A program made the position numbers and the translations under genes. The notes under the pieces were generated by a model. It was not told where the DNA came from. It made no database searches and saw nothing but the letters and a program-made list of their open reading frames with translations. Below, one piece after another: positions 1 to 38,658 of a stretch of 38,658 bases of DNA. The DNA is taken from the UHGV virus genome UHGV-0206453. One strand, 5' to 3'. This stretch comes from a virus. Numbering within the stretch: the first letter of the stretch is position 1; the number at the start of each line of letters is the position of its first letter.

Positions 1-49
1 TTGCTCCGTGTATTCACTCGTTGGAATGAATACACAGTGCTTATTCGTA

Positions 50-520
50 CTAATAAAATACCCAATTTTCTGTTTCTTGGTTGTGTCCAAAGTTATATTC
101 AATATCTGGTGTTGATGTATCAATATTTTTCATCCCATCAACAAGAGTTGATACAACAGCCAAATCTTGTTTTATTCTCATTAAATGGTATTTCTTCCGG
201 CGCAATAAACTTTCAATGGCAAGTTTCTTCGTTGGGAATGCAAAAGATCTTTCTGCATTTTTTGCTACTTTCTTAATTGCATATCTATTTCTCTTTTGTT
301 TCCATTCCTGTAACCACTGATTTGGTGCTGGTTTAAAATTAACAATCCAATGCGCAGGAACCAACCATGCATAATGCTCTGTCTGATGAAAAGCTATATA
401 TTGAAGTGCGAATATTTTGATTCCATCTTCTTCAACTGTCGCCTGGAATCTCCAGAAAACAGGCATTCCATCATGTTCAGTTTCTGATTCAGGAAAAGGT
501 ACGCTCCATGATTTTGTCAT
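50..520 (-). CDS. hypothetical protein (156 aa), translationally coupled to N; 3' two-thirds of gene strongly AT-rich
   Basis: ORF track 50..520; ATG 8 nt after N stop, preceded by GGTGAG; no family recognised; sits where lambda/P22 carry ral/sieB-type accessory genes. Confidence 0.55.
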   Translation of the reverse strand: MTKSWSVPFPESETEHDGMPVFWRFQATVEEDGIKIFALQYIAFHQTEHYAWLVPAHWIVNFKPAPNQWLQEWKQKRNRYAIKKVAKNAERSFAFPTKKLAIESLLRRKKYHLMRIKQDLAVVSTLVDGMKNIDTSTPDIEYNFGHNQETENWVFY

Positions 521-528
521 ATCTCACC

Positions 529-855
529 TCAAATAAGTGGTTTGCTGCCTAATTTCATTTTCTGGCGACCAACACAAGTCACACCCATTTCACTGCGTGG
601 CTTGCTGTACCATGTGCGCTGATTCTTGCGCTCAATACGTTGCAGGTTGCTTTCAATCTGTTCGTGGTATTCAGCCAGCACCGTAAGGTCTATCGGATTC
701 AGTGCGCTTTCTACTCGTGATTTCGGTTTGCGATTCAGCGAGAGAATAGGGCGGTTAACTGGTTTTGCGCTTACTCCAACCAACAGGGGATTTGCTGCTT
801 TCCATTGAGCCTGTTTCTCTGCGCGACGTTCGCGGCGGCGTGTTTGTGCATCCAT
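529..855 (-). CDS. N: antitermination protein N
   Basis: Internal ATG of ORF 529..987 with AGGAG RBS; protein MDAQTRRRERRAEKQAQWKAANPLL... matches lambda N (arginine-rich motif) nearly residue for residue. Confidence 0.9.
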   Translation of the reverse strand: MDAQTRRRERRAEKQAQWKAANPLLVGVSAKPVNRPILSLNRKPKSRVESALNPIDLTVLAEYHEQIESNLQRIERKNQRTWYSKPRSEMGVTCVGRQKMKLGSKPLI

Positions 856-1012
856 CTGGATTCTCCTGTCAGTTAGCTTTGGTTGTGTGTGGGAGTCGTA
901 GTCCTGAACGAAAACACCCCGCAATGGCACATTGGCAGCTAATCCGGATTCGCACTTCCGGCCAATGCTTCGTTTCGTATCACACACACCAAAGCCTTCT
1001 GCTTTGAATGCC

Positions 1013-1043
1013 GCCCTTCTTCAGGGCTTAATTTTTAAGAGCG
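1013..1043 (-). promoter_or_regulatory. nutL (boxA CGCTCTTA, boxB GCCCTGAAGAAGGGC hairpin)
   Basis: Minus-strand reading gives CGCTCTTAAAAATTAAGCCCTGAAGAAGGGC between pL and N, as in lambda. Confidence 0.75.
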
Positions 1044-1081
1044 TCACCTTCATGGTGGTCAGTGCGTCCTGCTGATGTGCT

Positions 1082-1144
1082 TAGTATCACCGCCAGTGGT
1101 ATTTATGTCAACACCGCCAGAGATAATTTATCACCGCAGATGGT
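1082..1144 (-). promoter_or_regulatory. pL promoter with operators oL1, oL2, oL3
   Basis: Three 17-bp lambda-type operator sites TATCACCGCCAGTGGTA, CAACACCGCCAGAGATA, TATCACCGCAGATGGTT; minus-strand -35 TTGACA and -10 GATACT. Confidence 0.85.
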
Positions 1145-1294
1145 TATCTGCATGTTTTTTATATAGATTTATTTTTTGCAGGGTTGTGTGGATTGGGAAG
1201 GTGATCGAGAGATCTGAATTGCGATGTTTAGTGAGTTGTATCTATTAATTTTGAAATAAATACAATTGGTTATGCGTTTTTTGGGGGGCGTTAG

Positions 1295-1323
1295 GCAAAG
1301 AAAACCCGGCGCTGAGGCCGGGG
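1295..1323 (-). terminator. rho-independent terminator downstream of the rex-position gene
   Basis: Minus-strand hairpin CCCGGC-ctcagc-GCCGGG followed by TTTTCTTTG, 9 nt after stop of CDS 1332..2267. Confidence 0.5.
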
Positions 1324-1331
1324 CAATAAAG

Positions 1332-2267
1332 TTATTCTGCGTCAATATCTTCTACGGTTAGTAGAGGGTGTACCTTATCAAGCAATTGGATGAAATCTTC
1401 ATAAGTATCGCTTGCTTGCATGAGTGTTGTTACCCCTGTAAGTCTCTTTTGAAGAAGACCATATCCAGTTCCCTCTGATAGAAACTGATGCATTTTTGCA
1501 CCTGCCTTTTTTGCTTTTGCTCTTTCTTCCTTTAGCGCATTTCTTAGCTCTGGTGCCATGCGGTCATAAGTTATGTTATTCACAAGATGACCAAAGTATT
1601 GCGGTCTCCGCATGTTTGCTTTGAATGGGACTCCTCTGAGTCTACATAACTCCTCAAAGAATTCTGGCGGATATGTGCTTACCCATGGTCGCATTTCTTT
1701 AGCGATGAATTGCTCAAGGAGTTTTGCCAGTTCATCGCGCTCTCGTTCTTTTTGGTATCCAGTCGCTTCATCAACGAGCGCAACGGCGCCAACTCTAGCT
1801 AGAGCTTTATAGAGCGCTTTGGCTTTTGCAGCTGTATTCAAGTGATGCTTTTGTCGTAGGGCTCCATCCCTCTCAGCATCTGTCCATGCCTCGCAAAGCG
1901 CTGGTAGCATAGTAACGTCAATGCCATAAGCGACACCTGCACCTGATGTATTTTTATATACAATTGGTTCTGCTAGCGCTTCTCTTAGTTCATCGGAAAT
2001 ATATGGCTGAAGCTCATTTGCTTGGAGAACATATGGTAATTGACCTGGCTTCCCATTTGGGACCCATCTTGGCATTTTTGAGCCAACAGATACACCGAAT
2101 GTTTCTGCCAATCCATTTGCACCTTGCATTGAAACCACTCTGCGACCATCAGGCAAAACAGCACAAGAAACACCTGTCGCCATTAATCCTGTGTGAGTTG
2201 GCTTTGGAGCTGATCTAACGATTGCTGACATTGCTGCTGCTTTTTGAGCTCGTTTTTTAGTATCCAT
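1332..2267 (-). CDS. hypothetical 311-aa protein in rexAB-equivalent position (candidate superinfection-exclusion/abortive-infection protein; possibly P63C-like)
   Basis: Internal ATG of ORF 1332..2324 preceded by GGGGGA; not RexA/RexB; flanked by own AT-rich upstream region and terminators; family assignment from memory only. Confidence 0.7.
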   Translation of the reverse strand: MDTKKRAQKAAAMSAIVRSAPKPTHTGLMATGVSCAVLPDGRRVVSMQGANGLAETFGVSVGSKMPRWVPNGKPGQLPYVLQANELQPYISDELREALAEPIVYKNTSGAGVAYGIDVTMLPALCEAWTDAERDGALRQKHHLNTAAKAKALYKALARVGAVALVDEATGYQKERERDELAKLLEQFIAKEMRPWVSTYPPEFFEELCRLRGVPFKANMRRPQYFGHLVNNITYDRMAPELRNALKEERAKAKKAGAKMHQFLSEGTGYGLLQKRLTGVTTLMQASDTYEDFIQLLDKVHPLLTVEDIDAE

Positions 2268-2479
2268 AAATCCCCCATATGCTTGGTTATGGTGATGATA
2301 GCTTATTTCAAATAAGCAGGGCAATGATAGCTAAATCATCAATTAGCTACAAAATGCATCATTTTTATTTATCTCATTGATATGTATATATTTATCGATA
2401 AAATATTTTTAGCTATTCTGTGATTAAGCTAAATATCAATGCTAATTAATGCGTTAGCACAATGTGTGGATCACTACCA

Positions 2480-2506
2480 ATAAAAAAGGCCGCACTTCTG
2501 CGGCCT
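2480..2506 (-). terminator. rho-independent terminator immediately after cI
   Basis: Minus-strand GGCCGCA-gaagt-GCGGCC hairpin followed by TTTTTTATT, directly after cI stop. Confidence 0.6.
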
Positions 2507-2510
2507 TTCA

Positions 2511-3227
<717 letters not shown>

Positions 3228-3233
3228 TTAAAT

Positions 3234-3299
3234 CTATCACCGCAAGGGATAAATATCTAACACCGTGCGTGTTGACTATTTTACCTCTAGCGGTGATAA
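3234..3299. promoter_or_regulatory. oR3-oR2-oR1 operators with divergent pRM and pR promoters
   Basis: TATCACCGCAAGGGATA, TAACACCGTGCGTGTTG, TACCTCTAGCGGTGATA; pR -35 TTGACT and -10 GATAAT; GGAGG RBS before cro. Confidence 0.85.
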
Positions 3300-3315
3300 T
3301 AGTTGCATGTACTAA

Positions 3316-3525
<210 letters not shown>

Positions 3526-3532
3526 ATAACCC

Positions 3533-3563
3533 CGCTCTTACACATTCCAGCCCTGAAAAAGGG
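3533..3563 (+). promoter_or_regulatory. nutR (boxA CGCTCTTA, boxB GCCCTGAAAAAGGGC)
   Basis: Canonical lambda nutR boxA/boxB directly after cro stop. Confidence 0.75.
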
Positions 3564-3643
3564 CATCAAATTAAACCACACCTATGGTGTATGCATTTAT
3601 TTGCATACATTCAATCAATTGTTATCTAAGGAAATACTTACAT

Positions 3644-3937
3644 ATGGTTCGTGCAAACAAACGCAACGAGGCTCTACGAATCGAGAGTGCGTTGCTTAAC
3701 AAAATCGCAATGCTTGGAACTGAGAAGACAGCGGAAGCTGTGGGAGTTGATAAGTCGCAGATCAGCAGGTGGAAGAGGGATTGGATTCCAAAGTTCTCAA
3801 TGCTGCTTGCTGTTCTTGAATGGGGCGTCGTCGACGACGATATGGCTCGATTGGCACGACAAGTTGCTTCGATTCTCACCAATAAAAAACGCCCGGCGGC
3901 AACCGAGCGTTCTGATCAAATACAAATGGAATTTTAA
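3644..3937 (+). CDS. cII: cII transcriptional activator
   Basis: Internal ATG of ORF 3584..3937; MVRANKRNEALRIESALLNKIAMLGTEKTAEAVGVDKSQISRWKRDW... matches lambda cII. Confidence 0.95.
   Translation: MVRANKRNEALRIESALLNKIAMLGTEKTAEAVGVDKSQISRWKRDWIPKFSMLLAVLEWGVVDDDMARLARQVASILTNKKRPAATERSDQIQMEF
3652..3665 (-). promoter_or_regulatory. pRE cII-binding motif TTGC-N6-TTGC
   Basis: Plus-strand GCAAACAAACGCAA inside cII codons 3-7 equals minus-strand TTGCGTTTGTTTGC, as at lambda pRE. Confidence 0.55.
3881..3909 (-). terminator. oop-type antisense RNA terminator inside 3' end of cII
   Basis: Minus-strand GC-rich hairpin (CGCTCGGTTGCCGCCGGGCG) followed by TTTTTTATT, as in lambda oop; the oop promoter side has diverged. 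Confidence 0.5.
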
Positions 3938-3959
3938 CAACATCCAACGAGGTAATTAT

Positions 3960-4232
3960 ATGCGAAACAAAGGCTTTAATCCACCTGATACACACAAAGA
4001 AGTTAAGCGTTTGCGCTTCCTTCGTTCCATTGATGAAAGAACTCAAATCTCTTTTGTGAAAGTTGCCAGAACTGAGCTTCTGAAGGCTGAGGCGAGGGCG
4101 TTGCTCCCGTCTCTACCAAAAGAGGAGGGATATACGTTCATTCCAAACGCATTTCTGGAAAAGCTGCTCAAAGAAGACATATCCGTAAGTCAGTTTAACG
4201 ATGTTCTTAAGGTCTTTCGTCAAGGCAGGTAG
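3960..4232 (+). CDS. hypothetical protein (90 aa) between cII and replication initiator
   Basis: Internal ATG of ORF 3651..4232 preceded by GAGG; lambda homology ends just after cII. Confidence 0.55.
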   Translation: MRNKGFNPPDTHKEVKRLRFLRSIDERTQISFVKVARTELLKAEARALLPSLPKEEGYTFIPNAFLEKLLKEDISVSQFNDVLKVFRQGR

Positions 4233-4234
4233 TT

Positions 4235-5182
4235 ATGAGCAATACAGCAAAAATCTACGATTTCAGCGCCGCACACGAGCGCAGGAGCAACAGGATGGAG
4301 AACCAGAAAACTGGTTACATTCCGTTGTACCGGAGCATTCTGAAACAGTCATGGGCGAAAGATGTTTATCTTCGCACCCTGTGGGAAAACCTTCTCCTGA
4401 ATGCCGCCAGAAAGCCATACAAAGCGAATTTCAAAGGTCATGAATGGCATCTGCAACCCGGTCAACTGGTTGTGACAGCAGCTGATTTAGGTCTTCAGTT
4501 ATGCGACAGGCATGGCAAGCCAGCAAGCCGCGATCAGGTTGAGCGGATGCTTCAGGTTTTTGTGAAAGAGGGGATGATCACCATTGATGGAGAGAAGCAA
4601 AAAGGTCGTGTGATCACCATCACAAATTACCATGAATATGCTCAAAAAATGGACAATTCACCCGCACATGAAGCCGCACAAACAACCGCACATGACGCCG
4701 CACATGACGAAGCCAGTAATGGCGCGGCTTTCAGCGTACATGCCGCACATGAAAGCGCACATGAAGCCGCACAAACAACCGCACATCATGAACAAGAAGG
4801 TATTAACAAGAATATAAATAATACCCCCCTACCCCCCAATGGGGGAGGCGATGGGCAGGTTAAACCTGAACGTCGCAAGGCAGAACGAATCGATTACGAA
4901 TCCTTCCTGAACGCCTACAACACCGAAGTCGGTGACAGACTTCCACACGCTGTTGCGGTCAACGAGAAACGCAAACGCCGCCTGAAGAAAATCATCCCGC
5001 AACTGAAAACGCCAAACGTGGACGGTTTCAGAGCGTATGTCAGGGCGTTTGTGCATCAGGCCAAGCCGTTTTACTTCGGAGACAACGACACGGGCTGGAC
5101 GGCAGATTTTGATTACCTGCTGAGGGAAGATTCGTTAACGGGAGTACGGGAAGGGAAGTTTGCAGACAGGGGGATTGCATGA
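4235..5182 (+). CDS. replication initiator, lambda O / P22 gp18 family, with internal origin repeats
   Basis: 315 aa; N-terminus [10 protein letters not shown] resembles lambda O MTNTAKILNF; central repeat-encoded [17 protein letters not shown] segment; followed by helicase gene. Confidence 0.8.
4662..4790. repeat. two clusters of four 12-bp iterons (CCGCACATGAnn) inside the initiator gene; putative replication origin
   Basis: ccgcacatgaag/ccgcacaaacaa/ccgcacatgacg/ccgcacatgacg at about 4662-4709 and a similar set at about 4743-4790, followed by AT-rich stretch and C6/G6 inverted repeat. Confidence 0.7.
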
Positions 5183-6555
5183 GACAGGATATCGAAGCGA
5201 GCGTTATCGGTGGCCTGCTGATTGGTGGATTAACACCAACTGCCAGTGACGTTCTGGCAACGCTTGAGCCGGAAGCGTTTTCAATTCCGCTCTACCGGAA
5301 AGCCTTCGAGGTTATCCGCAAACAGGCGCGAAACAGAAACCTAATCGACGCGCTGATGGTTGCCGAGGCGTGCGGAGAGGAGCATTTCACGTCAATCCTG
5401 ATGACCAGCAAAAACTGCCCGAGTGCCGCAAACCTGAAGGGATATGCCGGAATGGTCGCGGATAACTATCACCGCCGTCTGGTGCTGGAAATCATGGATG
5501 AAATGCGTGAACCAATTCAGAGCGGAACCATCGACGCATCAAGTCAGGCGATGGATGAACTTGTAAAACGGCTCTCAGCCATCAGAAAGCCCCGTGACGA
5601 GGTTAAACCTGTACGGTTAGGGGAAATCATTACTGACTACACTGACACGCTTGACAGGCGTCTGAGGAACGGAGAAGAGTCAGATACCCTGAAGACCGGA
5701 ATCGAAGAACTTGATGCCATCACCGGAGGGATGAACGCGGAAGACCTGGTGATAATCGCTGCTCGTCCTGGTATGGGGAAAACCGAACTGGCGCTGAAGA
5801 TTGCCGAAGGCGTTGCAAGTCGCGTTATTCCTGGTTCTGACGTCCGGCGCGGAGTGTTGATTTTCTCGATGGAAATGAGCGCATTGCAGATTGCAGAGCG
5901 AAGTATTGCCAACGCCGGGAGGATGTCGGTTAGCGTGCTGCGAAATCCTGCATCGATGGATGACGAGGGCTGGGCACGTGTTGCTAACGGCATGAGTCAG
6001 CTTGCAGATTTGGATGTATGGGTAGTCGATGCCTCGCGGTTATCGGTCGAAGAAATACGCTCAATCGCAGAACGGCACAAACAGGAAAATCCAAACCTGT
6101 CACTCATCATGGCGGATTATCTTGGCCTGATTGAGAAGCCGAAAGCAGACCGCAACGACCTCGCAATTGCTCACATCTCAGGAAGCCTTAAGGCGATGGC
6201 GAAAGACCTGAAAACGCCTGTTATCTCCCTGAGTCAGCTTTCGCGCGATGTTGAGAAGCGACCAAACAAACGCCCGACAAACGCAGATTTGCGTGATTCA
6301 GGAAGCATTGAACAGGACGCAGACTCAATCATCATGCTCTATCGGGAAGCAGTATATGACGAGAACAGTAGCGCCGCACCATTTGCTGAAATCATTGTGA
6401 CGAAAAACCGTTTTGGCTCGCTTGGTACGGTTTACCAGCGGTTCTGTAACGGACACTTTGTTGCATGTGACCAGGATGAAGCCAGACAGATTTGCACAGC
6501 ATCAAATGCACCTGCTGCGCGTGGCAGACGATATGCACAAGGGGCTGACGTATGA
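5179..6555 (+). CDS. replicative DNA helicase, DnaB family (P22 gene 12-like)
   Basis: 458 aa; Walker A GMGKTE, DnaB C-terminal motifs; start overlaps initiator stop. Confidence 0.9.
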
Positions 6556-6580
6556 CCATCTACATCACTGAGCTAATAAC

Positions 6581-6611
6581 AGGCCTGCTGGTAATCGCAG
6601 GCCTTTTTATT
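6581..6611 (+). terminator. rho-independent terminator after replication genes
   Basis: AGGCCTGC-tggtaatc-GCAGGCCT hairpin followed by TTTTTATTT. Confidence 0.6.
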
Positions 6612-6657
6612 TGCATCAGAAACAGAGTGAAGTGAGAGCATGAGTAACAGCTAATAT

Positions 6658-6828
6658 ATGTTTTACGCAATCATCGACGATGAAGATGGGCTTGTTTCAG
6701 TAGCGCATGAAAAATACGGTGAAGTTAAGGCGGTATTCCGCACTAAAGAGGATGCTCAGAGAGCTATTGATTTACAAGATGATGAGAACGGTCTCCGCAT
6801 AAGAAAATGTGAAATCGTACAGGCCTAA
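6658..6828 (+). CDS. hypothetical small acidic protein (56 aa)
   Basis: ATG..TAA ORF below track cutoff found by hand translation (MFYAIIDDEDGLVSVAHEKYGEVKAV...); weak RBS. Confidence 0.35.
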   Translation: MFYAIIDDEDGLVSVAHEKYGEVKAVFRTKEDAQRAIDLQDDENGLRIRKCEIVQA

Positions 6829-6853
6829 CACCCCAGCACACTAATGGAGAGAA

Positions 6854-7054
6854 ATGATGACAACGATTGGTGTTCTTTACGACGGGTGGACAAAAGAACG
6901 ATTAAGACGTCATTACAAGATGGCAAAAGTTATCCGCAACAAGCCCTATCGCAATGACTATCGAAAGGTGATGGCAAATAACATGCAGAAGAATATCGAC
7001 AGGATATTCCCGCGCGGAAAGGCTGTGTGGCGCTTACTTAAAAATGAGTGGTGA
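6854..7054 (+). CDS. hypothetical protein (66 aa)
   Basis: ORF track; GGAGAG RBS upstream. Confidence 0.5.
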   Translation: MMTTIGVLYDGWTKERLRRHYKMAKVIRNKPYRNDYRKVMANNMQKNIDRIFPRGKAVWRLLKNEW

Positions 7055-7356
7055 TGGAGAGGAATATGGACGAATCAAGAAAGCAGTTTGAAGAAAGTTG
7101 GTTGCGACGTGGAGGCGAATCTTCAGACCTTATCCGTTACCCTGAAAATCACCATGAAATTGGCAGCGGTAATATTGGTGGTCAATACGTGATTGACGAT
7201 GTTCAAGGCCACTGGCAAACGTGGCAGGCATCGCGAGCAGCTATCGAGATTGAGCTTCCTGAAAGCTTTACCATGCATAGTGGGCGAACCCCATATCTGT
7301 ATGTAAGCGAGGTGCAGAGCGCCATCCGCGCTGCTGGAGTCAAAGTGAAGGAGTGA
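7054..7356 (+). CDS. hypothetical protein (about 100 aa)
   Basis: ATG overlapping upstream TGA (TGATG coupling) within ORF 7048..7356. Confidence 0.5.
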   Translation: MERNMDESRKQFEESWLRRGGESSDLIRYPENHHEIGSGNIGGQYVIDDVQGHWQTWQASRAAIEIELPESFTMHSGRTPYLYVSEVQSAIRAAGVKVKE

Positions 7357-7358
7357 CG

Positions 7359-7769
7359 ATGAAGCAAACAATCTTCCTCCGAACTAAGCAACAACAGCAA
7401 GCCGCAATCAACGCCATCCTCGCAACACCACTCGATAAAGACAAGCCAGTCACCATCCGCATTACTGACTACAAGCGCAACCTTGACCAGAACGCAAAAT
7501 TTCACGCGATGCTGGCGGATATCGCTCGTCAGGTTCAATGGTGCGATAAATGGCTAAAACCAGAACAATGGAAGGTTTTGTTGATCAGCGGTCATGCAGT
7601 GGCAACAAAACAGGAAGCTGATGTTTTGCCCGGCCTTGAAGGCGAATACGTCAACATTCGCGAAAGCAGCGCGCAGATGAGTGTGAAGCGTATGGCAAGT
7701 CTAATTGAGTACACGACAGCATGGGCTATTGGTCAGGGTGTCAGATTTACCGACAGGAGGTACGAATGA
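7359..7769 (+). CDS. ninB: NinB (Orf-family recombination mediator)
   Basis: GGAG RBS then ATG; [21 protein letters not shown]...[22 protein letters not shown] resembles lambda NinB. Confidence 0.85.
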
Positions 7770-7942
7770 GACGACAGCGACGAAGTATCACCGACATAAT
7801 CTGCGAAAACTGCAAATACCTCCCAACGAAACGCTCCAGAAATAAACGCAAGCCAATCCCAAAAGAATCTGACGTAAAAACCTTCAACCACACGGCTCAC
7901 CTGTGGGATATCCGGTGGCTAAGACATCGTGCGAGGAAATGA
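7766..7942 (+). CDS. ninE: NinE
   Basis: Internal ATG of ORF 7721..7942 with AGGAGG RBS; [32 protein letters not shown]... matches lambda NinE. Confidence 0.75.
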
Positions 7943-7944
7943 CA

Positions 7945-8292
7945 ATGGATTATTCACAGTTAAGTGATTTTGAAATTAACAAGAGAGTATTTAAAGCGAT
8001 AGTAGGAGCAAAACCATTAGGTTATCCGCACAACGCAGATGGACGGTCTGTCGGCAATGAATCAAATGGTAATTATCGATGGTACGACTACTGCAATAAT
8101 CCTGAAGATGCAGAGCCGATTATCGTAGAGAACAGAATTGGCATTATTCCAGCGCCAGAAAATGGATTATGGAAGGCAGCGCATAGAAAAGTTGGCAGTG
8201 ATAGTACCCCATATCATATGACTCAAGATGAAAACCCTCTCCGCGCCGCCATGATTGTCTTTCTCATGATGCAGGACGCCAATAATGCTTAG
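7945..8292 (+). CDS. hypothetical nin-region protein (about 115 aa)
   Basis: Internal ATG of ORF 7903..8292, GAGG 8 nt upstream. Confidence 0.55.
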   Translation: MDYSQLSDFEINKRVFKAIVGAKPLGYPHNADGRSVGNESNGNYRWYDYCNNPEDAEPIIVENRIGIIPAPENGLWKAAHRKVGSDSTPYHMTQDENPLRAAMIVFLMMQDANNA

Positions 8293-8461
8293 CCCATCCC
8301 AATCCCTTCAATACCAGAAAGAAAGCGTCGAGCGAGCTTTAACGTGCGCTAACTGCGGTCAGAAGCTGCATGTGCTGGAAGTTCACGTGTGTGAGCACTG
8401 CTGCGCAGAACTGATGAGCGATCCGAATAGCTCAATGTACGAGGAAGAAGACGATGAGTGA
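8285..8461 (+). CDS. ninF: NinF (Cys-rich small protein)
   Basis: Hand-translated 58-aa ORF MLSPSQSLQYQKESVERALTCANCGQKLHVLEVHVCEHCCAELMSDPNSS... matches lambda NinF. Confidence 0.7.
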   Translation: MLSPSQSLQYQKESVERALTCANCGQKLHVLEVHVCEHCCAELMSDPNSSMYEEEDDE

Positions 8462-8666
8462 TTACCTGAAATGGTATCTCTGCCACCGCTGGTTAATTAA
8501 GTTTGCTGTAAAAGACTGGATGACAGCGGATGCCAACAAGCTTAAACAACGAAAGGACTATTACTATGCCAGAATGAAGGAAAACTACTGCTCAATTCGC
8601 ACTCGCATATTTATTAAAAAAGACCTTCAGTCAATTCTTCAATTGCGAGGGAAGGTAAATGGCTAA
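8454..8666 (+). CDS. hypothetical protein (70 aa)
   Basis: ORF track; ATG overlaps ninF 3' end. Confidence 0.45.
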   Translation: MSDYLKWYLCHRWLIKFAVKDWMTADANKLKQRKDYYYARMKENYCSIRTRIFIKKDLQSILQLRGKVNG

Positions 8667-8949
8667 CCTACGCAAAGAAGCGCGCGGCAGAGAATGCCAG
8701 GTACGTATTTACGGTGTATGCAATGGCAATCCTGAAACTACAGTTCTGGCACATTACCGGATGGCTGGAATTTGCGGAACGGGAATGAAACCTGACGACC
8801 TGATCGGCGCATGGGCTTGTAGCGCGTGTCACGATGAAATCGACCGACGCACCCATAATCTCGACAACAAAGACGCCAGACTTTACCACCTCGAAGGCGT
8901 GATCAGGACGCAGGCGATACTGCTGAAGGAGGGGAAGATTAAGTCATGA
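8659..8949 (+). CDS. YbcO-like DUF1364 putative nuclease
   Basis: 96 aa; MANLRKEARGRECQVRIYGVCNGNPETTVLAHYR...ACSACHDEIDRRTH resembles E. coli DLP12 YbcO. Confidence 0.7.
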   Translation: MANLRKEARGRECQVRIYGVCNGNPETTVLAHYRMAGICGTGMKPDDLIGAWACSACHDEIDRRTHNLDNKDARLYHLEGVIRTQAILLKEGKIKS

Positions 8950-9308
8950 ACGAATATCAGTTTGTGCTTCCTTACCCGCCGTCGGTGAATACCTACTGGC
9001 GAAGACGGGGAAGCCAATACTACATCAGCGATAAAGGCCAGAAATACCGAAAAGACGTTCAGCAAATCATCCGCCAACTCAAGTTAGATATTTTCACCAA
9101 ATCACGACTCCGTATCAAAGTCATCGCAGACGTTCCAGACTCCCGCCGCCGCGACCTCGACAACATCCTGAAAGGTTTACTCGACTCCCTTATCCACGCC
9201 GGATTTGCGGAAGACGACGAGCAATTCGATGACATTCGCGTAATTCGTGGTGTGAAAGTACCAGGCGGACGGCTTGGAATAAAAATCACCGAACTGGAGG
9301 ACGTATGA
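8946..9308 (+). CDS. rusA: RusA Holliday-junction resolvase
   Basis: 120 aa; PYPPSVNTYWRRRG...DSRRRDLDNILKGLLDSL motifs typical of RusA. Confidence 0.9.
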   Translation: MNEYQFVLPYPPSVNTYWRRRGSQYYISDKGQKYRKDVQQIIRQLKLDIFTKSRLRIKVIADVPDSRRRDLDNILKGLLDSLIHAGFAEDDEQFDDIRVIRGVKVPGGRLGIKITELEDV

Positions 9309-9493
9309 ACGCCACAATTCAAACGATACCAGAGCTTCTTATCCAGACACGAGGCAATCAGACCGAAGTGGCGAGGATGCTTTCCTGCGCAAGAGGAACA
9401 GTGCTCAAGTACAACCGAGACAGCAAAGGTGAGCGTCACGTAATAGTTAACGGCGTCCTGATGGTCAAACAGGGCAAGAGGGGAAGACCATGA
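9305..9493 (+). CDS. ninH: NinH-like protein
   Basis: 62 aa; ...TIPELLIQTRGNQTEVARMLSCARGTVLKY... resembles lambda NinH. Confidence 0.7.
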   Translation: MNATIQTIPELLIQTRGNQTEVARMLSCARGTVLKYNRDSKGERHVIVNGVLMVKQGKRGRP

Positions 9494-10113
9494 GACTCGA
9501 AAGCGTAGCTAAATTTCACTCGCCAAAAAGCCCGATGATGAGCGACTCACCACGGGCTACGGCTTCTGACTCTCTTTCCGGTACTGATGTGATGGCTGCT
9601 ATGGGGATGGCGCAATCACAAGCCGGATTCGGAATGGCTGCATTCTGTGGTAAGCATGAACTCATCCAGAACGACAAACAAAAGGCTATCAACTATCTGA
9701 TGCAATTTGCACACAAGGTATCGGGGAAATACCGTGGTGTGGCAAAGCTCGAAGGAAATACTAAGGCAAAGGTACTGCAAGTGCTCGCAACATTCGCTTA
9801 TGCGGATTATTGCCGTAGTGCCGCGACGCCTGGCGCAAGATGCAGAGATTGTCACGGTACAGGCCGTGCGGTTGATATAGCAAAAACAGAGCAGTGGGGG
9901 AGAGTTGTTGAGAAAGAATGCGGAAGATGCAAAGGTGTCGGCTATTCAAGGATGCCAGCAAGCGCCGCATATCGCGCTGTGACGATGCTAATCCCAAACC
10001 TTACTCAACCCACCTGGTCACGCACTGTTAAGCCGCTGTATGACGCTCTGGTGGTGCAATGCCACAAAGAAGAGTCAATCGCAGACAACATTTTGAATGC
10101 GGTCACACGTTAG
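9490..10113 (+). CDS. Q: late antiterminator Q (lambda type)
   Basis: 207 aa; near-identical to lambda Q as remembered (MRLESVAKFHSPKSPMMSDSPRATASD...). Confidence 0.95.
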   Translation: MRLESVAKFHSPKSPMMSDSPRATASDSLSGTDVMAAMGMAQSQAGFGMAAFCGKHELIQNDKQKAINYLMQFAHKVSGKYRGVAKLEGNTKAKVLQVLATFAYADYCRSAATPGARCRDCHGTGRAVDIAKTEQWGRVVEKECGRCKGVGYSRMPASAAYRAVTMLIPNLTQPTWSRTVKPLYDALVVQCHKEESIADNILNAVTR

Positions 10114-10155
10114 CGGCATGATTGCCACGGATGGCAACATCTTTACGGCATGATA

Positions 10156-10193
10156 TTGACTTTTTGAATAAAGTTGGGTAAATTTGACCCAAG
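10156..10193 (+). promoter_or_regulatory. late promoter pR' with Q-utilisation region
   Basis: -35 TTGACT, 18-bp spacer, -10 TAAATT, identical to lambda pR' core; homology to lambda breaks a few bases after the start site. Confidence 0.75.
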
Positions 10194-10384
10194 AATGGCA
10201 GATTTATATCCGTTCACATTCTTTCATCTTTTACCCACCTCATCTTTAAGTTCTAAGCGCACTGACATGCGCATCATAAACTCGAGAGCACATAGGAATA
10301 GAGCCTGAGAAATATCGCTTTTGGCGACTTCTCTCGTGGTGATATTTCTATGTCAGCAGGCTCTAATATCTATGTGGTTCGCCT

Positions 10385-10876
10385 ATGTTAAAACGTGAAG
10401 ATGCATTGAGACTTTTTAATTACAATCCAGATACTGGAATTCTTACATGGAAGAATCCACCTCGGTCCTCTAGATTTATCTATGGCGCTGTTGTTGGCTA
10501 TAAAACAAATGGATATCTGCAGGTAAAACTTTATGGAATGCGGCTATATGTCCATAGAATTGCATGGCTGATGGTTTACAATGATTGGCCAACCGATGTG
10601 ATTGACCATATTAATGGTGATAGGTCTGATAACCGGATAGCCAATCTTCGTGTTGTTACTAACACTCAAAACTCATGGAACAGCAAGATGAGGAAAAATA
10701 ATTCATCTGGTGTGAAGGGGGTGACTTTTAATTCTGCTGCAAACAAGTGGGTTGGAAGAATTAGGGTCAATGGTAAAAGGATTCATGTAGGGTGTTTTGA
10801 CGATATCGAGGAGGCTAGAAAGGCAATGGAAAATGCCAGGATAAAATATCATGGTGAATTCTCCAGTATGGGATAG
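10385..10876 (+). CDS. HNH endonuclease with C-terminal AP2-type DNA-binding domain
   Basis: 163 aa; HNH core HRIAWLMVYNDWPTDVIDHINGDRSDNRIANL; AP2-like SGVKGVTFNSAANKWVGRIRVNGKRIHVGCFDDIEEA. Confidence 0.85.
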   Translation: MLKREDALRLFNYNPDTGILTWKNPPRSSRFIYGAVVGYKTNGYLQVKLYGMRLYVHRIAWLMVYNDWPTDVIDHINGDRSDNRIANLRVVTNTQNSWNSKMRKNNSSGVKGVTFNSAANKWVGRIRVNGKRIHVGCFDDIEEARKAMENARIKYHGEFSSMG

Positions 10877-11009
10877 ATGGGTTAATTCGCTCGTTGTGGT
10901 AGTGAGATAAAAAGAGGCGGCGCTTACTACCGATTCCGCCTAGTTGGTCACTTCGACGTATCGTCTGGAACTCCAACCATCGCAGGCTGAGAGGTCTGTA
11001 AAATGCAAT

Positions 11010-11067
11010 CCCGAAACAGTTCGCAGGTAATAGTTAGAGCCTGCATAACGGTTTCGGGATTTTTTAT
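11010..11067 (+). terminator. tR' (6S RNA) terminator
   Basis: CCCGAAAC...GTTTCGGG hairpin followed by ATTTTTTAT, same sequence as lambda tR'. Confidence 0.8.
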
Positions 11068-11472
11068 ATCTGCACAGCAGGTAAGAGCATTGAGTCGATA
11101 ATCGTGAAGAGTCGGCGAGCCTGGTTAGCCAGTGCTCTTTCCGTTGTGCTGAATTAAGCGAATACCGGAAGCAGAACCGGATCACCAAATGCGTACAGGC
11201 GTCATCGCCGCCCAGCAACAGCACAACCCAAACTGAGCCGTAGCCACTGGCTATCCTGAATTCATCAGTGATAGTTACGCTGCGGACTTCTACACATGAC
11301 CTCGTGAAAGCGGGTGGCATGAGGTTGCGCTAACAACCTCCTGCCGTTTTGCCCGTGCATATCGGTCACGAACAAATCTGATTACTAAACACAGTAGCCT
11401 GGATTTGTTCTATCAGTAATCGACCATATTCCTAATTAAATAGAGCAAATCCCCTCAATGAAGGGGTAGAGC

Positions 11473-11676
11473 ATGTACCGTATGGACAAAATCAGAGAAT
11501 GGTTCAGTTACAGCTTCGGAGGACTGACTGCGATGGGTGGCATTCTCTCCCTGAATGACTGGGCTGTCATCATTGGTATTCTTTGTACTGTCGGCACATT
11601 TGGCATCAACTGGTACTACAAGCGCAAAGAGCGCGAGGACAGATTGAATGGCAATGTCACCGGCACTACGAAATAG
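11473..11676 (+). CDS. class II holin with dual-start motif
   Basis: 67 aa; MYRMDK dual Met start, two predicted TM segments, charged C-terminus; immediately precedes endolysin. Confidence 0.7.
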
Positions 11677-11918
11677 CGTAATAGCGGCGATAAGTGGCGG
11701 GGCTATTGCTATAGCATCAGTGTTAATCACTGGCCCAAGTGGTAACGATGGTCTGGAAGGTGTCAGCTACATACCATACAAAGATATTGTTGGTGTATGG
11801 ACTGTATGTCACGGGCATACAGGAAAATAGACTGGCCCCCTGAATCTCCAGACAACCAATATCACTTATTTAAGTGATAGTCTTAATACTAGTTTTTAGA
11901 CTAGTCATTGGAGAGCAG

Positions 11919-12284
11919 ATGATTGATGTCTTAGGACCGGAGAAACGCAGACGGCGTACTACACAGGAAAAGATCGCTATTGTTCAGCAGAGTTTTGAAC
12001 CGGGAATGACAGTCTCCCTTGTTGCCCGGCAACACGGTGTGGCAGCCAGCCAGTTATTTCTCTGGCGCAAGCAATACCAGGAGGGAAGTCTTACTGCTGT
12101 GGCCGCAGGAGAACAGGTCGTTCCTGCCTCTGAACTTGCTGCCGCCATGAAGCAGATTAAAGAACTCCAGCGCCTGCTCGGCAAAAAAACGATGGAAAAT
12201 GAACTCCTTAAAGAAGCCGTTGAATATGGGCGTGCAAAAAAGTGGATAGCGCACGCGCCCTTATTGCCCGGGGATGGGGAGTAA
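11919..12284 (+). CDS. insC: IS2 transposase OrfA (InsC)
   Basis: [53 protein letters not shown]... matches IS2 InsC. Confidence 0.9.
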
Positions 12285-13147
12285 GCTTAGTCAGCCGTTG
12301 TCTCCGGGTGTCGCGTGCGCAGTTGCACGTCATTCTCAGACGAACCGATGACTGGAAAGATGGTCGCCGCAGCCGTCACTCAGATGATACGGATGTGCTT
12401 CTCCGTATACACCATGTTATCGGAGAGCTGCCCACATATGGTTATCGTCGGGTATGGGCGCTGCTTCGCAGACAGGCCGAACTTGATGGTATGCCTGCGA
12501 TCAATGCCAAACGTATTTACCGGATCATGCGCCAGAATGCGCTGTTGCTTGAGCGAAAACCCGCTGTACCGCCATCGAAACGGGCACATACCGGCAGAGT
12601 GGCTGTGAAAGAAAGTAATCAGCGATGGTGCTCTGACGGGTTCGAGTTCCGCTGTGATAACGGAGAAAAACTGCGAGTCACGTTCGCGCTGGACTGCTGT
12701 GACCGTGAGGCACTGCACTGGGCGGTCACTACGGGCGGCTTCAACAGTGAAACAGTACAGGACGTCATGCTGGGAGCGGTGGAACGCCGTTTCGGCAACG
12801 AGCTTCCGGCGTCTCCAGTAGAGTGGCTGACGGATAATGGTTCATGCTACCGGGCTAATGAAACACGGCAGTTTGCCCGGATGTTGGGGCTTGAACCGAA
12901 GAACACGGCGGTGCGGAGTCCGGAGAGTAACGGCATAGCAGAGAGCTTCGTGAAAACGATAAAGCGTGACTACATCAGTGTCATGCCCAAACCAGACGGG
13001 TTAACGGCAGCAAAGAACCTTGCAGAGGCATTCGAGCATTATAACGAATGGCATCCGCATAGTGCACTGGGTTATCGCTCGCCACGGGAATATCTACGGC
13101 AGCAAGCCAGTAATGGGTTAAGTGATAACAGGTGTCTGGAAATATAG
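12242..13147 (+). CDS. insD: IS2 transposase OrfB (InsD), expressed as InsCD via -1 frameshift
   Basis: 301-aa ORF overlapping insC in -1 frame; DDE integrase-type sequence matching IS2 InsD. Confidence 0.9.
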
Positions 13148-13483
13148 GGGCAAATCCAGAAAAGACATCATGCTCGGTAAAACGTATACCAAAGCAGAAT
13201 GCAAAACACTCTTGAATAAAGACCTTGCCACGGTCGCCAGACAAATTAACCCGTACATCAAAGTCGATATACCGGAAACAACGCGCGGCGCTCTTTACTC
13301 ATTCGTTTACAACGTGGGTGCTGGCAATTTCAGAACATCGACGCTTCTTCGCAAAATAAACCAGGGCGATATCAAAGGCGCATGTGATCAGCTACGTCGC
13401 TGGACATACGCTGGCGGTAAGCAATGGAAAGGGCTGATGACTCGCCGTGAGATTGAGCGTGAAGTCTGTTTGTGGGGGCAACA

Positions 13484-13921
13484 ATGAGCAGAGTAACCGC
13501 GATTATCTCCGCTCTGGTTATCTGCATCATCGTCTGTCTGTCATGGGCTGTTAATCATTACCGTGATAACGCCATCGCCTACAAAGAGCAACGTGATAAA
13601 GCCACATCCACAATCGCTGACATGCAGAAGCGTCAACGTGATGTAGCAGAACTTGACGCCAGATACACAAAGGAGCTTGCTGATGCTAACGCGACTATCG
13701 AAAGTCTCCGTGCTGATGTTTCTGCTGGTCGTAAGCGCCTGCAAGTCGCCGCCACCTGTGCAAAGTCAACGACCGGAGCCAGCGGCATGGGCAATGGAGA
13801 AAGCCCAAGACTTACAGCAGATGCTGAACTCAATTATTACCGTCTCCGAAGTGGAATCGACAGGATAACCGCTCAGGTTAACTACCTGCAGGAATACATC
13901 AGGACGCAATGCCTTCGATGA
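13484..13921 (+). CDS. Rz: i-spanin Rz
   Basis: ATG overlaps endolysin stop; [31 protein letters not shown]... matches lambda Rz. Confidence 0.85.
13683..13868 (+). CDS. Rz1: o-spanin Rz1 (lipoprotein) embedded in +1 frame of Rz
   Basis: Within ORF 13653..13868; signal peptide ending in lipobox LVVSAC, proline-rich mature part. Confidence 0.75.
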
Positions 13922-14357
13922 TAGCGATAATTTTACTCATCATCCTTCACATCTGGCTCTGTAGACAGGGTGATGATCACTTCTGGAGTGAATCCAGATT
14001 AAACATCTCATTGCTGATGCTTGATATTGAGCATCTGGCGCGCGGTAAGGGGCTGCGTTGAGATAAGAGCCAGTTCATTACAAAGCCTATCTACGGGTGG
14101 GCTTGATAATGAAACCGGAATTTATTCTGGGCAACCAGTTACGGCAGTACAGCGAAACAACCAAAGCCAGTAAGTGGGGAAATAACACTGGCAGCCACTG
14201 AAAGATGAACCTCCTGCCTTATGGCAAAAAAGATTCTTTGTAGTGGCGGACTGATGGAAAGACATCGGATAGAATAAAACAGTGGCTAGGGTAGCTCCCG
14301 AAAAGCGGAATCGTCACCGCCAGCCACTGAATCTATGACGAACAACTAGACGAGGTT

Positions 14358-14576
14358 GTGATGGATGATAACGGAAACCAATGGATCAATGTTGAACACC
14401 GGCTACCAGAAAGCAAAGAAGGGATGTGGTCTAAAGAGGTTATAGCTCTTACTGATACTGGTGACGTGTTCAAACTATCATGTATGGGCTCTTACTGGCA
14501 GAGAACCAAGGCATTCATCGATTCAGGAGCAAGCAAGGTTACACACTGGATGCCGCTTAATTACCCAGATGATTAA
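14358..14576 (+). CDS. DUF551-like phage protein
   Basis: 72 aa; WINVEHRLPE ... THWMPL motifs. Confidence 0.6.
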   Translation: MMDDNGNQWINVEHRLPESKEGMWSKEVIALTDTGDVFKLSCMGSYWQRTKAFIDSGASKVTHWMPLNYPDD

Positions 14577-14593
14577 AACGGATGAAAAATGAA

Positions 14594-14618
14594 AGGTCGC
14601 TCAGGCGGCCTTTTTTAT
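14594..14618 (+). terminator. rho-independent terminator
   Basis: Imperfect GC hairpin (AGGTCGC/GCGGCCT) followed by TTTTTTATT. Confidence 0.5.
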
Positions 14619-14723
14619 TGCCATCACAAAAGCCATTCCCTACAGAGTGGCTTTGATAATGGCTTATACCCTACACGGGTTAACTTAACTGATATCCCTT
14701 TTAACGGATAAACGGAGCCAACA

Positions 14724-14873
14724 ATGGCAGAGATTATTCCTATGACTGAAGAACAGAAATTCCAGTTAGAGATTTACAAACTGGTCATGAACCAGAACGC
14801 AGCCGCAGAGGAAGCATTTCAGTTCATTGGCACTGACGAGCTGAAGCTTGAGCTATTCAAAATTCACTTCTAG
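14724..14873 (+). CDS. hypothetical small protein (49 aa)
   Basis: Hand-translated ORF MAEIIPMTEEQKFQLEIYKLVMNQ... with GGAG RBS; in-frame TAG followed by 30 more sense codons. Confidence 0.4.
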   Translation: MAEIIPMTEEQKFQLEIYKLVMNQNAAAEEAFQFIGTDELKLELFKIHF

Positions 14874-14968
14874 TCAGGTGGCGCTAATTCAGATATCACG
14901 ACCCGAACTATCGAAGCGGTGCGTAAATCGAAGGAAGCGTTAGACCTGTTCACTACCGGAGCATAAAC

Positions 14969-15409
14969 ATGGCGCGCCCAACAAAGTATCAAGAGGCGTA
15001 CGCCGAACAGGCACGCAAACTGTGCTTGCTGGGCTACACCGATGCAGAGCTTGCTGATTTCTTCGAAGTCAGTGAGTCAACTATTAACAAGTGGAAGCTT
15101 GATTATCCTAAGTTTTCGGAGTCCATAAAAAAGGGTAAGGCCGTCGCTGATGCAGAAGTTAGTGATCGTCTTTATCAACGCGCTATGGGCTTCGTGGCTC
15201 CAGACATCGATATTCGTGTTATTGAAAACAGAATTGTCGAAACTCCGCTTGAGAAGTATTACCCGCCTGATACAACCGCTGCCATCTTCTGGCTTAAGAA
15301 CCGACAGAAGGATAAATGGCGCGACAAGGTTGATCACGAGCTAACAGGCAAAGACGGCGGCGCAATCCAGATTGAAACATCACCGATGAGCACTCTATTC
15401 GGAAAATGA
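14969..15409 (+). CDS. terminase small subunit
   Basis: 146 aa; HTH-like N-terminus, GGAG RBS, immediately upstream of and overlapping large terminase. Confidence 0.8.
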   Translation: MARPTKYQEAYAEQARKLCLLGYTDAELADFFEVSESTINKWKLDYPKFSESIKKGKAVADAEVSDRLYQRAMGFVAPDIDIRVIENRIVETPLEKYYPPDTTAAIFWLKNRQKDKWRDKVDHELTGKDGGAIQIETSPMSTLFGK

Positions 15410-16821
15410 CCTCGATTAATCCTATCTTTGAACCGTTCATTGAGGCGCATCGCTACAAAGTCGCCAAAGGCGGTCGAGGTAGCGGTAAATCATGGGCAAT
15501 TGCGAGACTGCTTGTTGAAGCGGCGCGTCGGCAGCCGGTGCGTATTCTCTGCGCTCGTGAACTGCAAAACAGTATCAGCGATTCGGTAATCCGGTTGCTT
15601 GAAGACACCATAGAGCGGGAAGGGTATTCGGCTGAGTTTGAAATTCAGCGTTCAATGATTCGTCATCTCGGAACGAATGCTGAATTCATGTTCTACGGCA
15701 TCAAAAACAACCCGACGAAGATTAAATCGCTCGAAGGCATTGATATCTGCTGGGTGGAGGAAGCGGAAGCGGTAACGAAGGAATCATGGGATATCCTGAT
15801 ACCAACCATCCGCAAGCCATTTTCCGAAATATGGGTGAGCTTCAACCCGAAAAACATCCTCGACGATACCTATCAGCGATTCGTAGTAAACCCTCCCGAT
15901 GATATTTGTCTGCTGACGGTGAACTACACCGACAACCCGCACTTTCCTGAAGTTCTCCGTCTGGAGATGGAAGAGTGTAAACGCAGAAACCCGACACTGT
16001 ATCGTCACATCTGGCTTGGTGAGCCGGTAAGCGCAAGTGATATGGCAATCATCAAACGTGAATGGCTTGAAGCTGCAACCGATGCGCACAAGAAACTCGG
16101 ATGGAAAGCGAAAGGCGCTGTTGTTTCTGCACATGACCCGTCAGATACAGGGCCAGATGCTAAAGGTTACGCATCGCGCCACGGTTCGGTAGTTAAGCGC
16201 ATTGCCGAAGGTCTGCTGATGGACATCAACGATGGTGCTGACTGGGCTACTTCGCTGGCGATTGAAGACGGCGCTGACCACTACCTGTGGGATGGTGATG
16301 GTGTTGGTGCTGGGCTACGCAGACAGACAACGGAAGCGTTCTCCGGCAAGAAAATCACCGCCACGATGTTCAAGGGCAGCGAATCGCCATTCGATGAAGA
16401 TGCGCCGTATCAGGCCGGAGCATGGGCTGATGAAGTCGTACAGGGTGACAACGTTCGCACTATTGGCGATGTGTTCCGCAATAAGCGAGCGCAATTCTAT
16501 TACGCACTGGCTGACAGGCTGTATCTGACATATCGGGCGGTTGTTCACGGTGAGTATGCAGACCCCGACGACATGCTGAGCTTCGATAAAGAAGCAATAG
16601 GCGAGAAGATGCTGGAGAAGCTGTTTGCAGAACTTACGCAGATTCAGCGCAAATTCAATAACAACGGGAAGCTGGAGCTAATGACTAAGGTCGAAATGAA
16701 GCAGAAGCTCGGTATTCCATCTCCTAACCTGGCTGATGCGTTGATGATGTGTATGCATTGCCCGGAGTCGGCTGCGCAACCCGACTATTCCAGTTACTCA
16801 ATTCCTTGTGGTGTAGGTTGA
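15406..16821 (+). CDS. terminase large subunit (ATPase/nuclease)
   Basis: 471 aa; Walker A KGGRGSGKS, Walker B ICWVEEAE, nuclease-domain acidic residues. Confidence 0.9.
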   Translation: MTSINPIFEPFIEAHRYKVAKGGRGSGKSWAIARLLVEAARRQPVRILCARELQNSISDSVIRLLEDTIEREGYSAEFEIQRSMIRHLGTNAEFMFYGIKNNPTKIKSLEGIDICWVEEAEAVTKESWDILIPTIRKPFSEIWVSFNPKNILDDTYQRFVVNPPDDICLLTVNYTDNPHFPEVLRLEMEECKRRNPTLYRHIWLGEPVSASDMAIIKREWLEAATDAHKKLGWKAKGAVVSAHDPSDTGPDAKGYASRHGSVVKRIAEGLLMDINDGADWATSLAIEDGADHYLWDGDGVGAGLRRQTTEAFSGKKITATMFKGSESPFDEDAPYQAGAWADEVVQGDNVRTIGDVFRNKRAQFYYALADRLYLTYRAVVHGEYADPDDMLSFDKEAIGEKMLEKLFAELTQIQRKFNNNGKLELMTKVEMKQKLGIPSPNLADALMMCMHCPESAAQPDYSSYSIPCGVG

Positions 16822-16822
16822 T

Positions 16823-19021
16823 ATGGCAGAAAAAAAGATGACTGACTGGCATCGCAAGGTGCTGTGCAACTTTGATAATGCCTGGTCAGCAACGCAGGAT
16901 ATGCGTGAGCAGATTATTGAGGCTCAACGTTTCGTCAGGGTGTCCGGCGCACAGTGGGAAGGCAGCACAAACGCTGGTTACTCATTTGATGAAGGCAGGT
17001 TTGAGCATTATCCGCGTTTTGAACTGAATAAGATTGCCCGTGAATGTGATCGCATCATTGGCGAGTATCGACAGAATCGCATCAGCGTTAAATTCAGGCC
17101 GAAGGACGATAAGGCATCGGAAGCGTTAGCCGAAAAGATGAACGGCAAATTCCGCGCTGACTATCAGGAAACATCCGGTGGCGAAGCGTGTGATAACGCA
17201 TTTGATGATGCTGTAACGGGCGGATTCGGTTGTTTCCGCATGTGTGCCGATTACGAAGATGAAATGGATCCGAGTAACGAGCAGCGCCGCATCAGCCTTC
17301 TTCCTGTTTACGACCCAGCGACATGCGTCTTCTTCGATCAGGACAGCAAGCAATATGACCGCTCTGATGCTATGTGGGCTATGGAAATGTTCTCCATGAC
17401 GCCTAAAGCGTTCGAGGCTGAATACCCTGATTCCATCGCGGCAAGCCTTTCTCGTGATGACACTGGCACTCAATATGACTGGTCAACGCCTGATGCCATC
17501 TATGTTGGACGCTACTACGAAGTTCGCATAGAGAAGGTGAAGCTCACAGCATGGCGTAACCCTGTTAGCGGAGAAACGGCAATCTATGATGAAGAGCAAA
17601 TCAAAGATATTGTTGACGAGCTAACCGATGGTGCATTCGAGCTGATCGGTGAGAGGACAGTGAAGAAACGCAGAGTTTATTGCGGTCTTCTGTCTGGCGC
17701 TGAATGGCTGGAAGAACCGAAGCGTATTCCGGGTGAACATATTCCTCTCATCCCGGTATATGGGCGTCGCTCATTTGTTGATAATCAGGAGCGAATCGAA
17801 GGCCACGCAGCAAAAGCGATGGATGCACAGCGTCTTGAGAACCTGATGGTTTCCATGATTGCAGATAACGCTACTCAGGCTGGCGGTGATGGCATTCCTA
17901 TCGTGGATGTTGATTTCATTCCCGGCCCATTAATGAATCACTGGGCAGAGAGGAATAAGAAAAGACCTGCAGTTCTTCCCATGACCAGCAAGAAGGACAA
18001 AAACGGAACGGTCATTTCAGAGGCTCAGGTTGCTGGCTGGACACCTCCGACACAAATGCCTCCTGCTCTTGCCGGGCTATTGCAGTACACCGGAACGGCT
18101 ATTCAGCAAATTACAGGTGCGTCGCAGCTTGAGAACATGCCGAGCAACGTCGCTACCGATACCGTTGATAGCATCTTTAACCGGATGGACACGCAGTCCT
18201 ATATCTACATGGACAACATGGCTAAATCCATGCGCCGTGCTGGCGTCGTGTGGCTTTCTATGGCTCGTGAAGTCTATGGCAGTGATACGCCGATGCGTAT
18301 CGTTAATGAGGACGGCAGCGATGACGTGGCGCTGATGACTGGTGAAGTGGTTGACCGTCAGACAGGGCAGGTTATCGCGCTTAATGACCTTTCGCAGGGT
18401 AACTATGAAGTGACTGTCGATGTTGGCCAGTCGTTCGCTACTCGCCGTGATGCAACGGTTAAGTCGTTACTTTCCATGCTGGCACTTATCCCACCAGGGA
18501 CTCCGAAGCACGACCTTGTATCGTCGATGATTCTCGACAATATGGACGGCGAAGGGATGGACGACCTGAAAGAATACAACCGCAATCAGTTGCTTCTGTC
18601 TGGCGTTATCAAGCCGAGAACGCCTGAAGAACAGCAAATGGTTGAGCAGGCGAAACAACAACAGGACAGTCAGCCAGATCCGGCTATGGTTGCTGCGCAA
18701 GGTCAGCTTCTTGCTGGTCAGGCTGAATTGCAGAAAGCGCAGAACGAACAAGCAGCCATTCAGGTTAAAGCATTCCAGGCACAGACGGATGCTCAGGTTG
18801 CTGCGGCAAATGTTGTGAAAATCCTCGCATCTGCCGATAGCCAGCAAAAATCTGATATCCGTGAGGCGCTGAAACTGCTCGGACAGTTCCAGCAACAGCA
18901 AGGAGATAATGCCCGTGCTGATGCAGAGCTTGTCCTGAAAAGTCAGGCACAGGGCCATGCGCAGCGCATGGACATCAGCAGCATCCTGCAAAAATCAACT
19001 CAGCAACAACCACAGCAGTAA
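16823..19021 (+). CDS. portal protein (P22 gp1 family)
   Basis: 732 aa; C-terminal segment PDPAMVAAQGQLLAGQAELQKAQNEQ mirrors P22 portal barrel region. Confidence 0.9.
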   Translation: MAEKKMTDWHRKVLCNFDNAWSATQDMREQIIEAQRFVRVSGAQWEGSTNAGYSFDEGRFEHYPRFELNKIARECDRIIGEYRQNRISVKFRPKDDKASEALAEKMNGKFRADYQETSGGEACDNAFDDAVTGGFGCFRMCADYEDEMDPSNEQRRISLLPVYDPATCVFFDQDSKQYDRSDAMWAMEMFSMTPKAFEAEYPDSIAASLSRDDTGTQYDWSTPDAIYVGRYYEVRIEKVKLTAWRNPVSGETAIYDEEQIKDIVDELTDGAFELIGERTVKKRRVYCGLLSGAEWLEEPKRIPGEHIPLIPVYGRRSFVDNQERIEGHAAKAMDAQRLENLMVSMIADNATQAGGDGIPIVDVDFIPGPLMNHWAERNKKRPAVLPMTSKKDKNGTVISEAQVAGWTPPTQMPPALAGLLQYTGTAIQQITGASQLENMPSNVATDTVDSIFNRMDTQSYIYMDNMAKSMRRAGVVWLSMAREVYGSDTPMRIVNEDGSDDVALMTGEVVDRQTGQVIALNDLSQGNYEVTVDVGQSFATRRDATVKSLLSMLALIPPGTPKHDLVSSMILDNMDGEGMDDLKEYNRNQLLLSGVIKPRTPEEQQMVEQAKQQQDSQPDPAMVAAQGQLLAGQAELQKAQNEQAAIQVKAFQAQTDAQVAAANVVKILASADSQQKSDIREALKLLGQFQQQQGDNARADAELVLKSQAQGHAQRMDISSILQKSTQQQPQQ

Positions 19022-19111
19022 TTAACCCATAACGTGCAATGGCTGTCTTTATGAGGCCTGGCACCCTATTGCCTTCCGATGGGCTGAACATCGAGTAAAC
19101 AGGGGTAACAA

Positions 19112-20005
19112 ATGGACCAGATGGCAGAAAACACACCAGAAGTTGAAATCGAAACCGACGCGTCAGAGCAGATTCCTGATGATGTCGAACTGGCTGAAGA
19201 AGTCGAAACAGAAGATGGCAGTGAGTCCTCCGGCAATGATGCAGAGGAAGCTACTGAAACTGATGACGACGAATCAGAACAGGAATTCTACTTTGGTGAC
19301 GAAAAGCTGGATTCGCCAACCAGCGAAGATAGCGCAGAGCATGGACTGGTAAAACACCTGCGCAAGACGATTAAAGAGAAAGATCGCGAGCTGAAAGAGC
19401 TGATGCGTCAGTTTCAGAAACCCGTCGAGCAGCAGCCGGTAATCACTCAACCACCGCGAATGCCAAAACTGGATGATGAGGACATCGGTTTCGATGAAGA
19501 AATCTATCAGCAACGCATGGCTAAGTGGGCAGAGGATAACGGAAAGTACCAGCAACAGGAGATGGCTCGCAAGCAGAAGGAGCAGGAGCTTCAGGCTGCT
19601 TATCAAGAGCGATTATCCAAATATCAGCAACGTGTTAAGGCTCTCAAGGTTCCTGGCTATCAGGAAGCAGAACAGGCCGTACTCGAGGAAATCCCCATCG
19701 AGACACAAAACGCGATCCTGTTTGAGTCAGAGAAGCCGGAAATCGTTGTTCTGGCGCTTGGTCGCAACGCTGAACTGCGCAAGCAACTGGCAGAAGCTAC
19801 CAACCCCGTAGCAATTGGTCGTCTGCTGGAACGTATCGAATCTAAGGCCAGAATCATGCCAAAAGCAAAAACCACGGCAGCCACAACCCCGACAGTTAAG
19901 GGGAGCAACGGCGCAGTAATCAATAACCTCGACAAACTGAAAGCCAAGGCGCTGGAAACTGGTGACTGGACGCCGTATTTCGCCGCTAAAAAGGCAAAAA
20001 AATAA
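19112..20005 (+). CDS. scaffolding protein (P22 gp8-like)
   Basis: 297 aa, acidic N-terminus, coiled-coil-rich, basic C-terminal helix-turn-helix; between portal and coat. Confidence 0.8.
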   Translation: MDQMAENTPEVEIETDASEQIPDDVELAEEVETEDGSESSGNDAEEATETDDDESEQEFYFGDEKLDSPTSEDSAEHGLVKHLRKTIKEKDRELKELMRQFQKPVEQQPVITQPPRMPKLDDEDIGFDEEIYQQRMAKWAEDNGKYQQQEMARKQKEQELQAAYQERLSKYQQRVKALKVPGYQEAEQAVLEEIPIETQNAILFESEKPEIVVLALGRNAELRKQLAEATNPVAIGRLLERIESKARIMPKAKTTAATTPTVKGSNGAVINNLDKLKAKALETGDWTPYFAAKKAKK

Positions 20006-20023
20006 CCTATCGGAGCATTAAGC

Positions 20024-21277
20024 ATGGCTAACCAATTAGCAAAAGACCTTGAAATCATGTTCGAAAACTACGTTGAAGGCTTTGAGGCCGCCTGCGTAGT
20101 TTCCCGTAACGCTAAAAAATTCCGTCCCGGTGATACAGCAATGCAGCGAGCAGGTGATGTTCTGTATCGTCCACAGCATTACCACATGAACATTGAGGAA
20201 GGCCTCGATCTCAGCAGCAAAACGCCAACAGCACTGGTTCAGCGCCTTGTTCCTTCTGTGTTCAAGGAGCCGAAAAACATTCTGTACACTCTGGATGCGC
20301 GTGAAATGCGTGACCCGGAACATAAAACTGAAGCTGGTCGCGCCGCAGGTATGCGCCTTGCTGCACAGATTGACTCTGACCTGATTTCCATGGTCACGCA
20401 GCGTGCTACTAACGTGATCACAATGGCTGACTCAACCACTGGTTCACAGGGCCGTGATTTGTGGAACTGTGCGGCAGGTATTGATGCCACCATGACGGCG
20501 ATTGGTGTACCTCAGGGTATCAACCGTCGCTCTTTCTGGAACCCCTTCAACTACAAAGATCTTGCTGGCGAGCTTGGTCACCGTGCCTATGCTCAGGGAG
20601 CAACCCTGACAGCATACGAAAAAGCGCAGATCCCTCCGGTTGCTTCCTTTGATAGCTACAAGACCGATATTTCTGGTCGATTACCGAAAGGAAGCGCTGA
20701 ATCCTTGACAGTATCAGGCCAACCTGAACACAAGGTTGAAGCGAAAGATTCAAATGGTATGCCAGTTGATAACCGACAGGGGACCATTACGGTATCTGCA
20801 TCTGGCTTGCAGGTTGGTGATGCGTTCACCATTGCCGGTGTGAATTCCGTACACCAGATCACAAAAGATACCACCGGGCAACCGCAGGTATTCCGTGTTC
20901 TGGCTGTTAGCGGAACTACCGTAACAATCTCTCCAAAGATTCTCCCTGTTGAAAATGCCGATGTTGCGAGTCGTCCATATGCAAACGTCGATGCCAAGCC
21001 GGCAGCATCAGCAGCAATCACCATTCTCAACAAGAACGCAGCACCTGCTAACCTGTTCTGGGCTGATGGTTCTGTTGAGCTGATGTACGGCAAACTGGCG
21101 TTCCCGACTGGTCAGGGTCCACAGGTAATGACAGCAACCACCGAGCAGGGCGCTACGCTGATCATGTCTTACGCCTTCGACCACATCAAAGGCGTAACCA
21201 CTGCTCGTTTCACCACTCTGTACGGTTGCTCTGTACTGGTTCCTGAATATACGGGCATCGTTATTGCCGGGCAGTAA
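20024..21277 (+). CDS. major capsid (coat) protein, P22 gp5 family
   Basis: 417 aa; gene order and conserved segments (FWADGS etc.). Confidence 0.85.
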   Translation: MANQLAKDLEIMFENYVEGFEAACVVSRNAKKFRPGDTAMQRAGDVLYRPQHYHMNIEEGLDLSSKTPTALVQRLVPSVFKEPKNILYTLDAREMRDPEHKTEAGRAAGMRLAAQIDSDLISMVTQRATNVITMADSTTGSQGRDLWNCAAGIDATMTAIGVPQGINRRSFWNPFNYKDLAGELGHRAYAQGATLTAYEKAQIPPVASFDSYKTDISGRLPKGSAESLTVSGQPEHKVEAKDSNGMPVDNRQGTITVSASGLQVGDAFTIAGVNSVHQITKDTTGQPQVFRVLAVSGTTVTISPKILPVENADVASRPYANVDAKPAASAAITILNKNAAPANLFWADGSVELMYGKLAFPTGQGPQVMTATTEQGATLIMSYAFDHIKGVTTARFTTLYGCSVLVPEYTGIVIAGQ

Positions 21278-21282
21278 TTTTG

Positions 21283-21307
21283 GTGGGGCTTCGGCCCCAT
21301 TTTTATT
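21283..21307 (+). terminator. rho-independent terminator after coat gene
   Basis: GGGGC-ttcg-GCCCC hairpin followed by ATTTTTATT. Confidence 0.6.
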
Positions 21308-21318
21308 GGGAGAAGACA

Positions 21319-21507
21319 ATGGCACGAACAATGCTCTATAAGCCGGGCAACATGATCACCTGTGGTCAGGTTGCTGTCGATTACATCATTGTTGATGACG
21401 AAGAAGTTAAATCTCACCTGAAAAAAGGCTGGGTAAAAACTCCTGAAGAAACCGCAACGAAGCAAAAAGTGGCTAAGGCGGAAGAAGATGGCGAAAACGA
21501 AGGGTGA
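21319..21507 (+). CDS. hypothetical small protein (62 aa)
   Basis: Internal ATG of ORF 21280..21507 with GGGAGAAG RBS. Confidence 0.45.
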   Translation: MARTMLYKPGNMITCGQVAVDYIIVDDEEVKSHLKKGWVKTPEETATKQKVAKAEEDGENEG

Positions 21508-21949
21508 TCTCGTTCTAAAGGCTTTACGAAAAGCCGGACTGTATTCCAATGCCACGTTGACAGATGCTGACCCTCAGGCAATTGAAGATGCCATTAATGA
21601 CCTCGAAGACATGATGGCAGCATGGCAGGCTAAAGGTATCGAGCTTGGGTATCAGTTTGCTGATACAGAAAACGGCATCATGCCGTTACCTGACGATGAT
21701 TCAGGTATCCCTGCATGGGCAAATGATGGCGTCGCTTTGAAACTCGCTGTGCAAGTGTGCATGGATAACGTCATTCAGCCGTCAGATGCTCTCCTTACCG
21801 CTGCTGACAGTGCATATCAGACAATCTGTATCGCTTTAACCAAAATACCACCACTTGAGCGGCGAAATGACATGCCTCGCGGTAGTGGTAACAAAAGCGC
21901 GTTTACGTGGAATCGGTTTTACATCGAGAAAGATGATCCGAGTACGTGA
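21488..21949 (+). CDS. head-to-tail adaptor (P22 gp4-like)
   Basis: 153 aa; KTKGDLVLKALRKAG...ATLTD...EDMMA resembles P22 gp4. Confidence 0.8.
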   Translation: MAKTKGDLVLKALRKAGLYSNATLTDADPQAIEDAINDLEDMMAAWQAKGIELGYQFADTENGIMPLPDDDSGIPAWANDGVALKLAVQVCMDNVIQPSDALLTAADSAYQTICIALTKIPPLERRNDMPRGSGNKSAFTWNRFYIEKDDPST

Positions 21950-21958
21950 GGTGAATAA

Positions 21959-23377
21959 ATGCCGATTCAGCAACTTCCGCTTATGAAAGGTGTCGGCAAA
22001 GACTTTCGAAACGCCGACTATATCGACTATCTGCCAGTGAATATGTTGGCTACACCCAAAGAAATCCTTAACAGCAGCGGATATCTTCGCTCATTCCCGG
22101 GCATTGCCAAACGTTCTGATGTGAACGGTGCATCTCGCGGCGTCGAGTACAACATGGCGCAGAATGCTGTTTATCGCGTATGTGGTGGCAAGCTGTACAA
22201 AGGAGAAAGCGAGGTCGGTGATGTTGCCGGAAGTGGTCGCGTATCAATGGCGCATGGTCGAACATCTCAGGCGGTAGGCGTTAATGGTCAACTGGTCGAG
22301 TATCGCTATGATGGTACGGTTAAAACAGTCTCAAACTGGCCTACAGACAGCGGATTCACTCAGTATGAGTTAGGTTCAGTCCGCGACATTACACGCTTAC
22401 GTGGGCGTTATGCGTGGTCAAAAGACGGCACGGATTCATGGTTTATCACTGACCTTGAAGACGAATCGCATCCTGACCGTTACAGCGCACAATATCGCGC
22501 AGAATCGCAGCCGGACGGTATCATCGGCATCGGAACATGGCGAGACTTCATCGTCTGCTTTGGTTCATCGACGATTGAATATTTTTCCCTGACTGGGGCA
22601 ACCACCGTTGGTGCCGCTTTGTATGTCGCACAGCCATCACTGATGGTGCAGAAAGGCATTGCCGGGACTTACTGCAAAACGCCATTCGCTGATTCGTATG
22701 CGTTCATCAGCAATCCGGCAACAGGTGCGCCGTCTGTGTATATCATCGGCTCCGGTCAGGTATCACCAATCGCCAGCGCGAGCATTGAGAAAATCCTCCG
22801 CTCCTACACTGCTGATGAACTGGCTGATGGCGTGATGGAGTCTCTGCGATTTGATGCGCATGAGCTGCTGATTATCCACCTTCCGCGCCATGTTCTTGTT
22901 TACGACGCATCTTCAAGTGCCAATGGTCCGCAATGGTGTGTGCTGAAAACAGGCCTGTATGACGATGTGTACCGCGCTATCGACTTCATTTACGAAGGCA
23001 ATCAGATAACGTGCGGCGATAAGCTTGAATCGATGACAGGAAAATTGCAGTTCGATATCAGCAGCCAGTACGACAAGCAACAGGAACACCTGCTGTTTAC
23101 TCCGTTGTTCAAAGCGGATAACGCCAGAGTTTTCGACCTTGAAGTTGAATCGTCAACTGGAGTTGCGCAGTACGCTGACCGCCTGTTCCTCTCTGCAACC
23201 ACTGACGGCATAAATTACGGACGTGAGCAGATGATTGAGCAGAATGAACCGTTCGTTTACGACAAACGCGTTTTGTGGAAGCGTGTCGGGCGAATCAGGA
23301 AAAATGTCGGCTTCAAACTTCGCGTTATCACGAAGTCACCTGTAACTCTGTCTGGCGCTCAGATAAGGATTGAGTAA
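21959..23377 (+). CDS. tail hub protein (P22 gp10-like)
   Basis: 472 aa, same length and position as P22 gp10. Confidence 0.8.
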
Positions 23378-24078
23378 TGGCGGATTCATCACTGAATAAT
23401 CCTGTCGCGGTTCAGGCTACGCGCCTTGATGCTTCAATTTTGCCACGCAATATATTCAGCCAGTCTTATCTGCTGTATGTCATAAATCAGGGAGCTGATG
23501 TCGGTGCAATTGCTGGGAAGGCAAATCAGGCTGGCCAGGGCGCTTACGATGCCCAGGTAAAAAACGATGAACAGGACGTAGAACTGGCTGATCACGACGC
23601 AAGAATCACCGCAAACACAAAAGCGATAAATCTCCTTGAGGTCAGGTTAACAACCGCCGAAGGGAAGATAGTCGTACTGCGTAGCGATGTTGATTACTTG
23701 CTGGATGAGGTTATCGATATTCAGGCGCATCTGGTCACTGTTGACCAAAGACTGGATGGCGTAGAAAGCGATGTATCTGACATTAAGAGTGATTACGTAT
23801 CGAAAACCGTAACAGAATCGCAGTCTCTTGCGTCACCGCTGGATGTAAAAACATCATATTCAGTTGATGGAATTCAGGTAGTTGGAGAAAGGCAGACTGG
23901 ATGGACTGCAGCCACAGGTACGCCATTTCTTGGCTCATTCAACGCAAACCAGTCATACACTGTCGGCACTACGTACACGCAATCCGAAGTCGCAGCTCTC
24001 GCAACAGGTTTGCAGCAGGCGCGGCAGCGTATTCTGGCGCTTGAAACAGCACTTAGATTACATGGGCTGATTGACTGA
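23377..24078 (+). CDS. tail needle (P22 gp26-like)
   Basis: 233 aa; [36 protein letters not shown]... closely matches P22 gp26 N-terminus. Confidence 0.9.
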
Positions 24079-24533
24079 TGATTACATTCAAACCAACGCG
24101 AAACATCGACCTGATCGAAGCAGTCGGAAATCACCCTGACATTATTGCCGGGAGCAACAACGGTGATGGATACGACTACAAACCTGATTGCCGTTACTTT
24201 GAGGTGAACGTGCACGGGCAGTTCGGCGGCATTGTTTACTATCAGGAGATTCAGCCGCTGACATTCGATTGCCACGCCATGTACCTGTCAGAGATTCGAG
24301 GCTTCAGCAAGGAAATCGGGCTGGCGTTCTGGCGATACATTCTGACTAACACCACCGTTCAGTGCGTCACATCGTTCGCCGCACGCAAATTCCGCCACGG
24401 TCAGATGTACTGCGCAATGGTTGGCCTTAAGCGTGTAGGAACCATCAAGAAATACTTCAAAGGCGTGGATGACGTGACGTTTTACAGCGCCACACGCGAA
24501 GAACTAATCGACTTCCTGAATCACGGGAGATAG
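24078..24533 (+). CDS. P22 gp14-like assembly/ejection-associated protein
   Basis: 151 aa; position between needle and gp7 homologue as in P22. Confidence 0.55.
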   Translation: MITFKPTRNIDLIEAVGNHPDIIAGSNNGDGYDYKPDCRYFEVNVHGQFGGIVYYQEIQPLTFDCHAMYLSEIRGFSKEIGLAFWRYILTNTTVQCVTSFAARKFRHGQMYCAMVGLKRVGTIKKYFKGVDDVTFYSATREELIDFLNHGR

Positions 24534-24535
24534 CC

Positions 24536-25228
24536 ATGTTATATGCATTTAAACTGGGCAGAAAACTGCGCGGCGAGGAACCTTATTGCCCTGAAAAGGG
24601 TGGGAAAGGTGGCAGTTCTGATAAAAGCGCAAAGTATGCCGCAGAAGCTCAGAAGTATGCAGCAGACCTGCAAAATCAGCAGTGGCAGACGATCATGAAA
24701 AACCTTGCTCCGTTCACGCCTCTTGCGGAGCAGTATGTTAACCAGTTGCAGAATCTTTCCAGTTTAGAAGGTCAGGGGCAGGCACTTAATCAGTATTACA
24801 ACTCTCAGCAGTATAAAGACCTTGCAGGTCAGGCGCGTTACCAGAGTCTTGCTGCTGCGGAGGCGACGGGTGGACTTGGTTCGACAGCCACAAGTAATCA
24901 ACTGGCTACGATCGCGCCGACACTCGGTCAGTCTTGGTTATCAAACCAGATGAGCAATTACAACAATCTGGCAAACGTTGGGCTTGGTGCGCTGCAAGGT
25001 CAGGCAAACGCCGGGCAGACGTACGCCAACAACATGAGCAGCATTGCACAGCAAAGCGCAGCACTTGCCGCTGCTAATGCCAATAAACCATCAAGTCTTC
25101 AGACTGCAATTAGCGGTGGCACGTCTGGTGCGATTGCCGGTGCAGGTCTTGCCAGCCTTTTGGGAACATCAACGCCTTGGGGCGCTGGCATTGGTGCTGG
25201 TATCGGATTGCTTGACTCGTTGTTTTAA
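24536..25228 (+). CDS. ejection protein (P22 gp7-like)
   Basis: 230 aa, Q/N/A-rich low-complexity protein in gp7 position. Confidence 0.7.
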   Translation: MLYAFKLGRKLRGEEPYCPEKGGKGGSSDKSAKYAAEAQKYAADLQNQQWQTIMKNLAPFTPLAEQYVNQLQNLSSLEGQGQALNQYYNSQQYKDLAGQARYQSLAAAEATGGLGSTATSNQLATIAPTLGQSWLSNQMSNYNNLANVGLGALQGQANAGQTYANNMSSIAQQSAALAAANANKPSSLQTAISGGTSGAIAGAGLASLLGTSTPWGAGIGAGIGLLDSLF

Positions 25229-25237
25229 GGGGTAATC

Positions 25238-26533
25238 ATGGCTACTTGGCAAAGAACAAACGGCGGATTGTTGGCTGGTATCGGCGGCGTCAACTCAAAC
25301 GCTCCGAGCGTAAATGACATCGGCAATACGCTTCAGCTTATCAGGCAGAACAATGATATTGAGCGTTCAGGCGCTAACAATGTTGGGCTGACTGCTTTGC
25401 AAGGCCTTTCAGGTATTGCGGTGGTGTTTCAGCAGGAAAAGCAGGCTCAGCGGCAGAAAGAATTTCAGCAGGCATACGCTAATGCTTATGCGTCTGGTGA
25501 TCGCGGTGCTTTGCGTCAGTTGGCTACTCAATATCCAGAACAGATTGAATCCGTTCGTAAAGGCATGGGATTCATTGATGAAGATCAGCGTAATTCTATC
25601 GGCACCTTAGCGGCTGGCGCACGCCTTGCGTCATCGTCTCCAGAAGCAATGCAATCATGGCTGCAAAACAACGCCAAGGAACTGGCGCGCGTCGGTGTTG
25701 ACCCTAACAACGTTGCTCAGATGTATCAGCAGAATCCTTCAGGATTTGGTGAGTTTGTTGATCACCTTGGAATGGCTGCTCTTGGCCCGATTGACTACTT
25801 CAATGTTCAGGACAAGATGGCTGGTCGTGAAATTGACCGAGGCAGGCTGGCAGAGACAATCCGCAGCAATCAGGCTGGAGAAGCACTAACAGCTCGTGGT
25901 CAGGACATCCAGATACGTGGACAGAACATCAGCGCACAGAATGCTGCTCTTTCCCGCGAAATACAAAGAGCAGAATTACAAGAAAAGGCTCTGGACAGAC
26001 AGATAGCCAGAGAAAGCAATCAGTTAAAGCTTGAAGAGCTAAAACAGAAACAGGCAGATGTTCGGCAAAAGGCTGACATAGCCCGCGCTGACAGGCAGGC
26101 CGCCGCTCAGGGTGCAGTTGATACGTTCAGCACCGCGCTTGATTCTCTCAACGAGATAGAGCAAAGCCCCGGCCTTTCAAAAGCAGTAGGAATTCGCTCA
26201 GCGTTTCCGACAGTTCCTGGCTCTGATGCGGCTAACTTTGAAGCAAGGCTCGACACCTTTAAAGCTCAAACATTCCTTCCTATGGTGCAGTCTCTGAAGG
26301 GTATGGGCGCTCTTTCAGATGCTGAGGGTAAAAAATTATCCGATGCGGTTGGTGCCCTAAGCCCCAAAATGAGTGAAAAGGCTTTTCGTGACTCTATCGG
26401 AAAGATTAGAAATCAGCTTGAAAGCAAGTTGAGCACTGTTAAAAAACAGTTTGATTATCAGGAGCCGGTGCAGAATATGCCAGGGCAACAATCTACTACT
26501 GGCAGTAACTTTTCTTCACTATGGGGTGATTAA
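25238..26533 (+). CDS. ejection protein (P22 gp20-like)
   Basis: 431 aa, position and composition. Confidence 0.7.
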   Translation: MATWQRTNGGLLAGIGGVNSNAPSVNDIGNTLQLIRQNNDIERSGANNVGLTALQGLSGIAVVFQQEKQAQRQKEFQQAYANAYASGDRGALRQLATQYPEQIESVRKGMGFIDEDQRNSIGTLAAGARLASSSPEAMQSWLQNNAKELARVGVDPNNVAQMYQQNPSGFGEFVDHLGMAALGPIDYFNVQDKMAGREIDRGRLAETIRSNQAGEALTARGQDIQIRGQNISAQNAALSREIQRAELQEKALDRQIARESNQLKLEELKQKQADVRQKADIARADRQAAAQGAVDTFSTALDSLNEIEQSPGLSKAVGIRSAFPTVPGSDAANFEARLDTFKAQTFLPMVQSLKGMGALSDAEGKKLSDAVGALSPKMSEKAFRDSIGKIRNQLESKLSTVKKQFDYQEPVQNMPGQQSTTGSNFSSLWGD

Positions 26534-28530
26534 TGGCTAAAGCATGGAAAGATGTTATCGCCTCTCCACAGTATCAGGCGTTAGCACCAGAACAAAAAGC
26601 GCAGGCTCAGGAGCAATACTTCAATGAAGTCGTGGCCCCGCAAGCCGGAGAAAATGCAGAGCAGGCTAAGCAAGCTTTCTATGCTGCCTATCCATTGCCA
26701 TCTGTGCAGCCAGTGGAGACACAACAACCAGAAGCACAGCAACAACCACAGCAAAGTGGATTTATGTCTGATCTTGGTGAAGCCGTGAAAGAAACTGGTC
26801 GCGGACTGGTGCAGGCTGGCGTGAACGTGGCAAACATACCTGCATCAGTTGCCGATGCTGTAACAAGCGCGGCGGCATGGGCTGGCGGTAAACTCGGTAT
26901 TGGCGATGGTACATATCAACCAGCGCCACGAGTAACAACGCAGGGATTAGAGCAGGACTTTGGCCTTCAGCAAGGTGCGCTGACTCCACAAACGACAGAG
27001 GGAAGGGTATTTGCTGAAGCATTGCCTTACCTCACTCCTGCTGGCGTTGAGAGAGCGGCGGTACAGGCACCAACACTTGCTGGTCGAATTACTCAGGGGG
27101 CAACTCGCCTTCTAGCAGAAAACGCAGTTGGATCACTTGCTGCAAATAGTGCGAAAGATGATGCGGAAGCACTCGCCACCGATTTAGGCGTTGGTGTACT
27201 TGCTGGCGGTGCTATTAACGCTGCCGGACGTGGATTAGGTGCAGCTTATCGTGGCGTTCGTGGTGCTATCGCGCCAGAAGCGCAGCAGGCTATCAGATTT
27301 GCAGAGCGTGAAGGAGTTCCTCTGCACACCACAGACCTGTTACAACCGACTTCCCGCATCGGGAAAATGGCGCAAACGACAGCAGAAAATATCCCTCTGG
27401 CTGGAACAAGCGGAATGAGAGCAACGCAACAGGAAGCGAGAAGCCAGTTGGTTCAGAGATTTGCTGATAAATTCGGTGAGTATGATCCAGCGGTTGTTAT
27501 TGACAGCCTTAAAGCGAAAACATCAGGAATTCGTCGCGCCGCCGGCAATCGACTGGAGCAGGTTCAGAATGCTATGGCTGGAGTAAACATTCAGCCTGCG
27601 CGAGCAATTCAGCAGATTGATACAGAAATATCTAACCTGCAGAAGCTTGGTAAGGTTGCTGATAACGAGACTATTTCAAAACTTCAGTCATATCGTGATG
27701 AGCTTGTTCGCAATGCTGGCCCTGATGGTCCGGTAAATCTGGATTTGAAGCAATTAAGCGACCTGCGCAGCCAGTTCAGAATGGACGTGAAGGGTGAGCG
27801 ACCAGTGTTACCAAACCGTTCCGATGCCGCCATTCAGCGCGTTTACAAGGCAATGACTGACGATATCAATGGTGCCATTGGTCAGAATCTTGGCAACGAT
27901 ACTCTCCGTAAATATCAGCAGGCCAATGCCGTCTACGCTGACGAAGCGGCGAAACTAAAGAATACCAGGCTGAAGAATGTTCTCATGAAAGGCGACCTGA
28001 CGCCGGAAGTTGTCAACAACATGCTATTCAGCAAGAACAAATCGGAAATTAAGACGCTGTATAACTCAGTTGGTCGTGTTGGCAGGGCGCAAATGCGCAA
28101 TGGCATCATTGGAAAGGCGATGGAGAAATCAGGTGGTTCCCCTGACCAGTTCCTTCGACAGCTTAACATCCTGCAAGACCAGACTGGCATCACATTTAAA
28201 GGTCAGGATGCTGCTTATCTGAAAGGATTGAAAAACTACCTGCAATCCACGCAGCAGGCTGCAAAAGCGGCAGTAACAACACCAACAGGGCAGCAAACCA
28301 TCCCGTTCATTATCGGATATGGGACGGCAATGAACCCGGCGACAACTGGTGCAGCAGTAAGCTACGGACTTCTTACTCGCGCCTATGAGAGCGAACCATT
28401 CAGAAATGCAATGCTCCGAATGGCAAATACCCCACGCGGATCAACATCGTTTGAGAAAGCCATGCAGCAGGCGCAAAAGGCCATTAACGCCCTGACTCAG
28501 GGTGCCAAGTCTGATGCGTTGTCATGGTAA
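26533..28530 (+). CDS. ejection protein (P22 gp16-like)
   Basis: 665 aa, last gene before tailspike as in P22. Confidence 0.7.
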   Translation: MAKAWKDVIASPQYQALAPEQKAQAQEQYFNEVVAPQAGENAEQAKQAFYAAYPLPSVQPVETQQPEAQQQPQQSGFMSDLGEAVKETGRGLVQAGVNVANIPASVADAVTSAAAWAGGKLGIGDGTYQPAPRVTTQGLEQDFGLQQGALTPQTTEGRVFAEALPYLTPAGVERAAVQAPTLAGRITQGATRLLAENAVGSLAANSAKDDAEALATDLGVGVLAGGAINAAGRGLGAAYRGVRGAIAPEAQQAIRFAEREGVPLHTTDLLQPTSRIGKMAQTTAENIPLAGTSGMRATQQEARSQLVQRFADKFGEYDPAVVIDSLKAKTSGIRRAAGNRLEQVQNAMAGVNIQPARAIQQIDTEISNLQKLGKVADNETISKLQSYRDELVRNAGPDGPVNLDLKQLSDLRSQFRMDVKGERPVLPNRSDAAIQRVYKAMTDDINGAIGQNLGNDTLRKYQQANAVYADEAAKLKNTRLKNVLMKGDLTPEVVNNMLFSKNKSEIKTLYNSVGRVGRAQMRNGIIGKAMEKSGGSPDQFLRQLNILQDQTGITFKGQDAAYLKGLKNYLQSTQQAAKAAVTTPTGQQTIPFIIGYGTAMNPATTGAAVSYGLLTRAYESEPFRNAMLRMANTPRGSTSFEKAMQQAQKAINALTQGAKSDALSW

Positions 28531-28590
28531 TGTAGATGTAAATTACAGTTAAAAATTAAATTGCTATGGAGTTGATTGAGCTTTTTGCTT

Positions 28591-28618
28591 ACATTAATGC
28601 AAATTTCTGCATTAATGT
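28591..28618. promoter_or_regulatory. perfect palindrome ACATTAATGCA-N6-TGCATTAATGT upstream of tailspike
   Basis: 11-bp perfect inverted arms in the AT-rich gp16-tailspike intergenic region; operator-like. Confidence 0.35.
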
Positions 28619-28720
28619 GTGTTTAATATGAATAGAAGATCATTTTTCAAATCAATAGCGTCATTTGTAGCATTAACTCCATTATCTTCTTTATCAAACA
28701 TGTCTAATAGGATTGCACAC

Positions 28721-31099
28721 ATGACTAATATAACACCAAATGTGGTTATAGGAATGCCTTCGCAACTCTTCACTATGGCGCGTTCTTTTAAAGCCGTAGC
28801 CAATGGCAAAATTTATATCGGTAAAATTGATACTGACCCGGTAAATCCTGAAAACCAGATTCAGGTTTATGTAGAGAACGAAGACGGTTCTCACATTCCT
28901 GTTGCACAGCCAATCATCATTAACGCTGGCGGATATCCGGTATATAACGGACAGATTGCCAAATTCGTTACTGTACAGGGCCATTCTATGGCTGTTTATG
29001 ATGCGTATGGTGCACAGCAGTTTTATTTTCCGAATACGCTGAAGTACGATCCAGATCAATTTAGCTACCAACTTTCATCTGCAAATGGTGCATATCTTGT
29101 TGGTTATGCAACGTCAACTGTTGGTGATTCACTTGATGATATTAATAATGGAAAAATAGTTACCAGTTTTGTGTCAGATTTGAATGCTGATAATAGGGAT
29201 ATTATTTTCGGGCAAACAGGTAATGTATATATACCAAGTAATATAACAGTAAGATGCAACCTTCTTCCTGACGATGACGTAACAAAATTAACTGGAGAAG
29301 GAAAAATTCTCACCAGAGATCCATGGGGGAATGAGCACATATTTGATGTTGGATTGGCAACTCATGGCAGTAAATTTACATGCAGTGGTGTTATTAATCA
29401 ACATGCCAGATTGAATGAATTATGTAGAGTTGGAATTGTTGGAGACTCAATCACTGACGGCGCATACGGTGCTGGATGGTCAGCTAATCCAACCGATTCT
29501 AATGGTGACCTATCTTCAACTAACTACGATCACAATAGTAATGGTGGTTCAGGTTCTTGGTTTCGCACATTTACCGACTGGCTTAACCGATTTACTAAAA
29601 ATAGTGCTTACATATTTAAGGCTGAAAACTGCGCATCTTCTGGAAAGCGACTCATTGACGGGTGGGCTAATCGTAACTTCGATCATGGATTTTTCAAAAA
29701 TACAGCATACGGAAATACCGCACCGGATGTGTGTTTTCTTTCAATGGGCGTAAATGATAATGGGCAGATTGATAGCATTGGATTTGATCAGTATCTATAT
29801 CGTTTCGAGCAATTTATTCGCAAAGCTTGGGGTTATGGATGCGCTGTCTGTGTCGTCTCAATGAACCAAAATGGATCACAATGGGGAGCCCTTGAAGCAT
29901 CAATTAAGAAGAGCATTGAAAGATTGATGCCTGCTGTAGAGTTTCTTGACCTATCACAGGCGGTTACAGATATGTACAGAGATGTTGGCAGTCACACTCT
30001 TCAGGAAATAGCTCGTAGACCTACAGATGGGACTTTTGATGCCACGCATTTTGCGCCTCTTGGACACCAATATATTGGTGCTTATGCCGCAAAGGAATTT
30101 ATGCCTTATCGAGTTCATATTGCGAAGAATGGTAACAACTTCGTACCGAATGTTGATAATGATATACAGGCTATCGGTTACCCTTCAGGCGCTATTTACA
30201 GCGTTAGCATGGAGAGATTGAGCGGTAACACATATCTTAATGGAATAACAGGGTGGGGAACGATAAAACCATCATCTGAAAATGTTACTATCCGTTACTT
30301 TATCTGGTGCGATACATCAGATTTATCAATGGTTATTTTCGAGCCTTATAACCCTTCCTATGTTACTGATGGCCGAGCCAACTCATTTTCAGTTATAGAG
30401 CAAGACATTCGTAATGGCGTATATATATCTGGCAACATTGCAAGCAACGGGATTGCGTCATTTACAAACAAGTTGACAACGAGAACAACAACCCTCAAAA
30501 AAGGATTGAATCAGATAGAAGTTATTTATGATGGTTCCCCATCAAAAGTATATCCACCAGGGCTGTTGTTTAGAGGAGATTTGAAAGAGTCATGCTCGCA
30601 AAATGCTTCAGTGTATCTTGCTGAAAATGCAATAAAAGGAGTATATGGGCAGGTAAGGGATAGAGCTGATTTGTTATTGTCGTATGCGGCAGAAACTGCT
30701 AATGATGAATCTCCTGATATGTATGGTGCAACTAAATCACCAAATGTTCAAAATGTTGCTTTATCATCAATTCCTGTTGGCTGCGGAGTGGTTTTTTACT
30801 ATAAACCTTCTTCACAAAGCGGAGTTGTTGCAAAGAGAACTTCAACTGGAATTGAGATTTCAACAATGCTTTTCGGCGAACTAACAGTTGTTGGAACTTT
30901 AACATGTGATGTTACAGGGGAAGTAATGCTCACAGCTAGTTTGAATGGCTTAACTCCCACAATAACAGTTAAGCCAACTACTGGTGCAACTGTTACTAAT
31001 CCTGTTCCCGGTTTCTCTGGTGGAAAAATAGCTCTAATAAACAAAGGAGCAAGTGGAAAAACATTATCTGTGAAATATTCTTCACACTATATTATTTAA
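28721..31099 (+). CDS. tailspike: P22-type head-binding N-domain fused to SGNH/GDSL esterase-type receptor domain
   Basis: Internal ATG of ORF 28619..31099; N-terminus [38 protein letters not shown] matches P22 gp9 head-binding domain; SGNH blocks [21 protein letters not shown]. Confidence 0.85.
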
Positions 31100-31162
31100 A
31101 CAAATACACACAAAGCTTGCACTGAATTGCAAGGCTTTGTGCTATTCGATAGTTAAGGTGGA

Positions 31163-32320
31163 TCACTCCACCTTTTCATCAAGCCAATCCGCCCACCATT
31201 GCATCATTTCTCTGCGCTTATCGAGATACTGAGCATGGTTGTAAATTCCACGTACAGATCCGCCGTTGGCATGTGCCAGTTGCACTTCAATGGCGTCGGC
31301 AGGCCATTCGTGCTCGTTCATAATCGTGCTGAATTCATGCCTGAATCCGTGACCGCTTTCCAGACCCTCATAGCCGATTTGTTTGATCACAAGCAGTACC
31401 GCGTTCTCGCAGATTGGCTTCTTCTTATCGTTGCGCCCGGCAAAAACAAACTCTGATACAGGCTTGGTGATTGAGCTTAGCGTAGTGAGAAGTTCAACTA
31501 CCTGGTCTGACATAGGAACCACATGAATTTTGCGTCCCTTCATCACACTGGCGTCAATGGTGATAATCCTGTTTTCAAAATCGACGTTCTTCCATAGCAT
31601 GGAACGAAGCTCTTTTGTTCTTAGGGCTGTGTAGCGCAAAACTTTAGTCGCAATGAGCGATACGATGCTTCCTGAAAATGTTGCCAGTGCTTTGTTGAAT
31701 GCAGGGATCTGGTCTGCAGGAAGAAACGGGAAGTTCTTCTTGCGGTATCCTTTCATGGCGTCTGCAAGGTCAGGTGCCGGGTTATATTTAGCCCTTCCGG
31801 TGACAATAGCGTAACGGAAAACCTCTCCGCATCTTCTGCGGGCTTTGTTGGCTCGCTCCATTGCACCGCGATCTTCAAATCTGCGGATTACTTCCAGCAG
31901 TTGCATCGGCTCAATATCCTGAATTTCAAGGCCGCCGATGATAGGTAAAATGTCGTCATCAAACATTTTTGCAAGTTCAGTCGCATACCCTACTGACCAT
32001 ACTTGCTTCTTGTGCTCGTACCATTCCTTGTAAATCGCACTAAAGGAATTGTTGTTAGACGAAGCCTTTTTCGCCTTTACCGGATCGATGCCAACCGAGA
32101 TGTCTTTCCTCGCAGTCCATGCTTTATCCCTTGCCTCTTGCAAAGTCATAAGCGGATATTTTCCGACGGTCAGGATTTTCTCCTTACCGTCAATCTTGTA
32201 GCGAAGCTGCCATACCTTTTTCCCGGATACAGGGACATAAAGGTACAGGCCATTACCATCGAGAAGGCGGTATGGTTTTTCTTTCGGCTTTGCTGCTTCA
32301 ATCTGCTTAACGGTGAGCAT
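31163..32320 (-). CDS. int: tyrosine integrase, P4-like family (N-terminal arm-binding domain)
   Basis: ATG at 32320 within ORF 31163..32356 (alternative GTG at 32356); LTVKQIEAAKP N-terminus; catalytic motifs HGFRH, LAHANGGSVRGIYNH. Confidence 0.9.
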   Translation of the reverse strand: MLTVKQIEAAKPKEKPYRLLDGNGLYLYVPVSGKKVWQLRYKIDGKEKILTVGKYPLMTLQEARDKAWTARKDISVGIDPVKAKKASSNNNSFSAIYKEWYEHKKQVWSVGYATELAKMFDDDILPIIGGLEIQDIEPMQLLEVIRRFEDRGAMERANKARRRCGEVFRYAIVTGRAKYNPAPDLADAMKGYRKKNFPFLPADQIPAFNKALATFSGSIVSLIATKVLRYTALRTKELRSMLWKNVDFENRIITIDASVMKGRKIHVVPMSDQVVELLTTLSSITKPVSEFVFAGRNDKKKPICENAVLLVIKQIGYEGLESGHGFRHEFSTIMNEHEWPADAIEVQLAHANGGSVRGIYNHAQYLDKRREMMQWWADWLDEKVE

Positions 32321-32575
32321 GGGTAAAAATCCGGTGGGTAAAATTATTTTATCCACTTTTTACCCGTCACGGAGTGCGGCTGTCAACGATCTGACGCGAA
32401 CCATTACGAACTGTGAATCTACGGAAGGCTTGATATTCAGGGGATTTTGCGGACTGGTACGGATGGGAGCGAACTGATAAATGGTGTCCCCTGCAGACAT
32501 CTACTTGAAGCAGCAGGGGATTGATTGGAATGGTGTTTTTTAGATGTGAGAAATATTTTACCCGCTATTTTACCC
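32321..32575. other. candidate attP: tRNA-Arg-like 3'-end core flanked by repeated TTTTACCC arm-type motifs
   Basis: Plus TGGTGTCCCCTGCAG (about 32482-32496) is the reverse complement of a tRNA 3' acceptor end plus CCA; five TTTTACCC/GGGTAAAA motifs in both orientations. Confidence 0.55.
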
Positions 32576-32770
32576 ATTGGCGCGGCTTAAGAGCTTATTT
32601 TTGAATTCACAATGGTCACGATATAACCATCTTGCTCGCCCGTGGATAACTTTGGCTTTAGGCAGGTCGCCGGACTTAATCCGGTCATAAATGAAGGTTT
32701 TACCGAAGCCAGTATCGGCCATGATGAATTTCAAATCAACCAGTGAATCAGGCTGTAGTTCGTGTTGCAT
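32570..32770 (-). CDS. AlpA-family excisionase/regulator
   Basis: 66 aa; FIMADTGFGKTFIYDRIKSGDLPKAKVIHGRARW typical AlpA/Xis HTH; GGAGA RBS. Confidence 0.75.
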   Translation of the reverse strand: MQHELQPDSLVDLKFIMADTGFGKTFIYDRIKSGDLPKAKVIHGRARWLYRDHCEFKNKLLSRANG

Positions 32771-32802
32771 GAGTGCTATCTCCGAATAGGGAATCGAACC
32801 TG

Positions 32803-32826
32803 CAAATCAGGCAATAAAAAACCGCC
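32803..32826 (-). terminator. rho-independent terminator upstream of alpA-like gene
   Basis: Minus-strand CCGCC-tgat-GGCGG hairpin followed by TTTTTTAT. Confidence 0.5.
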
Positions 32827-32878
32827 ATCAGGCGGCTTGGTGTTCTTTCAGTTCTTCAATTCGAATATTGGTTACGTC

Positions 32879-33178
32879 TTATTCGATGCGCACTCCTGGT
32901 ATTTCGCCTTTTGATATTGCTAAGTCATAAATTTGCGCGGCACTATACCCATCTCTCATCCATGAATCTAAGGCGCTAACAGCCTCGCTACGCTTTTTAT
33001 CTTCTCTCTCATTTTTGATATCAACGAGGACATCAACGCAATTAAGGCAAATGTGGATTTTGTCCTTACATTCGATCATGGCGGCTTTTCCATGATTTCC
33101 GCCACACAGTGAGCATAAATCTTCAGGGTCTGGCTGGTATTTCTGTAACGTTAGAGGGTTGAATGTTGAACAGACCAT
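32879..33178 (-). CDS. hypothetical Cys-rich protein (about 99 aa)
   Basis: Internal ATG of ORF 32879..33190 with GGAG RBS; CxxC...HxC...CxxC pattern suggests zinc binding. Confidence 0.5.
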   Translation of the reverse strand: MVCSTFNPLTLQKYQPDPEDLCSLCGGNHGKAAMIECKDKIHICLNCVDVLVDIKNEREDKKRSEAVSALDSWMRDGYSAAQIYDLAISKGEIPGVRIE

Positions 33179-33190
33179 AATCATCTCCAT

Positions 33191-33214
33191 AAAACAAAAC
33201 TCGCCGTAGCGAGT
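33191..33214 (-). terminator. rho-independent terminator
   Basis: Minus-strand ACTCGC-tacg-GCGAGT hairpin followed by TTTTGTTTT. Confidence 0.45.
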
Positions 33215-33364
33215 TCAGATAAAAGAAATCCCCGTCAGTGCGAGGATTGTTAGTTGCGCTCTGCTGCTGCCTTAGCCATTACCATATCCACCAAACTTCA
33301 CCAGACATGATTCTCGCAATCACTATCATCACCAAAGTGATAATCACAACTTTAACTGGCGGCA

Positions 33365-34147
33365 TCATTCACCATCCTGCTGCGGTGCTGCTGGATATGC
33401 TTTTCTCATCCAATGCGTGGCGTCATGAATAACGAACTGATATTCATCATCAGTAAACATCGAGCCATCCCACTGTAGCCCGTCAAGAACGCCTCTGGAT
33501 GGAGAGAATACCCAGATATCGAAATCGTATTTCTCCGGCATTCGCTCACTACAGCTTATCCAACCATCTGGAATTACCGGAGAGTTGCCACCCTGAACAG
33601 TAGGTATATCCGGACCTTTGCGAATCGCCCTGGCAAGATCGATTTGGTCGTCGTACAACCAGTCACCTGTTTGCGGATGATTGGCTTCTGCCAATTGTGC
33701 AGCCCACTCCAGGCCGTCTTTGTGTCCTTGCAGATAGTCCAGCGGTAACTCATCACTATTACTTACAGGTTCGGCCTGAAGCATGGCGGCGCGATATGCG
33801 TTCCAGCCAACAGCTTTTCCGTGTTCAAACGCGCTGTCAAAGTCATCATCAATTTCCATCGCAGCGGGCACAGATACCGGCGCTGGCGGGGCGGTGTAAA
33901 GCGGCGTTACTTCTCGCAGCGGGTCGGCATAAGCATTGCCACTATCGAAGCTGACGTTGTTTTTTGCGCCGCCGCCTGACAGCAGCCACGCCACCGGCTC
34001 CTGCTCCATGCCAGCCGTCAGCGCTTCCAGTGCGATTTTGAAGATTTGCGCATCGAGTTGCGCTTCTTCAAAATCAGGGTAATGGGTTGTTACCGCAAGA
34101 CGGCGCTCAAGCTTCTCAATCAACTGCTCTTTGGTGAAGGTGCTCAT
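33365..34147 (-). CDS. hypothetical protein with C-terminal DUF551-like domain
   Basis: 260 aa; C-terminus SCSERMPEKYDFDIWVF...ATHWM parallels the DUF551-like ORF at 14358; GAGGA RBS. Confidence 0.6.
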   Translation of the reverse strand: MSTFTKEQLIEKLERRLAVTTHYPDFEEAQLDAQIFKIALEALTAGMEQEPVAWLLSGGGAKNNVSFDSGNAYADPLREVTPLYTAPPAPVSVPAAMEIDDDFDSAFEHGKAVGWNAYRAAMLQAEPVSNSDELPLDYLQGHKDGLEWAAQLAEANHPQTGDWLYDDQIDLARAIRKGPDIPTVQGGNSPVIPDGWISCSERMPEKYDFDIWVFSPSRGVLDGLQWDGSMFTDDEYQFVIHDATHWMRKAYPAAPQQDGE

Positions 34148-34150
34148 GGG

Positions 34151-34585
34151 TTAGTCCTCACCTTTCTGTTGCACTACCGGAACCGATAAATCGACGCACC
34201 AGGAGATAACGCCGAATTGATCATCGTTCTGCGCTTCACCCCAAACGTAATATTTTGATCCTGGCCGACCCATTGCCGGGTCAAATACTTCTATGCCGCG
34301 TTCTGCCGTTAACGACATCAGAATCTGATGCAGGCCGCCTTTGATGTTCAGTGACGGAACGGTCAGGAAGTAAATAAACCCGTAAAGCAATTCGGCCTTG
34401 CGCTGGCTTCCGTAAAAATACGGGATTTTGTAATAATCCAGCGCGTCGTCGAGCCAGTCTGTTTTGTCGTGGAATTTCTGATGCCAGCGTTCCACTACCT
34501 CATCGACAGGTTGACCGGCAACCATTGCAACGCAGGTAGCCATGCAGGTGTTAAATGTTGGCTGCATTTGATGTTGAAGCATCAC
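34151..34585 (-). CDS. hypothetical protein (144 aa)
   Basis: ORF track; start overlaps upstream stop. Confidence 0.5.
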   Translation of the reverse strand: MMLQHQMQPTFNTCMATCVAMVAGQPVDEVVERWHQKFHDKTDWLDDALDYYKIPYFYGSQRKAELLYGFIYFLTVPSLNIKGGLHQILMSLTAERGIEVFDPAMGRPGSKYYVWGEAQNDDQFGVISWCVDLSVPVVQQKGED

Positions 34586-35166
34586 TCCCCCTTACCGATG
34601 CCAGCGGCGCGGTCTATGCGTTCGATTTCAGCCAGAATTAAAGCCCCTGCTTTTACCAGGTTGCGACGGCGGGCATTTGGCTTCCACCATGAAGCATCCC
34701 AAGGCCACCCCCACGGCTTGCCACCATTGCGGTTAACAGTTCCTGTTTCGTTTATGTAACAAACCGCCGCCATTGCCAGTTCCCCGTTGCAGTGTTCGTC
34801 ATCATGCTCTGGCATCCACCCCTCAACCGATTGTTGCCGCTGGCGCTCTGCTATCACATCCAGAATTGCAGGATTGAATGCACGCGCTTCCAGTTCTGCA
34901 ATGCGCTTCTCTGCTGCTTCAAGCGCAACGCGCAGCCTCCCAACCGTAAGCGCAATATCCTCGTTCTCCTTGTCGCGGCGTTTGATGTATTGCTGGTTTC
35001 TTTCCCGTTCATCCAGCAGCGCCTGGGTTGAAAGCTGCGATATAACGAGGTTGTTCTCTGCGTTGTTCTGTCCATCAAAGCCGGTCCATTTGATAACGTC
35101 TTCACATCGTTTATCACCGGGCGTATGCACCGCATACGTACCAGTAACCCGTCGAAATAAATGCAA
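34582..35166 (-). CDS. hypothetical coiled-coil protein; N-terminus possibly frameshifted
   Basis: ORF begins with TTG; a 38-codon ORF in another frame with AAGGAG RBS and ATGA-coupled ATG lies just upstream. Confidence 0.45.
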   Translation of the reverse strand: MHLFRRVTGTYAVHTPGDKRCEDVIKWTGFDGQNNAENNLVISQLSTQALLDERERNQQYIKRRDKENEDIALTVGRLRVALEAAEKRIAELEARAFNPAILDVIAERQRQQSVEGWMPEHDDEHCNGELAMAAVCYINETGTVNRNGGKPWGWPWDASWWKPNARRRNLVKAGALILAEIERIDRAAGIGKGE

Positions 35167-35226
35167 CCCATTCTCCTTGTGTTGCCTGTTTTGCTAACTC
35201 ACGCAGTGCCTGATAGTCAATCTTGC

Positions 35227-35808
35227 TCATTGGATGACTCCTTTACGAAGCTGTTCGGCGATATCTTCGAGAACGCCATCAGAGAATGAGCGATCAAAAT
35301 CGCCTTCCGGCGCATTAGCCATAAACTCAGTAGAGGTAAGAATCATCCGGGCAATATCAGCGGCGTTCTTCGCAGTATCATCAATAAAACCAGCTTCCCA
35401 GGCAGCCAGCATTCTGTTCGCCACAAAGTAAGCGCCCTCCTTGCGTGCTTCAGTCTTCACTTCAGCCAAGAAAGCGTCGGTGACTTGGGTTTGCGGCATC
35501 CTTCCGTCTATTGCGCAGATATACGCATCAGATAGTTCACCCTGCTCGCCGTCAAACACGTAGCAACTCTGTACGATAAATTTATTCAGCCACGCATTCT
35601 CCACAGCCAGCGCCGCGCACTTGGCCTCAAGGTTATCAATCGTGATTCCAGCAGAACGACACTCCCGCAACGCCGTTTCCAGTTTTGATTCAAGTTCACC
35701 GAACTTACTCACCAGATATTCAGCGTTTGTTTCGTTAACCTTTAAATCTCGTGGGATGCATTTACCTTTCAGAAAACCATCCATCTCAATTAGTGACATT
35801 TGTTTCAT
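35227..35808 (-). CDS. hypothetical protein (about 193 aa)
   Basis: ATG at 35808 overlapping upstream TGA (ATGA coupling) within ORF 35227..35826. Confidence 0.55.
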
Positions 35809-35969
35809 TTCTTCCCACTCCGCCACATCGCATTCAGATATTTGTTGTCATTAACAGAACCGAAACTATTTCTTTTAAGCAATTCCTCTCTCGATGGCAT
35901 TGGCTTTACGCGTTGGCGAATAATCATTTCTGCCGGAAGAATGCCGGGATTGTATGCAAGTCCTCTCAT
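35805..35969 (-). CDS. hypothetical small protein (about 54 aa)
   Basis: Internal ATG of ORF 35805..36002 with GAGGA RBS 7 nt upstream. Confidence 0.4.
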
Positions 35970-35979
35970 GGTAAATTCC

Positions 35980-36276
35980 TCAGTCATTACTGATAGCGCC
36001 ATAGCGTGAGCGGTAATTACGCAGGCGCGTGTCGATATATTCAGGGAAGTGGGTATATGTGGCTTTGCGGAATGGTCGGATTGATGTTTCGTTTATTCGG
36101 TCTTTTTCCTGTTTTTCTGCGAGTTGTATATCGCGTCGGTACTTACGTTCTTCTTTTGTTTCTGGTGGCAGAGCAAGAAACGCGCCGAGATTATTCTTGA
36201 TATTTTCCAGCACCTCCGATACGGAATTGCCGGAACAGCGGCGCGGGTCATCCGCACCATACAGAGGCGCTGGCAT
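35980..36276 (-). CDS. hypothetical protein (98 aa)
   Basis: ORF track; AGGAGA RBS. Confidence 0.5.
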
Positions 36277-36292
36277 ATTTTTCTCCTGTTGA

Positions 36293-36841
36293 TTATTTAG
36301 CTAATTTTTTCCAGATTGCTGAAACGTATTTGGCTTGGTGGATGGCATCATCAAGCGCGTTGTGGCGAGTTCCTTTGAATGGCATATCTCGCTTAGGGTC
36401 GAATCCTATTACCTTTCCAAGCTCGACGATTGTTCTTACGTCGCGGTCATTCCACCACTGCCACGGAACTGGCTGCCCTGTCAGCGAATAACTGTTGCGG
36501 AGAATAACGCAGTCAAATGATGCTCCATTCCCCCAAACCTGAACGAATTTGTGGTTAGCGTTCTTTATGATGAATTCAGATAACCATGAAAGAGCCGTTG
36601 AAAGCTCCTGAGTGTTGCTGGTTAGCGATTTTCTGGCTTCTTCACTCTGTTCCATCCACCATAAAATCGTTGAAGCGTCAGGACGCGCCCGATATCGCAT
36701 TGATGACTCAAGCGAGATATTTACCGAGAACTCTTCTCCTGTTTCTCCGGTATTCGGGTCAAAGAACACCGCCCCAATAGAAATAACAGGCGCGTATGGC
36801 CCGTTGCCCATTGTTTCAAGGTCAACCATTAAGTGATTCAT
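36293..36841 (-). CDS. DnaQ-like (DEDD) 3'-5' exonuclease
   Basis: 182 aa; MVDLETMG exo I motif, later H..ALDDA-type motif; AAGGA RBS. Confidence 0.7.
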   Translation of the reverse strand: MNHLMVDLETMGNGPYAPVISIGAVFFDPNTGETGEEFSVNISLESSMRYRARPDASTILWWMEQSEEARKSLTSNTQELSTALSWLSEFIIKNANHKFVQVWGNGASFDCVILRNSYSLTGQPVPWQWWNDRDVRTIVELGKVIGFDPKRDMPFKGTRHNALDDAIHQAKYVSAIWKKLAK

Positions 36842-36849
36842 GTAAGTCC

Positions 36850-37365
36850 TTAAATTGCGTGAATAGCGTGACGAGGGAAGGGGAGAGTTACTGGTGCAAA
36901 GGGTATATCGTCGTCAAAATCCATAGGTGGTTCGCTGTGATTCCCTTGCTGCTGAGGTTGCTGTCTTTGTTGCTGACCGTTATTTCGCTGAGGTGAAGAC
37001 TGTTCATTGCCTCCTTGCTTGCCACCAATCATTTGCATAGTTCCACCAACGCCCACGATGACTTCAGTAGTGAACCGATCCTGTCCGCTTTGATCCTGCC
37101 ATTTTCTTGTCCGCAATTTGCCTTCAAGATAAACCTCAGAGCCTTTTCGCAGATATTCGCTGGCAATTTCTGCCAGTTTCCCGCTCATTACCACGCGGTG
37201 CCACTCCGTCTGCTCCTTTTGCTCTCCAGTTTGCTTATCACGCCATTGTTCTGACGTAGCAACTGTAAGGTTTGCAAATGCCGTTCCTGATGGTGAATAT
37301 CTGATTTCTGGATCATGCCCAAGGCGACCAATAATGATCACCTTATTTACGCCTCTGCTTGCCAT
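36850..37365 (-). CDS. ssb: single-stranded DNA-binding protein
   Basis: 171 aa; [23 protein letters not shown]...TEWHRVV...[11 protein letters not shown] closely matches E. coli SSB including acidic tail. Confidence 0.9.
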
Positions 37366-38073
37366 TTATGCCGCCTGTTTTAGTTCGTTAACTCTGATGT
37401 TCATTACCTGAACGCATTTAGCCTGCGCCTCCTCATTTCCAGCCATTAATTGCCAGTCACGCTGATAACGCTCGATGAGTTTTTTCTTATCAGTTTCTTT
37501 CGATGCATAATCGCTGAAGTCTTTCAGGATTTGTTCGCAGTCAACCGATGGAGATTTCTGGTTGGTATTTTCTGGTGATGGTTTGTTATCTGATGCTGTG
37601 ATTGCCCATCCCGGCAGCGATGGAGGGAGCCAGTAAAATCCTGTTCCATCCTTCAGTTTTGCCCTGTGCCACCCCTGCTTTTTATCGAGAGATGTTTGTG
37701 CGAAACCTTCCTCAAGGTTATACAGATACCGACCGATTCCCCACTGAACGGCAGCGCGCTTCATTGCACCGGAACGACCACCTTTGACGGCTTCTACCTG
37801 CGTGTTTTCAGCAGCATCCCATTTGGTTACCCATTCGGAATCAATCTTGATTGATATGCCGCATTCAACTCCGCCGTTGTTGGGAATATCGCGGTATTCA
37901 TTGCGCCATCCTGCTTTGCCGCAAACATCGTCCAGGCGTTTCATGATTGCCCGGTTCGTGACATAAGCCAGCACCATAGCCCACACTTTGCCATCGCGTG
38001 TTTTACCGCTTTGCTGTATTCGCCATTCGATATCTTCAGGGCTGAATGGCTCATCGAATTTGTTCAAATCCAT
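37366..38073 (-). CDS. single-strand annealing recombinase, Rad52-like core with P22 Erf-like C-terminus
   Basis: 235 aa; C-terminal ILKDFSDYASKETDKKKLIERYQRDWQL...CVQVMNIRVNELKQAA matches P22 Erf C-terminus; GAGGTG RBS. Confidence 0.8.
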   Translation of the reverse strand: MDLNKFDEPFSPEDIEWRIQQSGKTRDGKVWAMVLAYVTNRAIMKRLDDVCGKAGWRNEYRDIPNNGGVECGISIKIDSEWVTKWDAAENTQVEAVKGGRSGAMKRAAVQWGIGRYLYNLEEGFAQTSLDKKQGWHRAKLKDGTGFYWLPPSLPGWAITASDNKPSPENTNQKSPSVDCEQILKDFSDYASKETDKKKLIERYQRDWQLMAGNEEAQAKCVQVMNIRVNELKQAA

Positions 38074-38081
38074 AATTCACC

Positions 38082-38270
38082 TCAGAATGGTAATTCGGAT
38101 GGGGAGGAAAGAAATTCGCGCTCATTCATGCGCTCTCTTTGTGCTTGCCATAAACAAAGTTGTTTCTTTGATTTATCTCCCGCTTTACGCCAGTAACGAG
38201 CCTCAGCAATGTGATATTCTCTTTTTAATCGACTTAACTCTGGAGTTTTCGCCAGCTCTACCGGAATCAT
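38082..38270 (-). CDS. hypothetical small protein (about 62 aa)
   Basis: ATG overlapping kil stop (ATGA) with GGAGG RBS within ORF 38082..38282. Confidence 0.5.
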   Translation of the reverse strand: MIPVELAKTPELSRLKREYHIAEARYWRKAGDKSKKQLCLWQAQRERMNEREFLSSPSELPF

Positions 38271-38380
38271 TTTGACCTCCATTTTCTGTAGGCTTCGACG
38301 GCCTCACGAAACATCTTTTCATCGCCAATAAAAGTGGCGATAGTGAATTTAGTCTGAATAGCCATAAGTGTTTTATCCAT
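38267..38380 (-). CDS. kil: Kil-like host division inhibitor (37 aa)
   Basis: Internal ATG of ORF 38267..38506; MDKTLMAIQTKFTIATFIGDEKMFREAVEAYRKW resembles lambda Kil N-terminus. Confidence 0.6.
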   Translation of the reverse strand: MDKTLMAIQTKFTIATFIGDEKMFREAVEAYRKWRSK

Positions 38381-38513
38381 TTTTTGGAACTCCTGGCTGA
38401 TTAAGTACGTCGATGAGTCGTTTCCATCCGTCACGTAATTTACGGGTGATTCGTTCAAGTAAAGATTCGGAAGGGCAGCCAGCAACAGGCCACCCTGCAA
38501 TGGCATATTGCAT
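38373..38513 (-). CDS. cIII: cIII (FtsH/HflB inhibitor), C-terminally shortened relative to lambda
   Basis: Hand-translated 46-aa ORF MQYAIAGWPVAGCPSESLLERITRKLRDGWKRLIDVLNQPGVPKNG with AAGGAG RBS; matches lambda cIII to residue 46; stop overlaps kil start. Confidence 0.8.
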   Translation of the reverse strand: MQYAIAGWPVAGCPSESLLERITRKLRDGWKRLIDVLNQPGVPKNG

Positions 38514-38575
38514 GGTGTGCTCCTTATTTATTTACACATAACGAAAACGCCTCGAGTGAAGCGTTATTGGTATGC

Positions 38576-38603
38576 ATATAAAAAGGCCCTCACATCGGAG
38601 GGC
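38576..38603 (-). terminator. rho-independent terminator upstream of cIII in leftward operon
   Basis: Minus-strand GCCCTC-cgatgtg-GAGGGC hairpin followed by TTTTTATAT; a weaker AACGC...GCGTT hairpin lies just downstream. Confidence 0.5.
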
Positions 38604-38658
38604 AAAGAAGATTTCCAATAATCAGAACAAGTCGGCTCCTGTTTAGTTACGAGCGACA

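What the first reader, a model, noticed from the sequence alone, without database searches (positions are those of the whole stretch)
50..520. AT-rich unknown gene translationally coupled to N
A 156-aa ORF starts 8 nt after the N stop codon with a GGTGAG RBS, so it is made whenever N is. Its 3' two-thirds is much more AT-rich than the lambda-like backbone and the product is basic with no recognisable domain. Genes in this early-left position in lambda and P22 (ral, sieB) act in restriction alleviation or exclusion, so this is a candidate anti-defence or exclusion factor. A perfect 9-bp inverted repeat (GTGTATTCA/TGAATACAC, about 9-37) lies just past its stop.
Basis: partly seen in the sequence, partly recalled or inferred. 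Interest (0 to 1): 0.5.

Follow-up and report, generated by a model that had tools for sequence, protein, structure and literature searches.

The report
Uncharacterised early phage gene beside N
The ORF is a real, strongly conserved phage gene (the same protein as HK97 gp45 and a 933W Shiga-toxin phage hypothetical protein) sitting where phage lambda keeps its anti-restriction and exclusion genes, but nothing found here shows what it does.

Summary
Window 50-520 (minus strand) is a 156-aa ORF starting 8 nt after the stop of a lambda-type N gene. Its Shine-Dalgarno GAGGTGA overlaps that stop. GC is 35% against 48% for the genome, pI is 9.05, and there is no Pfam, NCBIfam, PADLOC or PDB match.

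It is already catalogued: HK97 Gp45, 933W ST933Wp19, phi24B vb_24B_11c, PHROG 1636, all of unknown function. It occurs in 598 of 5,426 complete E. coli genomes and is under strong purifying selection (pN/pS 0-0.08).

It fills the variable slot between N and the conserved PreS/tL2a boundary block, where lambda carries sieB-orf28-ral. Close coupling to N is seen only in phages with a lambda-type N; HK97, 933W and H-19B have a 58-nt gap.

Best guess, at low confidence: an immediate-early, non-enzymatic, probably nucleic-acid-binding factor for host takeover or counter-defence. A prophage exclusion protein is less likely.

The parts
50..520 (-). 156-aa ORF, the same protein as HK97 Gp45, 933W ST933Wp19 and phi24B vb_24B_11c (PHROG 1636). 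Predicted 18.6 kDa, pI 9.05.
   Evidence: Purifying selection. Composition.
524..530 (-). Shine-Dalgarno GAGGTGA of the ORF. It overlaps the N stop codon (529-531) and lies 3 nt upstream of the ATG.
   Evidence: Identical in HK97, 933W, H-19B and PA28. No sequestering RNA structure.
521..581 (-). Conserved leader that travels with the ORF. In this window 529-581 codes for the end of lambda-type N. In HK97, 933W and H-19B the same bases are a 58-nt untranslated spacer (window 521-578), and their N stop codon sits at the joint (window 579-581).
529..855 (-). Lambda-type antiterminator gene N (108 aa).
   Evidence: Pfam N36 E=1.5e-26 and phrog_271. Translation.
1013..1043 (-). nutL: boxA CGCTCTTA (1036-1043) and the boxB hairpin GCCCTGAAGAAGGGC (1013-1027).
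   Evidence: Exact motif search. Identification as lambda nutL motifs is from my own knowledge.
1083..1111 (-). pL promoter (TTGACA, 17 nt, GATACT), which drives N and the ORF.
1..40 (-). First part of the conserved boundary block (Sf6 'bsq4'). It begins 9 nt after the ORF stop and contains the 9-bp inverted repeat (8-16 and 27-35), which forms a 12-bp stem-loop in the RNA.
38580..38658 (-). Rest of the boundary block, homologous to the lambda PreS (LPR1) sRNA locus. It ends in the tL2a intrinsic terminator GCCCTCCGATGTGAGGGC plus a T-run (38580-38603).
   Evidence: Contiguity across the window ends. Near-identity to the lambda ral-ea10 intergenic region. Terminator scan. PreS description: bioRxiv 10.1101/2024.10.31.621285.
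38373..38513 (-). cIII, the next gene downstream, with its RNA thermoregulator (Rfam RF01804, 38468-38526).

Best explanation
**Shown**
- Window 50-520 (minus strand) is a genuine gene under strong purifying selection. It is the same protein as HK97 Gp45, 933W ST933Wp19 and phi24B vb_24B_11c (PHROG 1636).
- It is an AT-rich single-gene insert that fills the variable slot of the early-left (pL) operon. The slot lies between N and the conserved PreS/tL2a boundary block, and in lambda it holds sieB-orf28-ral.
- It is transcribed from pL on the same RNA as N, with no intrinsic terminator before tL2a. It should therefore be made immediately after infection or induction, even before N acts.
- It has its own strong Shine-Dalgarno. 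In this phage that site overlaps the N stop codon, but the overlap is not a conserved feature of the gene.

**Predicted**
- The product is a soluble 18.6-kDa alpha/beta protein: a long beta-hairpin sheet packed against a 33-residue helix, followed by an ordered C-terminal tail.
- Across relatives that share only 19-28% identity, three features persist: a very basic centre (net about +10), mildly acidic N- and C-terminal parts, and an aromatic-plus-acidic C-terminus. No invariant polar residues suggest catalysis.

**Inferred**
- It acts by binding rather than by catalysis, most likely to nucleic acid or another polyanionic partner.
- It serves lytic growth as a dispensable host-takeover or counter-defence factor, not as a prophage-expressed exclusion protein.

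The identity and anatomy are about 0.95 certain. The functional inference is only about 0.3 certain.
For: - **Identity.**
  - PHROG 1636 match over the full length, E=5e-112.
  - 98.7-100% identical to HK97 Gp45, 933W, H-19B, phi24B and others in 88 phage records.
  - Present in 598 of 5,426 complete E. coli genomes.
  - The exact sequence is on at least 1,000 contigs.
- **Real gene.** pN/pS is 0-0.08 among 7 alleles. Homologues of 57-85% identity occur in Pectobacterium, Brenneria, Cronobacter and Rosenbergiella.
- **Foreign origin.** GC is 35% against 48%, the lowest in the genome.
- **Slot.** The lambda, Sf6, SPN9CC and mEp506 maps show different gene sets between N and the same boundary block.
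- **Expression logic.**
  - pL, nutL, N and the ORF are contiguous with no minus-strand terminator before tL2a.
  - The SD is strong and the RBS is unstructured.
- **Lytic rather than prophage role.**
  - No promoter of its own was found.
  - Sequence or fold relatives occur in Pantoea Lietduovirus phages and in phages of Achromobacter, Delftia, Erwinia, Tenacibaculum and Cellulophaga, always among small early genes.
- **Binding rather than catalysis.**
  - The AF2 model has pLDDT 94.4.
  - 11 positions are at least 60% K/R, and the centre has net charge +5 to +14 in all 41 members.
  - The only near-invariant residues are G33, E/Q46, T47, K87 and A101.
Against: - No experiment or paper bears on function.
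- AntiDefenseFinder, as reported for EHEC phages that carry the gene, does not flag it (PMC12502783).
- The promoter scan is a crude consensus search and could miss a weak or non-sigma-70 promoter active in lysogens.
- That the distant relatives' phages are virulent is partly my own knowledge, not something tested here.
- The position varies. In Pectobacterium and Brenneria prophages the gene lies next to xis-int. Guilt by position from the lambda slot is therefore weak.
Confidence: 0.33

Rival explanations
1. It is a functional analogue of Ral. It would be an early protein that alleviates host restriction (type I R-M or another nuclease-based defence), swapped into the same slot as ral.
For: - It replaces the lambda sieB-orf28-ral segment exactly, between N and the PreS/tL2a block.
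- This phage has no ral elsewhere in its early-left operon.
- In a set of EHEC phages, Ral is reported only in phi296 and phi367. The gp45 homologue turned up in phi315, phi345 and phi419.
- Immediate-early expression suits an anti-restriction role.
Against: - hhalign finds no similarity to Ral (probability 0.1%).
- It is 2.4 times larger than Ral.
- Apparent mutual exclusivity may only reflect one slot holding one cassette.
- Sf6 carries ral plus other genes in the same slot, so the slot is not functionally uniform.
Confidence: 0.12
2. It is a regulator of the phage's own development. As a nucleic-acid-binding protein it would modulate early transcription, RNA processing (for example maturation of the adjacent PreS sRNA or the N leader) or the lysis-lysogeny choice.
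For: - The basic centre is conserved.
- The gene lies between N and PreS/cIII and is made at the very start of the programme.
- In Pectobacterium and Brenneria it lies next to xis-int.
Against: - Neighbours are not conserved. The gene occurs with three different N alleles, without N or PreS in distant phages, and at the opposite end of the operon in Pectobacterium and Brenneria.
- Most lambdoid phages that carry PreS lack it: 368 records have the block and 88 have the protein.
Confidence: 0.15
3. It is a prophage-expressed superinfection exclusion or defence protein, the SieB/Rex-like half of the first reader's guess.
For: - The same slot holds sieB in lambda and SPN9CC.
- AT-rich, moron-like composition.
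- Very common in E. coli prophages.
Against: - It lies inside the cI-repressed pL operon and no promoter of its own was detected in the conserved leader or in N.
- It is soluble, with no hydrophobic segment.
- hhalign gives a probability of 1.7% against SieB. No PADLOC family reaches significance; the best match is Cas1_II at E=0.0097, 13 bits.
- Relatives occur in phages without lysogeny modules in view.
Confidence: 0.08
4. It is a chance ORF or decaying remnant in AT-rich spacer DNA.
For: AT-rich DNA also gives 79-91-aa ORFs on the opposite strand.
Against: - pN/pS is 0-0.08.
- The gene is intact in 593 of the 598 genomes that hold it.
- Length is conserved at down to 57% identity across genera.
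- 87 profile hits.
- The AF2 model is confident once a deeper alignment is used.
Confidence: 0.01

Closest known systems
HK97 Gp45 (NP_037731), 933W ST933Wp19 (NP_049479), phi24B vb_24B_11c (ADN68407); PHROG 1636
   Same: Same protein at 98.7-100% identity, and the same position directly after N and before the tL2a block.
   Different: In those phages N is the H-19B type and ends 58 nt upstream of the ORF's ATG, so the close coupling to N is absent. No function is recorded for any member.
Lambda Ral and SieB, with orf28 (the lambda occupants of the slot between N and tL2a)
   Same: Same genomic slot and the same operon. They are accessory, non-essential genes exchanged by recombination at the same boundary sequences.
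   Different: - No sequence relationship (hhalign probability 0.1-1.7%).
- Ral is 66 aa.
- The annotated sieB CDS is on the opposite strand in lambda and SPN9CC.
- From my own knowledge, SieB is a membrane protein expressed in the lysogen, whereas this protein is soluble and lies in the repressed operon.
Morons of lambdoid phages (extra genes inserted between conserved genes, with atypical composition, as defined from the HK97 and HK022 genome comparison; from my own knowledge)
   Same: A single extra gene with a large GC deficit, present or absent between otherwise collinear phages.
   Different: No promoter of its own was detected. The downstream terminator (tL2a) belongs to the conserved boundary block, not to the insert. 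It is therefore not an autonomous promoter-gene-terminator unit.
Lambda PreS (LPR1) sRNA with the tL2a terminator, annotated in Sf6 as boundary sequence 'bsq4'
   Different: This concerns the flanking repeat, not the protein. Measured back from tL2a, the hairpin lies at or just 5' of the roughly 88-nt PreS. Its role (a processing site?) is not established.

Membership tests
PHROG 1636 / HK97 Gp45 family | Full-length match to the family profile | tested here: met
   E=5.4e-112, residues 1-156 against profile positions 1-156.
PHROG 1636 / HK97 Gp45 family | Near-identity to the named members and the same genomic neighbourhood | tested here: met
   98.7% to HK97 Gp45, 99.4% to 933W and 100% to H-19B. 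In each it lies downstream of N and upstream of the tL2a block.
Ral (restriction alleviation) | Sequence similarity to lambda Ral, a protein of about 66 aa | tested here: not met
   hhalign probability 0.12%. The ORF is 156 aa.
Ral (restriction alleviation) | Location between N and tL2a in the pL operon | tested here: met
Ral (restriction alleviation) | Alleviates type I restriction in vivo | not testable with these tools
   Needs plating assays.
SieB (superinfection exclusion) | Sequence similarity to lambda SieB | tested here: not met
   hhalign probability 1.7% over 12 columns.
SieB (superinfection exclusion) | Hydrophobic, membrane-associated protein | tested here: not met
   GRAVY -0.58, and the charged and aromatic composition shows no hydrophobic stretch. 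The AF2 model is a soluble alpha/beta fold.
SieB (superinfection exclusion) | Own promoter allowing expression from the repressed prophage | tested here: inconclusive
   The only sigma-70-like site on the minus strand of 1-1400 is pL. The scan is a crude consensus search.
Moron (autonomous promoter-gene-terminator insert) | Atypical base composition relative to neighbours | tested here: met
   35.2% against 47.7% GC, the lowest 471-bp stretch in the genome.
Moron (autonomous promoter-gene-terminator insert) | Own promoter and own terminator | tested here: not met
   No promoter was found. The terminator downstream is lambda tL2a, inside the conserved boundary block shared with phages that lack the gene.
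Translationally coupled gene pair (N with the ORF) | Stop and start a few nucleotides apart, with the SD inside the upstream gene | tested here: met
   8-nt gap, and GAGGTGA overlaps the TGA of N.
Translationally coupled gene pair (N with the ORF) | Downstream start depends on upstream translation (RBS sequestered), and the arrangement is conserved among carriers | tested here: not met
   The RBS region folds no better than shuffled sequence (z=+0.77). In HK97, 933W and H-19B the N stop is 58 nt upstream.
PreS (LPR1) / tL2a block (for the inverted repeat) | Sequence identity to the lambda ral-ea10 intergenic region, ending in the tL2a hairpin and T-run | tested here: met
   Alignment is invariant over about 115 columns. 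The terminator is detected at 38603-38586.
PreS (LPR1) / tL2a block (for the inverted repeat) | Hfq-bound sRNA of about 88 and 68 nt that up-regulates dnaN | not testable with these tools
   Described for lambda in bioRxiv 10.1101/2024.10.31.621285. The family is not in Rfam 15.
AP2 / integrase arm-binding (three-strand sheet plus helix) DNA-binding domains | Profile similarity to an AP2 domain or to the lambda Int N-terminal domain | tested here: not met
Known anti-defence protein families | Match to a curated anti-defence model | not testable with these tools
   No anti-defence library is available here. A paper that ran DefenseFinder's anti-defence search on EHEC phages carrying this gene lists only methyltransferases, Ral and Gam (PMC12502783).

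The most novel reading that the evidence does not exclude
The gene founds a widespread, structurally novel family of immediate-early phage proteins. It is found from lambdoid Stx phages to phages of Pantoea, Achromobacter, Delftia and Bacteroidota hosts. Under this reading its conserved basic surface binds nucleic acid or a host defence component and neutralises a bacterial immune system. It would then be a new anti-defence mechanism, carried by 933W and by about 11% of complete E. coli genomes.
Probability: 0.22. Interest if true: 0.65.

Novelty: new member of a known kind. Interest (0 to 1): 0.38.

Why it matters
- **A gap in well-studied phages.** The gene is among the first expressed by HK97, H-19B, 933W and many Stx-converting phages. 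It is intact and highly conserved in about one complete E. coli genome in nine. Yet it has no assigned function and no paper could be found on it.
- **A testable candidate.** It occupies the slot where lambda keeps ral and sieB. Its predicted fold is confident and has no solved relative. It is therefore a well-defined, cheap candidate for anti-defence or host-takeover screens.
- **What a positive result would give.** It would add a protein family that reaches well beyond lambdoid phages.
- **What this stage adds.**
  - It links the ORF to named genes.
  - It shows that the flanking repeat is the known PreS/tL2a boundary block.
  - It shows that coupling to N is incidental.

Tried and rejected
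- **Direct family and sequence searches.** Pfam, NCBIfam, PADLOC and PDB sequence searches of the protein gave nothing significant. Searches with 41 family members or their profile also gave nothing.
- **Fold searches.**
  - The afdb50 library was unavailable.
- **AP2 / Int arm-binding idea.** The motif F-x-T-x3-A-x3-L suggested this fold, but hhalign gives a probability below 1%. Rejected.
- **Other occupants of the region.** Ral, SieB, Ea10, Sf6 gene 34 and SPN9CC_0015 are all unrelated.
- **Larger "relatives" as possible domain fusions.** P0059 and P0080 are repetitive, spurious hits.
- **Conserved gene partners.** None were found in six distant contexts.
- **Own promoter, sequestered RBS.** Neither was found.
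- **Antisense promoter-like site at 31-59 on the plus strand.** The number of such sites in the region is at chance level (2 found, 2.9 expected).
- **Locus search with the diverged alignment.** It failed because no conserved stretch was long enough.
- **Literature.** Searches by PHROG id, protein accessions, 'HK97 gp45' and the phi24B locus tag found nothing relevant.

Full report
**1. The observation**

The window's first 1.1 kb reads leftward, on the minus strand, as a lambda-type early-left operon.
- pL is TTGACA, 17 nt, GATACT at 1111-1083.
- nutL has boxA at 1036-1043 and boxB at 1013-1027.
- N lies at 855-529 and encodes 108 aa, with Pfam N36 E=1.5e-26.
- Then come 8 nt and the 156-aa ORF, at 520-50.

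The ribosome-binding site is GAGGTGA at 530-524, and it overlaps the TGA of N. The ORF is 35.2% GC, with GC3 of 26%, against 47.7% for the window. It is the lowest-GC 471-bp stretch of the whole 38.6 kb. The product has pI 9.05. It has no Pfam, NCBIfam, PADLOC or PDB sequence match. The 9-bp inverted repeat is at 8-16 and 27-35.

**2. It is a real gene and a catalogued one**

- The protein matches PHROG 1636 ("unknown function") end to end, E=5e-112.
- tblastn finds it in 88 phage records at 98-100% identity. These include:
  - H-19B, where it is unannotated;
  - HK97 (Gp45);
  - 933W (ST933Wp19);
  - phi24B (vb_24B_11c);
  - BP-4795, Stx2-86, Min27 and P27;
  - the P22-like phages Huey, Dewey and 683R2.
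- The DNA is in 598 of 5,426 complete E. coli genomes, with up to four copies each. PGAP always calls it "hypothetical protein".
- The exact protein is on at least 1,000 contigs.
- Among seven alleles, synonymous changes outnumber non-synonymous ones, giving pN/pS of 0-0.08.
- Homologues of 57-85% identity keep the same length in Pectobacterium, Brenneria, Cronobacter and Rosenbergiella.
- No paper could be found under any of its names.

**3. Where it sits**

The window is a circular permutation of a whole P22-like genome. Its last 79 bases continue directly into its first bases in Huey, H-19B and PA28.

Nine nucleotides after the ORF's stop begins a block of about 119 nt (window 40-1, then 38658-38580). 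This block is nearly identical to the lambda ral-ea10 intergenic region. That terminator is lambda tL2a. Sf6's annotators call the block "bsq4; boundary sequence". In lambda the block encodes the Hfq-dependent sRNA PreS/LPR1, of about 88 and 68 nt with its 3' end at tL2a (bioRxiv 10.1101/2024.10.31.621285). cIII and its thermoregulator follow.

The ORF is therefore the only gene between N and this block. The same slot holds different genes in other phages:

| Phage | Genes between N and the boundary block |
|---|---|
| Lambda | sieB, orf28, ral |
| Sf6 | genes 36, 35 (ral), 34 |
| SPN9CC | sieB plus one unknown gene |
| mEp506 | three small unknown genes |

The inverted repeat, however, belongs to the conserved boundary block, not to the gene.

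**4. Coupling to N is incidental**

HK97, 933W and H-19B carry a different N allele, and its stop codon lies exactly at the left edge of sequence identity. The next 58 nt are identical to what in this window encodes the last 17 residues of lambda-type N. In those phages they are an untranslated spacer before the same SD and ATG. The cassette was therefore first joined to a lambda-type N and later moved with a relic of that gene's 3' end.

The RBS region folds no better than shuffled sequence (z=+0.77). Nothing suggests that initiation depends on ribosomes arriving from N.

What is general is co-transcription. No intrinsic terminator lies between pL and tL2a. The gene should therefore be expressed at the very start, before N-mediated antitermination is needed. 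That last step is my inference.

**5. The protein**

With 22 close homologues AlphaFold gave a poor model, pLDDT 65. A profile search of 1.8 billion cluster representatives added about 70 proteins of 130-155 aa at 19-28% identity. With these in the alignment the model reached pLDDT 94.4 and pTM 0.80.

The predicted elements are:
- strands 19-30, 33-46 and 50-55;
- two short helices;
- strand 83-86;
- a 33-residue helix, 98-130;
- an ordered C-terminal tail.

In six distant contexts the gene stands alone among small early genes, with no recurring neighbour. In Pectobacterium and Brenneria prophages it is the last gene before xis-int.

Across the 41 aligned members:
- the centre (residues 74-120) has net charge +5 to +14, mean +10;
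- 11 positions are at least 60% Lys or Arg;
- the ends are mildly acidic;
- the C-terminus is aromatic followed by acidic;
- the only near-invariant residues are G33, E/Q46, T47, K87 and A101.

This is the signature of a binding protein, not an enzyme.

**6. Interpretation**

- **Shown:** the identity, the slot, the operon logic and the purifying selection.
- **Predicted:** the fold and the charge pattern.
- **Inferred, at low confidence:** the protein binds a polyanion, most likely nucleic acid. It helps lytic growth as an accessory host-takeover or counter-defence factor.

The exclusion alternative is weakened on four counts:
- no promoter of its own was found;
- the protein is soluble;
- it has no similarity to SieB;
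- relatives occur in phages with no lysogeny genes in view.

A specific Ral-like role is possible. This phage has no ral. In one EHEC phage set, Ral and this gene appear in different phages. But there is no sequence relationship to Ral, and one slot holding one cassette would give the same pattern.

A role in the phage's own regulation is disfavoured by the lack of any conserved neighbour. A motif resemblance to AP2 and integrase arm-binding domains was tested and rejected.

**7. Verdict**

The finding is a correct description of a known but uncharacterised gene family in a well-known variable slot of lambdoid phages. It is not a new kind of system on present evidence. It is a sound candidate for experimental screening, given four properties: how common it is, its immediate-early position, its presence in Stx phages, and a confident fold without solved relatives.

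Interest is moderate (0.38). The most novel reading still open is a new anti-defence family, with a probability of about 0.2.

Noticed in passing
window 1332-2324 (minus strand): A 330-aa P63C-domain protein (Pfam PF10546, E=7.5e-23; phrog_2384, unknown function; no PADLOC hit) sits in the rexAB slot between cI (2511-3224) and pL. A terminator-like hairpin follows at 1322-1305, and the DNA at 2250-2475 is 26-29% GC. It is a candidate prophage-expressed accessory or defence gene.
   Followed up: partly
window 38580-38658 plus 1-40 (minus strand): A homologue of the lambda PreS (LPR1) sRNA locus with the tL2a terminator, nearly identical to the lambda ral-ea10 intergenic region. The same block is annotated 'bsq4 boundary sequence' in Sf6 and matches 368 phage records. 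It is not represented in Rfam 15.
   Followed up: yes
whole window: The window is a circular permutation of a complete P22-like (Lederbergvirus-type) genome. It is close to Escherichia phage Huey (PQ850609, 38,575 bp). The cut falls just downstream of the ORF, inside the PreS/tL2a boundary block.
   Followed up: partly
window 521-581; L013 2443-2500; L014 2443-2500: The 58-nt untranslated leader upstream of gp45 in HK97, 933W and H-19B is a relic of the 3' end of a lambda-type N gene. The H-19B-type N stop codon lies exactly at the recombination joint. This is a clear footprint of module exchange at a gene boundary.
   Followed up: yes
window 14279-14341 (plus strand): An Rfam int-alpA sRNA match (42 bits against a gathering score of 35.8) lies far from the integrase gene (31163-32356), in the plus-strand gene block upstream of the structural genes.
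   Followed up: no
window 38468-38526 (minus strand): The lambda cIII thermoregulator RNA element (RF01804, 88.5 bits) overlaps the start of cIII (38373-38513).
   Followed up: no
L007 5001-5477 and L008 5001-5477: In Brenneria alni and Pectobacterium betavasculorum prophages the 63-64% identical homologue is the last gene before xis-int, at the attachment-site end of the operon. In L008 the prophage lies next to icd. The family is therefore not tied to N.
   Followed up: partly
window 32400-38300 (minus strand): The rest of the early-left operon carries a small 'recombinase' ORF (phrog_1723), Erf, SSB, an exonuclease, Abc2 (anti-RecBCD) and five proteins of unknown function. There is no ral or sieB homologue.
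   Followed up: partly

What the first reader, a model, noticed from the sequence alone, without database searches (positions are those of the whole stretch)
1295..2510. Self-contained single-gene cassette in the rexAB position between cI and pL
In lambda, the interval between cI and pL holds rexA-rexB, co-transcribed with cI. Here cI is followed at once by its own terminator (about 2480-2506). Then comes a roughly 180-bp strongly AT-rich region, a 311-aa gene (1332..2267, GGGGGA RBS) that is neither RexA nor RexB, and a second terminator (about 1295-1323). That is a promoter-gene-terminator moron placed in one of the best-known prophage defence hotspots (rexAB in lambda, sieB-type genes in P22, BstA-type genes in some Salmonella prophages, as I recall). 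The protein has no recognisable nuclease, ATPase or membrane signature by eye; a P63C-like assignment is a guess from memory. This is the strongest candidate in the window for an undescribed exclusion or abortive-infection function expressed from the lysogen.
Basis: partly seen in the sequence, partly recalled or inferred. Interest (0 to 1): 0.8.

Follow-up and report, generated by a model that had tools for sequence, protein, structure and literature searches.

The report
Autoregulated P63C gene cassette replacing rexAB
In this P22-like phage with lambda immunity, the rexA-rexB genes are replaced by a single gene of the large, uncharacterised P63C family that brings its own terminator, promoter and palindromic operator sites. 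That makes it a good but untested candidate for a prophage-expressed DNA-binding exclusion protein.

Summary
An 1187-bp segment (1323-2509) replaces lambda rexA-rexB exactly, from the base after the cI stop codon to the base before the Timm homology.

The segment contains:
- a strong intrinsic terminator (2484-2509);
- a 216-bp leader of 29% GC;
- a 311-aa ORF (1332-2267, minus strand).

The protein is a bona fide P63C-family member (Pfam PF10546, phrog_2384). It is not RexA, RexB or BstA, it matches no PADLOC model and it has no solved structural relative.

New here: the leader holds two exact GCTAA-N8-TTAGC dyads 111 bp apart, the only exact copies in 38.6 kb. Relatives in any genomic position carry a dyad at their own promoter. 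The dyad sequence falls into discrete classes that follow protein subfamily. This points to a sequence-specific DNA-binding protein that regulates its own promoter.

Homologues sit just downstream of repressors in lambdoid and P22-like prophages, in Achromobacter and in Streptococcus, and elsewhere in the lysogeny module in a Gordonia phage. This supports expression in lysogens.

A defence role is plausible by position and by a BstA-like two-domain layout, but it is unproven.

The parts
1323..2509 (-). Segment that replaces lambda rexA-rexB (1187 bp in place of lambda 35825-37225)
   Evidence: blastn against lambda: window 554-1322 matches lambda 35062-35824 (92.5%) and window 2510-3600 matches lambda 37226-38316 (94.5%). 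Nothing between these matches.
2484..2509 (-). Intrinsic terminator directly after the cI stop codon; the 5' element of the cassette
   Evidence: Scan hit. dG -18.6 kcal/mol, z -5.2, followed by U6. The hairpin GG(T/C)CGC..GCGGCC plus T-run is conserved in front of P63C genes whose proteins are only 30-51% identical. It is absent between cI and the cargo gene in CL707 and BTP1.
2441..2458 (.). Distal dyad operator GCTAATTAATGCGTTAGC (GCTAA-N8-TTAGC)
   Evidence: One of only two exact matches in the 38,658-bp window. It sits 111 bp from the proximal dyad. The same 111-bp spacing occurs in L002, and in L007 and L008 with one mismatch.
2330..2347 (.). Promoter-proximal dyad operator GCTAAATCATCAATTAGC
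   Evidence: Exact match. The arms are invariant and the spacers differ in six cassette copies: window, L002 and L005-L008.
2295..2324 (-). Candidate sigma-70 promoter TTGCCC-18-TATCAT, with a degenerate dyad GCTTATTTGAAATAAGC (2301-2317) in its spacer
   Evidence: Scan hit, 9 of 12. Class-A relatives have TTGACA or TTTACA, 17 nt, then TAAnnT at the same distance from the ATG, -57 to -27. A second possible promoter, TTGTAG-17-TATCAT (2352-2324), has the proximal dyad in its spacer (read from the sequence). Neither has been mapped.
2271..2276 (-). Shine-Dalgarno GGGGGA, 3 nt before the ATG at 2267-2265
   Evidence: Sequence. The aligned position holds AGGAAA in orthologues.
1332..2267 (-). 311-aa P63C-family protein: N-terminal alpha/beta domain (about 20-135), highly conserved middle helices with the VDEATGYQ motif (about 136-200), and the Pfam P63C domain (183-269)
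   Evidence: Pfam PF10546, E 6.6e-23. phrog_2384, E 6e-106 over residues 4-306. AF2 model with pLDDT 76.9. Invariant residues from alignment A1.
1305..1322 (-). Timm, the backbone terminator shared with lambda. It ends the cassette transcript but lies in lambda-homologous DNA.
   Evidence: A Timm-type hairpin lies about 10 nt after the stop codon of P63C genes in L005-L009 and L011, and after bstA in BTP1.

Best explanation
What it is (shown). A portable one-gene unit has replaced rexAB by exchange between two conserved slot boundaries: the last ~20 nt of cI and the Timm hairpin. Its order is terminator, leader, P63C-family gene.

How it is expressed (inferred from conservation). The strong terminator stops pRM and pRE transcripts right after cI. 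The gene is therefore not co-transcribed with the repressor, unlike rexAB and, presumably, bstA. It is read instead from its own sigma-70 promoter in the AT-rich leader.

That promoter is flanked and overlapped by GCTAA-N8-TTAGC dyads. Every branch of the family has such a dyad at its promoter, and the dyad sequence changes with the protein subfamily. The simplest reading is that the protein is a dimeric, sequence-specific DNA-binding protein that binds its own operators. Its variable N-terminal alpha/beta domain is the likely specificity domain. Two sites 111 bp apart may allow DNA looping. The result would be negative autoregulation and a steady low level of protein in the lysogen.

What it does in trans (inferred from position and analogy only). 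Most likely it interferes with superinfecting phages, as a DNA-directed exclusion or abortive-infection protein of the BstA type. The highly conserved middle and C-terminal part (VDEATGYQ..R motif plus P63C domain) would be the effector.

Confidence by step: about 0.7 for 'autonomous, self-regulated DNA-binding cassette expressed in lysogens'; about 0.35-0.4 for the defence function.
For: Exact replacement of rexAB.

Cassette structure and mobility:
- The terminator is strong and conserved.
- The unit is found after repressors of at least three immunity types with the same 255-257-nt leader.
- It has also moved to a prophage end next to rexAB, still carrying ~20 nt of cI and a Timm-type hairpin.

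Dyads:
- Two exact dyads lie only in the leader, with conserved arms, free spacers and conserved 111-bp spacing.
- Leaders of the family have dyads with arms of 7 bp or more in 70% of 64 cases. The figure is 10% for shuffled leaders and 15% for control windows.
- The dyads fall into discrete classes A, B, C, E and F regardless of genomic position.
- In classes B, E and F the dyad overlaps a good promoter, for example 933W TTGCAC-17-TATGAT and class F TTGCAA-17-TATAAT.
- Classes E and F share 74% identity in the C-terminal part but only 41% in the N-domain.
- Some relatives carry an extra N-terminal Zn-ribbon (IS1595 type).

Lysogeny-module position:
- Directly after S24 repressors in Klebsiella, Salmonella SPN9CC, Achromobacter and at least 12 IMG/VR loci.
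- After the repressor in S. pyogenes Javan515 and between the XRE regulator and int in a Streptococcus satellite.
- In the lysogeny module of Gordonia phage Petra.

Link to defence:
- The slot holds rexAB in lambda and bstA in BTP1 (PMC8585504).
- BstA has the same length and a two-domain plan. Its N-domain aligns weakly with ours: hhalign probability 21-30%, E about 1e-3, and the same order of secondary-structure elements.
Against: - No transcript, binding or phenotype data exist for any family member in the literature searched.
- There is no hit to any of 5027 PADLOC models, and no nuclease, ATPase or membrane signature.
- The promoter in this window is weak by consensus (TTGCCC, 9 of 12), and promoter-like sites in the region are no more frequent than in shuffles (5 found, 5.1 expected).
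- Dyad class does not track overall N-domain identity tightly: within class B the N-domains are only 42% identical. Relatedness among loci inflates the apparent co-variation.
- The 933W-type homologues lie in the nin region, co-oriented with early lytic genes. That would fit a role in the phage's own development.
- Similarity to BstA is below any safe threshold.
- The dyad count includes some terminator hairpins.
Confidence: 0.4

Rival explanations
1. The protein regulates the phage's own development. It would be a KilA-N/Bro-N/antirepressor-like DNA-binding factor that modulates induction, replication or early transcription, and it just happens to sit in the permissive cI-N slot.
For: - The 36%-identical 933W homologue lies in the nin region, co-oriented with early genes and next to roi.
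- Other homologues adjoin Bro-N, ANT or P22_AR genes.
- The family is a DNA-binding-type two-domain protein with its own operators.
- By recollection, Pfam traces the P63C domain to Iyer et al. 2002, a survey of DNA-virus transcription regulators. The paper could not be opened.
Against: - Even in the nin region the gene keeps its own promoter and dyad. This suggests expression independent of the lytic cascade.
- The gene is dispensable: lambda-immunity phages carry rexAB, hicAB or other genes in its place.
- Only 2 of 5426 complete E. coli genomes have this cassette.
- The strongest positional signal is co-orientation with repressors in lysogeny modules across phyla.
Confidence: 0.22
2. It is a lysogenic-conversion transcription factor. 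The protein would bind host chromosomal sites that resemble its operator and reprogram host genes to the benefit of the lysogen. It would have no direct anti-phage role.
For: - It appears to be a sequence-specific DNA-binding protein, probably expressed in lysogens.
- The phage's own genome has no other exact operator copy, so any further targets would lie elsewhere.
- bstA itself was first linked to virulence phenotypes (PMC8585504).
Against: - The operator classes differ between cassettes that live in the same host species: class A and class B both occur in E. coli. That is hard to reconcile with a conserved host regulon.
- The most conserved part of the protein is not the presumed DNA-reading domain.
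- Host sites could not be searched because the pattern is too short for the collection scans.
Confidence: 0.13
3. It is not autonomous. The gene would be expressed by partial read-through from pRM, as rexAB is. The dyads would be sites for a host factor or recombination 'linker' sequences, and the AT-rich leader would be silenced by H-NS.
For: - Promoter-like matches in the region are at chance level.
- The terminator and the cI 3' remnant look like conserved recombination joints.
- In S. pyogenes Javan515 the homologue follows the repressor by 35 nt, with no dyad.
Against: - The hairpin is a textbook intrinsic terminator.
- The dyads are also present where no repressor lies upstream (933W, L013, L014).
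- The dyads change sequence with the protein subfamily while staying at the promoter. A host-factor site would not behave this way.
Confidence: 0.1
4. The dyads are a cognate self-immunity element in the manner of BstA's aba. The protein would attack replicating phage DNA, and it would be neutralised on the prophage's own induction because the amplified operator DNA titrates or switches it off.
For: - Each subfamily has its own dyad sequence in its own locus. This parallels the cognate BstA-aba pairs, where aba is a 63-bp DNA element spanning the start of bstA (PMC8585504).
- The layout is two-domain, with a possible KilA-N-like N-domain.
Against: - The dyads sit at promoters, so plain autoregulation explains them.
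- aba has terminal direct repeats, not dyads.
- No functional data exist.
Confidence: 0.15

Closest known systems
BstA (st313-td) of Salmonella prophage BTP1 and its family (Owen et al. 2021, PMC8585504)
   Same: - It occupies the same slot, directly downstream of and co-oriented with the prophage repressor, and is ended by the same Timm-type hairpin.
- It is a single gene of about the same size, 307 against 311 aa.
- It has a two-domain plan with an N-terminal beta-beta-beta-alpha...beta-beta-alpha domain.
- There is a weak profile-profile match between the N-domains.
- Its locus carries a cognate DNA element.
   Different: - No sequence membership: our protein gives no hit to the PADLOC BstA model, whereas BstA scores 1.9e-124. 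BLASTP is not significant.
- The C-terminal domains differ: P63C (PF10546) against BstA-like C-terminal (PF26567).
- bstA has no terminator between it and cI. This cassette does, and it adds its own promoter and dyads.
- aba has direct repeats overlapping the start codon, not promoter dyads.
- An abortive-infection phenotype is shown for BstA and unknown here.
RexA-RexB of phage lambda
   Same: Exactly the same genomic interval, from the cI stop codon to Timm, on the same strand. Both are expected to be prophage-expressed cargo.
   Different: - Lambda has two genes, co-transcribed with cI. Here there is one unrelated gene behind a terminator.
- No RexA or RexB Pfam match.
- No predicted membrane component.
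P63C domain family (Pfam PF10546; phrog_2384), e.g. 933W L0095 (NP_049495) and Salmonella phage SPN9CC_0019
   Same: True homologues over nearly the full length, at 30-39% identity. All carry a promoter-proximal dyad. SPN9CC_0019 is also directly after cI, with the same terminator hairpin.
   Different: - This window's class-A subfamily (79-100% identity) has a different operator sequence and two sites 111 bp apart.
- It is absent from all 50,697 deposited phage records at more than 60% protein identity, and its leader has no DNA match there.
- The 933W copy lies in the nin region.
Other cargo of the cI-N slot in wild lambda-immunity phages (CL707 orf CL70704, HK542/HK244 orfs, hicAB in mEp234/HK106; GenBank records of Degnan et al. 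2007)
   Same: They share the same flanking homology (cI, Timm, OL, N) and show the same kind of mosaic replacement.
   Different: The genes are different. In CL707 the cargo follows cI by 86 nt, no terminator was detected there, and the record annotates only Timm.
KilA-N / Bro-N / APSES-type DNA-binding domain proteins of phages
   Different: No Pfam KilA-N or Bro-N hit in any of 72 full-length or 27 N-domain sequences. The fold matches are below a safe threshold.

Membership tests
P63C domain family (Pfam PF10546) | Score above the Pfam gathering threshold on the P63C model | tested here: met
   81.6 bits against a cutoff of 26.1, E 6.6e-23, residues 183-269. All 72 aligned homologues also match.
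P63C domain family (phrog_2384, full-length architecture) | Full-length match including the N-terminal domain and the VDEATGYQ middle region | tested here: met
   phrog_2384, E 6.2e-106, residues 4-306 against profile 22-328 of 338. D166, E167, T169, G170, Q172 and R175 are invariant in A1.
BstA | Match to the BstA family profile (PADLOC PDLC02356) | tested here: not met
   0 PADLOC hits at E<=1. BstA of BTP1 scores 1.9e-124 on the same model.
BstA | BstA-like C-terminal domain (PF26567) | tested here: not met
   Homologues of our protein carry only PF10546 in the precomputed Pfam column. BstA homologues carry PF26567. hhalign aligns only the N-terminal halves.
BstA | N-terminal KilA-N-like DNA-binding domain | tested here: inconclusive
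BstA | Located directly downstream of, and co-oriented with, the prophage repressor | tested here: met
   The same holds for many homologues.
BstA | Abortive-infection phenotype, and suppression by a cognate DNA element (aba) in its own locus | not testable with these tools
   Subfamily-specific dyads exist in the locus, but their function is unknown.
RexAB | RexA (PF15969) and RexB (PF15968) proteins | tested here: not met
   Pfam returns only P63C. There is no DNA homology to lambda 35825-37225.
KilA-N / Bro-N domain proteins | Pfam KilA-N (PF04383) or Bro-N (PF02498) match in the N-terminal domain | tested here: not met
   Neither model matched any of the 72 full-length members at E<=1 or the 27 N-domain segments at E<=10.
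Moron (autonomous prophage-expressed transcription unit) | Own promoter upstream and terminator downstream | tested here: inconclusive
   A promoter-like element is conserved in position among class-A relatives, but it is weak here and unmapped. The downstream terminator is the shared Timm. The upstream terminator is cassette-borne.
Moron (autonomous prophage-expressed transcription unit) | Base composition distinct from neighbouring genes | tested here: not met
   The gene is 44.2% GC and cI is 44.3%. Only the leader is deviant, at 29.2%.
Moron (autonomous prophage-expressed transcription unit) | Transcribed in the lysogen while lytic genes are repressed | not testable with these tools
   Only indirect evidence: position in the lysogeny module in several phyla.

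The most novel reading that the evidence does not exclude
The P63C family (over 2000 clusters at 50% identity, in temperate phages of Proteobacteria, Firmicutes and Actinobacteria) would be a widespread, uncatalogued class of single-protein prophage defence. Each member would read a private palindromic DNA 'password' at its own locus. That site would both set the protein's level in the lysogen and exempt the carrier prophage from attack on induction. In effect this is a BstA/aba-like logic that has evolved with a different effector domain and with dyad operators.
Probability: 0.2. Interest if true: 0.75.

Novelty: new variant of a known kind. Interest (0 to 1): 0.5.

Why it matters
The interval between the repressor gene and N is where lambda keeps RexAB and BTP1 keeps BstA. 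Cargo there is expressed in every lysogen and often decides which other phages can grow.

This cassette belongs to a very large family: 2243 clusters at 50% identity have E<=1e-3. No function is recorded for it, and it is absent from defence catalogues.

The analysis turns 'hypothetical protein' into a concrete hypothesis that a few experiments could test: a self-regulated, sequence-specific DNA-binding protein with swappable operator specificities, placed in lysogeny modules across bacterial phyla.

If it excludes phages, it adds a new defence family and a second example of protein-plus-cognate-DNA logic. If it does not, the matched operator-protein classes are still a ready-made set of orthogonal repressor/operator pairs, and a marker for tracing module exchange among lambdoid phages.

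Tried and rejected
- Defence catalogues: PADLOC gave 0 hits for our protein and for the SPN9CC homologue. NCBIfam gave nothing meaningful.
- Direct identity with BstA: rejected by BLASTP and by the BstA HMM.
- Pfam on the N-domain alone: no KilA-N, Bro-N or ANT.
- N-domain profile search for other architectures: it found only short or stand-alone N-domain proteins with no Pfam annotation.
- Literature: 'P63C', 'P63C domain', 'PF10546', 'P63C'+'KilA-N', 'P63C'+'phage' and 'L0095' gave no functional study. Iyer et al. 2002 could not be opened.
- Known RNA families in 900-3400: none; the single sub-threshold hit was E 0.89.
- Leader peptides: there are only trivial ORFs of 33 aa or fewer.
- TAGCTA or TTAGCT as simple repeats: not enriched window-wide. 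The signal is in the spaced dyad.
- Upstream promoter TTGTAG-17-TATCAT as the conserved promoter: not conserved in L005-L008. It is kept only as an alternative.
- ATPase reading of the 'LVDEATG' motif as a Walker B: rejected, because there is no P-loop and the motif is predicted helical.
- One-mismatch dyads at 30191 and 32919 as extra targets: their number is compatible with chance.
Full report
SETTING. The window is a complete, circularly permuted P22-like (CUS-3-like) podophage genome that carries the lambda immunity region. On the minus strand lie N (529 to about 850), the pL-like promoter and OL (about 1083-1150), the gene in question (1332-2267) and cI (2511-3224). cro and cII follow on the plus strand.

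OBSERVATION. blastn against lambda gives two blocks. Window 554-1322 equals lambda 35062-35824 (92.5% identity). Window 2510-3600 equals lambda 37226-38316 (94.5%). rexB ends at lambda 35825 and cI at 37227. So window 1323-2509 (1187 bp) replaces rexA-rexB to the base.

The replacing segment contains three elements:
- A hairpin at 2484-2509 with an 11-bp stem followed by U6 (dG -18.6 kcal/mol, z -5.2).
- A 216-bp leader of 29.2% GC.
- A 311-aa ORF with a GGGGGA Shine-Dalgarno sequence.

It is Timm and is annotated as such in phage CL707. The same hairpin type ends bstA in Salmonella phage BTP1. It also follows every enterobacterial P63C gene examined. Timm and the cI 3' end are therefore the two conserved boundaries of an exchange slot.

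One locus shows this directly. In L005 the whole unit has landed outside the immunity region, next to Bro-N, rexB, rexA and dinI. It runs from the last ~20 nt of cI through the terminator, leader and gene to a Timm-type hairpin.

THE PROTEIN. It matches Pfam P63C (E 6.6e-23, residues 183-269) and phrog_2384 over its full length (E 6e-106, function unknown). PGAP already labels the 98%-identical ST131 copies 'P63C domain-containing protein'.

Distribution of the cassette and its family:
- This cassette is rare: 2 of 5426 complete E. coli genomes.
- No deposited phage has a protein more than 60% identical, and the leader has no DNA match in 50,697 phage records.
- Orthologues of 80-89% identity occur in Cedecea, Enterobacter, Yersinia, Pantoea, Serratia and Klebsiella.
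- The family is very large: 2243 clusters at 50% identity have E<=1e-3, and 1370 have E<=1e-10.

The AF2 model (pLDDT 76.9) shows three regions:
- a confident N-terminal alpha/beta domain (about 20-135);
- a helical middle with the invariant VDEATGYQ..R motif;
- a helical C-terminal part.

COMPARISON WITH BstA. BstA (BTP1 st313-td) sits in the same slot and is 307 aa long. It has a KilA-N-like N-domain and a separate C-domain (PMC8585504). It scores 1.9e-124 on the PADLOC BstA model, whereas our protein scores nothing. BLASTP between the two is not significant.

Profile-profile comparison aligns only the N-terminal halves, at 21-30% probability (E about 1e-3). The shared pattern is ..VL.DG...L(S/T).RG(L/V)A...G.. 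followed later by ..(L/V)C....L. The AF2 models have the same order of elements, beta-beta-beta-alpha...beta-beta-alpha. I treat N-domain homology as possible but not shown. The C-domains are different families (PF10546 against PF26567). The protein is therefore not a BstA family member, although it may work in a similar way.

REGULATORY ANATOMY, THE MAIN NEW RESULT. The pattern GCTAA-N8-TTAGC has exactly two perfect matches in 38,658 bp. Both are in the leader, at 2330-2347 and 2441-2458, 111 bp apart. In six copies of the cassette the proximal dyad keeps its arms while its 8-nt spacer varies. The distal dyad keeps the 111-bp distance.

Just downstream lies the promoter-like TTGCCC-18-TATCAT (2324-2295). 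At the same distance from the ATG, class-A relatives have TTGACA or TTTACA, 17 nt, then TAAnnT. The spacer of that promoter contains a third, degenerate dyad (2301-2317).

Looking across 80 IMG/VR loci and others, nearly every family member carries a dyad 30-130 nt upstream of its start. This holds downstream of a repressor, in the 933W nin region and beside Bro-N genes. Arms of 7 bp or more occur in 70% of 64 leaders, against 10% of shuffled leaders and 15% of control windows. That count includes some terminator hairpins.

The dyads fall into discrete classes:
- A: GCTAA-N8-TTAGC.
- B: TGCACG-N6-CGTGCA. This class includes 933W, Klebsiella and Chromobacterium.
- C: TGCAAGCA / TGCTTGCA. This class includes SPN9CC and Achromobacter.
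- E: TTAGCATTATGCTAA.
- F: TTGCAA-N9-TTGCAA.

In classes B, E and F the dyad overlaps a good sigma-70 promoter, for example TTGCAC-17-TATGAT in 933W and TTGCAA-17-TATAAT in class F. The terminator hairpin GGTCGC..GCGGCC stays the same in front of class A, B and C genes that follow a repressor.

Between classes, the N-domain is the most divergent part (28-43% identity). The middle region is the most conserved (54-74%). Classes E and F share 74% identity in the C-terminal part but only 41% in the N-domain. Some relatives add an IS1595-type Zn-ribbon at the N-terminus.

These cassettes contain a single gene, and the operator sequence changes with the protein rather than with the host or the neighbouring genes. 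The most economical inference is that the protein binds its own promoter. This is an inference. The loci are phylogenetically related, within-class N-domain identity can be low (42% in class B), and no binding data exist.

CONTEXT. Homologues lie immediately downstream of, and co-oriented with, S24-type repressors in the following settings:
- three immunity types of Enterobacter-like prophages;
- Klebsiella;
- Salmonella SPN9CC;
- Achromobacter;
- at least 12 IMG/VR loci.

In S. pyogenes Javan515 the homologue lies between the repressor and int. In a Streptococcus satellite it lies between the XRE regulator and int. In Gordonia phage Petra it lies in the lysogeny module. This recurrent placement across phyla is the best available evidence for expression in the lysogenic state.

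Unlike rexAB, CL707's cargo and bstA, the enterobacterial P63C cassettes are separated from cI by a strong terminator. Expression is therefore uncoupled from pRM and pRE.

MECHANISM PROPOSED. The steps are marked by their basis.
- Shown: rexAB has been exchanged exactly for a terminator-leader-gene unit.
- Inferred from conservation: cI transcripts stop at 2484-2509. The gene is read from its own promoter. The protein, probably as a dimer, binds the GCTAA-N8-TTAGC dyads through its N-domain and limits its own synthesis.
- Inferred from position and analogy only: in trans it acts on incoming phage DNA, as exclusion or abortive infection in the BstA manner, with the conserved middle and P63C part as the effector.

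Rivals are a regulator of the phage's own development (suggested by the nin-region copies), a host-directed conversion factor, and non-autonomous read-through expression. An aba-like self-immunity role for the dyads is a sub-variant of the defence reading.

NOVELTY AND SCORE. The slot and its mosaicism are known (PMC8585504, citing Degnan et al. 2007), and the domain family is named. What was not found described in the literature searched is any function for the family, its systematic promoter-dyad architecture with subfamily-specific sequences, or its insulated placement after repressors.

I rate it a new variant of a known kind: prophage cargo in the repressor-proximal defence slot. Interest is 0.5. 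It is a well-defined and experimentally tractable candidate, but its defence role is unproven and finding an unknown gene in this hotspot is not in itself surprising.

Noticed in passing
L005 5715-6990 (Enterobacter-type prophage; NCBI GCA_032902325.1): The complete class-A unit has been transplanted outside the immunity region. It still carries the last ~20 nt of cI, the terminator, leader and gene, and a Timm-type hairpin. It lies after a tail-fibre gene and next to Bro-N, rexB, rexA and dinI.
   Followed up: partly
window 1305-1322; L010 (BTP1) 28087-28106; L004 (CL707) 1806-1827: The Timm hairpin (CCCGGC..GCCGGG plus TTTTCTTT) is conserved downstream of unrelated cargo (rexB, bstA, CL70704, P63C) in lambda-like and P22-like phages. 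It looks like a shared recombination boundary of the slot.
   Followed up: partly
L009 2632-3861 (Salmonella phage SPN9CC_0019): The deposited 409-aa CDS overlaps cI and runs through the conserved terminator hairpin (L009 2695-2711). Homology places the true start near 2809-2866. A second remnant of a cI 3' end (ATGTTTGGGTGATAG) lies after the real cI stop codon.
   Followed up: partly
window 30191-30208 and 32919-32936: One-mismatch copies of the class-A dyad lie inside or near the tailspike and int regions. Their number is compatible with chance: 4 found including the two exact ones, against 1.2 expected.
   Followed up: no
window 4235-5182, especially 4632-4817: The replication-initiator-like ORF has a His/Ala-rich repeated stretch ([16 protein letters not shown]...[16 protein letters not shown]). 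The underlying DNA repeats may be origin iterons.
   Followed up: no
window 2377-2404 (+ strand): The best promoter-like match in the leader (TTGATA-16-TAAAAT, 10 of 12) points towards cI, antisense to the cassette. It could be a chance match in AT-rich DNA or a divergent or antisense promoter.
   Followed up: no
window 50-520 (- strand): A 156-aa ORF lies directly downstream of N in the leftward operon, and it was not compared with anything here. In lambda the corresponding interval downstream of N holds sieB (opposite strand), orf28 and ral.
   Followed up: no
P0358, P0379, P0417 (family members of 420-460 aa): Some P63C-family proteins carry an extra N-terminal IS1595-type transposase zinc-ribbon. 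In P0417 it replaces the first ~75 residues of the usual N-domain.
   Followed up: partly
L098 3441-3477 (S. pyogenes phage Javan515): In this Gram-positive prophage the homologue follows the repressor by only 35 nt, with no terminator or dyad. It is probably co-transcribed with the repressor, unlike the enterobacterial cassettes.
   Followed up: no

Follow-up and report, generated by a model that had tools for sequence, protein, structure and literature searches.

Distinct iterons lie within gene O or gene 18 of each of the phages lambda, P22 and L (PMC8022706). In phage L, six imprecise repeats were proposed to be the likely origin of replication (PMC8022706), and the corresponding GenBank record, MW013503, annotates them as a putative origin (rep_origin). 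The locus described here is contained in a stretch of 38,658 nucleotides (hereafter, the window) that represents a P22-like (Lederbergvirus-like) temperate phage or prophage of Escherichia coli, the closest relatives of which are CUS-3 and Kapi1 (approximately 96% identity over 59–64% of the first 25 kb). No origin is annotated in the CUS-3 and Kapi1 records, though both carry essentially the same initiator gene, and our searches of the literature brought up no paper on it. Comparison of the locus with its relatives suggests that it is very likely the replication origin of a P22-like temperate phage, lambda-like in build and furnished with a different kind of iteron. The principle of such an origin is already known from lambda, P22 and phage L, and a site of this sort is to be expected in these phages; the layout in two arrays is unusual.

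The order of the early genes in the window is the same as in lambda and P22: the gene for the cI repressor (2511–3224, minus strand), cro (3325–3525), cII (3584–3937), a small open reading frame (ORF) of 90 amino acids (aa) (3960–4232, plus strand), an O-like replication initiator gene encoding 315 aa (4235–5182, plus strand), within which the origin would lie, and a gene for a phage DnaB-type replicative helicase resembling P22 gp12 (5179–6555, plus strand), which overlaps the stop codon of the initiator gene. Residues 20–132 of the initiator match the Pfam family Phage_rep_O (PF04492; E = 3.6e-15; bit score 56.7, cut-off 28.7), the protein matches PHROG 345, "replication initiation O-like" (E = 1e-100), and the O genes of CUS-3, Kapi1, JEP4 and many Stx2a phages are 98–99% identical to its gene, which is assigned to the O type by sequence. 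The product of the helicase gene matches Pfam DnaB_C (E = 9.5e-78) and DnaB (E = 4.5e-13), and is also matched by the NCBIfam models DnaB and phage_DnaB, yet below their curated cut-offs. The small ORF, which belongs to PHROG 2519 (function not assigned), has its stop 2 nt upstream of the initiator start codon. Over its final 35 residues it bears a weak resemblance (Pfam E = 0.047) to the beginning of a different type of Phage_rep_O domain, and it may be the fossil of a replaced initiator N-terminus.

The first-pass annotation had reported eight copies of a 12-bp repeat, arranged in two clusters of four, in frame within the initiator gene and encoding repeated 11-residue segments, and each of these points is borne out. 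The left array (4662–4709, plus strand) consists of four direct repeats starting at 4662, 4674, 4686 and 4698 (CCGCACATGAAG, CCGCACAAACAA, CCGCACATGACG and CCGCACATGACG), and the right array (4743–4790, plus strand) of four starting at 4743, 4755, 4767 and 4779 (CCGCACATGAAA, GCGCACATGAAG, CCGCACAAACAA and CCGCACATCATG), with a gap of 33 nt (4710–4742) between them. Read in the frame of the ORF 4235–5182, the arrays encode aa 144–154 and aa 174–184, in which a regular xxAH pattern recurs. The longer consensus proposed earlier, CCGCACATGAnn, applies to five of the eight units only, two others being CCGCACAAACAA and one CCGCACATCATG; the core is (C/G)CGCACA, which takes the form CCGCACA in seven units and GCGCACA in the one at 4755. 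The region that contains both arrays (4662–4790) corresponds to aa 143–185 and directly follows the DNA-binding domain, as in lambdoid origins. Iterons of the lambda/P22 type are approximately 18–20 bp long, contain an internal dyad and form one array of four to six, whereas the units found here are 12 bp long, all direct, devoid of a conserved dyad and distributed over two arrays.

The total number of CCGCACA copies in the window is unremarkable (10, with 5.2 expected). Their clustering is far beyond chance: seven copies of one 7-mer are packed into 130 nt of a single strand, and none of 200 Markov-simulated sequences exceeded four. Nowhere else in the window is there a tandem array that has a period of at least 8 and more than three copies. 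In this region, neither promoter-like sites nor an Rfam family was identified, and terminator-like sites were not in excess. Two ORFs overlap the repeats in other frames (4632–4817, plus strand, 61 aa; 4658–4795, minus strand, 45 aa); their translations are repetitive, and they look like by-products of the periodic DNA. Most of the database proteins matching the N-terminal domain of the initiator (P0001–P0072) are labelled "partial" and end at approximately 150–210 aa, near the repeats, which may reflect the breaking of short-read assemblies at this point.

The arrays are followed by an AT-rich stretch (4791–4823, plus strand; 6 G+C in 33 nt, 18%), which is presumed to be the DNA unwinding element. 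The earlier observation of AT-rich sequence after the repeats is thereby confirmed: this is the least stable 33-mer of the gene, its stability is in the lowest 0.14–0.2% of the window, and it adjoins the repeats in the manner of the easily melted stretch of lambdoid origins. Relatives have kept the sequence CATGAACAAGAAGGTA of this element at the level of DNA, and the stretch is bracketed by a 7-bp inverted repeat, GGTATTA (4799–4805) and TAATACC (4819–4825). An inverted repeat of the form CCCCCC...GGGGGG had also been counted among the parts of the origin. It does exist, as CCCCC (4833–4837), AAT and GGGGG (4841–4845) in a short C-rich/G-rich segment (4824–4848, plus strand; C6 TA C6 AAT G5 A GG, encoding PLPPNGGG), but it is short and weak and lies outside the iteron module. 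As a significant structure on its own, the CCCCC/GGGGG hairpin was considered and found to be unsupported, since its folding (-7.5 kcal/mol) is no better than that of shuffled sequence (z = -0.22).

A BLAST comparison with phage genomes revealed that the initiator gene has a mosaic structure. HK97, Nil2, mEp213, BTP1 and many other phages have in common with the window only the segment from 4808/4821 to 5182 (94–97% identical) and the helicase. This segment comprises the C-terminal domain module of the initiator (4821–5182, plus strand), presumed to be the helicase-recruiting part. The upstream half of the gene in HK97-type phages encodes a different N-terminal domain and contains, in the same place, four dyad iterons of approximately 19 bp (e.g., ATTAGCCAAGTCGGCTAAT); in these phages, which combine the C-terminal module with another N-terminal domain and other iterons, a DnaB-type helicase gene always comes next. 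Klebsiella and Yersinia phages have only the N-terminal domain, the repeats and the AT-rich stretch in common with the window, up to approximately position 4818 and with 75–80% nucleotide identity, and continue with a lambda-type C-terminal domain and a lambda P-type partner. As this mosaic sharing shows, the N-terminal domain, the repeats and the AT-rich stretch are inherited as one module, and the C-terminal domain and the helicase or loader as another; such two-module inheritance follows the classical logic of lambda. The C-rich/G-rich repeat is common to HK97 and S.Inf 5-2, which carry other iterons, and is absent from the Klebsiella and Yersinia relatives with the same iterons; to judge from this distribution, it belongs to the C-terminal module and marks its start. 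Its place is taken in lambda-type C-terminal modules by the lambda palindrome (GTCAGAG...CTCTGAC), and origins seem repeatedly to feature an inverted repeat beyond their AT-rich region, in a form that goes with the type of the C-terminal module. Many relatives (e.g., L018, L011, L134, L347 and L351) possess perfect palindromes of 8–10 bp just past the arrays; the loop is TAAC or TAAA, and the arms come in at least nine different sequences. Of 126 distinct segments, 48 have arms of at least 9 bp, compared with 3 of 630 shuffles, and in the window only GGTATTA/TAATACC is present at this place.

The evolution of the units was followed in two sets of loci. Prophage loci were collected from other Enterobacterales genomes (47 loci, 45 of them usable), the N-terminal domains of which are 60–83% identical, and 160 viral loci from IMG/VR were reduced to 108 distinct ones. 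Two core types are present in the 45 genome loci, namely type A, CCGCACAT, in which the Ala codon is GCA, and type B, CCG(C/A)GCAT, in which the codon is GCG or GAG, and all six or eight units within one locus are of one core type. The Ala codon ends in A in 132 of 133 cases in the type A loci and in G in 112 of 114 cases in the type B loci; the entropy at this base is accordingly 0.06 bits (type A) and 0.13 bits (type B), whereas 20 conserved 4-fold codons of the N-terminal domain in the same 45 loci average 1.40 bits. Over about 150 distinct relatives, the Ala codon of the units is fixed in its third, synonymous position. Core positions 2–8 are invariant across relatives, one synonymous site included, and the core is kept in hosts from Escherichia to Xenorhabdus, whereas synonymous sites elsewhere are saturated. 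Positions 9–12 of the unit are free to vary, with a likeness of 0.55 between the arrays of one locus versus 0.51 between loci. Because these unit tails are not homogenized, the invariance of the core points to selection and not to recent homogenization; for the same reason, gene conversion between the arrays was rejected as the cause of both the core invariance and the symmetry of the array sizes. Among 63 near-identical loci, copy-number variation is zero and substitutions are found mostly outside the cores. The repeats are thus under purifying selection at the level of DNA.

A different origin of the repeats, as functionless products of neutral slippage or unequal crossing-over in a tolerant linker, is in keeping with the tolerance of linkers for insertions and with the existence of versions with 3+3 and with 4+4 units, but it is hardly credible given the 63 near-identical loci without copy-number variation, the invariance of the core amid saturated synonymous sites, a spacer length that is fixed at 33 nt and the covariation of the core with the N-terminal domain, the last two of which are described below. 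The in-frame position of the units, their regular xxAH peptide and the conservation of the spacer motif SNGAA as a peptide could also mean that the repeats matter as protein only, in the form of an Ala/His-rich linker (metal-binding or flexible) with the DNA periodicity as a by-product. This reading is very improbable, since the Ala codon keeps one base at its synonymous position, since Glu (GAG) replaces Ala (GCG) with the DNA core kept, and since relatives of the same architecture encode unrelated peptides, e.g., PDEPCDKPSD and VEGSDEPP. Gene 18 of phage L, whose product has 22% identity to the initiator (E = 4e-10), contains 3+3 units of 11 bp (TGTCCAACGGA) that are read in three frames and yield zero peptide repeat. 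Because the units fall in three frames, the repeat must act at the DNA level in phage L, and a purely peptide-level explanation is by the same token ruled out for the family.

The N-terminal winged-helix DNA-binding domain of the initiator is predicted at 4292–4639 (plus strand), with aa 99–112 as the predicted recognition helix. An AlphaFold2 model of the domain (mean pLDDT of 72.5, and 80–90 in the core), which is best taken as one of moderate confidence, has the form of a winged helix-turn-helix (wHTH) with helices at residues 82–88 and 99–112 and a beta wing at residues 115–129; these helix boundaries would place residues 82 (Ala; codon 4478–4480) and 100 (Asp; codon 4532–4534) at the N-termini of the two HTH helices. 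The best Foldseek matches in the PDB are generic wHTH regulators and are weak (E ~1e-2), and a sequence search found no homolog of solved structure (best E = 0.11).

Residue 100 is Asp in 21/21 type A loci (CCGCACAT) and His in 24/24 type B loci (CCGCGCAT), a covariation that is confounded by phylogeny, since the tree shows no more than about two independent switches. Residue 82 is Ala or Pro with CCGCACAT and Ser or Thr with CCGCGCAT throughout the 45 genome loci. The rule for both residues is upheld in all 108 distinct loci from IMG/VR, which form an independent set, and therefore covers 153 distinct loci in all. One type B locus, L020, is nested in the type A clade, which implies at least two switches of core type. 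The core base that differs is at position 5, where A accompanies Asp100 and G accompanies His100; pairing of Asp with adenine and of His with guanine would be chemically reasonable, and the covariation predicts a specificity-determining contact. The sequence of the repeats is, in sum, matched to the N-terminal domain, just as the C-terminal domain is matched to the helicase or loader, and the eight repeats are almost certainly binding sites of the phage's own initiator.

The spacer between the arrays (4710–4742, plus strand), which encodes (E) + 10 residues, contains the motif CCAGTAATGGCGCGGCT at 4713–4729. In addition to this spacer of the window, spacers were noted at 5684–5716 in L134 and in L363/L364. 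The spacer is 33 nt long in 45/45 genome loci, 44 of which were scored directly; the remaining locus, L019, was scored as 3+4 with a 21-nt gap, which is a detection artefact, the real layout being 3+3. All 45 genome loci have a 3+3 or a 4+4 layout, 3+3 being the commonest, and a change between the two occurred at least four times on the tree of N-terminal domains. Likewise, the 108 distinct viral loci have a 33-nt spacer and arrays of equal size, with one or two exceptions; among the loci numbered L007–L053 and L137–L296, a genuine 4+3 layout is present in L232, and the other possible exception is a locus scored as 0+3. At 4-fold sites within the initial 20 nt of the spacer, entropy is low, and the peptide motif SNGAA is conserved.

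The same layout extends to distant relatives. In S.Inf 5-2, whose N-terminal domain is 53% identical and has Gln at position 100, the units are CAyCCGATGAAC, and in ENT1, with 46% identity and Lys at position 100, they are GTCGAAGG / GACGAGCC; the layout is kept in both. Despite a protein identity of only 22%, the spacer motif CCAGTAATGGCGCGGCT is nearly unchanged in phage L gene 18. The phage L family also retains the 3+3 arrangement and the spacer length of 33 nt, including two loci in which the spacer sequence has been replaced. The Lactobacillus phage phiAT3 has five units of 11 bp. The window itself shows the bipartite order of phage L, that is, n units, a 33-nt spacer with CCAGTAATGRCGCGGCT, n units and an AT-rich stretch, and this order is kept across initiators down to 22% identity and at least five iteron specificities. 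The start-to-start spacings of 66, 69 and 81 bp have no common helical phase; helical phasing between the arrays was therefore rejected, and it is the length of the spacer that is conserved.

One tentative interpretation, which we regard as possible but somewhat doubtful as a whole, is that the bipartite layout constitutes a distinct origin geometry and is not a cosmetic variant of that of lambda. As part of this interpretation, an initiator dimer may bridge the units of equal rank i in the left and right arrays with the spacer looped, an arrangement that could account for the n+n symmetry as well as for the constant length of the spacer, and a single residue of the recognition helix (Asp, His, Gln or Lys at position 100) may set the specificity of the origin. 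As an alternative to bridging, the conserved spacer sequence could be a site for some host factor.

Sites bound by the initiator may serve regulation (titration, handcuffing, autoregulation or a block to transcription) instead of initiation, with the true start of replication elsewhere. Iteron plasmids use such repeats for copy control as well, and two arrays at a fixed distance could pair with each other, which lends this explanation some plausibility. We nevertheless consider it unlikely, because the arrays abut the least stable AT-rich segment of the gene, occupy the exact position of the proven origin of lambda and of the P22 and HK97 iterons, and are the only iteron-like arrays in the window, and because no conserved extra copy is found near the promoter or the start of the gene. 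The one additional copy of CCGCACA in this part, at 4269–4275, 34 nt into the initiator gene, was examined as an autoregulatory site and rejected, as it is neither conserved nor covariant with the iteron type in relatives. In S.Inf 5-2, a copy of this type is present with the same N-terminal peptide despite different iterons; the copy at 4269 is probably a chance occurrence.

We return to the reading of the locus as an origin. The first-pass annotation had likened the arrangement to lambda, with an origin inside the initiator gene; selection on the units, their covariation with the initiator, the shared module and the AT-rich stretch support that view through comparison, while the weight that had been given to the C-rich/G-rich repeat does not hold. 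For binding, its stoichiometry, unwinding, helicase recruitment and the start of replication at the repeats, we infer the following course. The N-terminal winged-helix domain of the initiator would bind each 12-bp unit at its core, (C/G)CGCACAT, with the recognition helix (aa 99–112) in the major groove and Asp100 reading the A at core position 5. Binding is probably by one domain per unit, head to tail, because 3+3 is the commonest layout and the units are direct repeats; because the units lack dyad symmetry, the lambda model of one O dimer per iteron is not directly transferable. The eight sites, in two arrays of four placed 33 bp apart, would give rise to a nucleoprotein complex analogous to the lambda O-some, which would strain and open the adjacent AT-rich stretch (4791–4823). 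The C-terminal domain of the initiator would then bring the phage DnaB-type helicase (5179–6555) onto the opened DNA, after which host primase and polymerase would take over.

These results assign a probable origin to a widely distributed replication module, unannotated in the CUS-3 and Kapi1 records. The module is found in CUS-3, Kapi1, JEP4, approximately 48 Stx2a-converting phages of E. coli O157 and many Enterobacterales prophages. The rule that links Asp100 with CCGCACAT and His100 with CCGCGCAT is a testable specificity rule, and predicts which of these phages can activate the origins of one another or compete for them. With its fixed 33-bp spacer and equal arrays, the layout suggests an initiation complex of a different build from the lambda O-some; such a complex would not overturn current understanding, and the bipartite layout, the spacer and the residue rule are modest additions to it.

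Among the known systems, lambda resembles the present locus in several respects. Its initiator has a Phage_rep_O N-terminal domain, the binding sites lie inside the initiator's own gene directly after the part for this domain and code for a linker, the repeats are adjoined on their right by an AT-rich stretch and then by an inverted repeat, the N-terminal domain recognizes the origin while the C-terminal domain is matched to a helicase or loader partner, and the gene is located in the rightward early operon after cro and cII. Lambda differs in having four dyad iterons of approximately 19 bp, each for an O dimer, in a single array, whereas eight 12-bp direct repeats without a dyad are present here in two arrays with a fixed 33-nt spacer; in addition, the partner is a phage DnaB-type helicase here, but P with host DnaB in lambda. 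P22 gene 18 and HK97 gene O are similar in that the initiator is accompanied by the phage's own DnaB-type helicase (gp12 and P, respectively), and in HK97-type phages the C-terminal domain is 94–97% identical, the C-rich/G-rich inverted repeat included; P22 and HK97 differ in their N-terminal domain and in their four dyad-symmetric iterons of approximately 19 bp (ATTAGCCAAGTCGGCTAAT in HK97). Iteron plasmids (pPS10 RepA, F RepE and R6K pi) also combine direct repeats, a winged-helix initiator arranged head to tail and an AT-rich element, but their initiators are of an unrelated family, and their iterons are 17–22 bp long and lie outside the rep gene. The closest architecture is that of phage L gene 18. 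Its units differ in being 11 bp long (TGTCCAACGGA) and mutually out of frame, and its origin is likewise putative; it consists of three units, a 33-nt spacer with CCAGTAATGACGCGGCT, three further units and an AT-rich stretch, in the gene of a distantly related initiator that is followed, as in the window, by a DnaB-type helicase.

Follow-up and report, generated by a model that had tools for sequence, protein, structure and literature searches.

Organisation of the locus

The window, a 38,658-nt stretch of one strand from the virus genome UHGV-0206453, carries a lambda-type Q antiterminator gene followed by the late promoter pR'. Shortly after the start of the pR' transcript the similarity to lambda is interrupted by a spacer, a structured leader RNA and a gene for an HNH endonuclease with an AP2 domain, after which the lambda 6S leader resumes and runs to the terminator tR' (Table 1). 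The promoter was retained from an allele of the lambda/HK446 type, and the Q-binding element lies in its spacer. The tR' terminator, a stem formed by CCCGAAAC (11010) and GTTTCGGG (11051) followed by a T run, now ends the pR'-HNH transcript. By sequence, the insertion lengthens the 194-nt 6S RNA to a transcript of about 876 nt.

Table 1. Coordinates in the window of the features in the Q-tR' region and of the elements of the leader RNA
Feature	Position	Strand	Basis
Q antiterminator gene, lambda-type, 207 aa	9490-10113	+	Pfam Antiterm 1.4e-56
pR' late promoter, TTGACT (10156)-17 nt-TAAATT (10179)	10156-10184	+	promoter scan; lambda and HK446 alignments
pR' transcript +1 to +8, AAGAATGG, left junction	10191-10198	+	alignments
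5' spacer, 58 nt	10199-10256	+	weakly conserved, varies among copies L004-L009
Double-pseudoknot leader RNA, 120 nt	10257-10376	+	alignments A3, A5, A9; RNAalifold
Hairpin H0	10257-10272	+	leader RNA element
PK2, H0 loop CUGAC with bulge GUCAG	10262-10266 with 10352-10356	+	leader RNA element
PK1, CGAGAG with apical-loop CUCUCG	10283-10288 with 10331-10336	+	leader RNA element
Outer helix	10289-10295 with 10370-10376	+	leader RNA element
Middle helix	10300-10307 with 10357-10364	+	leader RNA element
Inner helix	10308-10318 with 10339-10349	+	leader RNA element
HNH_3 and AP2 endonuclease gene, 163 aa, I-HmuI-like	10385-10876	+	Pfam; alignment A4; PDB profile
Lambda 6S leader, from +5/+9 of the original transcript, to tR'	10877-11066	+	about 97-99% identity to lambda/HK446
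TAGAGCCTG, second copy of the leader 9-mer at 10299-10307	11035-11043	+	repeat

Junctions, empty sites and scars

Alignments to lambda and HK446 showed that the match extends on the left side through ...GACCCAAGAATGG to 10198 and restarts on the right side at ATGGGTTAATTCGCTCG (10877), directly 3' of the TAG stop codon at 10874-10876. This agreed with an earlier note on this DNA, which had described pR' as lambda-like through the -10 element and had placed the return of lambda sequence exactly at the stop codon of the HNH gene. The insert is 682 bp long and spans 10199-10880 or equally 10195-10876, since ATGG at 10195-10198 recurs at the right junction and leaves the boundary uncertain by 4 nt. 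The insertion point separates +8 from +9 of a pR' transcript of the lambda type, among the first few transcribed nucleotides as the note had proposed. Its description of about 680 bp of AT-rich non-lambda DNA held for the size, but the AT-richness was only moderate, with 40% GC in the insert compared to 50% in Q and 48% in the 6S region.

The insert was absent from lambda, from HK446 and from 116 of 116 matching phage records, each of which covered at most 29% of the query and thus matched the flanks only. A search of the phage collection found the filled allele in no isolated plaque-forming phage. Among about 1,230 complete E. coli genomes with a matching Q/pR' module, only 16 contained the insert, strain AR_0058 (NZ_CP021689) being one of them, and about 1,200 were empty. 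L093 and L094 form a near-isogenic pair of empty and filled alleles, with tRNA-Asn, tRNA-Thr and a holin gene downstream in both. The comparison of cassette-bearing with cassette-free relatives suggested by the note thus revealed abundant empty sites and a segment that is not uniformly ancestral.

Alleles that have lost the HNH gene were also found, in which the 5' half of the leader is fused to the 3' part of tR' at the TAGAGCCTG repeat. These scars show that deletion occurs, and the position after Q is conserved in homologues that have diverged to 56% identity, both of which would be expected if the segment were ancestral to this type of pR' and had been deleted in lambda and most of its relatives, with neither insertion nor mobility. 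We nevertheless regard this reading as highly improbable: a single precise junction, corresponding to the functional lambda qut sequence, is common to the roughly 1,200 empty alleles, the empty allele does not resemble the known deletion scars, the base composition of the segment is foreign, and the diversity of the cassette is below that of the flanking Q gene. Across the 16 filled alleles the diversity was 2-6% in Q and 3.6% in the promoter, compared to 0-0.1% in the leader and 0.4-1.9% in the ORF.

The filled allele was found in prophages that are otherwise mosaic. Besides homing, the data would also fit a single ancient insertion that spread together with the Q/pR' module by ordinary homologous recombination. 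Two features of the flanks are compatible with co-conversion and equally with simple linkage: AAGAAT is present in every filled or scar allele, in place of the AACGAT or AACAAT of the empty ones, and the first 100 nt to the right show a diversity of 0.8% compared to 3.6% to the left. In the ES18/SI8-type promoter background, the homology likewise breaks directly after the -10 element.

The HNH-AP2 gene

The 163-aa product matched HNH_3 at 5.7e-17 and AP2 at 33.6 bits, just above the cut-off of 33.3 (Pfam), so that the note's prediction of an HNH endonuclease with an AP2 domain was borne out. A profile search against the PDB aligned the DH...N...N residues with those of I-HmuI (1u3e, 9.3e-7) and also matched the AP2 domain of WRI1 (3e-8). 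The corresponding RefSeq entry, WP_000919140.1, is named 'HNH endonuclease'. The note had held that an ORF without the HNH catalytic residues would speak against its reading; D74, H75, N87 and N99 are intact, and they were invariant across 34 homologues diverged to 37% identity, which implies selection for catalysis.

The same invariance bears on whether the protein could be an AP2-based DNA-binding regulator that is not an active nuclease, akin to AP2-containing phage repressors such as CasPR. Phage DNA-binding proteins that are not nucleases can also contain AP2 domains (bioRxiv 10.64898/2026.02.23.707548), and the other cargo genes behind the leader encode DNA-binding proteins that have no nuclease domain, but with the catalytic D-H...N...N residues preserved at such divergence a purely regulatory role is very unlikely.

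Homologues with 86, 74, 66, 62 and 56% identity were all located 247-271 nt downstream of a Q stop codon. Those with at most 48% identity occupied other intergenic sites and had no leader RNA. This is what one would expect if the genes form a family of free-standing homing elements. Homologues below 60% identity were present in more than 3,800 phage records. All 16 RefSeq copies of the gene are annotated as intact; frameshifted and internally deleted ORF alleles also exist.

Two other interpretations of the coding region were rejected. A group I intron containing an HNH ORF was discarded since 9500-12000 gave no Rfam match at E ≤ 1 and lambda sequence follows directly after the stop codon. A 44-aa ORF at 10174-10308 was discarded because it would begin at a TTG located 5' of the first transcribed nucleotide and because homologous cassettes show no conservation of this stretch.

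Transcription from pR' and the pause site

In lambda, AACGAT occupies +1 to +6 of pR' and is followed by a GGG discriminator-like sequence, with the pause at +16 (PMC4005639). When +17 to +36 of lambda pR' were replaced, the pause and Q modification still occurred (PMC4005639). In the filled allele everything from +9 on is replaced, including the native +16 pause site, and the -10-like sigma70 pause element in the window reads AAGAAT. The allele would thus allow a natural test of which parts of qut can be dispensed with.

The pR' promoter is constitutive and its transcription is normally stopped at tR' (PMC7547250). A terminator scan found no plus-strand terminator between pR' and the ORF or within the insert, which makes transcription up to tR' a reasonable inference and supports the expectation of the note that the gene is transcribed in lysogens. 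Besides pR', a single plus-strand promoter-like site was found, within the ORF (10406-10435); shuffled sequences gave as many or more, and the minus-strand terminator-like and promoter-like matches in the region were likewise no more frequent than in shuffled sequence. The insert does not qualify as a lambdoid moron in the sense of an autonomous cargo unit, as neither a promoter of its own nor a plus-strand terminator was found in these scans.

Structure of the leader RNA

The segment 10257-10390 folded at -50.3 kcal/mol with a z-score of -4.77, while the 5' stretch at 10191-10260 was unstructured (z = -0.46). The note had described a structured leader of about 190 bp; this applies to the 3' 120 nt and not to the rest of the 186-nt leader. 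The several inverted repeats it had mentioned turned out to be a conserved double-pseudoknot RNA family that non-nuclease cargo genes carry as well.

The nested helices were independently predicted by RNAalifold. In a pairing test 99.1% of cells were paired, compared to 30-49% in slid controls, and seven pairs were changed on both sides. Changes on both sides were found in 16 of the 32 nested pairs (24 sequences), and compensatory pairing variants numbered at least six for PK2 and at least five for PK1; the covariation counts of alignment A9 are those of an alignment fitted to the model, with sequences from few clades. Many unpaired nucleotides were invariant, including GGUGGCGACC and UGAGAA/UUUCU. 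An alternative pairing of CATAGGAATA with TATTTCTATG was dropped in favor of the covarying nested helices from RNAalifold.

The leader copy of the window gave no match in Rfam 15 at E ≤ 1, and the divergent copies in L033, L077 and L084 gave none at the gathering score. A hammerhead was considered on account of a resemblance by eye in CUGAGAA, but the sequence does not fit the hammerhead core, and known ribozymes and riboswitches gave no Rfam match. We regard the leader as a well-supported structured RNA outside Rfam and as a new candidate riboswitch or ribozyme.

In the 58-nt spacer a T-rich run follows a weak hairpin (AAGAATG/CATTCTT), and a T6 run stands at the same position in remnant alleles; the spacer may be a decayed terminator. 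By eye the region also has a nut-like look, with an upstream CAUCUUUAA resembling boxA and H0 resembling P22 boxB, features that are not conserved in L005, L006 and the members preceded by a terminator.

Distribution of the leader family

Members of the leader family were found in at least 150 sequenced phages, among them 73 Stx2a-converting phages. In late operons of Xenorhabdus, Klebsiella, Salmonella, Stx and GC-rich phages the RNA stands in front of small DNA-binding genes of a selfish type (Rha, KilA-N, P22_AR_N and HNH), and the members upstream of Rha/KilA-N genes were found in Stx, Salmonella, Klebsiella and Hafnia phages. Elsewhere the leader usually lies 10-20 nt 3' of an intrinsic terminator. 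The occurrence in front of non-nuclease cargo means that the unit of leader plus gene is evidently mobile also without the HNH gene. A BLAST search with the window leader against the phage collection gave no match, and the link to known phages was made through the covariance model only. A strict scan of the whole collection for the three-block motif gave a single true extra locus, in Xenorhabdus khoisanae; five other matches were attributed to chance in GC-rich coding DNA. The leader in the window clustered with the Xenorhabdus-type copies and not with the E. coli Rha-linked copy.

A divergent member stands directly 5' of P22 rha (L103 39508-39631, 43.5 bits). The leader RNA overlaps the annotated start codon of P22 rha and a 'hypothetical protein' of phage SPN3UB, and both annotations call for correction. 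A literature search on rha, KilA-N, HNH and sequence strings returned no description of the leader and no rha RNA element. In hosts deficient in IHF, the late-operon rha genes of P22 and phi80 are toxic to phage growth (Henthorn & Friedman 1995, summarised in PMC4936722). With its presence in easily manipulated model systems, the leader RNA offers a handle on how rha-type late genes stay harmless.

Possible roles of the leader

In all members examined, the 3' end of the motif was located 8-13 nt upstream of a start codon. The 3' end of the outer helix is a purine-rich AGG or AAGG, 8-11 nt from the AUG, and such Shine-Dalgarno-like purines in the 3' strand of the leader point to translational gating. 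From the modelled fold we infer that the leader may act as a translational gate of the HNH gene. The window has a weaker GUGG at this position, with only two or three of its nucleotides paired, so sequestration would be partial here. With the purines held in a helix, transcription in the lysogen need not mean translation. As to a possible effector, the cargo genes offer no hint from metabolism.

The RNA might instead be a self-cleaving ribozyme, an RNase target, a 5' protective fold or, acting on RNA polymerase, a put-like antitermination or anti-pausing RNA; in the processing or stabilising variant, the cargo mRNA would receive its own 5' end after the upstream terminator. Such a role would suit the compact double pseudoknot with its many invariant unpaired nucleotides, the consistent position 3' of an intrinsic terminator and the portability of the RNA between cargo genes. 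It is nonetheless unlikely in our judgement, given that no ribozyme family in Rfam matched, that an RNA located 3' of a terminator cannot antiterminate that terminator, and that all members have their 3' end right next to the start codon, an arrangement typical of translational control. We prefer the translational gate as the putative role.

Proposed origin and mechanism

The low GC content relative to Q and the grouping of the leader with Xenorhabdus-type copies suggest a foreign origin, and the frameshifted and deleted ORFs, the scars, the low diversity of the cassette and its occurrence in mosaic prophages are signs of the life cycle of a homing gene. On balance we think that 10199-10876 is probably a mobile three-part cassette of Xenorhabdus-like origin, composed of the 58-nt spacer, the 120-nt RNA and the HNH-AP2 gene, and that it spreads by homing. 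Judged from the sequence, the cassette is consistent with a free-standing homing endonuclease gene whose target would be the conserved sigma70-pause/Q-loading sequence.

In the proposed mechanism, the nuclease would nick or cut a cassette-free pR' around AACGATGG^GTTAAT in co-resident or incoming lambdoid phages, and repair would copy the cassette into the cut pR', with exclusion of the competitor as a side effect. As the Q-binding element and the -10-like pause element (AAGAAT GG) are kept, Q would still be able to load. In a lysogen, pR' transcripts would pass through the cassette to tR', and translation of a potentially toxic nuclease would be limited by the folded leader, whose basal helix would hold the Shine-Dalgarno-like purines.

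Exclusion could also be the main function, with spread as a secondary effect. Constitutive transcription from pR' of the prophage (PMC7547250) would then supply small amounts of the nuclease, which would cut pR' of superinfecting cassette-free lambdoid phages, blocking their late expression. The gene is well placed for this: it precedes tR', and the scan detected no terminator separating it from pR'. The Q-loading site, which it presumably targets, is essential and has been conserved across about 1,200 prophages of E. coli, and the 16 of 16 RefSeq copies annotated as intact point the same way. However, the fold of the leader and the weakness of the Shine-Dalgarno-like sequence speak for little translation in the lysogen, Xenorhabdus-type phages carry the same clade behind a terminator, where expression would be late only, and degenerate copies exist. 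We rate exclusion as the primary role as rather improbable; it is compatible with homing, which we continue to prefer.

A broader proposal, which we put forward tentatively as a possibility, is that the leader is the founding example of a double-pseudoknot class of riboswitch, ribozyme or polymerase-sensing RNA that controls toxic mobile DNA-binding genes (rha, kilA-N, ant-like and HNH genes) in lambdoid late operons, those of Stx phages and P22 included. The HNH gene would exploit this RNA while it homes into the Q-loading site, and would thereby be the first known case of a homing endonuclease directed at a transcription-antitermination control element and not at a coding sequence.

Comparison with known systems

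Homing endonuclease genes usually target conserved coding sequence. If the sigma70-pause/Q-loading site is indeed the target of the cassette, essential regulatory DNA can serve as a homing site as well. Free-standing homing endonuclease genes of T-even phages include seg and mob, and I-TevI-type genes are under translational control by RNA hairpins. The cassette appears analogous to seg and mob in its intergenic location, presence/absence polymorphism, decayed copies, and expression that is tied to the host operon and would be restrained by mRNA structure near the ribosome-binding site. The T-even genes, however, lie between protein-coding genes of virulent phages, whereas the cassette is inserted within the promoter-proximal pause/Q-loading region of a phage that is temperate, and in place of their simple hairpin it has a conserved 120-nt double pseudoknot that is shared with non-nuclease genes.

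Another pseudoknotted RNA directly 5' of a homing endonuclease ORF is the GIR1 lariat-capping ribozyme, which lies upstream of the I-DirI ORF inside a eukaryotic twin-ribozyme intron and conditions its mRNA. The leader may be likened to GIR1 by function, but the two have no sequence or Rfam relationship.

The P22/phi80-type rha loci encode a Phage_pRha or KilA-N protein with an ORF11CD3 tail and are found after Rz, behind a terminator, whereas in the window a nuclease is encoded at the promoter. Within the HNH_3 family, I-HmuI of phage SPO1 (PDB 1U3E) has the HNH beta-beta-alpha-metal motif in common with the window protein, with D74/H75 and the Asn residues aligned, and HNH_3 phage homing endonucleases likewise have a C-terminal AP2 module and are similarly small (about 160-175 aa). 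The gene for I-HmuI resides in a group I intron of a protein-coding gene; in contrast, the window gene is free-standing, in an untranslated regulatory leader, with its own structured RNA. HNH-AP2 genes are also encoded by the Xanthomonas phages Xp10 and Xop411 (PMC2248197).

The morons of the Q-S region, such as stx, and the pR'-tR' RNAs (lambda 6S, StxS) share with the cassette the neighbourhood between Q and the lysis genes and the dependence on pR'. The parallel to stx drawn in the earlier note did not hold, as stx and similar genes are located downstream of tR' and require Q (PMC7547250), whereas the HNH cassette is located upstream of tR', inside the former 6S RNA.

The cassette splits the pR' late leader at a single point

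An alignment to lambda and HK446 set the junctions and bore out the earlier observation that an HNH-AP2 cassette sits inside the lambda-type pR' late leader, downstream of the Q antiterminator gene. Homology to both phages ended with GACCCAAGAATGG at 10198 and was back at ATGGGTTAATTCGCTCG (10877), directly past the TAG stop codon of a 163-aa ORF. Because ATGG is found at both junctions, the placement of the insert has a 4-nt ambiguity. In the lambda pR' transcript, AACGAT forms +1 to +6 and is followed by a GGG discriminator-like sequence, with a sigma70-dependent pause at +16 (PMC4005639); homology to this transcript puts the insertion point between +8 and +9. The GC content was 40% in the insert and 50% in Q. 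The tR' terminator downstream of the insert was intact, and no terminator-like site was found between pR' and the ORF.

Features of the window around the insertion point
Feature	Position	Strand	Basis or remark
Q antiterminator gene, lambda-type	9490-10113	+	Pfam Antiterm, 1.4e-56
pR' promoter	TTGACT at 10156, TAAATT at 10179	+	promoter scan
Insert	10195-10876 or 10199-10880		682 bp
Leader RNA	10257-10376		120 nt
Hairpin H0 of the leader RNA	10257-10272
9-mer, copy in the leader	10299-10307
GGCGGCG	10916-10922		36 nt downstream of insertion point
9-mer, copy in the 6S/tR' region	11035-11043
Endolysin gene (Phage_lysozyme), N-terminal part	11648-11830
IS2-like element	11828-13158		1,331 bp; ORFs with HTH_Tnp_1 and rve
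Endolysin gene, C-terminal part	13122-13487

The cassette is rare, decaying and younger than its flanks

Empty alleles of the pR' region were abundant, and the segment as ancestral sequence was thus rejected: the flanks were present in 1,230 of 5,426 complete E. coli genomes, and the insert in only 16 of these. The cassette segment was present in 0 of 116 matching phage records, and a sensitive BLAST search of 50,697 phage records with only the leader as query gave no match, so that within these records no filled allele is known from an isolated, plaque-forming phage. Q, the 6S region, tRNA-Asn, tRNA-Thr and the holin were common to an empty locus (L093) and a filled one (L094). The tRNA pair lies between tR' and the holin gene (L093 1450-1605, L094 13021-13176); the window is without this pair, which is found in some lambda-Q-type prophages, a further variation in Q-S region cargo.

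Across the 16 filled alleles, nucleotide diversity was 0-0.1% for the leader and 0.4-1.9% for the ORF; the values were 2-6% for Q, 3.6% for the promoter and 0.8% for the 100 nt that adjoin the insert on the right. Outside the compared regions, the genomes were mosaic and unrelated. These differences mark the cassette as more uniform and more recent than the DNA around it, across many different prophages. Empty alleles had AACGAT or AACAAT at the pR' start, and AAGAAT was found in all filled alleles, in the scar alleles that had lost HNH and in the 86%-identity relative L004. A search for AAGAAT in an empty allele found none.

Two IMG/VR copies of the E. coli-type cassette had frameshifted ORFs (46 aa) and two had an in-frame internal deletion (54 aa), all with intact leaders. 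Scar alleles were found in five viral contigs (L014, L030, L033, L050 and L057) and in 3 of the 5,426 E. coli genomes. In these alleles, pR' and the spacer were followed by only the 5' half of the leader, which was fused at TAGAGCCTG, a 9-mer that occurs twice in the window, to the 3' part of tR'; their 5' spacer had an additional 47-nt segment and a T6 run. Gain, degeneration and loss is the life cycle expected of a homing endonuclease gene.

An intact nuclease motif, and a post-Q niche common to the closest relatives

The 163-aa ORF was recognized by Pfam as HNH_3 (5.7e-17) and, barely over the 33.3 cut-off, as AP2 (33.6 bits), in agreement with the domains named in the earlier note. In an alignment of 34 homologues, down to 37% identity, residues D74, H75, N77, D82, N83, R84, N87, R89 and N99 were invariant. 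The resulting profile matched the HNH homing endonuclease I-HmuI (1u3e, 9.3e-7), with the DH...N...N motif aligned, and also plant AP2 domains (WRI1, 3e-8). The invariant residues and the I-HmuI match thus dispose of the possibility that the ORF lacks catalytic residues. Over 3,800 phage records encoded homologues; none reached 60% identity, and HNH homing endonuclease was a common annotation. A GGCGGCG sequence in the conserved 6S leader is the complement of the plant AP2 "GCC box" core; to call it a candidate AP2-domain contact site is pure speculation.

The genes of the closest relatives (P0002, 86%; P0003, 74%; P0004, 66%; P0006 from Xenorhabdus bovienii, 62%; P0007, 56%) each followed a Q-family antiterminator gene at a distance of 247-271 nt. 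In one such locus, L005, the promoter was of the ES18/SI8 (P22-like) type, and homology to the cassette-free ES18/SI8 phages broke right after the -10 element. Past the HNH stop codon, L005 reads GTTACTAGTTACTTAGCGGC, by eye similar to SI8 GTTACTGACTTCGTTGGCGG, which is itself preceded by AACGATGG; this likeness is only suggestive of an insertion at the same point as in the window. In Xenorhabdus members, the cassette was just past a short pR'-proximal terminator. Distant HNH homologues (≤48% identity) were located between head and tail genes or between portal and terminase, and had no leader RNA. This distribution is the pattern expected of a free-standing homing gene family with its own site in each clade.

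The leader is a conserved double-pseudoknot RNA

In six diverged cassettes, conservation of the 120 nt ahead of the start codon exceeded that of the ORF. Pattern scans of the viral collection followed by a covariance model gave 14 and later 24 distinct leader versions. RNAalifold independently found H0 and a long three-part hairpin. Pairing under the proposed structure held for 99.1% of cells and fell to 30-49% with the partners slid, and 16 of 32 nested pairs were changed on both sides in the 24-sequence alignment, which is model-fitted and spans a few clades. Multiple independent compensatory variants in the aligned sequences support both pseudoknots: PK1, between the 5' tail and the apical loop (CGAGAG/CUCUCG, CAUGAG/CUCAUG, CCAAGAG/UUCUUGG, CCCGAG/CUCGGG, CCAGAG/CUCUGG), and PK2, between the H0 loop and a 7-nt bulge (CUGACR/YGUCAG, CUAGCA/UGCUAG, UCGCA/UGCGA, UCUCA/UGAGA, UUCAC/GUGAA, UCACCCG/UGGGUGA). 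Invariant unpaired stretches include GGUGGCGACC and UGAGAA/UUUCU. The window copy had a predicted fold of -50.3 kcal/mol (z = -4.77), and the first 58-70 nt of the insert were predicted to be unstructured. Neither the window copy nor divergent copies matched Rfam 15, and a literature search found no description of this RNA.

The same RNA preceded other cargo genes: Phage_pRha with or without an ORF11CD3 tail, P22_AR_N + ORF11CD3, KilA-N + ORF11CD3, KilA-N + P63C, a 193-aa protein without Pfam match (L033/L086) and a second HNH-AP2 lineage with 44% identity to the window protein. The Rha, KilA-N and P22_AR_N cargo (L014, L094, L077, L084) had a common C-terminal ORF11CD3, a function-unassigned domain, with swapped N-terminal DNA-binding domains. 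In near-identical Xenorhabdus phages, the endolysin-Rz slot held either RNA+Rha or RNA+HNH. BLAST with one Rha-linked copy matched 150 phage records, including 73 Stx2a-converting and 4 Stx1a-converting phages and others from Salmonella, Escherichia (HK106), Shigella (Sf101), Klebsiella, Enterobacter and Hafnia. A broader model of the RNA found no match in lambda and one in P22 that immediately precedes rha (39508-39631, 43.5 bits); the annotated rha start (39575) falls within the motif, so rha probably has its true start codon farther downstream. The motif in phage SPN3UB (1541-1660) is overlaid by the annotation of gp70, a minus-strand "hypothetical protein" that is probably spurious. In Klebsiella phage ST15-VIM1phi2.1, RNA+Rha (1530-1648) lies in the tail region between DUF3383 and a transglycosylase, not downstream of the lysis genes; the unit can thus occupy several late-operon slots.

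Copies of the RNA began 10-20 nt past an intrinsic terminator, with the pR'-proximal E. coli/L004-L006 type as the sole exception, and ended 8-13 nt ahead of the start codon, with AGG/AAGG as the 3' end of the outer helix. Many HNH-filled prophages had two copies, one ahead of HNH and a divergent one ahead of a post-Rz Rha/KilA-N gene; the window had only the HNH-linked copy. The HNH-linked E. coli copy was closer to the Xenorhabdus type than to the E. coli Rha-linked type. Taken with its low GC content, this resemblance suggests that the cassette is of foreign origin.

Discussion

The insertion is precise, rare and decaying, its nuclease motif is intact and the fold of its RNA is conserved. 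The earlier note's main interpretation, a free-standing homing endonuclease, is reasonable: the enzyme would cut or nick cassette-free pR' regions, and repair would copy the cassette in. Ordinary recombination of the Q/pR' module would spread the cassette with the same pattern in the data and is indistinguishable from homing here. The filled allele retains the Q-binding element and a -10-like AAGAAT with GG after it, so that Q could still load; when lambda +17 to +36 was replaced, the pause and Q modification persisted (PMC4005639). As pR' is constitutive (PMC7547250), a pR'-HNH-tR' transcript of about 876 nt may replace the 6S RNA in the lysogen. The IS2-like element splits the endolysin gene, so the window prophage should be lysis-defective.

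We hypothesize that the leader restrains translation, with Shine-Dalgarno-like purines held in the modeled basal helix; processing, stabilization, or sensing of the polymerase or a ligand are other possible roles. P22 rha, which has an RNA of the same family, is known to be deleterious when misregulated (PMC4936722), which fits a need for tight control of such cargo genes.

As judged from sequence, the nuclease cassette is probably a free-standing HNH homing gene, a known kind, with an unusual, regulatory sequence as its putative target site. Of greater importance is the leader: it belongs to an uncatalogued family of double-pseudoknot RNAs, found widely in the late operons of lambdoid phages.

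Follow-up and report, generated by a model that had tools for sequence, protein, structure and literature searches.

Can an apparently complete temperate phage still release its progeny when an insertion sequence has split its endolysin gene? This question is raised by UHGV-0206453, a virus genome of 38,658 nucleotides (hereafter the window, meaning the whole stretch that was analysed), in which a first-pass annotation had placed an IS2 copy within the SAR endolysin gene. Inactivation of phage genes by insertion sequences is a common route of prophage decay, and we found IS2 in a phage endolysin to be a real and ordinary type of event. We consider it highly probable that the window represents a complete P22-like phage in attP form, with its endolysin inactivated by IS2 and the release of progeny blocked.

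Results

IS2 splits a phage-21/RrrD-type endolysin gene

Whole-length alignment to IS2A of E. coli K-12, covering both ends as well as orfA and orfB, bore out the annotated complete 1331-bp IS2 in the endolysin gene. The coordinates of the insertion are exact (Table 1), and the two GAAAA copies that flank it match at 5 bp and differ at the sixth base, so that the repeats claimed in the first-pass annotation form a perfect 5-bp duplication. That annotation had put the element in codon 60; its location in the endolysin gene stands, and the break is refined to after codon 60, where the first IS2 triplet (11828-11830) supplies a TAG stop. Use of an alternative start at 11654, a Met aligned with Met1 of R21, would give a 165-codon gene with the break after Lys58.

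The window contains no uninterrupted endolysin frame. Excision in silico of IS2 and one repeat copy (11648-11827 joined to 13164-13487) restored 504 nt in frame encoding 167 aa, in agreement with the predicted frame of about that length. Alignment of the restored product to phage 21-type endolysins, which had been proposed as a check, gave an end-to-end match: the protein is near-identical to R21 (3HDE) and RrrD (4ZPU), with E ~1e-106, and only after the excision was Pfam Phage_lysozyme (PF00959) matched at 1.9e-45 over profile positions 3-125 of 125. A 20-residue stretch of the restored N-terminal helix, which is weakly hydrophobic and Gly/Ala/Ser-rich, aligns with 3HDE and 4ZPU. The restored protein thus shares its Gly/Ala-rich N-terminal helix and Glu/Asp/Thr region with phage 21 R21 (3HDE/3HDF) and DLP12 RrrD (4ZPU), with few substitutions, whereas the window gene is interrupted after the equivalent of R21 Lys58. 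By these matches the window gene is a pseudogene of the phage-21/RrrD SAR endolysin family (GH24). From the near-identity to R21 we infer that the restored enzyme would be exported by Sec, tethered in the membrane and released on depolarisation.

Table 1 Features of the disrupted lysis cassette, the IS2 element and the integration module. A slash marks a junction.
Feature	Coordinates	Strand	Evidence or remark
Late-gene antiterminator Q, lambda Q type, 207 aa	9490..10113	+	PHROG 127 anti-termination protein Q-like, 5.5e-82
Holin, putative class II, 67 aa, intact	11473..11676	+	Pfam Phage_holin_2_3 PF16080 (HP1 family), 4.4e-21, above cut-off
Endolysin 5' fragment, 60 codons	11648..11827	+	SAR helix and Glu-Asp-Thr region
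Left target-site duplication GAAAA	11823..11827	.	Sequence
IS2, variant	11828..13158	+	1331 bp, co-oriented with endolysin gene; termini TA... (left) and ...CA (right)
IS2 left imperfect inverted repeat (IRL, orfA-proximal)	11828..11869	+	Gapped alignment, both ends
IS2 orfA (insC), 121 aa	11919..12284	+	NCBIfam and Pfam HTH_Tnp_1
A6G slippery heptamer AAAAAAG	12236..12242	+	Programmed -1 frameshift to OrfAB transposase
IS2 orfB (insD), 301 aa	12242..13147	+	NCBIfam; Pfam rve, rve_3, HTH_21
IS2 right imperfect inverted repeat (IRR), terminus ...TCCA	13117..13158	+	End alignment
Right target-site duplication GAAAA	13159..13163	.	Sequence
Endolysin 3' fragment, 107 codons and stop	13164..13487	+	Without SAR helix, without catalytic residues
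Occupied left junction			CAGGAAAA/TAGACTGG (GGAAAA/TAGACT)
Occupied right junction			AAATCCA/GAAAAGAC (ATCCA/GAAAAG)
Empty (IS-free) site			CAGGAAAA/GACATC
Rz i-spanin, 145 aa, intact	13484..13921	+	Pfam Phage_lysis 5e-37; start overlaps endolysin stop
Rz1 o-spanin lipoprotein, 61 aa, intact	13683..13868	+	Pfam Rz1 2.2e-20; inside Rz, other frame
IntS-type integrase, 385 aa	31163..32320	-	PHROG 1 integrase
attP core ATGGTGTCCCCTGCAG	32481..32496	-	Reverse complement of 16-nt argW/KplE1 core
TorI-like excisionase (xis), 66 aa	32570..32770	-	Translation; relatives annotate torI here

The element itself appears structurally intact in all its sequence features. Its termini (TAGACTGG... on the left and ...GCAAATCCA on the right) lie in imperfect repeats of ~42 bp. 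The product of orfA scored 276 bits against the NCBIfam IS2 TnpA repressor profile NF006928 (curated cut-off 229), and that of orfB, which carries an integrase-core (DDE) domain (Pfam rve, rve_3), scored 710 bits against the IS2 TnpB transposase profile NF006918 (curated cut-off 597). The two frames overlap in the -1 register at the A6G slippery site; this frameshift motif and the TA.../...CA end features are as described for IS2 (PMC3219604). With the K-12 element (IS2A in yaiX) the window copy shares its 1331 bp, the first 40 and last 26 end bases, the orfA/orfB layout, the A6G site, the 5-bp target duplication and its place in the IS2 group of the IS3 family. The two differ by 58 substitutions in an ungapped alignment over 1331 bp, and InsD is identical at 292 of 302 positions. 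At 95.6%, the nucleotide identity is borderline for the same IS, and on this comparison the window copy is a distinct, widespread IS2 variant. PGAP labels it merely as 'IS3 family transposase', and copies 100% identical to it are carried by plasmids of E. coli and Salmonella and by the rrrD gene of E. coli CV839-06.

The insertion is reproduced in independent assemblies

IS2 is a multicopy repeat (~24,000 copies across 5426 E. coli genomes) that could have been collapsed into a phage contig during assembly, and assemblers do break at it: two ENA scaffolds of ERZ28603820 each end 53 nt inside one IS2 end. Against a chimera, the Logan contig SRR8653191_1864 (2222 bp) corresponds to window positions 11346-13567 at 100% identity and crosses the whole element with both junctions. 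The element has its full 1331 bp, its duplication is exact, its excision restores the reading frame perfectly, and eight similar insertions with perfect 5-bp duplications occur in finished E. coli genomes. Since independent public assemblies repeat both junctions at 100% identity, we regard an assembly artefact as extremely improbable, and these sequence comparisons essentially refute it.

Only three contigs (L012, L014 and L035) were counted as carrying the window's insertion; L013, L015 and L036-L039, which hold exact 60-aa or 105-aa fragments, were rejected as further insertions because they are partial genes at contig ends. An exact 33-mer across the left junction gave 0 matches in each of the viral, genome and metagenome contig collections. 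BLAST searches of PLSDB plasmids and GenBank phages with the cassette returned IS2 alone or the intact cassette and no record with the insertion, and a search of the literature on IS2 with endolysin or prophage found nothing relevant.

Holin and spanin genes are intact

The holin, Rz and Rz1 are all full length and match their Pfam families, which agrees with the earlier description of intact holin and spanin genes. Against the phage P21 holin S family (PF04971) the holin reached 0.001 and 19.5 bits, under the cut-off of 26, so that on profile scores it falls outside the S21 pinholin family and within the HP1 holin family instead. In this partner holin the cassette differs from that of phage 21. 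Two membrane helices are predicted in the holin, and its start may be dual, at Met1/Met4 (MYRMDK...), a motif that we take to resemble the MKSMDK of S21; the holin gene is paired with that of a SAR endolysin. An intact version of the same cassette occurs in P22-like phages, e.g. Emek, at 97% identity.

The Q gene is relevant to how the lysis cassette is expressed. No intrinsic terminator was predicted on the + strand between 10100 and 14100, a range that covers IS2; judged from sequence, the element may exert Rho-dependent polarity on the late genes.

The window is a unit-length phage genome in attP configuration

All 20 core early and structural phage genes that were checked are full length against PHROG profiles, and the P22-type virion set is present at full profile length (terminase, portal, scaffold, coat, gp4/10/26 and ejection proteins), as expected of what had been called an otherwise complete phage. 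The tailspike carries a Head_binding domain. The exact IntS protein adjoins argW in many E. coli chromosomes, and the att core corresponds to the published 16-nt argW/KplE1 core CTGCAGGGGACACCAT (PMC2951348). In the window this core has phage DNA on both sides, with int on one and the torI-like xis on the other; E. coli chromosomes instead continue at this place into the remainder of argW and into host genes. In a related phage, the window's final base and its first base are directly joined, with no gap or mismatch. The abutting ends and the int/xis-flanked attP together indicate that the window is one unit-length circular phage genome in attP configuration and not an integrated prophage, and by its gene content the phage is a P22-like temperate phage of E. 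coli integrating at argW.

The P22-type structural genes, IntS/TorI and the 16-nt core are shared with P22-like phages that carry the KplE1/HK620/Sf6/CUS-3 argW recombination module, and blocks at 94-98% nucleotide identity with Kapi1, CUS-3, Sf6 and HK97-like early regions. As a whole the mosaic is absent from GenBank phages, the best single record covering at most 60% of either part searched, and the window differs from P22-like argW phages in its unusual tailspike and its IS2. With IS2 the genome measures 38.7 kb, and its relatives 38.6-40.2 kb.

Found in metagenome-derived assemblies, the circular attP form indicates that this phage DNA either undergoes excision at the least or occurs as tandem copies. 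The phage also appears to be integrated in the sample of ENA scaffold_119, as arithmetic on lengths suggests: this scaffold is 64.4 kb long, but the phage sequence that it can contain up to the att core is only ~18 kb. Searches for its host flank through the integrase, a P63C-domain protein and a 156-aa early protein matched only large chromosomes, these proteins being too common. Contigs from two samples end precisely on the final base of the att core.

IS2 recurs in rrrD-type genes

We resolved eight further IS2 insertions in E. coli RrrD-type endolysin genes to the nucleotide, and all eight have perfect 5-bp duplications. IS2-disrupted rrrD pseudogenes in RefSeq (for example those of CM2, GPEC1405, Eco_23-3571, CV839-06, PK8566 and 13C1065T) share with the window the IS, the gene family and the perfect duplications, and E. 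coli CM2 also matches the window in holin type and phage type. They differ in lying in integrated, often decayed prophages (DLP12- and Rac-like), whereas the window is an apparently complete circular genome. Four of the nine independent events, the window included, fall at gene positions 171 (in reverse orientation), 177, 179 and 180, and two others share the identical position 346 with different IS2 variants in different prophages. Three of the non-window events lie at most 9 bp away from the site in the window, and none of the eight is at the same nucleotide. To our knowledge, IS2 has no defined target consensus. Four events within 10 bp and one site hit twice suggest a local target preference. 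A bias of IS2 towards co-orientation with the gene was rejected as an artefact of the query, since the reversed construct was found in as many genomes (55 vs 47).

Across the collection, IS2 lies in or beside an rrrD-type gene in ~100 of 5426 genomes, against ~3 in-gene copies expected by arithmetic under a uniform model, although events were sampled with a bias to sites near the query junction and the genomes are phylogenetically non-independent. This excess and the clusters at 171-180 (n = 4) and 346 (n = 2) speak for insertion that is not neutral, through an IS2 target preference, host selection for lysis-dead prophages, or both. Besides the sampling bias, the intolerance of most of the chromosome to insertions exaggerates any apparent enrichment in those prophage genes that are dispensable, and inspection by eye found no motif common to the two clustered sites. 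We hold the non-neutral explanation only tentatively, at somewhat below even chances. It is doubtful that IS2 prefers codons 56-60 (and ~115) of phage-21/RrrD-type endolysin genes as a recurrent lysis off-switch, with the phage as an IS2 vehicle.

Discussion

We propose that IS2 entered the endolysin gene by IS3-family copy-out/paste-in, which would have left the 5-bp duplication. The 60-aa product would retain the membrane helix and the Glu/Asp/Thr stretch and lack roughly two-thirds of the lysozyme fold, and the 3' fragment would have neither export signal nor catalytic residues, so that no muralytic activity would be made. With int, xis and attP intact, an induced phage should still excise and replicate. 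Q-modified RNA polymerase transcribes through terminators and none is predicted on the + strand in IS2, so the downstream late operon is probably still expressed. The holin would still kill the cell; with the murein intact, the spanins could not act and virions would be held in unlysed cells. Release would then depend on one of three routes: an endolysin provided in trans, recombination that draws on one of the common resident rrrD alleles, or the infrequent deletion of IS2 by way of its 5-bp repeats. Of 5426 complete E. coli genomes, 3949 (73%) carry RrrD-type genes, 90-99% identical, that might serve such recombination. Loss of endolysin activity, and with it a lysis defect unless complemented, is thus a plausible reading of the sequence.

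The first-pass annotation had further predicted that the insertion would trap the phage as a prophage. This was not borne out, as the window has the attP arrangement of an excised phage and is not integrated. An endolysin defect leaves excision, replication and host killing unblocked and stops only the release of progeny. If the sample was a virus-particle preparation, release despite the defect would be implied.

The phage might instead be lysis-proficient in its natural host, where the endolysin of a co-resident prophage, recombination with a resident rrrD allele or a subpopulation with the empty site would mask the defect, and IS2-bearing genomes would be packaged and spread with their IS2. 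The unit-length attP-form circle is compatible with this, as are the abundance of closely related RrrD-type genes and a genome length that fits that of the relatives even with IS2. The contigs that end with the att core are likewise as expected where attL- and attP-type continuations coexist. Resident rrrD genes are, however, under their own late promoters and antiterminators (e.g. quuD), so that cross-activation by the lambda-type Q of this phage is not expected; intracellular circles or a tandem double lysogen would also give an attP junction without release, and the insertion is absent from GenBank phage records. We therefore consider a masked defect unlikely. The second of these sources, two tandem prophages at argW in place of excised or packaged DNA, would by itself account for the circular assembly, since tandem lysogens contain an internal attP junction, and the inferred integration in the sample of scaffold_119 is in keeping with it. 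Spontaneous induction of prophages with intact int and xis is the commoner source of attP junctions, and we rate the tandem arrangement slightly less probable still. A complete, excising phage that is blocked in release remains our preferred reading.

On this preferred reading, the genome would score as 'complete' in viral-genome tools and yet probably cannot release progeny, a caveat for metagenomic phage catalogues. It would also provide a natural, clean endolysin-null (as predicted) of a pinholin-like/SAR-type cassette with holin and spanins intact. The clustered independent hits in one gene hint at an IS2 target preference. Should the doubtful off-switch hypothesis prove true, IS2 would act as a recurrent lysis off-switch in lambdoid and P22-like E. 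coli prophages, and an excising phage, possibly packaged with help, would move IS2 between hosts.

A complete IS2 element interrupts the endolysin gene

We observed that the endolysin gene is split by an IS2 element, with no alternative reading frame that restores it; the 5′ fragment is translated in the window only as far as a TAG formed by IS2 bases 1-3. The element aligns with the reference K-12 IS2A gap-free over its whole length at 95.6% identity (58 substitutions), and the two are identical in their first 40 and last 26 bases. Its proteins contain HTH_Tnp_1 and rve/rve_3 domains and exceed the curated cut-offs of the NCBIfam models 'IS2 repressor TnpA' (276 bits vs 229) and 'IS2 transposase TnpB' (710 bits vs 597). 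These features agree with published IS2, which has imperfect inverted repeats, an A6G frameshift window, a left end TA and a right end CA (PMC3219604). The first-pass annotation had thus correctly recognised a complete 1331-bp IS2 with insC/insD and exact GAAAA direct repeats; the sixth base is not shared between the two flanks. Since E. coli and Salmonella enterica plasmids carry copies that match it at 100% and identity to K-12 IS2 is only 95.6%, a K-12 laboratory host was not the source. PGAP gives this IS2 variant a generic label only.

In-silico excision of IS2 and one repeat restored the roughly 167-aa frame that had been proposed. The restored protein matches Pfam Phage_lysozyme (1.9e-45) and aligns end to end with the phage 21 endolysin R21 (3HDE) and DLP12 RrrD (4ZPU) at E ~1e-106; both differ from it by few substitutions and share its Gly/Ala-rich N-terminal helix. 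Since this alignment begins at residue 3, the ATG at 11654 may be the true start, in which case the gene would have 165 codons and the break would follow the equivalent of R21 Lys58. Holin, Rz and Rz1 match Pfam families and are intact, as annotated. The holin is an HP1-family member and does not belong to the phage 21 S family, for which its Pfam score is under the cut-off. The Salmonella P22-like phage SEN22 (KT630648 / NC_028696) has an annotated transposon or frameshifted transposase within the same holin-lysin-Rz region.

Coordinates of the interrupted lysis region, the integration module and other features in the window.
Feature	Position	Strand	Details
HNH/AP2-domain endonuclease	10385-10876	+	163 aa
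Holin	11473-11676		HP1 holin family; intact
Restored endolysin	11648-11827 + 13164-13487		504 nt joined, in frame, 167 aa
GAAAA target duplication	11823-11827 + 13159-13163		directly abuts IS2 on both sides
IS2	11828-13158		1331 bp; starts TAGACTGGCCCCCTGAATCTCC, finishes GGGGCAAATCCA; from reading 11200-14200
IS2 orfA	11919-12284		121 aa; overlaps orfB
AAAAAAG slippery site	12236		within IS2
IS2 orfB	12242-13147		301 aa; overlaps orfA
Rz	13484-13921		intact
Rz1	13683-13868		embedded in Rz; intact
gp16-like ejection protein	26533-28530	+	transglycosylase-like segment, residues 163-384
Tailspike	28721-31099	+	792 aa
Integrase	31163-32320	-	followed by att core
att core	32481-32496		ATGGTGTCCCCTGCAG
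TorI-like excisionase	32570-32770		within phage DNA beyond att core
argW-like 16-mer	32790-32805		GGAATCGAACCTGCAA

Misassembly is contradicted by the perfect duplication and exact frame restoration, a signature of transposition, and by independent assemblies. A Logan contig of run SRR8653191 encodes precisely the 60-aa truncated product and is 100% identical to 11346-13567, spanning IS2 and both junctions, which argues against the assembly chimera that the first-pass annotation had considered. In a further assembly (ENA ERZ28603820, LIAN20-2_SAMN11031388), scaffold_119 matches 1648-11880 at 100% and ends 53 nt into the left end of IS2, and scaffold_329 begins 53 nt inside its right end (100% over the 981 nt compared). 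Six other contigs matched in these look-ups (L013, L015, L036-L039) hold only partial genes at contig ends and are not counted as support.

An apparently complete phage genome in attP form carries the insertion

The claim of an otherwise complete phage holds to the extent that 20 core genes align with PHROG families over essentially the whole profile. These comprise a cI-type repressor, O, a P/DnaB-like helicase and Q; small and large terminase, portal, scaffold and coat; and adaptor, head closure, needle, four ejection or head proteins, tailspike and integrase. P22-like/lambdoid phages, including Kapi1, HK97, CUS-3 and Sf6, match in blocks at 94-98%, and in the similarity search no single record covered more than 60% of either of the two parts used as queries.

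In the tailspike, a P22-type head-binding domain is joined by Gp63_3rd_G7C and G7C_GBD (phage G7C gp63.1 type) and a faint SGNH/GDSL esterase match; the exact protein occurs on only two contigs in a 153-billion-gene index. The HNH/AP2 gene lies in the late-operon leader between Q and holin and looks like a mobile homing endonuclease. A similar gene occupies this position in another prophage; among relatives sharing this lysis cassette, the closest is E. coli CM2, which has tRNA-Asn and tRNA-Thr genes there instead. Apart from the endolysin, the only wall-degrading activity predicted for this genome is the transglycosylase-like segment of the gp16-like protein, a virion protein that should not be able to stand in for the endolysin.

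The last and first 400 bases of the window, when joined, form one contiguous piece in 62 phage records, with no gap or mismatch for 60 bases each side of the join. In reverse complement, the att core equals the 16-nt argW core reported for KplE1, HK620, Sf6 and CUS-3 (PMC2951348). On E. coli chromosomes, this integrase arm and its core run on into the rest of argW, then yfdC, mlaA and fadL. Since the window contains no tRNA gene, has seamless ends, carries phage DNA on both sides of the core and departs from the chromosomal continuation, it is not an integrated prophage but a single circular permutation of unit length, in attP form. The attP junction could derive from excised circles, concatemers or virion DNA, or a tandem double lysogen.

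In another run, SRR28856024, a Logan contig matches 26221-32496 at 100% and stops at the last core base, where scaffold_329 also ends, judging from its length. Both ends are compatible with mixed attL-type and attP-type continuations and with integrated and excised (or tandem) copies coexisting in these two public samples. Because scaffold_119 is 64.4 kb long and IS2 and the core are only ~18 kb of phage DNA apart, we infer that the phage is also integrated in that sample. The 16-mer just upstream of the torI-like xis, 294 bp past the core, has the same sequence as the argW segment that comes after the core in the chromosome; it could be left over from a longer tRNA match in an ancestor, or a coincidence.

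IS2 recurrently interrupts rrrD-type genes

IS2 and the phage 21/RrrD endolysin are textbook entities, and RefSeq routinely annotates IS-disrupted rrrD pseudogenes. Among 5426 complete E. coli genomes, an IS2-family element lies in or beside an rrrD-type gene in co-orientation in 47 cases and in opposite orientation in 55 (≥80% of the 1840-nt query covered), with an exact in-gene span in about half of the matches listed. Eight of these insertions were resolved to the nucleotide, all with perfect 5-bp duplications.

IS2 insertions in rrrD-type genes, as the nucleotide of the restored 504-nt gene after which IS2 lies.
Genome	After nt	Duplication	Remarks
CM2	99	GTAAC	phage and holin type as window; IS 99.8% identical to window IS
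13C1065T	171	GGCAT	reverse orientation
Eco_23-3571	177	CCGGA	canonical IS2
GPEC1405	179	GGAAA	
Window	180	GAAAA	
LD39-1	about 254	CCAGA	
2EC1	about 296	CAACG	
CV839-06	346	CAATT	IS 100% identical to window IS
PK8566	346	CAATT	canonical IS2; prophage differs from CV839-06

Four independent events, the window included, fall within 10 bp (nt 171-180; window 11818-11827), and two events with different IS2 variants in different prophages share nt 346 (342-346; window 13325-13329), which points to a local target preference. A crude uniform expectation from ~24,000 IS2 copies and 3 Mb of rrrD-type sequence in 28 Gb is ~3 in-gene copies vs roughly 50 observed, in a sample that favoured the query junction and genomes that are not independent. 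Since dispensable prophage genes also tolerate insertions, unlike most of the chromosome, this comparison is no more than suggestive.

The literature search found no paper on an endolysin gene interrupted by IS2, searches of GenBank phages and PLSDB gave no record that carries the insertion seen here, and the exact junction is absent from three large contig collections. The window insertion is a further case of a known event type, mildly unusual only in that its carrier is an apparently complete circular phage genome and that independent insertions cluster.

Predicted consequences for lysis

By analogy with GH24 lysozymes and R21, the 60-aa fragment would retain the membrane helix and catalytic Glu/Asp/Thr stretch without most of the fold, and the 3′ fragment would have neither helix nor catalytic residues. 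Since both would be incomplete, murein hydrolase would not be made, and a lysis defect is plausible from the sequence. The Q of this phage is of the lambda type, and polymerase modified by such a Q ignores terminators; prediction on the + strand also gave no intrinsic terminator-like site at 10100-14100. Transcription of the late operon beyond IS2 therefore probably continues. The first-pass interpretation holds for the insertion, duplication, frame restoration and intact holin and spanins. Trapping as a prophage is not supported, since the window is in attP form and excision and replication should proceed after induction.

Instead, the holin would depolarise the membrane and kill the cell, and virions would stay inside because spanins cannot fuse the membranes while the wall is intact. 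Induction would thereby become non-productive host death. IS2 transposes by copy-out/paste-in (PMC3219604), so the donor copy stays in place, and reversion would depend either on slippage between the two copies of the 5-bp repeat or on recombination with a resident rrrD-type gene, present in 3949 of the 5426 complete E. coli genomes.

Follow-up and report, generated by a model that had tools for sequence, protein, structure and literature searches.

We found two separately acquired members of the DUF551 family in the analysed stretch of DNA, a window of 38.7 kb (38,658 nucleotides). The smaller member is located in a mobile cassette with an int-alpA RNA leader that would control its translation, and the DUF551 domain itself would serve as a protein-binding module. 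We put the probability of this complete reading at about three in four. Taken as a whole, the window represents the complete genome of a P22-like (Sf6/CUS-3-type) E. coli phage or prophage.

The 72-aa ORF at 14358..14576 (+) and the 260-aa ORF at 33365..34147 (-) both matched DUF551 (PF04448) in a Pfam scan, the former with E=9.8e-10 and 39.6 bits over residues 8-70 and the latter with E=1.7e-09 and 38.8 bits over residues 195-248. Both scores exceed the Pfam gathering score of 22 bits, and the profile search thereby bears out the DUF551 assignment of an earlier note on this DNA. The motif pattern that the note had seen in both ORFs was found in each, as W-I-N-V-E-H-R-L-P-E ... W ... T-H-W-M in the small protein and as W-I-S-C-S-E-R-M-P-E ... 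W ... T-H-W-M in the large one. When compared with the Pfam family (PF04448 / InterPro IPR007539), the two proteins share W..[DE]R[LM]PE ... W ... THWMP. Furthermore, W9, P17, W47, T62-H63 and W64 are invariant or nearly so among the aligned relatives, and all of them are present in both window sequences. The positions of the genes are also as previously described: the small ORF is in the late region after Rz, and the large one is in the early-left 'ea' region beside xis/int. Both are situated in accessory regions.

The earlier suggestion that a small mobile domain is reused in two contexts agrees with our results, in that both segments are DUF551, which has been termed a 'portable domain' (PMC10834534), that the cassette occurs in four contexts, and that the cores of EaA proteins are swapped. 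Because DUF551 is already known as a phage-wide 'portable' domain, the two-copy finding as first noted is ordinary. What goes beyond it is that the copies are old paralogues acquired separately, and that the small one forms a complete cassette with a structured RNA leader.

The small gene and its cassette

The true start of the small gene is probably the ATG at 14361, which gives a protein of 71 aa (14361..14576, +), whereas the ORF listing starts at the GTG at 14358. This assignment is based on the GAGG at 14352-14355, 5 nt upstream of the ATG, and on the RefSeq annotation of 216 nt; identical genes in E. coli RefSeq genomes are annotated as 'DUF551 domain-containing protein'. When the gene was compared with its homologues in other phage types, dN/dS was 0.07-0.11, indicating a real gene that is under strong purifying selection.

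The gene belongs to a mobile unit of approximately 340 bp consisting of a -10-like hexamer, the int-alpA leader (RF02996), the Shine-Dalgarno (SD) sequence with the ORF, and an intrinsic terminator. The terminator was predicted at 14591..14619 (+), as a hairpin of GAAAGGUCGC-UCAG-GCGGCCUUUU followed by a U-rich tail. A generic terminator scan missed this hairpin. Its folding energy was -18.1 kcal/mol (z=-3.6), none of 200 shuffles folded as well, and the hairpin is kept behind the DUF551 ORF in all four phage contexts described below. At the other end of the unit, the hexamer TAGAAT (14270..14275, +) is located 3 nt before the P1 stem of int-alpA. When 105 distinct int-alpA loci were inspected, 49 of the 66 hexamers found in 88 nt with at least five of six positions matching TATAAT ended 8-19 nt before the C of the conserved CUAG; the hexamer of the window ends at -11, the modal position of this pile-up. 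A generic promoter scan made no call at 14270-14275, where the -35 is weak. As judged from its position, TAGAAT is a possible promoter of the small gene's own, and the gene may also simply be read from the late operon.

Leader, ORF and terminator were observed together in four unrelated phage contexts: P22-like prophages; a phage with a T7-type portal, in which the cassette is on the strand opposite its neighbours; a Paramixta prophage, between terminase genes; and a lambdoid phage, downstream of Q. Identity of the leader between the contexts was 0.71-0.88, with compensatory changes, and the 100 nt upstream of the leader were unrelated (identity 0.45-0.52). The slot occupied in the window is a variable one, with the lysis genes on one side and DUF2560/small terminase on the other. 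Sf6 lacks positions 14267-14622 and has gp66 in the corresponding stretch. Similarly, positions 14365-14593 are absent from Gally; the corresponding stretch has no annotated gene there, and the Rha gene of Gally is found upstream of it, still between Rz and DUF2560. The 92-nt leader recurs without any change in E. coli SMN013SH2, where an unrelated ORF of 52 aa begins at the same start position.

Morons, a notion associated with Juhala and colleagues in 2000 and with Hendrix and colleagues, are said to be accessory genes that function autonomously, each with a promoter and a terminator of its own, and that are inserted between conserved genes of lambdoid late operons. The cassette of the window is moron-like in that it is compact, with a predicted downstream intrinsic terminator and a promoter-like -10, that the interval holds other genes in relatives, and that it is found at unrelated genomic positions in other phages, once opposite to the strand of its neighbours. 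Unlike the classical description, it has a structured RNA leader, and its promoter is putative, with a weak -35.

The int-alpA leader and the following gene

The leader at 14279..14341 (+) matched the int-alpA RNA (Rfam RF02996), a three-way junction; its 42.0 bits exceed the gathering score of 35.8, and E was 3.3e-07 for the local stretch. The motif was described by Weinberg et al. 2017 (PMC5737381). P1 is formed by 14280-14286 with 14323-14329, P2 by 14289-14291 with 14297-14299, and P3 by 14305-14308 with 14317-14320 (all +), the last closing the loop AAUCGUCA at 14309-14316. As in the Rfam family, none of the three helices is missing, and the junction has the invariant nucleotides CUAG and CGAAAAG. 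The minimum-free-energy fold also gave this junction (z=-2.5). Furthermore, P1 and P2 covaried in 69 sequences with a score of 0.474 against 0.107 in shuffles, a value reached by none of 500, whereas P3 was fixed by the search pattern and hence uninformative in this test. Changes on both sides were counted for 10 of 16 pairs, and sliding the pairing partners lowered the paired cells from 89% to 33-48%. Rfam classes int-alpA as 'Gene; sRNA', not as a cis-regulator, and its name was derived from the nearby int and alpA genes. In contrast to this namesake setting, the element of the window is located in the late region, 20 nt before the DUF551 gene.

We then considered the relationship between the RNA and the gene behind it. 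In a set of int-alpA instances collected from one viral collection with a strict regular expression, start codons being assigned by a heuristic, a same-strand ORF of at least 30 aa started within 100 nt of the motif in 121 of 126 cases, mostly 20-50 nt away. For 40 of the 60 distinct P3 loops, a Watson-Crick complement of at least 5 nt overlapped -16..-4 of the downstream start, whereas the average of the permuted controls was 6.75 and their highest count in 300 trials was 14. Across these 60 distinct variants, the P3 loop covaries with the leader and the SD region beyond the permuted controls, and this covariation points to translational control in cis. In the window, the loop AAUCGUCA faces two such sequences. 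The first loop-complementary sequence is UGACGA (14336-14341, +); the second is GACGA within the SD block at 14349..14355 (+), where GACGAGG, as read from the sequence, is the SD (GAGG) fused to the second complement of the P3 loop. We presume that the loop of the third hairpin pairs with the SD region and would be able to mask the ribosome-binding site, and that the leader would control translation of the following gene.

The antisense RNAs c4 of P1/P7 and CI of P4 arise by processing of the 5' portion of an operon's transcript and base-pair with targets on that very transcript, a ribosome-binding site among them. The leader of the window resembles them in being a compact structured RNA at the 5' end of a phage transcription unit, and in that its loop is complementary to two downstream sites of the same transcript, one of which covers the SD. 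Unlike for c4 and CI, the genes that int-alpA would control are diverse accessory genes and not an antirepressor operon. When the region 13900-14700 was searched, the Rfam C4 model (RF01695) gave no match at E<=0.1 and only int-alpA was reported. The leader may work like c4, yet it is not a member of the C4 family. On these comparisons, the int-alpA leader is most likely an element of translational control in cis, similar to the P1 c4 RNA.

An independent trans-acting sRNA that is a mere neighbour of the DUF551 ORF and has no role in its expression would suit the Rfam class and the -10-like hexamer directly upstream, and DUF551 follows only 11 of 125 int-alpA instances; we nevertheless consider this alternative unlikely, since nearly all instances (121/126) have a same-strand ORF close behind them, the window has no terminator separating the motif from the ORF, the loop covaries with the SD (40/60 against a control mean of 6.75), and leader, ORF and terminator travel together. 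A processed RNA acting also in trans on the same target, as c4 of P1 does, fits both the cis-leader and the sRNA views.

A broader form of the cis-acting leader can be proposed tentatively, at slightly less than even odds. It would make int-alpA, instead of a free-standing sRNA gene, a modular 5' leader that is widespread among phage accessory cassettes and pairs through its third-hairpin loop with any downstream SD, so that each cassette would bring along its own device for translational control, like P1 c4 or P4 CI. The leader would then mark a gene-exchange junction, and here it would gate DUF551 as a variable-surface recognition module directed against the host or rivals.

The DUF551 domain and the EaA-type protein

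The DUF551 family comprises 749 representatives at 50% clustering, and the domain occurs either as a stand-alone protein of 60-75 aa or as a C-terminal module. The N-terminal parts to which it is fused are many and unrelated; one of them, Lar restriction-alleviation, was found in 2 of 79 proteins. Like YfdS of the E. coli K-12 CPS-53 prophage and most other members, both window proteins are accessory proteins of phages or prophages in which DUF551 either stands alone or forms the C-terminal part (PMC4776307). YfdS has an N-terminal extension, whereas the 71-aa protein is a bare DUF551 domain. In genetic studies, YfdS was connected with stress tolerance and, jointly with YfdQR, with inhibited DnaA-dependent initiation (PMC4776307, PMC10834534), and no molecular function is defined for the family in these reports. 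From the family, only the name 'DUF551 domain-containing protein' is transferable to the window proteins.

An AlphaFold2 model of the small protein (71/72 aa) had a pLDDT of 89. When this model was compared with the DUF551 models of BFVD, the Foldseek probability was 1.0 and the query-normalised TM-score was 0.6-0.88. Every structural match in the viral structure library was a DUF551 protein, and no relative was found among the solved structures of the PDB. The models suggest that the DUF551 fold is a small, mostly acidic beta domain; the median pI of the domains was 4.97.

The 260-aa protein (33365..34147, -; pI 4.3, net charge -26) is an EaA-type mosaic early-left protein, consisting of an N-terminal helical hairpin, a long middle part of low confidence and the C-terminal DUF551 domain (33374..33565, -; residues about 195-258, with residues 205-243 as the core). 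Model confidence was below 50 for residues 46-192, and only the DUF551 part, with beta strands, reached a pLDDT of 78-86; DUF551 is thus predicted to be the only confidently folded module of the protein. In tblastn searches, residues 1-249 were 66% identical in phi80, residues 116-194 were 95% identical in a Salmonella EaA, and residues 180-260 were 90% identical in Stx2 phage 1717. These differing matches by segment show that the modules are separately distributed. The protein has more than 8000 relatives, many of which are named DUF551 or Eaa; one named 'Eaa protein' (P0055) showed 79% identity over 99% of the query, and tblastn matches fell under features annotated 'EaA protein' in Salmonella phages. 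No full-length counterpart of this module combination was found at 90% identity, the best being 86% over 100% coverage or 99% over 79%.

Within the EaA family, as sampled by 58 sequences chosen by similarity to the query, the mean pairwise identity was 0.22 for the core, 0.82 for the middle module and 0.88 for the first 18 residues of the domain, and at least 18 DUF551 core types were present among 47 proteins with a near-identical backbone. Judging from these alignments, it is the DUF551 core that is hypervariable in this family, and cores are swapped on a constant backbone. This hypervariability could reflect relaxed constraint or simple allele shuffling instead of an arms race. Since the stand-alone DUF551 is conserved and not variable like the EaA core, the roles of the two copies may differ.

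The gene belongs to the distal, non-essential stretch of the early-left operon, beside xis/int. Leftwards on the minus strand, the order is Rad52-like, SSB, exonuclease and Abc2 (38073 down to 35980), then accessory genes including 33365..34147, and the integrase (31163..32356). P22 EaA and HK620 HkaE likewise lie between recombination/anti-RecBCD genes and xis/int, and the mosaic with a C-terminal DUF551 also resembles the 'V2' variant of Ea22 in Stx phages (PMC10834534). Unlike Ead/Ea22, the 260-aa protein has no coiled-coil signature; in the Pfam scan, this signature was carried by another gene of the operon (34582..35166), located two genes upstream.

The acidity of DUF551, the hypervariable core on a constant backbone, the diverse fusions, the accessory locations and the genetics of YfdS suggest protein binding. 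Our best guess is that DUF551 is most likely a protein-recognition module in host takeover or counter-defence. The conserved W, P and THW residues would form a scaffold presenting a variable surface, the target of which would be a host protein, a protein from a host defence system or one from a competing element, and phages would deploy the domain alone or tethered to other modules. It is unlikely, slightly more so than the sRNA alternative above, that DUF551 is a small beta-barrel that has nucleic acid or modified ligands as its targets, comparable to Tudor, SH3 or Sm/Hfq domains, and acts on replication or transcription, for example with YfdQ/YfdR on DnaA-oriC.

Relationship between the two copies

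The Smith-Waterman score of the small against the large DUF551 was 42, which was matched by 5 of 2000 shuffles; the signal was weak in BLASTP, in which only the 10 residues of THWM..YP were aligned with E=0.029. Identity in multiple alignments was 23-27%. Because the direct pairwise signal is weak, the homology of the two copies rests on profiles. An HMM built from 74 DUF551 relatives, both window sequences being excluded, was used for a six-frame scan of the window, and gave 3e-32 for the small protein and 6e-13 for the large one (residues 195-258). All other matches were worse than E=1, and no third copy was found in the window.

Stand-alone homologues of the small gene in other genera share 74-99% identity with it, and the core of the EaA-type protein is identical to cores carried on other backbones. 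Since each copy has closer relatives elsewhere and their mutual identity is low, each was acquired with its own module. The two copies are therefore distant, separately acquired paralogues. The presence of both within one genome of 38.7 kb, and of two DUF551 genes also in Tyrion, locus L009 and 933W, would fit a recent duplication or gene conversion within the genome; such an origin is very improbable, given these closer relatives, the protein identity of 23-27%, and the comparison of the two loci at the nucleotide level, where the best match was 11 nt (E=0.13) and no similarity was found. A chance coincidence of a few Trp and Pro positions with no common ancestry, which would fit the short BLASTP alignment and the low identity, is more improbable still and was rejected by the profile results, as both segments independently exceed the curated Pfam threshold and stand alone in the leave-out scan, few shuffles reach the Smith-Waterman score, and the predicted structure of the large protein's C-terminal part is a small beta domain, as is that of the small protein.

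Two DUF551 copies in a P22-like genome

The two open reading frames (ORFs) that the earlier note had described as DUF551-like were both present, at 14358-14576 on the plus strand (72 aa) and at 33365-34147 on the minus strand (260 aa). Pfam DUF551 matched residues 8-70 of the former (E=9.8e-10) and residues 195-248, at the C-terminus, of the latter (E=1.7e-09), both well over the curated cut-off. In the direct pairwise alignment, the similarity of the two was weak: BLASTP gave E=0.029 across ten residues only, and the Smith-Waterman score of 42 was matched by 5 of 2000 shuffles. Because of this weak signal, we built an HMM from 74 DUF551 relatives, leaving out both window sequences, and used it to scan the window in six frames. 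The small copy was recovered at 3e-32 and the large copy at 6e-13, which bears out the common family membership, and nothing else was found at E<1. There are exactly two DUF551 copies in the window, and we put the probability that both are correctly identified at about 0.97.

The protein identity between the two copies was 23-27%, and each has far closer relatives in other genomes than in the other copy. No DNA similarity was found between their loci, which rules out a recent duplication as their origin. The two copies are old paralogues that were acquired separately. The interpretation of the earlier note, a small mobile domain reused in two contexts, was right, yet not new: Pfam already lists the family, and DUF551 has been called a portable domain, present in an Ea22 variant, YfdS and a MazZ fusion (PMC10834534).

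Other phages were also found to combine a stand-alone DUF551 gene with one for a long fusion protein, for example at 4001-4216 and 7233-8096 of locus L009, fetched for comparison, and in Enterobacter phage Tyrion (H52/H53 and H70). Furthermore, two DUF551 relatives, P0203 and P0249, carry a tandem pair within one protein. Since other phages carry two genes and some proteins two domains, several DUF551 copies per genome are recurrent, and two such genes are common in a lambdoid or P22-like phage. The by-products of the analysis are of more interest, namely a compact cassette around the small gene, a pattern of constant backbone and variable core in the large protein, and a candidate mechanism for the orphan int-alpA motif.

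By megablast, the nearest matches to the window were P22-like podoviruses (Lederbergvirus), which matched in a mosaic manner at 95-97% identity and comprised CUS-3, Sf6, Kapi1 and HK620-type phages as well as E. coli prophages. The layout obtained from the ORF map and Pfam scans was the usual one for this type, with the replication genes, the nin genes and a lysis group whose last member is Rz (13472-13921), then the small terminase at 14969, the large terminase at 15406 and the structural genes. On the minus strand are the integrase (31163-32356) and the early-left operon, which contains a Rad52-like recombinase, SSB, exonuclease and Abc2 anti-RecBCD genes and then accessory "ea" genes. At the promoter-proximal end of this operon, Rfam detected the cIII thermoregulator element of lambda (RF01804; 38468-38526, minus strand, 88.5 bits). 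A 66-aa ORF at 32570-32770 (minus strand), flanked by the integrase and the accessory genes, occupies the position of an excisionase; it looks AlpA/Xis-like by eye, and no Pfam match was found for it at E<=0.001.

The small gene and its mobile cassette

The small gene likely starts at ATG 14361, given the GAGG at 14352-14355, 5 nt before this codon; the gene at 14361-14576 encodes 71 aa, and an identical gene in RefSeq is annotated at 216 nt. Against homologues from other phage types, dN/dS was 0.07-0.11, with synonymous sites near saturation. The small DUF551 ORF is a real gene under purifying selection.

The slot of this gene was variable in comparison with Sf6, Gally, Huey and BIS08P22. Its borders are Rz plus a small ORF of 50 aa at one end and DUF2560 at the other. 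In Sf6, gp66 occupies the stretch matching the small DUF551 gene, and BIS08P22 has an extra 89-aa ORF immediately 5' of its DUF551 gene; further upstream in the same interval are Rha in Gally and KilA-N in BIS08P22. The 50-aa ORF that follows Rz is separated from the variable slot by a stretch of about 190 nt (14076-14266, plus strand) that is 93-96% conserved in the same four phages and contains no ORF over 50 aa. The DUF2560 gene (14724-14966, plus strand), a homologue of HK620 hkbM and Sf6 gp67, has an in-frame amber codon at 14871-14873, where E. coli A39 and Sf6 have CAG instead of TAG, shortening the product from 80 to 49 aa. This amber codon is either a nonsense mutation or a sequencing error.

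Contigs with close homologues of the 71-aa protein were fetched and eight loci were compared. The gene was found in four different phage settings: in the same slot of P22-like prophages with a different terminase type; in a phage whose portal is of the T7 type, on the other strand from its neighbours; between the terminase genes of a Paramixta prophage; and immediately downstream of the Q antiterminator in a lambdoid prophage. In all eight loci, the int-alpA RNA motif was located 18-20 nt before the DUF551 ORF, and the same terminator hairpin followed the ORF. In the window, this predicted intrinsic terminator lies directly 3' of the stop codon and consists of a hairpin of -18.1 kcal/mol (z=-3.6) and a U-tract. 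Across contexts, leader identity was 0.71-0.88, with compensatory changes in all three helices, and the 100 nt upstream of the leader were unrelated (identity 0.45-0.52). Since the leader and the terminator are shared and the upstream sequence is unrelated, the leader, ORF and terminator, about 340 bp, move as one piece. The small gene is thus delimited as a minimal mobile unit, the cloning and deletion of which would be straightforward.

Of 5426 complete E. coli genomes, 29 carried the full cassette, and in about 20 others the match was limited to the first 92 nt. In E. coli SMN013SH2 (locus L133, 1501-1753, compared with window 14267-14576), the only such genome examined, the 92-nt leader was 100% identical to that of the window and an unrelated 52-aa ORF replaced DUF551 with an identical start position. 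Because this leader precedes an unrelated ORF, the genes appear to have been exchanged right at the junction of the Shine-Dalgarno (SD) sequence and the start codon.

The int-alpA leader and its P3 loop

The int-alpA RNA (RF02996) before the small gene was detected by Rfam at 14279-14341 on the plus strand at 42 bits, above the gathering score of 35.8. The motif ends 20 nt before the start codon, the leader extends to 14360, and the minimum-free-energy fold reproduced the three-way junction of int-alpA. A tRNA-like gene was ruled out, as ARAGORN found none.

A pattern search for the invariant core of int-alpA in IMG/VR gave 120 loci. Helices P1 and P2 covaried strongly among 69 distinct sequences (0.474 versus 0.107 in shuffles, with none of 500 reaching the score), and the proportion of paired cells fell from 89% to 33-48% once the partners were slid. 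A same-strand ORF of at least 30 aa began within 100 nt in 121 of 126 instances, mostly at 20-50 nt. The encoded proteins formed 60 unrelated clusters, among them DUF551, which followed int-alpA in only 11 of 125 instances, and many unknowns; by eye, some look like GIY-YIG, HNH endonuclease, DUF1376, ParB and Rha sequences.

The loop of helix P3 varied between instances and was complementary to the leader 3' of P3, the longest complement averaging 6.04 nt versus 3.46 nt in permutations. Using one representative per distinct loop (n=60), we found 40 loops for which a complement of 5 nt or more overlapped positions -16 to -4 of the start codon, whereas controls averaged 6.75 such loops and never exceeded 14; the loop and the SD region thus covary. 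Two separate complementary sites were found for 29 of the 60 loops, versus a control mean of 1.9 and maximum of 6. In the window, the P3 loop AAUCGUCA (14309-14316, plus strand) faces UGACGA at 14336-14341 and GACGAGG, the SD sequence, at 14349-14355.

Hexamers resembling a -10 element clustered just before P1, with 49 of 66 matches inside a 12-nt span, and TAGAAT at 14270-14275 of the window is at their modal position. A promoter before the leader is at most suggested, because no good -35 was found upstream of this TAGAAT. A generic promoter/terminator scan missed both the -10-like hexamer and the terminator; both calls are based on folding and cross-locus comparison.

These observations suggest that int-alpA would be a cis-acting 5' leader that masks or exposes the ribosome-binding site of the following gene, and we give about even odds to loop-SD pairing in cis as its mechanism. 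Across the variants, int-alpA looks like a c4-like translational leader acting in cis rather than a free-standing sRNA, and the "sRNA" label in Rfam does not exclude this reading. The c4 RNA of phages P1/P7 and the CI RNA of P4 arise by processing of an operon leader, and they base-pair with other parts of that transcript. By analogy, the int-alpA leader would resemble them in pairing with sites on its own transcript, although by covariance model it does not belong to the c4/CI family. In the literature searched, int-alpA was met with in two passing mentions only. The motif, catalogued without a function, gains in loop-SD pairing in cis, with covariation across 60 variants and a diverse set of following genes behind it, a concrete candidate mechanism that is cheap to test.

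The EaA-type protein and a proposed role for DUF551

By tblastn, the large EaA-type protein consists of three modules with separate distributions. It has more than 8000 relatives, many of them named DUF551 or Eaa, and none matched it over the full length at more than 90% identity. With a pI of 4.3 and a net charge of -26, it is very acidic. Its full-length model had a mean pLDDT of 47.9; only the DUF551 part was confident (78-86), the N-terminal helical hairpin was moderately supported, and residues 46-192 were below 50.

In an alignment of 58 relatives, mean identity was 82% in the middle module, 88% in the first 18 residues of DUF551 and 22% in the DUF551 core (residues 205-243); the DUF551 domain lies at 33374-33565 of the window, on the minus strand. 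In 47 proteins, the middle module was 90% or more identical to that of the window; on this near-identical backbone, 18 core types of 37-64 residues were found, all flanked by GNSPVxPDGWISCSERMPE and THWMxLPxxP. As judged from the aligned sequences, this variation points to allele swapping at the conserved flanks, possibly driven by diversifying selection. A diversity-generating retroelement was rejected as the source, since the differences between cores extend to their length and run through the whole sequence, and the changes are not adenine-directed; no reverse transcriptase was found among the window proteins scanned.

Searching 1.84 billion cluster representatives exhaustively with HMMER, we obtained 749 with DUF551 (E<=0.001). 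Among them are many proteins of 60-75 aa that consist of the domain alone and many of 100-300 aa in which it is C-terminal; a few contain a tandem pair. The domains are mostly acidic (median pI 4.97), and the AlphaFold2 model of the small protein (pLDDT 89) consists of one helix and short beta strands. When 79 of the longer DUF551 proteins were scanned with Pfam, essentially no recurrent partner domain emerged; Lar restriction-alleviation was found in two of them, and single matches such as FG-GAP and glycosyl hydrolase 25 were rejected as coming from spurious repeat proteins. In published genetics, inhibiting replication initiation in multicopy takes yfdS or yfdT in addition to yfdQR, and DnaA is bound by YfdR only (PMC4776307). 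The literature offered no mechanism for DUF551, and nothing useful was found on P22 eaA.

We tentatively propose that DUF551 is a protein-binding recognition module, a reading we hold somewhat less probable than its being something else. The domain would be a scaffold displaying a surface that varies, and its target would be a host protein or one from a defence system or a rival element; it would be used either alone or tethered to other modules. The reading is suggested by the acidity, the variability, the promiscuous fusions, the accessory location and the thin published genetics, and by the 18 or more swapped cores on a constant backbone as against strong purifying selection on the stand-alone form. 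Counted against it were the lack of a partner, of a structural analogue and of a defence-related match: searches by sequence against solved structures gave nothing meaningful for either protein (best E 0.59 and 0.88), PADLOC defence models matched neither the two DUF551 proteins nor four neighbouring early-left proteins. PHROG matches were limited to families of unknown function. The conserved stand-alone and the variable fused DUF551 may act differently. For partner screens of DUF551, the EaA-family cores provide a natural variant panel.

The early-left operon also encodes an Ead/Ea22-like protein (34582-35166, minus strand; Pfam E=3.9e-14, residues 10-91), whose gene is two genes upstream of the EaA-type one. 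Many PHROG families of unknown function matched its C-terminal half, and it is another mosaic accessory protein.

Follow-up and report, generated by a model that had tools for sequence, protein, structure and literature searches.

The window, i.e. the whole stretch of 38,658 nucleotides of viral DNA analysed in this work (UHGV virus genome UHGV-0206453), carries on its plus strand a gene of the DUF2560 family (P22 orf80, HK620 hkbM, Sf6 gene 67) that consists of 80 codons and a TAA stop (14724..14966) and is interrupted at codon 50. The part that is open from the start codon (14724..14873, +) comprises 49 codons and ends with the amber codon TAG (14871..14873, +). It is preceded by a Shine-Dalgarno (SD) motif GGAG (14714..14717, +), read from the sequence 6 nt upstream of the ATG. 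Behind the TAG, the former C-terminal part (14874..14966, +) keeps its frame for 30 codons up to the original stop TAA at 14964-14966, and its amino acid sequence is still that of the wild type. An earlier note on this DNA had described an ORF of 49 codons with a good ribosome-binding site that ends at TAG, followed by 30 more open codons up to a TAA just before the small terminase gene, and both parts of this description agree with the positions given here. Two bases (AC) separate the TAA from the ATG of terS at 14969. The small terminase gene (14958..15409, +, its own SD GGAG at 14958-14961 included) is of CUS-3 type, with 99.3% identity over 146 aa to CUS-3 terS, and is assigned to phrog_309, terminase small subunit (E 1e-67).

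The region between the lysis cassette and terS had also been regarded as gene-poor. This part of the description has to be amended, since the region holds a DUF551 gene (14358-14576) and an ORF of 50 codons (13909-14061) with 94% identity to Sf6 gene 65. Directly 3' of the DUF551 gene lies a GC-rich hairpin with a T-run (ggtcgctcaggcggcctttttta, 14594-14625, +). Its appearance is that of an intrinsic terminator within the operon, 5' of orf80; a simple terminator scanner gave no call for it. Scanning 13900-15100 for promoters and terminators yielded counts no higher than in shuffled sequence.

By geometry alone, the open frame behind the TAG is not more than chance would provide. At least 30 sense codons are present in 23.6% of 3,266 stop-to-stop intervals of the whole window, and in 29% of the intervals that follow its long ORFs. 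The commonness of such stretches (24% in the window) speaks for a coincidental frame behind a complete gene of 49 codons. This explanation is ruled out by the homology of the joined product, of the tail and of P22 Orf80, and we give it no weight. The conceptual product of 80 aa matches Pfam PF10834 (DUF2560) over the entire profile (positions 1-72 of 72, E 1.1e-43, 147.7 bits at a cut-off of 25 bits) and falls into phrog_571 (E 2e-41), labelled 'unknown function' in PHROGs. The open product of 49 residues spans only positions 1-45 of the 72, and the tail of 30 aa by itself matches the C-terminal third of the profile (positions 47-72, E 1.2e-10, 41.9 bits). P22 Orf80 (NP_059625.1) is identical to the conceptual product at 79 of 80 residues, with Gln at position 50. 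The tail equals residues 51-80 of the consensus protein of uninterrupted relatives and differs from P22 Orf80 only by K69R. The chance reading, which the earlier note had also considered, is thus abandoned, the more so as the frame is continuous in relatives.

Similar DNA is widespread. Nucleotide identity amounts to 95-98% in 207 phage records, which belong to P22-like phages of Escherichia, Salmonella, Shigella and Klebsiella, and lies within the same range in 946 E. coli records; prophage matches occur in 941 of 5,426 complete E. coli genomes, i.e. in about one in six. Annotations of the locus in phage records include DUF2560, hkbM (HK620, CUS-3), gene 67 (Sf6) and gene 69 (epsilon34). P22 Orf80, HK620 HkbM, Sf6 gp67, CUS-3 HkbM and epsilon34 gp69 belong to the same family as the window copy (PF10834, phrog_571). 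P22 Orf80 has the same length, and its gene likewise follows the lysis genes and accessory ORFs of the late operon; the copies of CUS-3, phiKp_30, Sf6 and HK620 are alike in SD and start, the GGAG being unchanged across the five-phage alignment. The difference lies in codon 50, which is CAG in P22 and TAG in the window, where only 49 codons are open. The conceptual product thus covers the full-length profile of the family, and the frame of about 80 codons is broken by an in-frame TAG at codon 50. Because of this TAG and because the open product is confined to profile positions 1-45, the locus is a truncated or pseudogene allele of the PF10834/P22 Orf80 family.

The position of the gene is typical as well. 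In the late operon of this P22-like phage, it lies 3' of the lysis genes and borders the packaging module on the left; orf80 occupies the same position in CUS-3, phiKp_30, Sf6, HK620 and P22. Among 99 loci, all but 2 have one of several types of terS or small ORF 0-80 nt 3' of orf80, and at least six different downstream genes follow orf80 across these loci. The 3' end of orf80 is thus a mosaic junction.

The comparison with related phages that had been proposed as a check, namely whether they carry a continuous ORF, gave a positive result: relatives hold an uninterrupted gene of 80 codons with CAG in place of the TAG, in line with the suggestion of the earlier note that the gene is interrupted by a nonsense codon. 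TAG of the window aligns with CAG in CUS-3, phiKp_30, Sf6 and HK620 (4/4). In a set of 87 full-length copies gathered from IMG/VR loci, phage records and contigs, 82 read CAG at codon 50; these include every uninterrupted copy (82/82), and P22 orf80 reads likewise. Since relatives and P22 agree on CAG, codon 50 was converted from CAG (Gln50) to TAG by one C->T transition, at position 14871. Origin of this transition at a Dcm deamination hotspot was considered and rejected, as the wild-type context TTCCAGTC is not CCWGG.

The 82 intact copies represent 74 nucleotide haplotypes, all encoding one identical protein of 80 aa, which is shared by phages of Escherichia, Salmonella, Shigella and Klebsiella (loci L015-L094 and phage records). 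Third codon positions make up 35 of the 42 variable sites of the gene, and these 35 are found in both parts (16 within codons 1-49, 19 within the final 30 codons). The copies were chosen by protein identity, so that this sample is biased. A separate alignment of 25 diverse members (down to 60% identity; Serratia, Shimwellia, Salmonella, Escherichia) places the C-terminal segment among the best conserved ones. Residues D57, E71, L75 and F76 are invariant in this alignment, and R61, A65, V66, R67, K70, L73 and D74 are nearly invariant.

The amber allele itself recurs in other records. Exact look-up of the 49-aa product returned 18 contigs, and among the 10 of them that are listed, four have a true internal TAG. 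The other six listed contigs (L009-L014) were rejected as amber alleles; they are look-up artefacts, contigs whose sequence stops within codon 50 or shortly before it, and the wild-type C is visible in three of them. The same TAG is found in L005 (ENA ERZ28603820) and L008 (Logan SRR28856024), which match the window without any difference over 7,767 bp and 6,191 bp, respectively. As two separately accessioned, fully identical contigs share the TAG, a private sequencing error at 14871 seems unlikely. L005 begins 53 bp inside the IS2 copy that disrupts the endolysin gene of the window (see below) and carries the right-hand IS2 junction together with the TAG. It therefore derives from the same phage as the window, and the two may come from one sample.

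The two remaining contigs with the TAG, L006 and L007, have P22-type terS and orf80 haplotypes that depart from that of the window at 5 and 9 sites. Each of them differs from a CAG haplotype by 1-3 sites and from other amber haplotypes by 5-10. Being nearer to CAG haplotypes than to amber ones, they show that TAG at codon 50 has arisen at least three times. At the same time, the allele is rare. A search of 5,426 complete E. coli genomes with both local haplotypes gave no hit, and no codon-50 TAG pattern was found in phage records, IMG/VR, GTDB species representatives or JGI metagenomes.

Codon 50 is not the only site of truncation. Nonsense alleles of DUF2560 were detected at codon 39 (GAG->TAG and GAA->TAA) and at codon 56 (TCA->TAA and TCG->TAG). 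They occur in other prophages (L095-L105) on several mosaic backgrounds, with the remaining frame intact. In addition, a frameshift-type variant (protein P0002) leaves the family sequence after residue 46. E39* and S56* resemble Q50* of the window in being premature stops produced by a single hit; their frequency is very low, and the frame around them is otherwise intact. These two arise by G:C->T:A transversions, whereas the change at codon 50 is a C->T transition. Index entries amount to 70 blocks for the 38-aa product, 55 blocks for the 55-aa product and 18 contigs for the 49-aa product, compared with 48,713 blocks for the intact protein of 80 aa. Judged from these alleles, codon 50 is not special as a truncation site. 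The overall pattern looks as would be expected of rare, short-lived null alleles under purifying selection, made visible by a huge sample.

An intact frame behind a stop codon is also expected if the full-length protein is still made and selected. The UAG could be decoded by a host amber suppressor of glnV/supE type, or by leaky near-cognate reading, so that the 80-aa protein is still produced and the stop is silent or regulatory. Since the ancestral codon is CAG, a suppressor inserting Gln would give back the exact wild-type sequence, and in the five amber copies the 30 downstream codons contain neither a further stop nor any amino acid change except one A80V. An intact tail is, however, equally expected of a recent mutation, and the ochre (TAA) copies at codons 39 and 56 keep an intact tail although TAA could not be read by an amber suppressor. 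The stop is not conserved, all 82 uninterrupted copies and P22 reading CAG and the TAG pattern being unmatched in five collections. No tRNA genes were found in the window. TAG terminates 7 of its 42 long ORFs, and at least two of these, with stops at 8290 and 24531, end exactly where their CUS-3 homologues do. CUS-3 proteins gave 39 tblastn alignments to the window, and an in-frame stop is present in that of hkbM alone. The base after the TAG is U, which we read as a context of efficient termination; in E. coli, U after the stop is reportedly favourable to it. Reassignment of TAG to Gln, or a suppressor tRNA encoded by the phage, was rejected on the same grounds, namely a single gene with an in-frame stop, no tRNA, and TAG in use as a genuine terminator. 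TAG is read as Gln in stop-codon-recoded phages such as some crAss-like and Lak phages. The window resembles these in having an in-frame TAG where relatives have Gln, but, unlike them, it has just one such TAG, encodes no suppressor tRNA, uses TAG as a normal terminator and belongs to a clade (P22-like phages of Enterobacteriaceae) with standard code. The readthrough extension that the earlier note had allowed for is thus not upheld, and decoding of this UAG into the full-length protein is considered improbable.

Two further explanations concern the origin of the T at 14871 and the reason for its presence. The true phage could read CAG, with T being a sequencing, assembly or consensus artefact or a minority variant. 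The difference is indeed a single base, the amber allele is absent from every curated genome collection searched, and the 49-aa product has a GenBank accession 'MAG TPA Caudoviricetes sp.', so that the window is probably a genome derived from a metagenome. Nevertheless, ERZ28603820 and SRR28856024, which come from different pipelines, agree on the T, each in a fully identical stretch of 6-8 kb, and the same C->T change is present on two further haplotypes. An artefact is considered improbable. Alternatively, inactivation might be selected: Orf80 could be harmful in some hosts, for example through toxicity upon leaky prophage expression or as a trigger of an abortive-infection or other defence system, and Q50* and similar alleles would then be escape or adaptive alleles, not products of neutral decay. 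Premature stops have occurred repeatedly and independently at no fewer than three codons, on different mosaic backgrounds and each by one clean hit, which speaks for this explanation. Against it, all nonsense alleles together make up about 0.1-0.3% of index entries for the commonest intact protein, many entries of truncated products are contig-end fragments, and such a frequency is what mutation-selection balance predicts in a very large sample. Orf80 is otherwise under strong purifying selection, and DUF2560 has no match among the defence-system models of PADLOC. Selected inactivation is therefore regarded as about as improbable as readthrough.

The locus of the window is thus very probably a natural nonsense allele (Q50amber) of the late-operon gene orf80 (DUF2560) in a P22-like Lederbergvirus, a CUS-3-like phage. 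Translation starting at the strong SD and ATG 14724 would end at the UAG and give a fragment of 49 residues. The 30 downstream codons would represent a remainder of the gene that has not yet decayed, intact because the mutation is presumably recent and not because they are translated.

AlphaFold2, run on the family alignment, gave a model of medium confidence (pLDDT 77.5, pTM 0.61). It consists of four helices (residues 9-20, 25-35, 39-51 and 58-78), and the position of the TAG corresponds to the end of helix 3. The fragment would accordingly retain predicted helices 1-3 and lack predicted helix 4, which is encoded by the 30-codon tail. This is the longest predicted helix and one of the best-conserved segments of the protein; with the tail, the truncated product also loses the four residues D57, E71, L75 and F76 that are invariant in the family alignment. 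Because a long and well-conserved helix is removed, the 49-aa fragment is probably non-functional, judging by this model and by the conservation.

Consequences for terS are expected to be minor. A polar effect of the amber codon on terS is unlikely because late transcription of lambdoid phages is antiterminated. A structured RNA, or sequestration of the terS ribosome-binding site, within the 95 nt left untranslated was rejected, the fold of 14860-15010 being no stabler than that of shuffled sequence (z = -0.35). In the wild type, only 2 nt separate the orf80 stop from the terS ATG, so that the amber codon may slightly reduce translational coupling of the two genes. As terS keeps its own ribosome-binding site and the structural genes comparable with CUS-3 are intact, the lesion would cost only the accessory function of Orf80.

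A second inactivating lesion is found 1.7 kb upstream of the orf80 amber codon. A complete IS2 of 1,331 bp (11829-13159; ends TAGACTGGCC... and ...GGGGCAAATCCA) is inserted in the endolysin gene, with its InsC and InsD ORFs at 11874-12284 and 12242-13147 and a 5-bp target duplication GAAAA in the flanks (11824-11828 and 13160-13164). The N-terminal fragment of the endolysin resembles a SAR-type signal anchor together with the catalytic motif E-x8-D-x5-T, and it is split by IS2 from the remaining lysozyme domain (13122-13487). Given this disruption, the phage should be lysis-defective. Two independent knockouts, of orf80 and of the endolysin gene, fit a lineage in which selection on lytic functions is relaxed.

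The window does not have the appearance of a defective prophage in other respects. Although it bears this further inactivating lesion, neither chromosomal integration nor widespread gene loss is seen, and no gene for packaging, head or tail that can be compared with CUS-3 is shortened. The att core of CUS-3 is present in a single internal copy on the minus strand (32790-32805, TTGCAGGTTCGATTCC), upstream of an integrase gene whose product is 100% identical to CUS-3 integrase, and the window contains neither flanking bacterial DNA nor a terminal repeat. The single internal att core together with the circularly permuted gene order indicate the attP form, i.e. a CUS-3-like genome that is circularly permuted and not integrated. 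It is odd that a genome whose endolysin gene is disrupted was recovered in this form.

Several other genes of the window deserve mention. In the tailspike (28721-31099, +), residues 1-113 form a P22-type head-binding domain, to which domains similar to G7C gp63 are joined. It shows a weak, sub-threshold similarity to the GDSL/SGNH esterase family (25.1 bits, cut-off 32.9), which hints that it may be of the O-antigen deacetylase type and not an endosialidase as in CUS-3. The GTG start listed for this gene (28619) is probably wrong, as homology to CUS-3 begins at 28721. An HNH endonuclease gene with an AP2 domain, of homing-endonuclease type (10385-10876, +), is located between a gene for a Q-like antiterminator (9490-10113) and the lysis genes, and is followed by two unassigned minus-strand ORFs (10940-11320 and 11455-11730). 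Finally, an ORF of 330 aa with a P63C domain (1332-2324, -) lies between the genes for an N-like antiterminator (529-987) and a repressor (2511-3224). P22-like phages often carry exclusion genes in this moron position; the P63C-domain ORF has no match in PADLOC.

Searches for a function of DUF2560 were negative. No sequence relatives were found in PDB (best E 0.09), and a fold search of PDB gave no match at E <= 0.001. Fold search against BFVD retrieved uncharacterised viral proteins only. Neither PADLOC nor NCBIfam models matched. In the searchable literature, no functional study of DUF2560, hkbM or orf80 was found, mentions of DUF2560 being incidental, and papers on phage L, on epsilon34 and on the evolution of Sf6 contain nothing on orf80.

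The feature is real but ordinary: it is a rare nonsense allele of a known and widespread phage gene. For annotation, this means that the locus should be described as a DUF2560/orf80 gene broken by a nonsense codon and not as a gene of 49 codons with an empty spacer behind it, and that it should not be listed as a candidate for readthrough or recoding. Together with IS2 in the endolysin gene, the orf80 amber codon marks an otherwise complete CUS-3-like genome as a knockout-accumulating lineage. Few small genes of P22-like phages are as well conserved as orf80, yet it is without known function, and natural orf80 null alleles may offer ready-made material for a phenotype test. Should selected inactivation prove to be true, such alleles would provide the first functional handle on a gene that is present in about one in six complete E. 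coli genomes.
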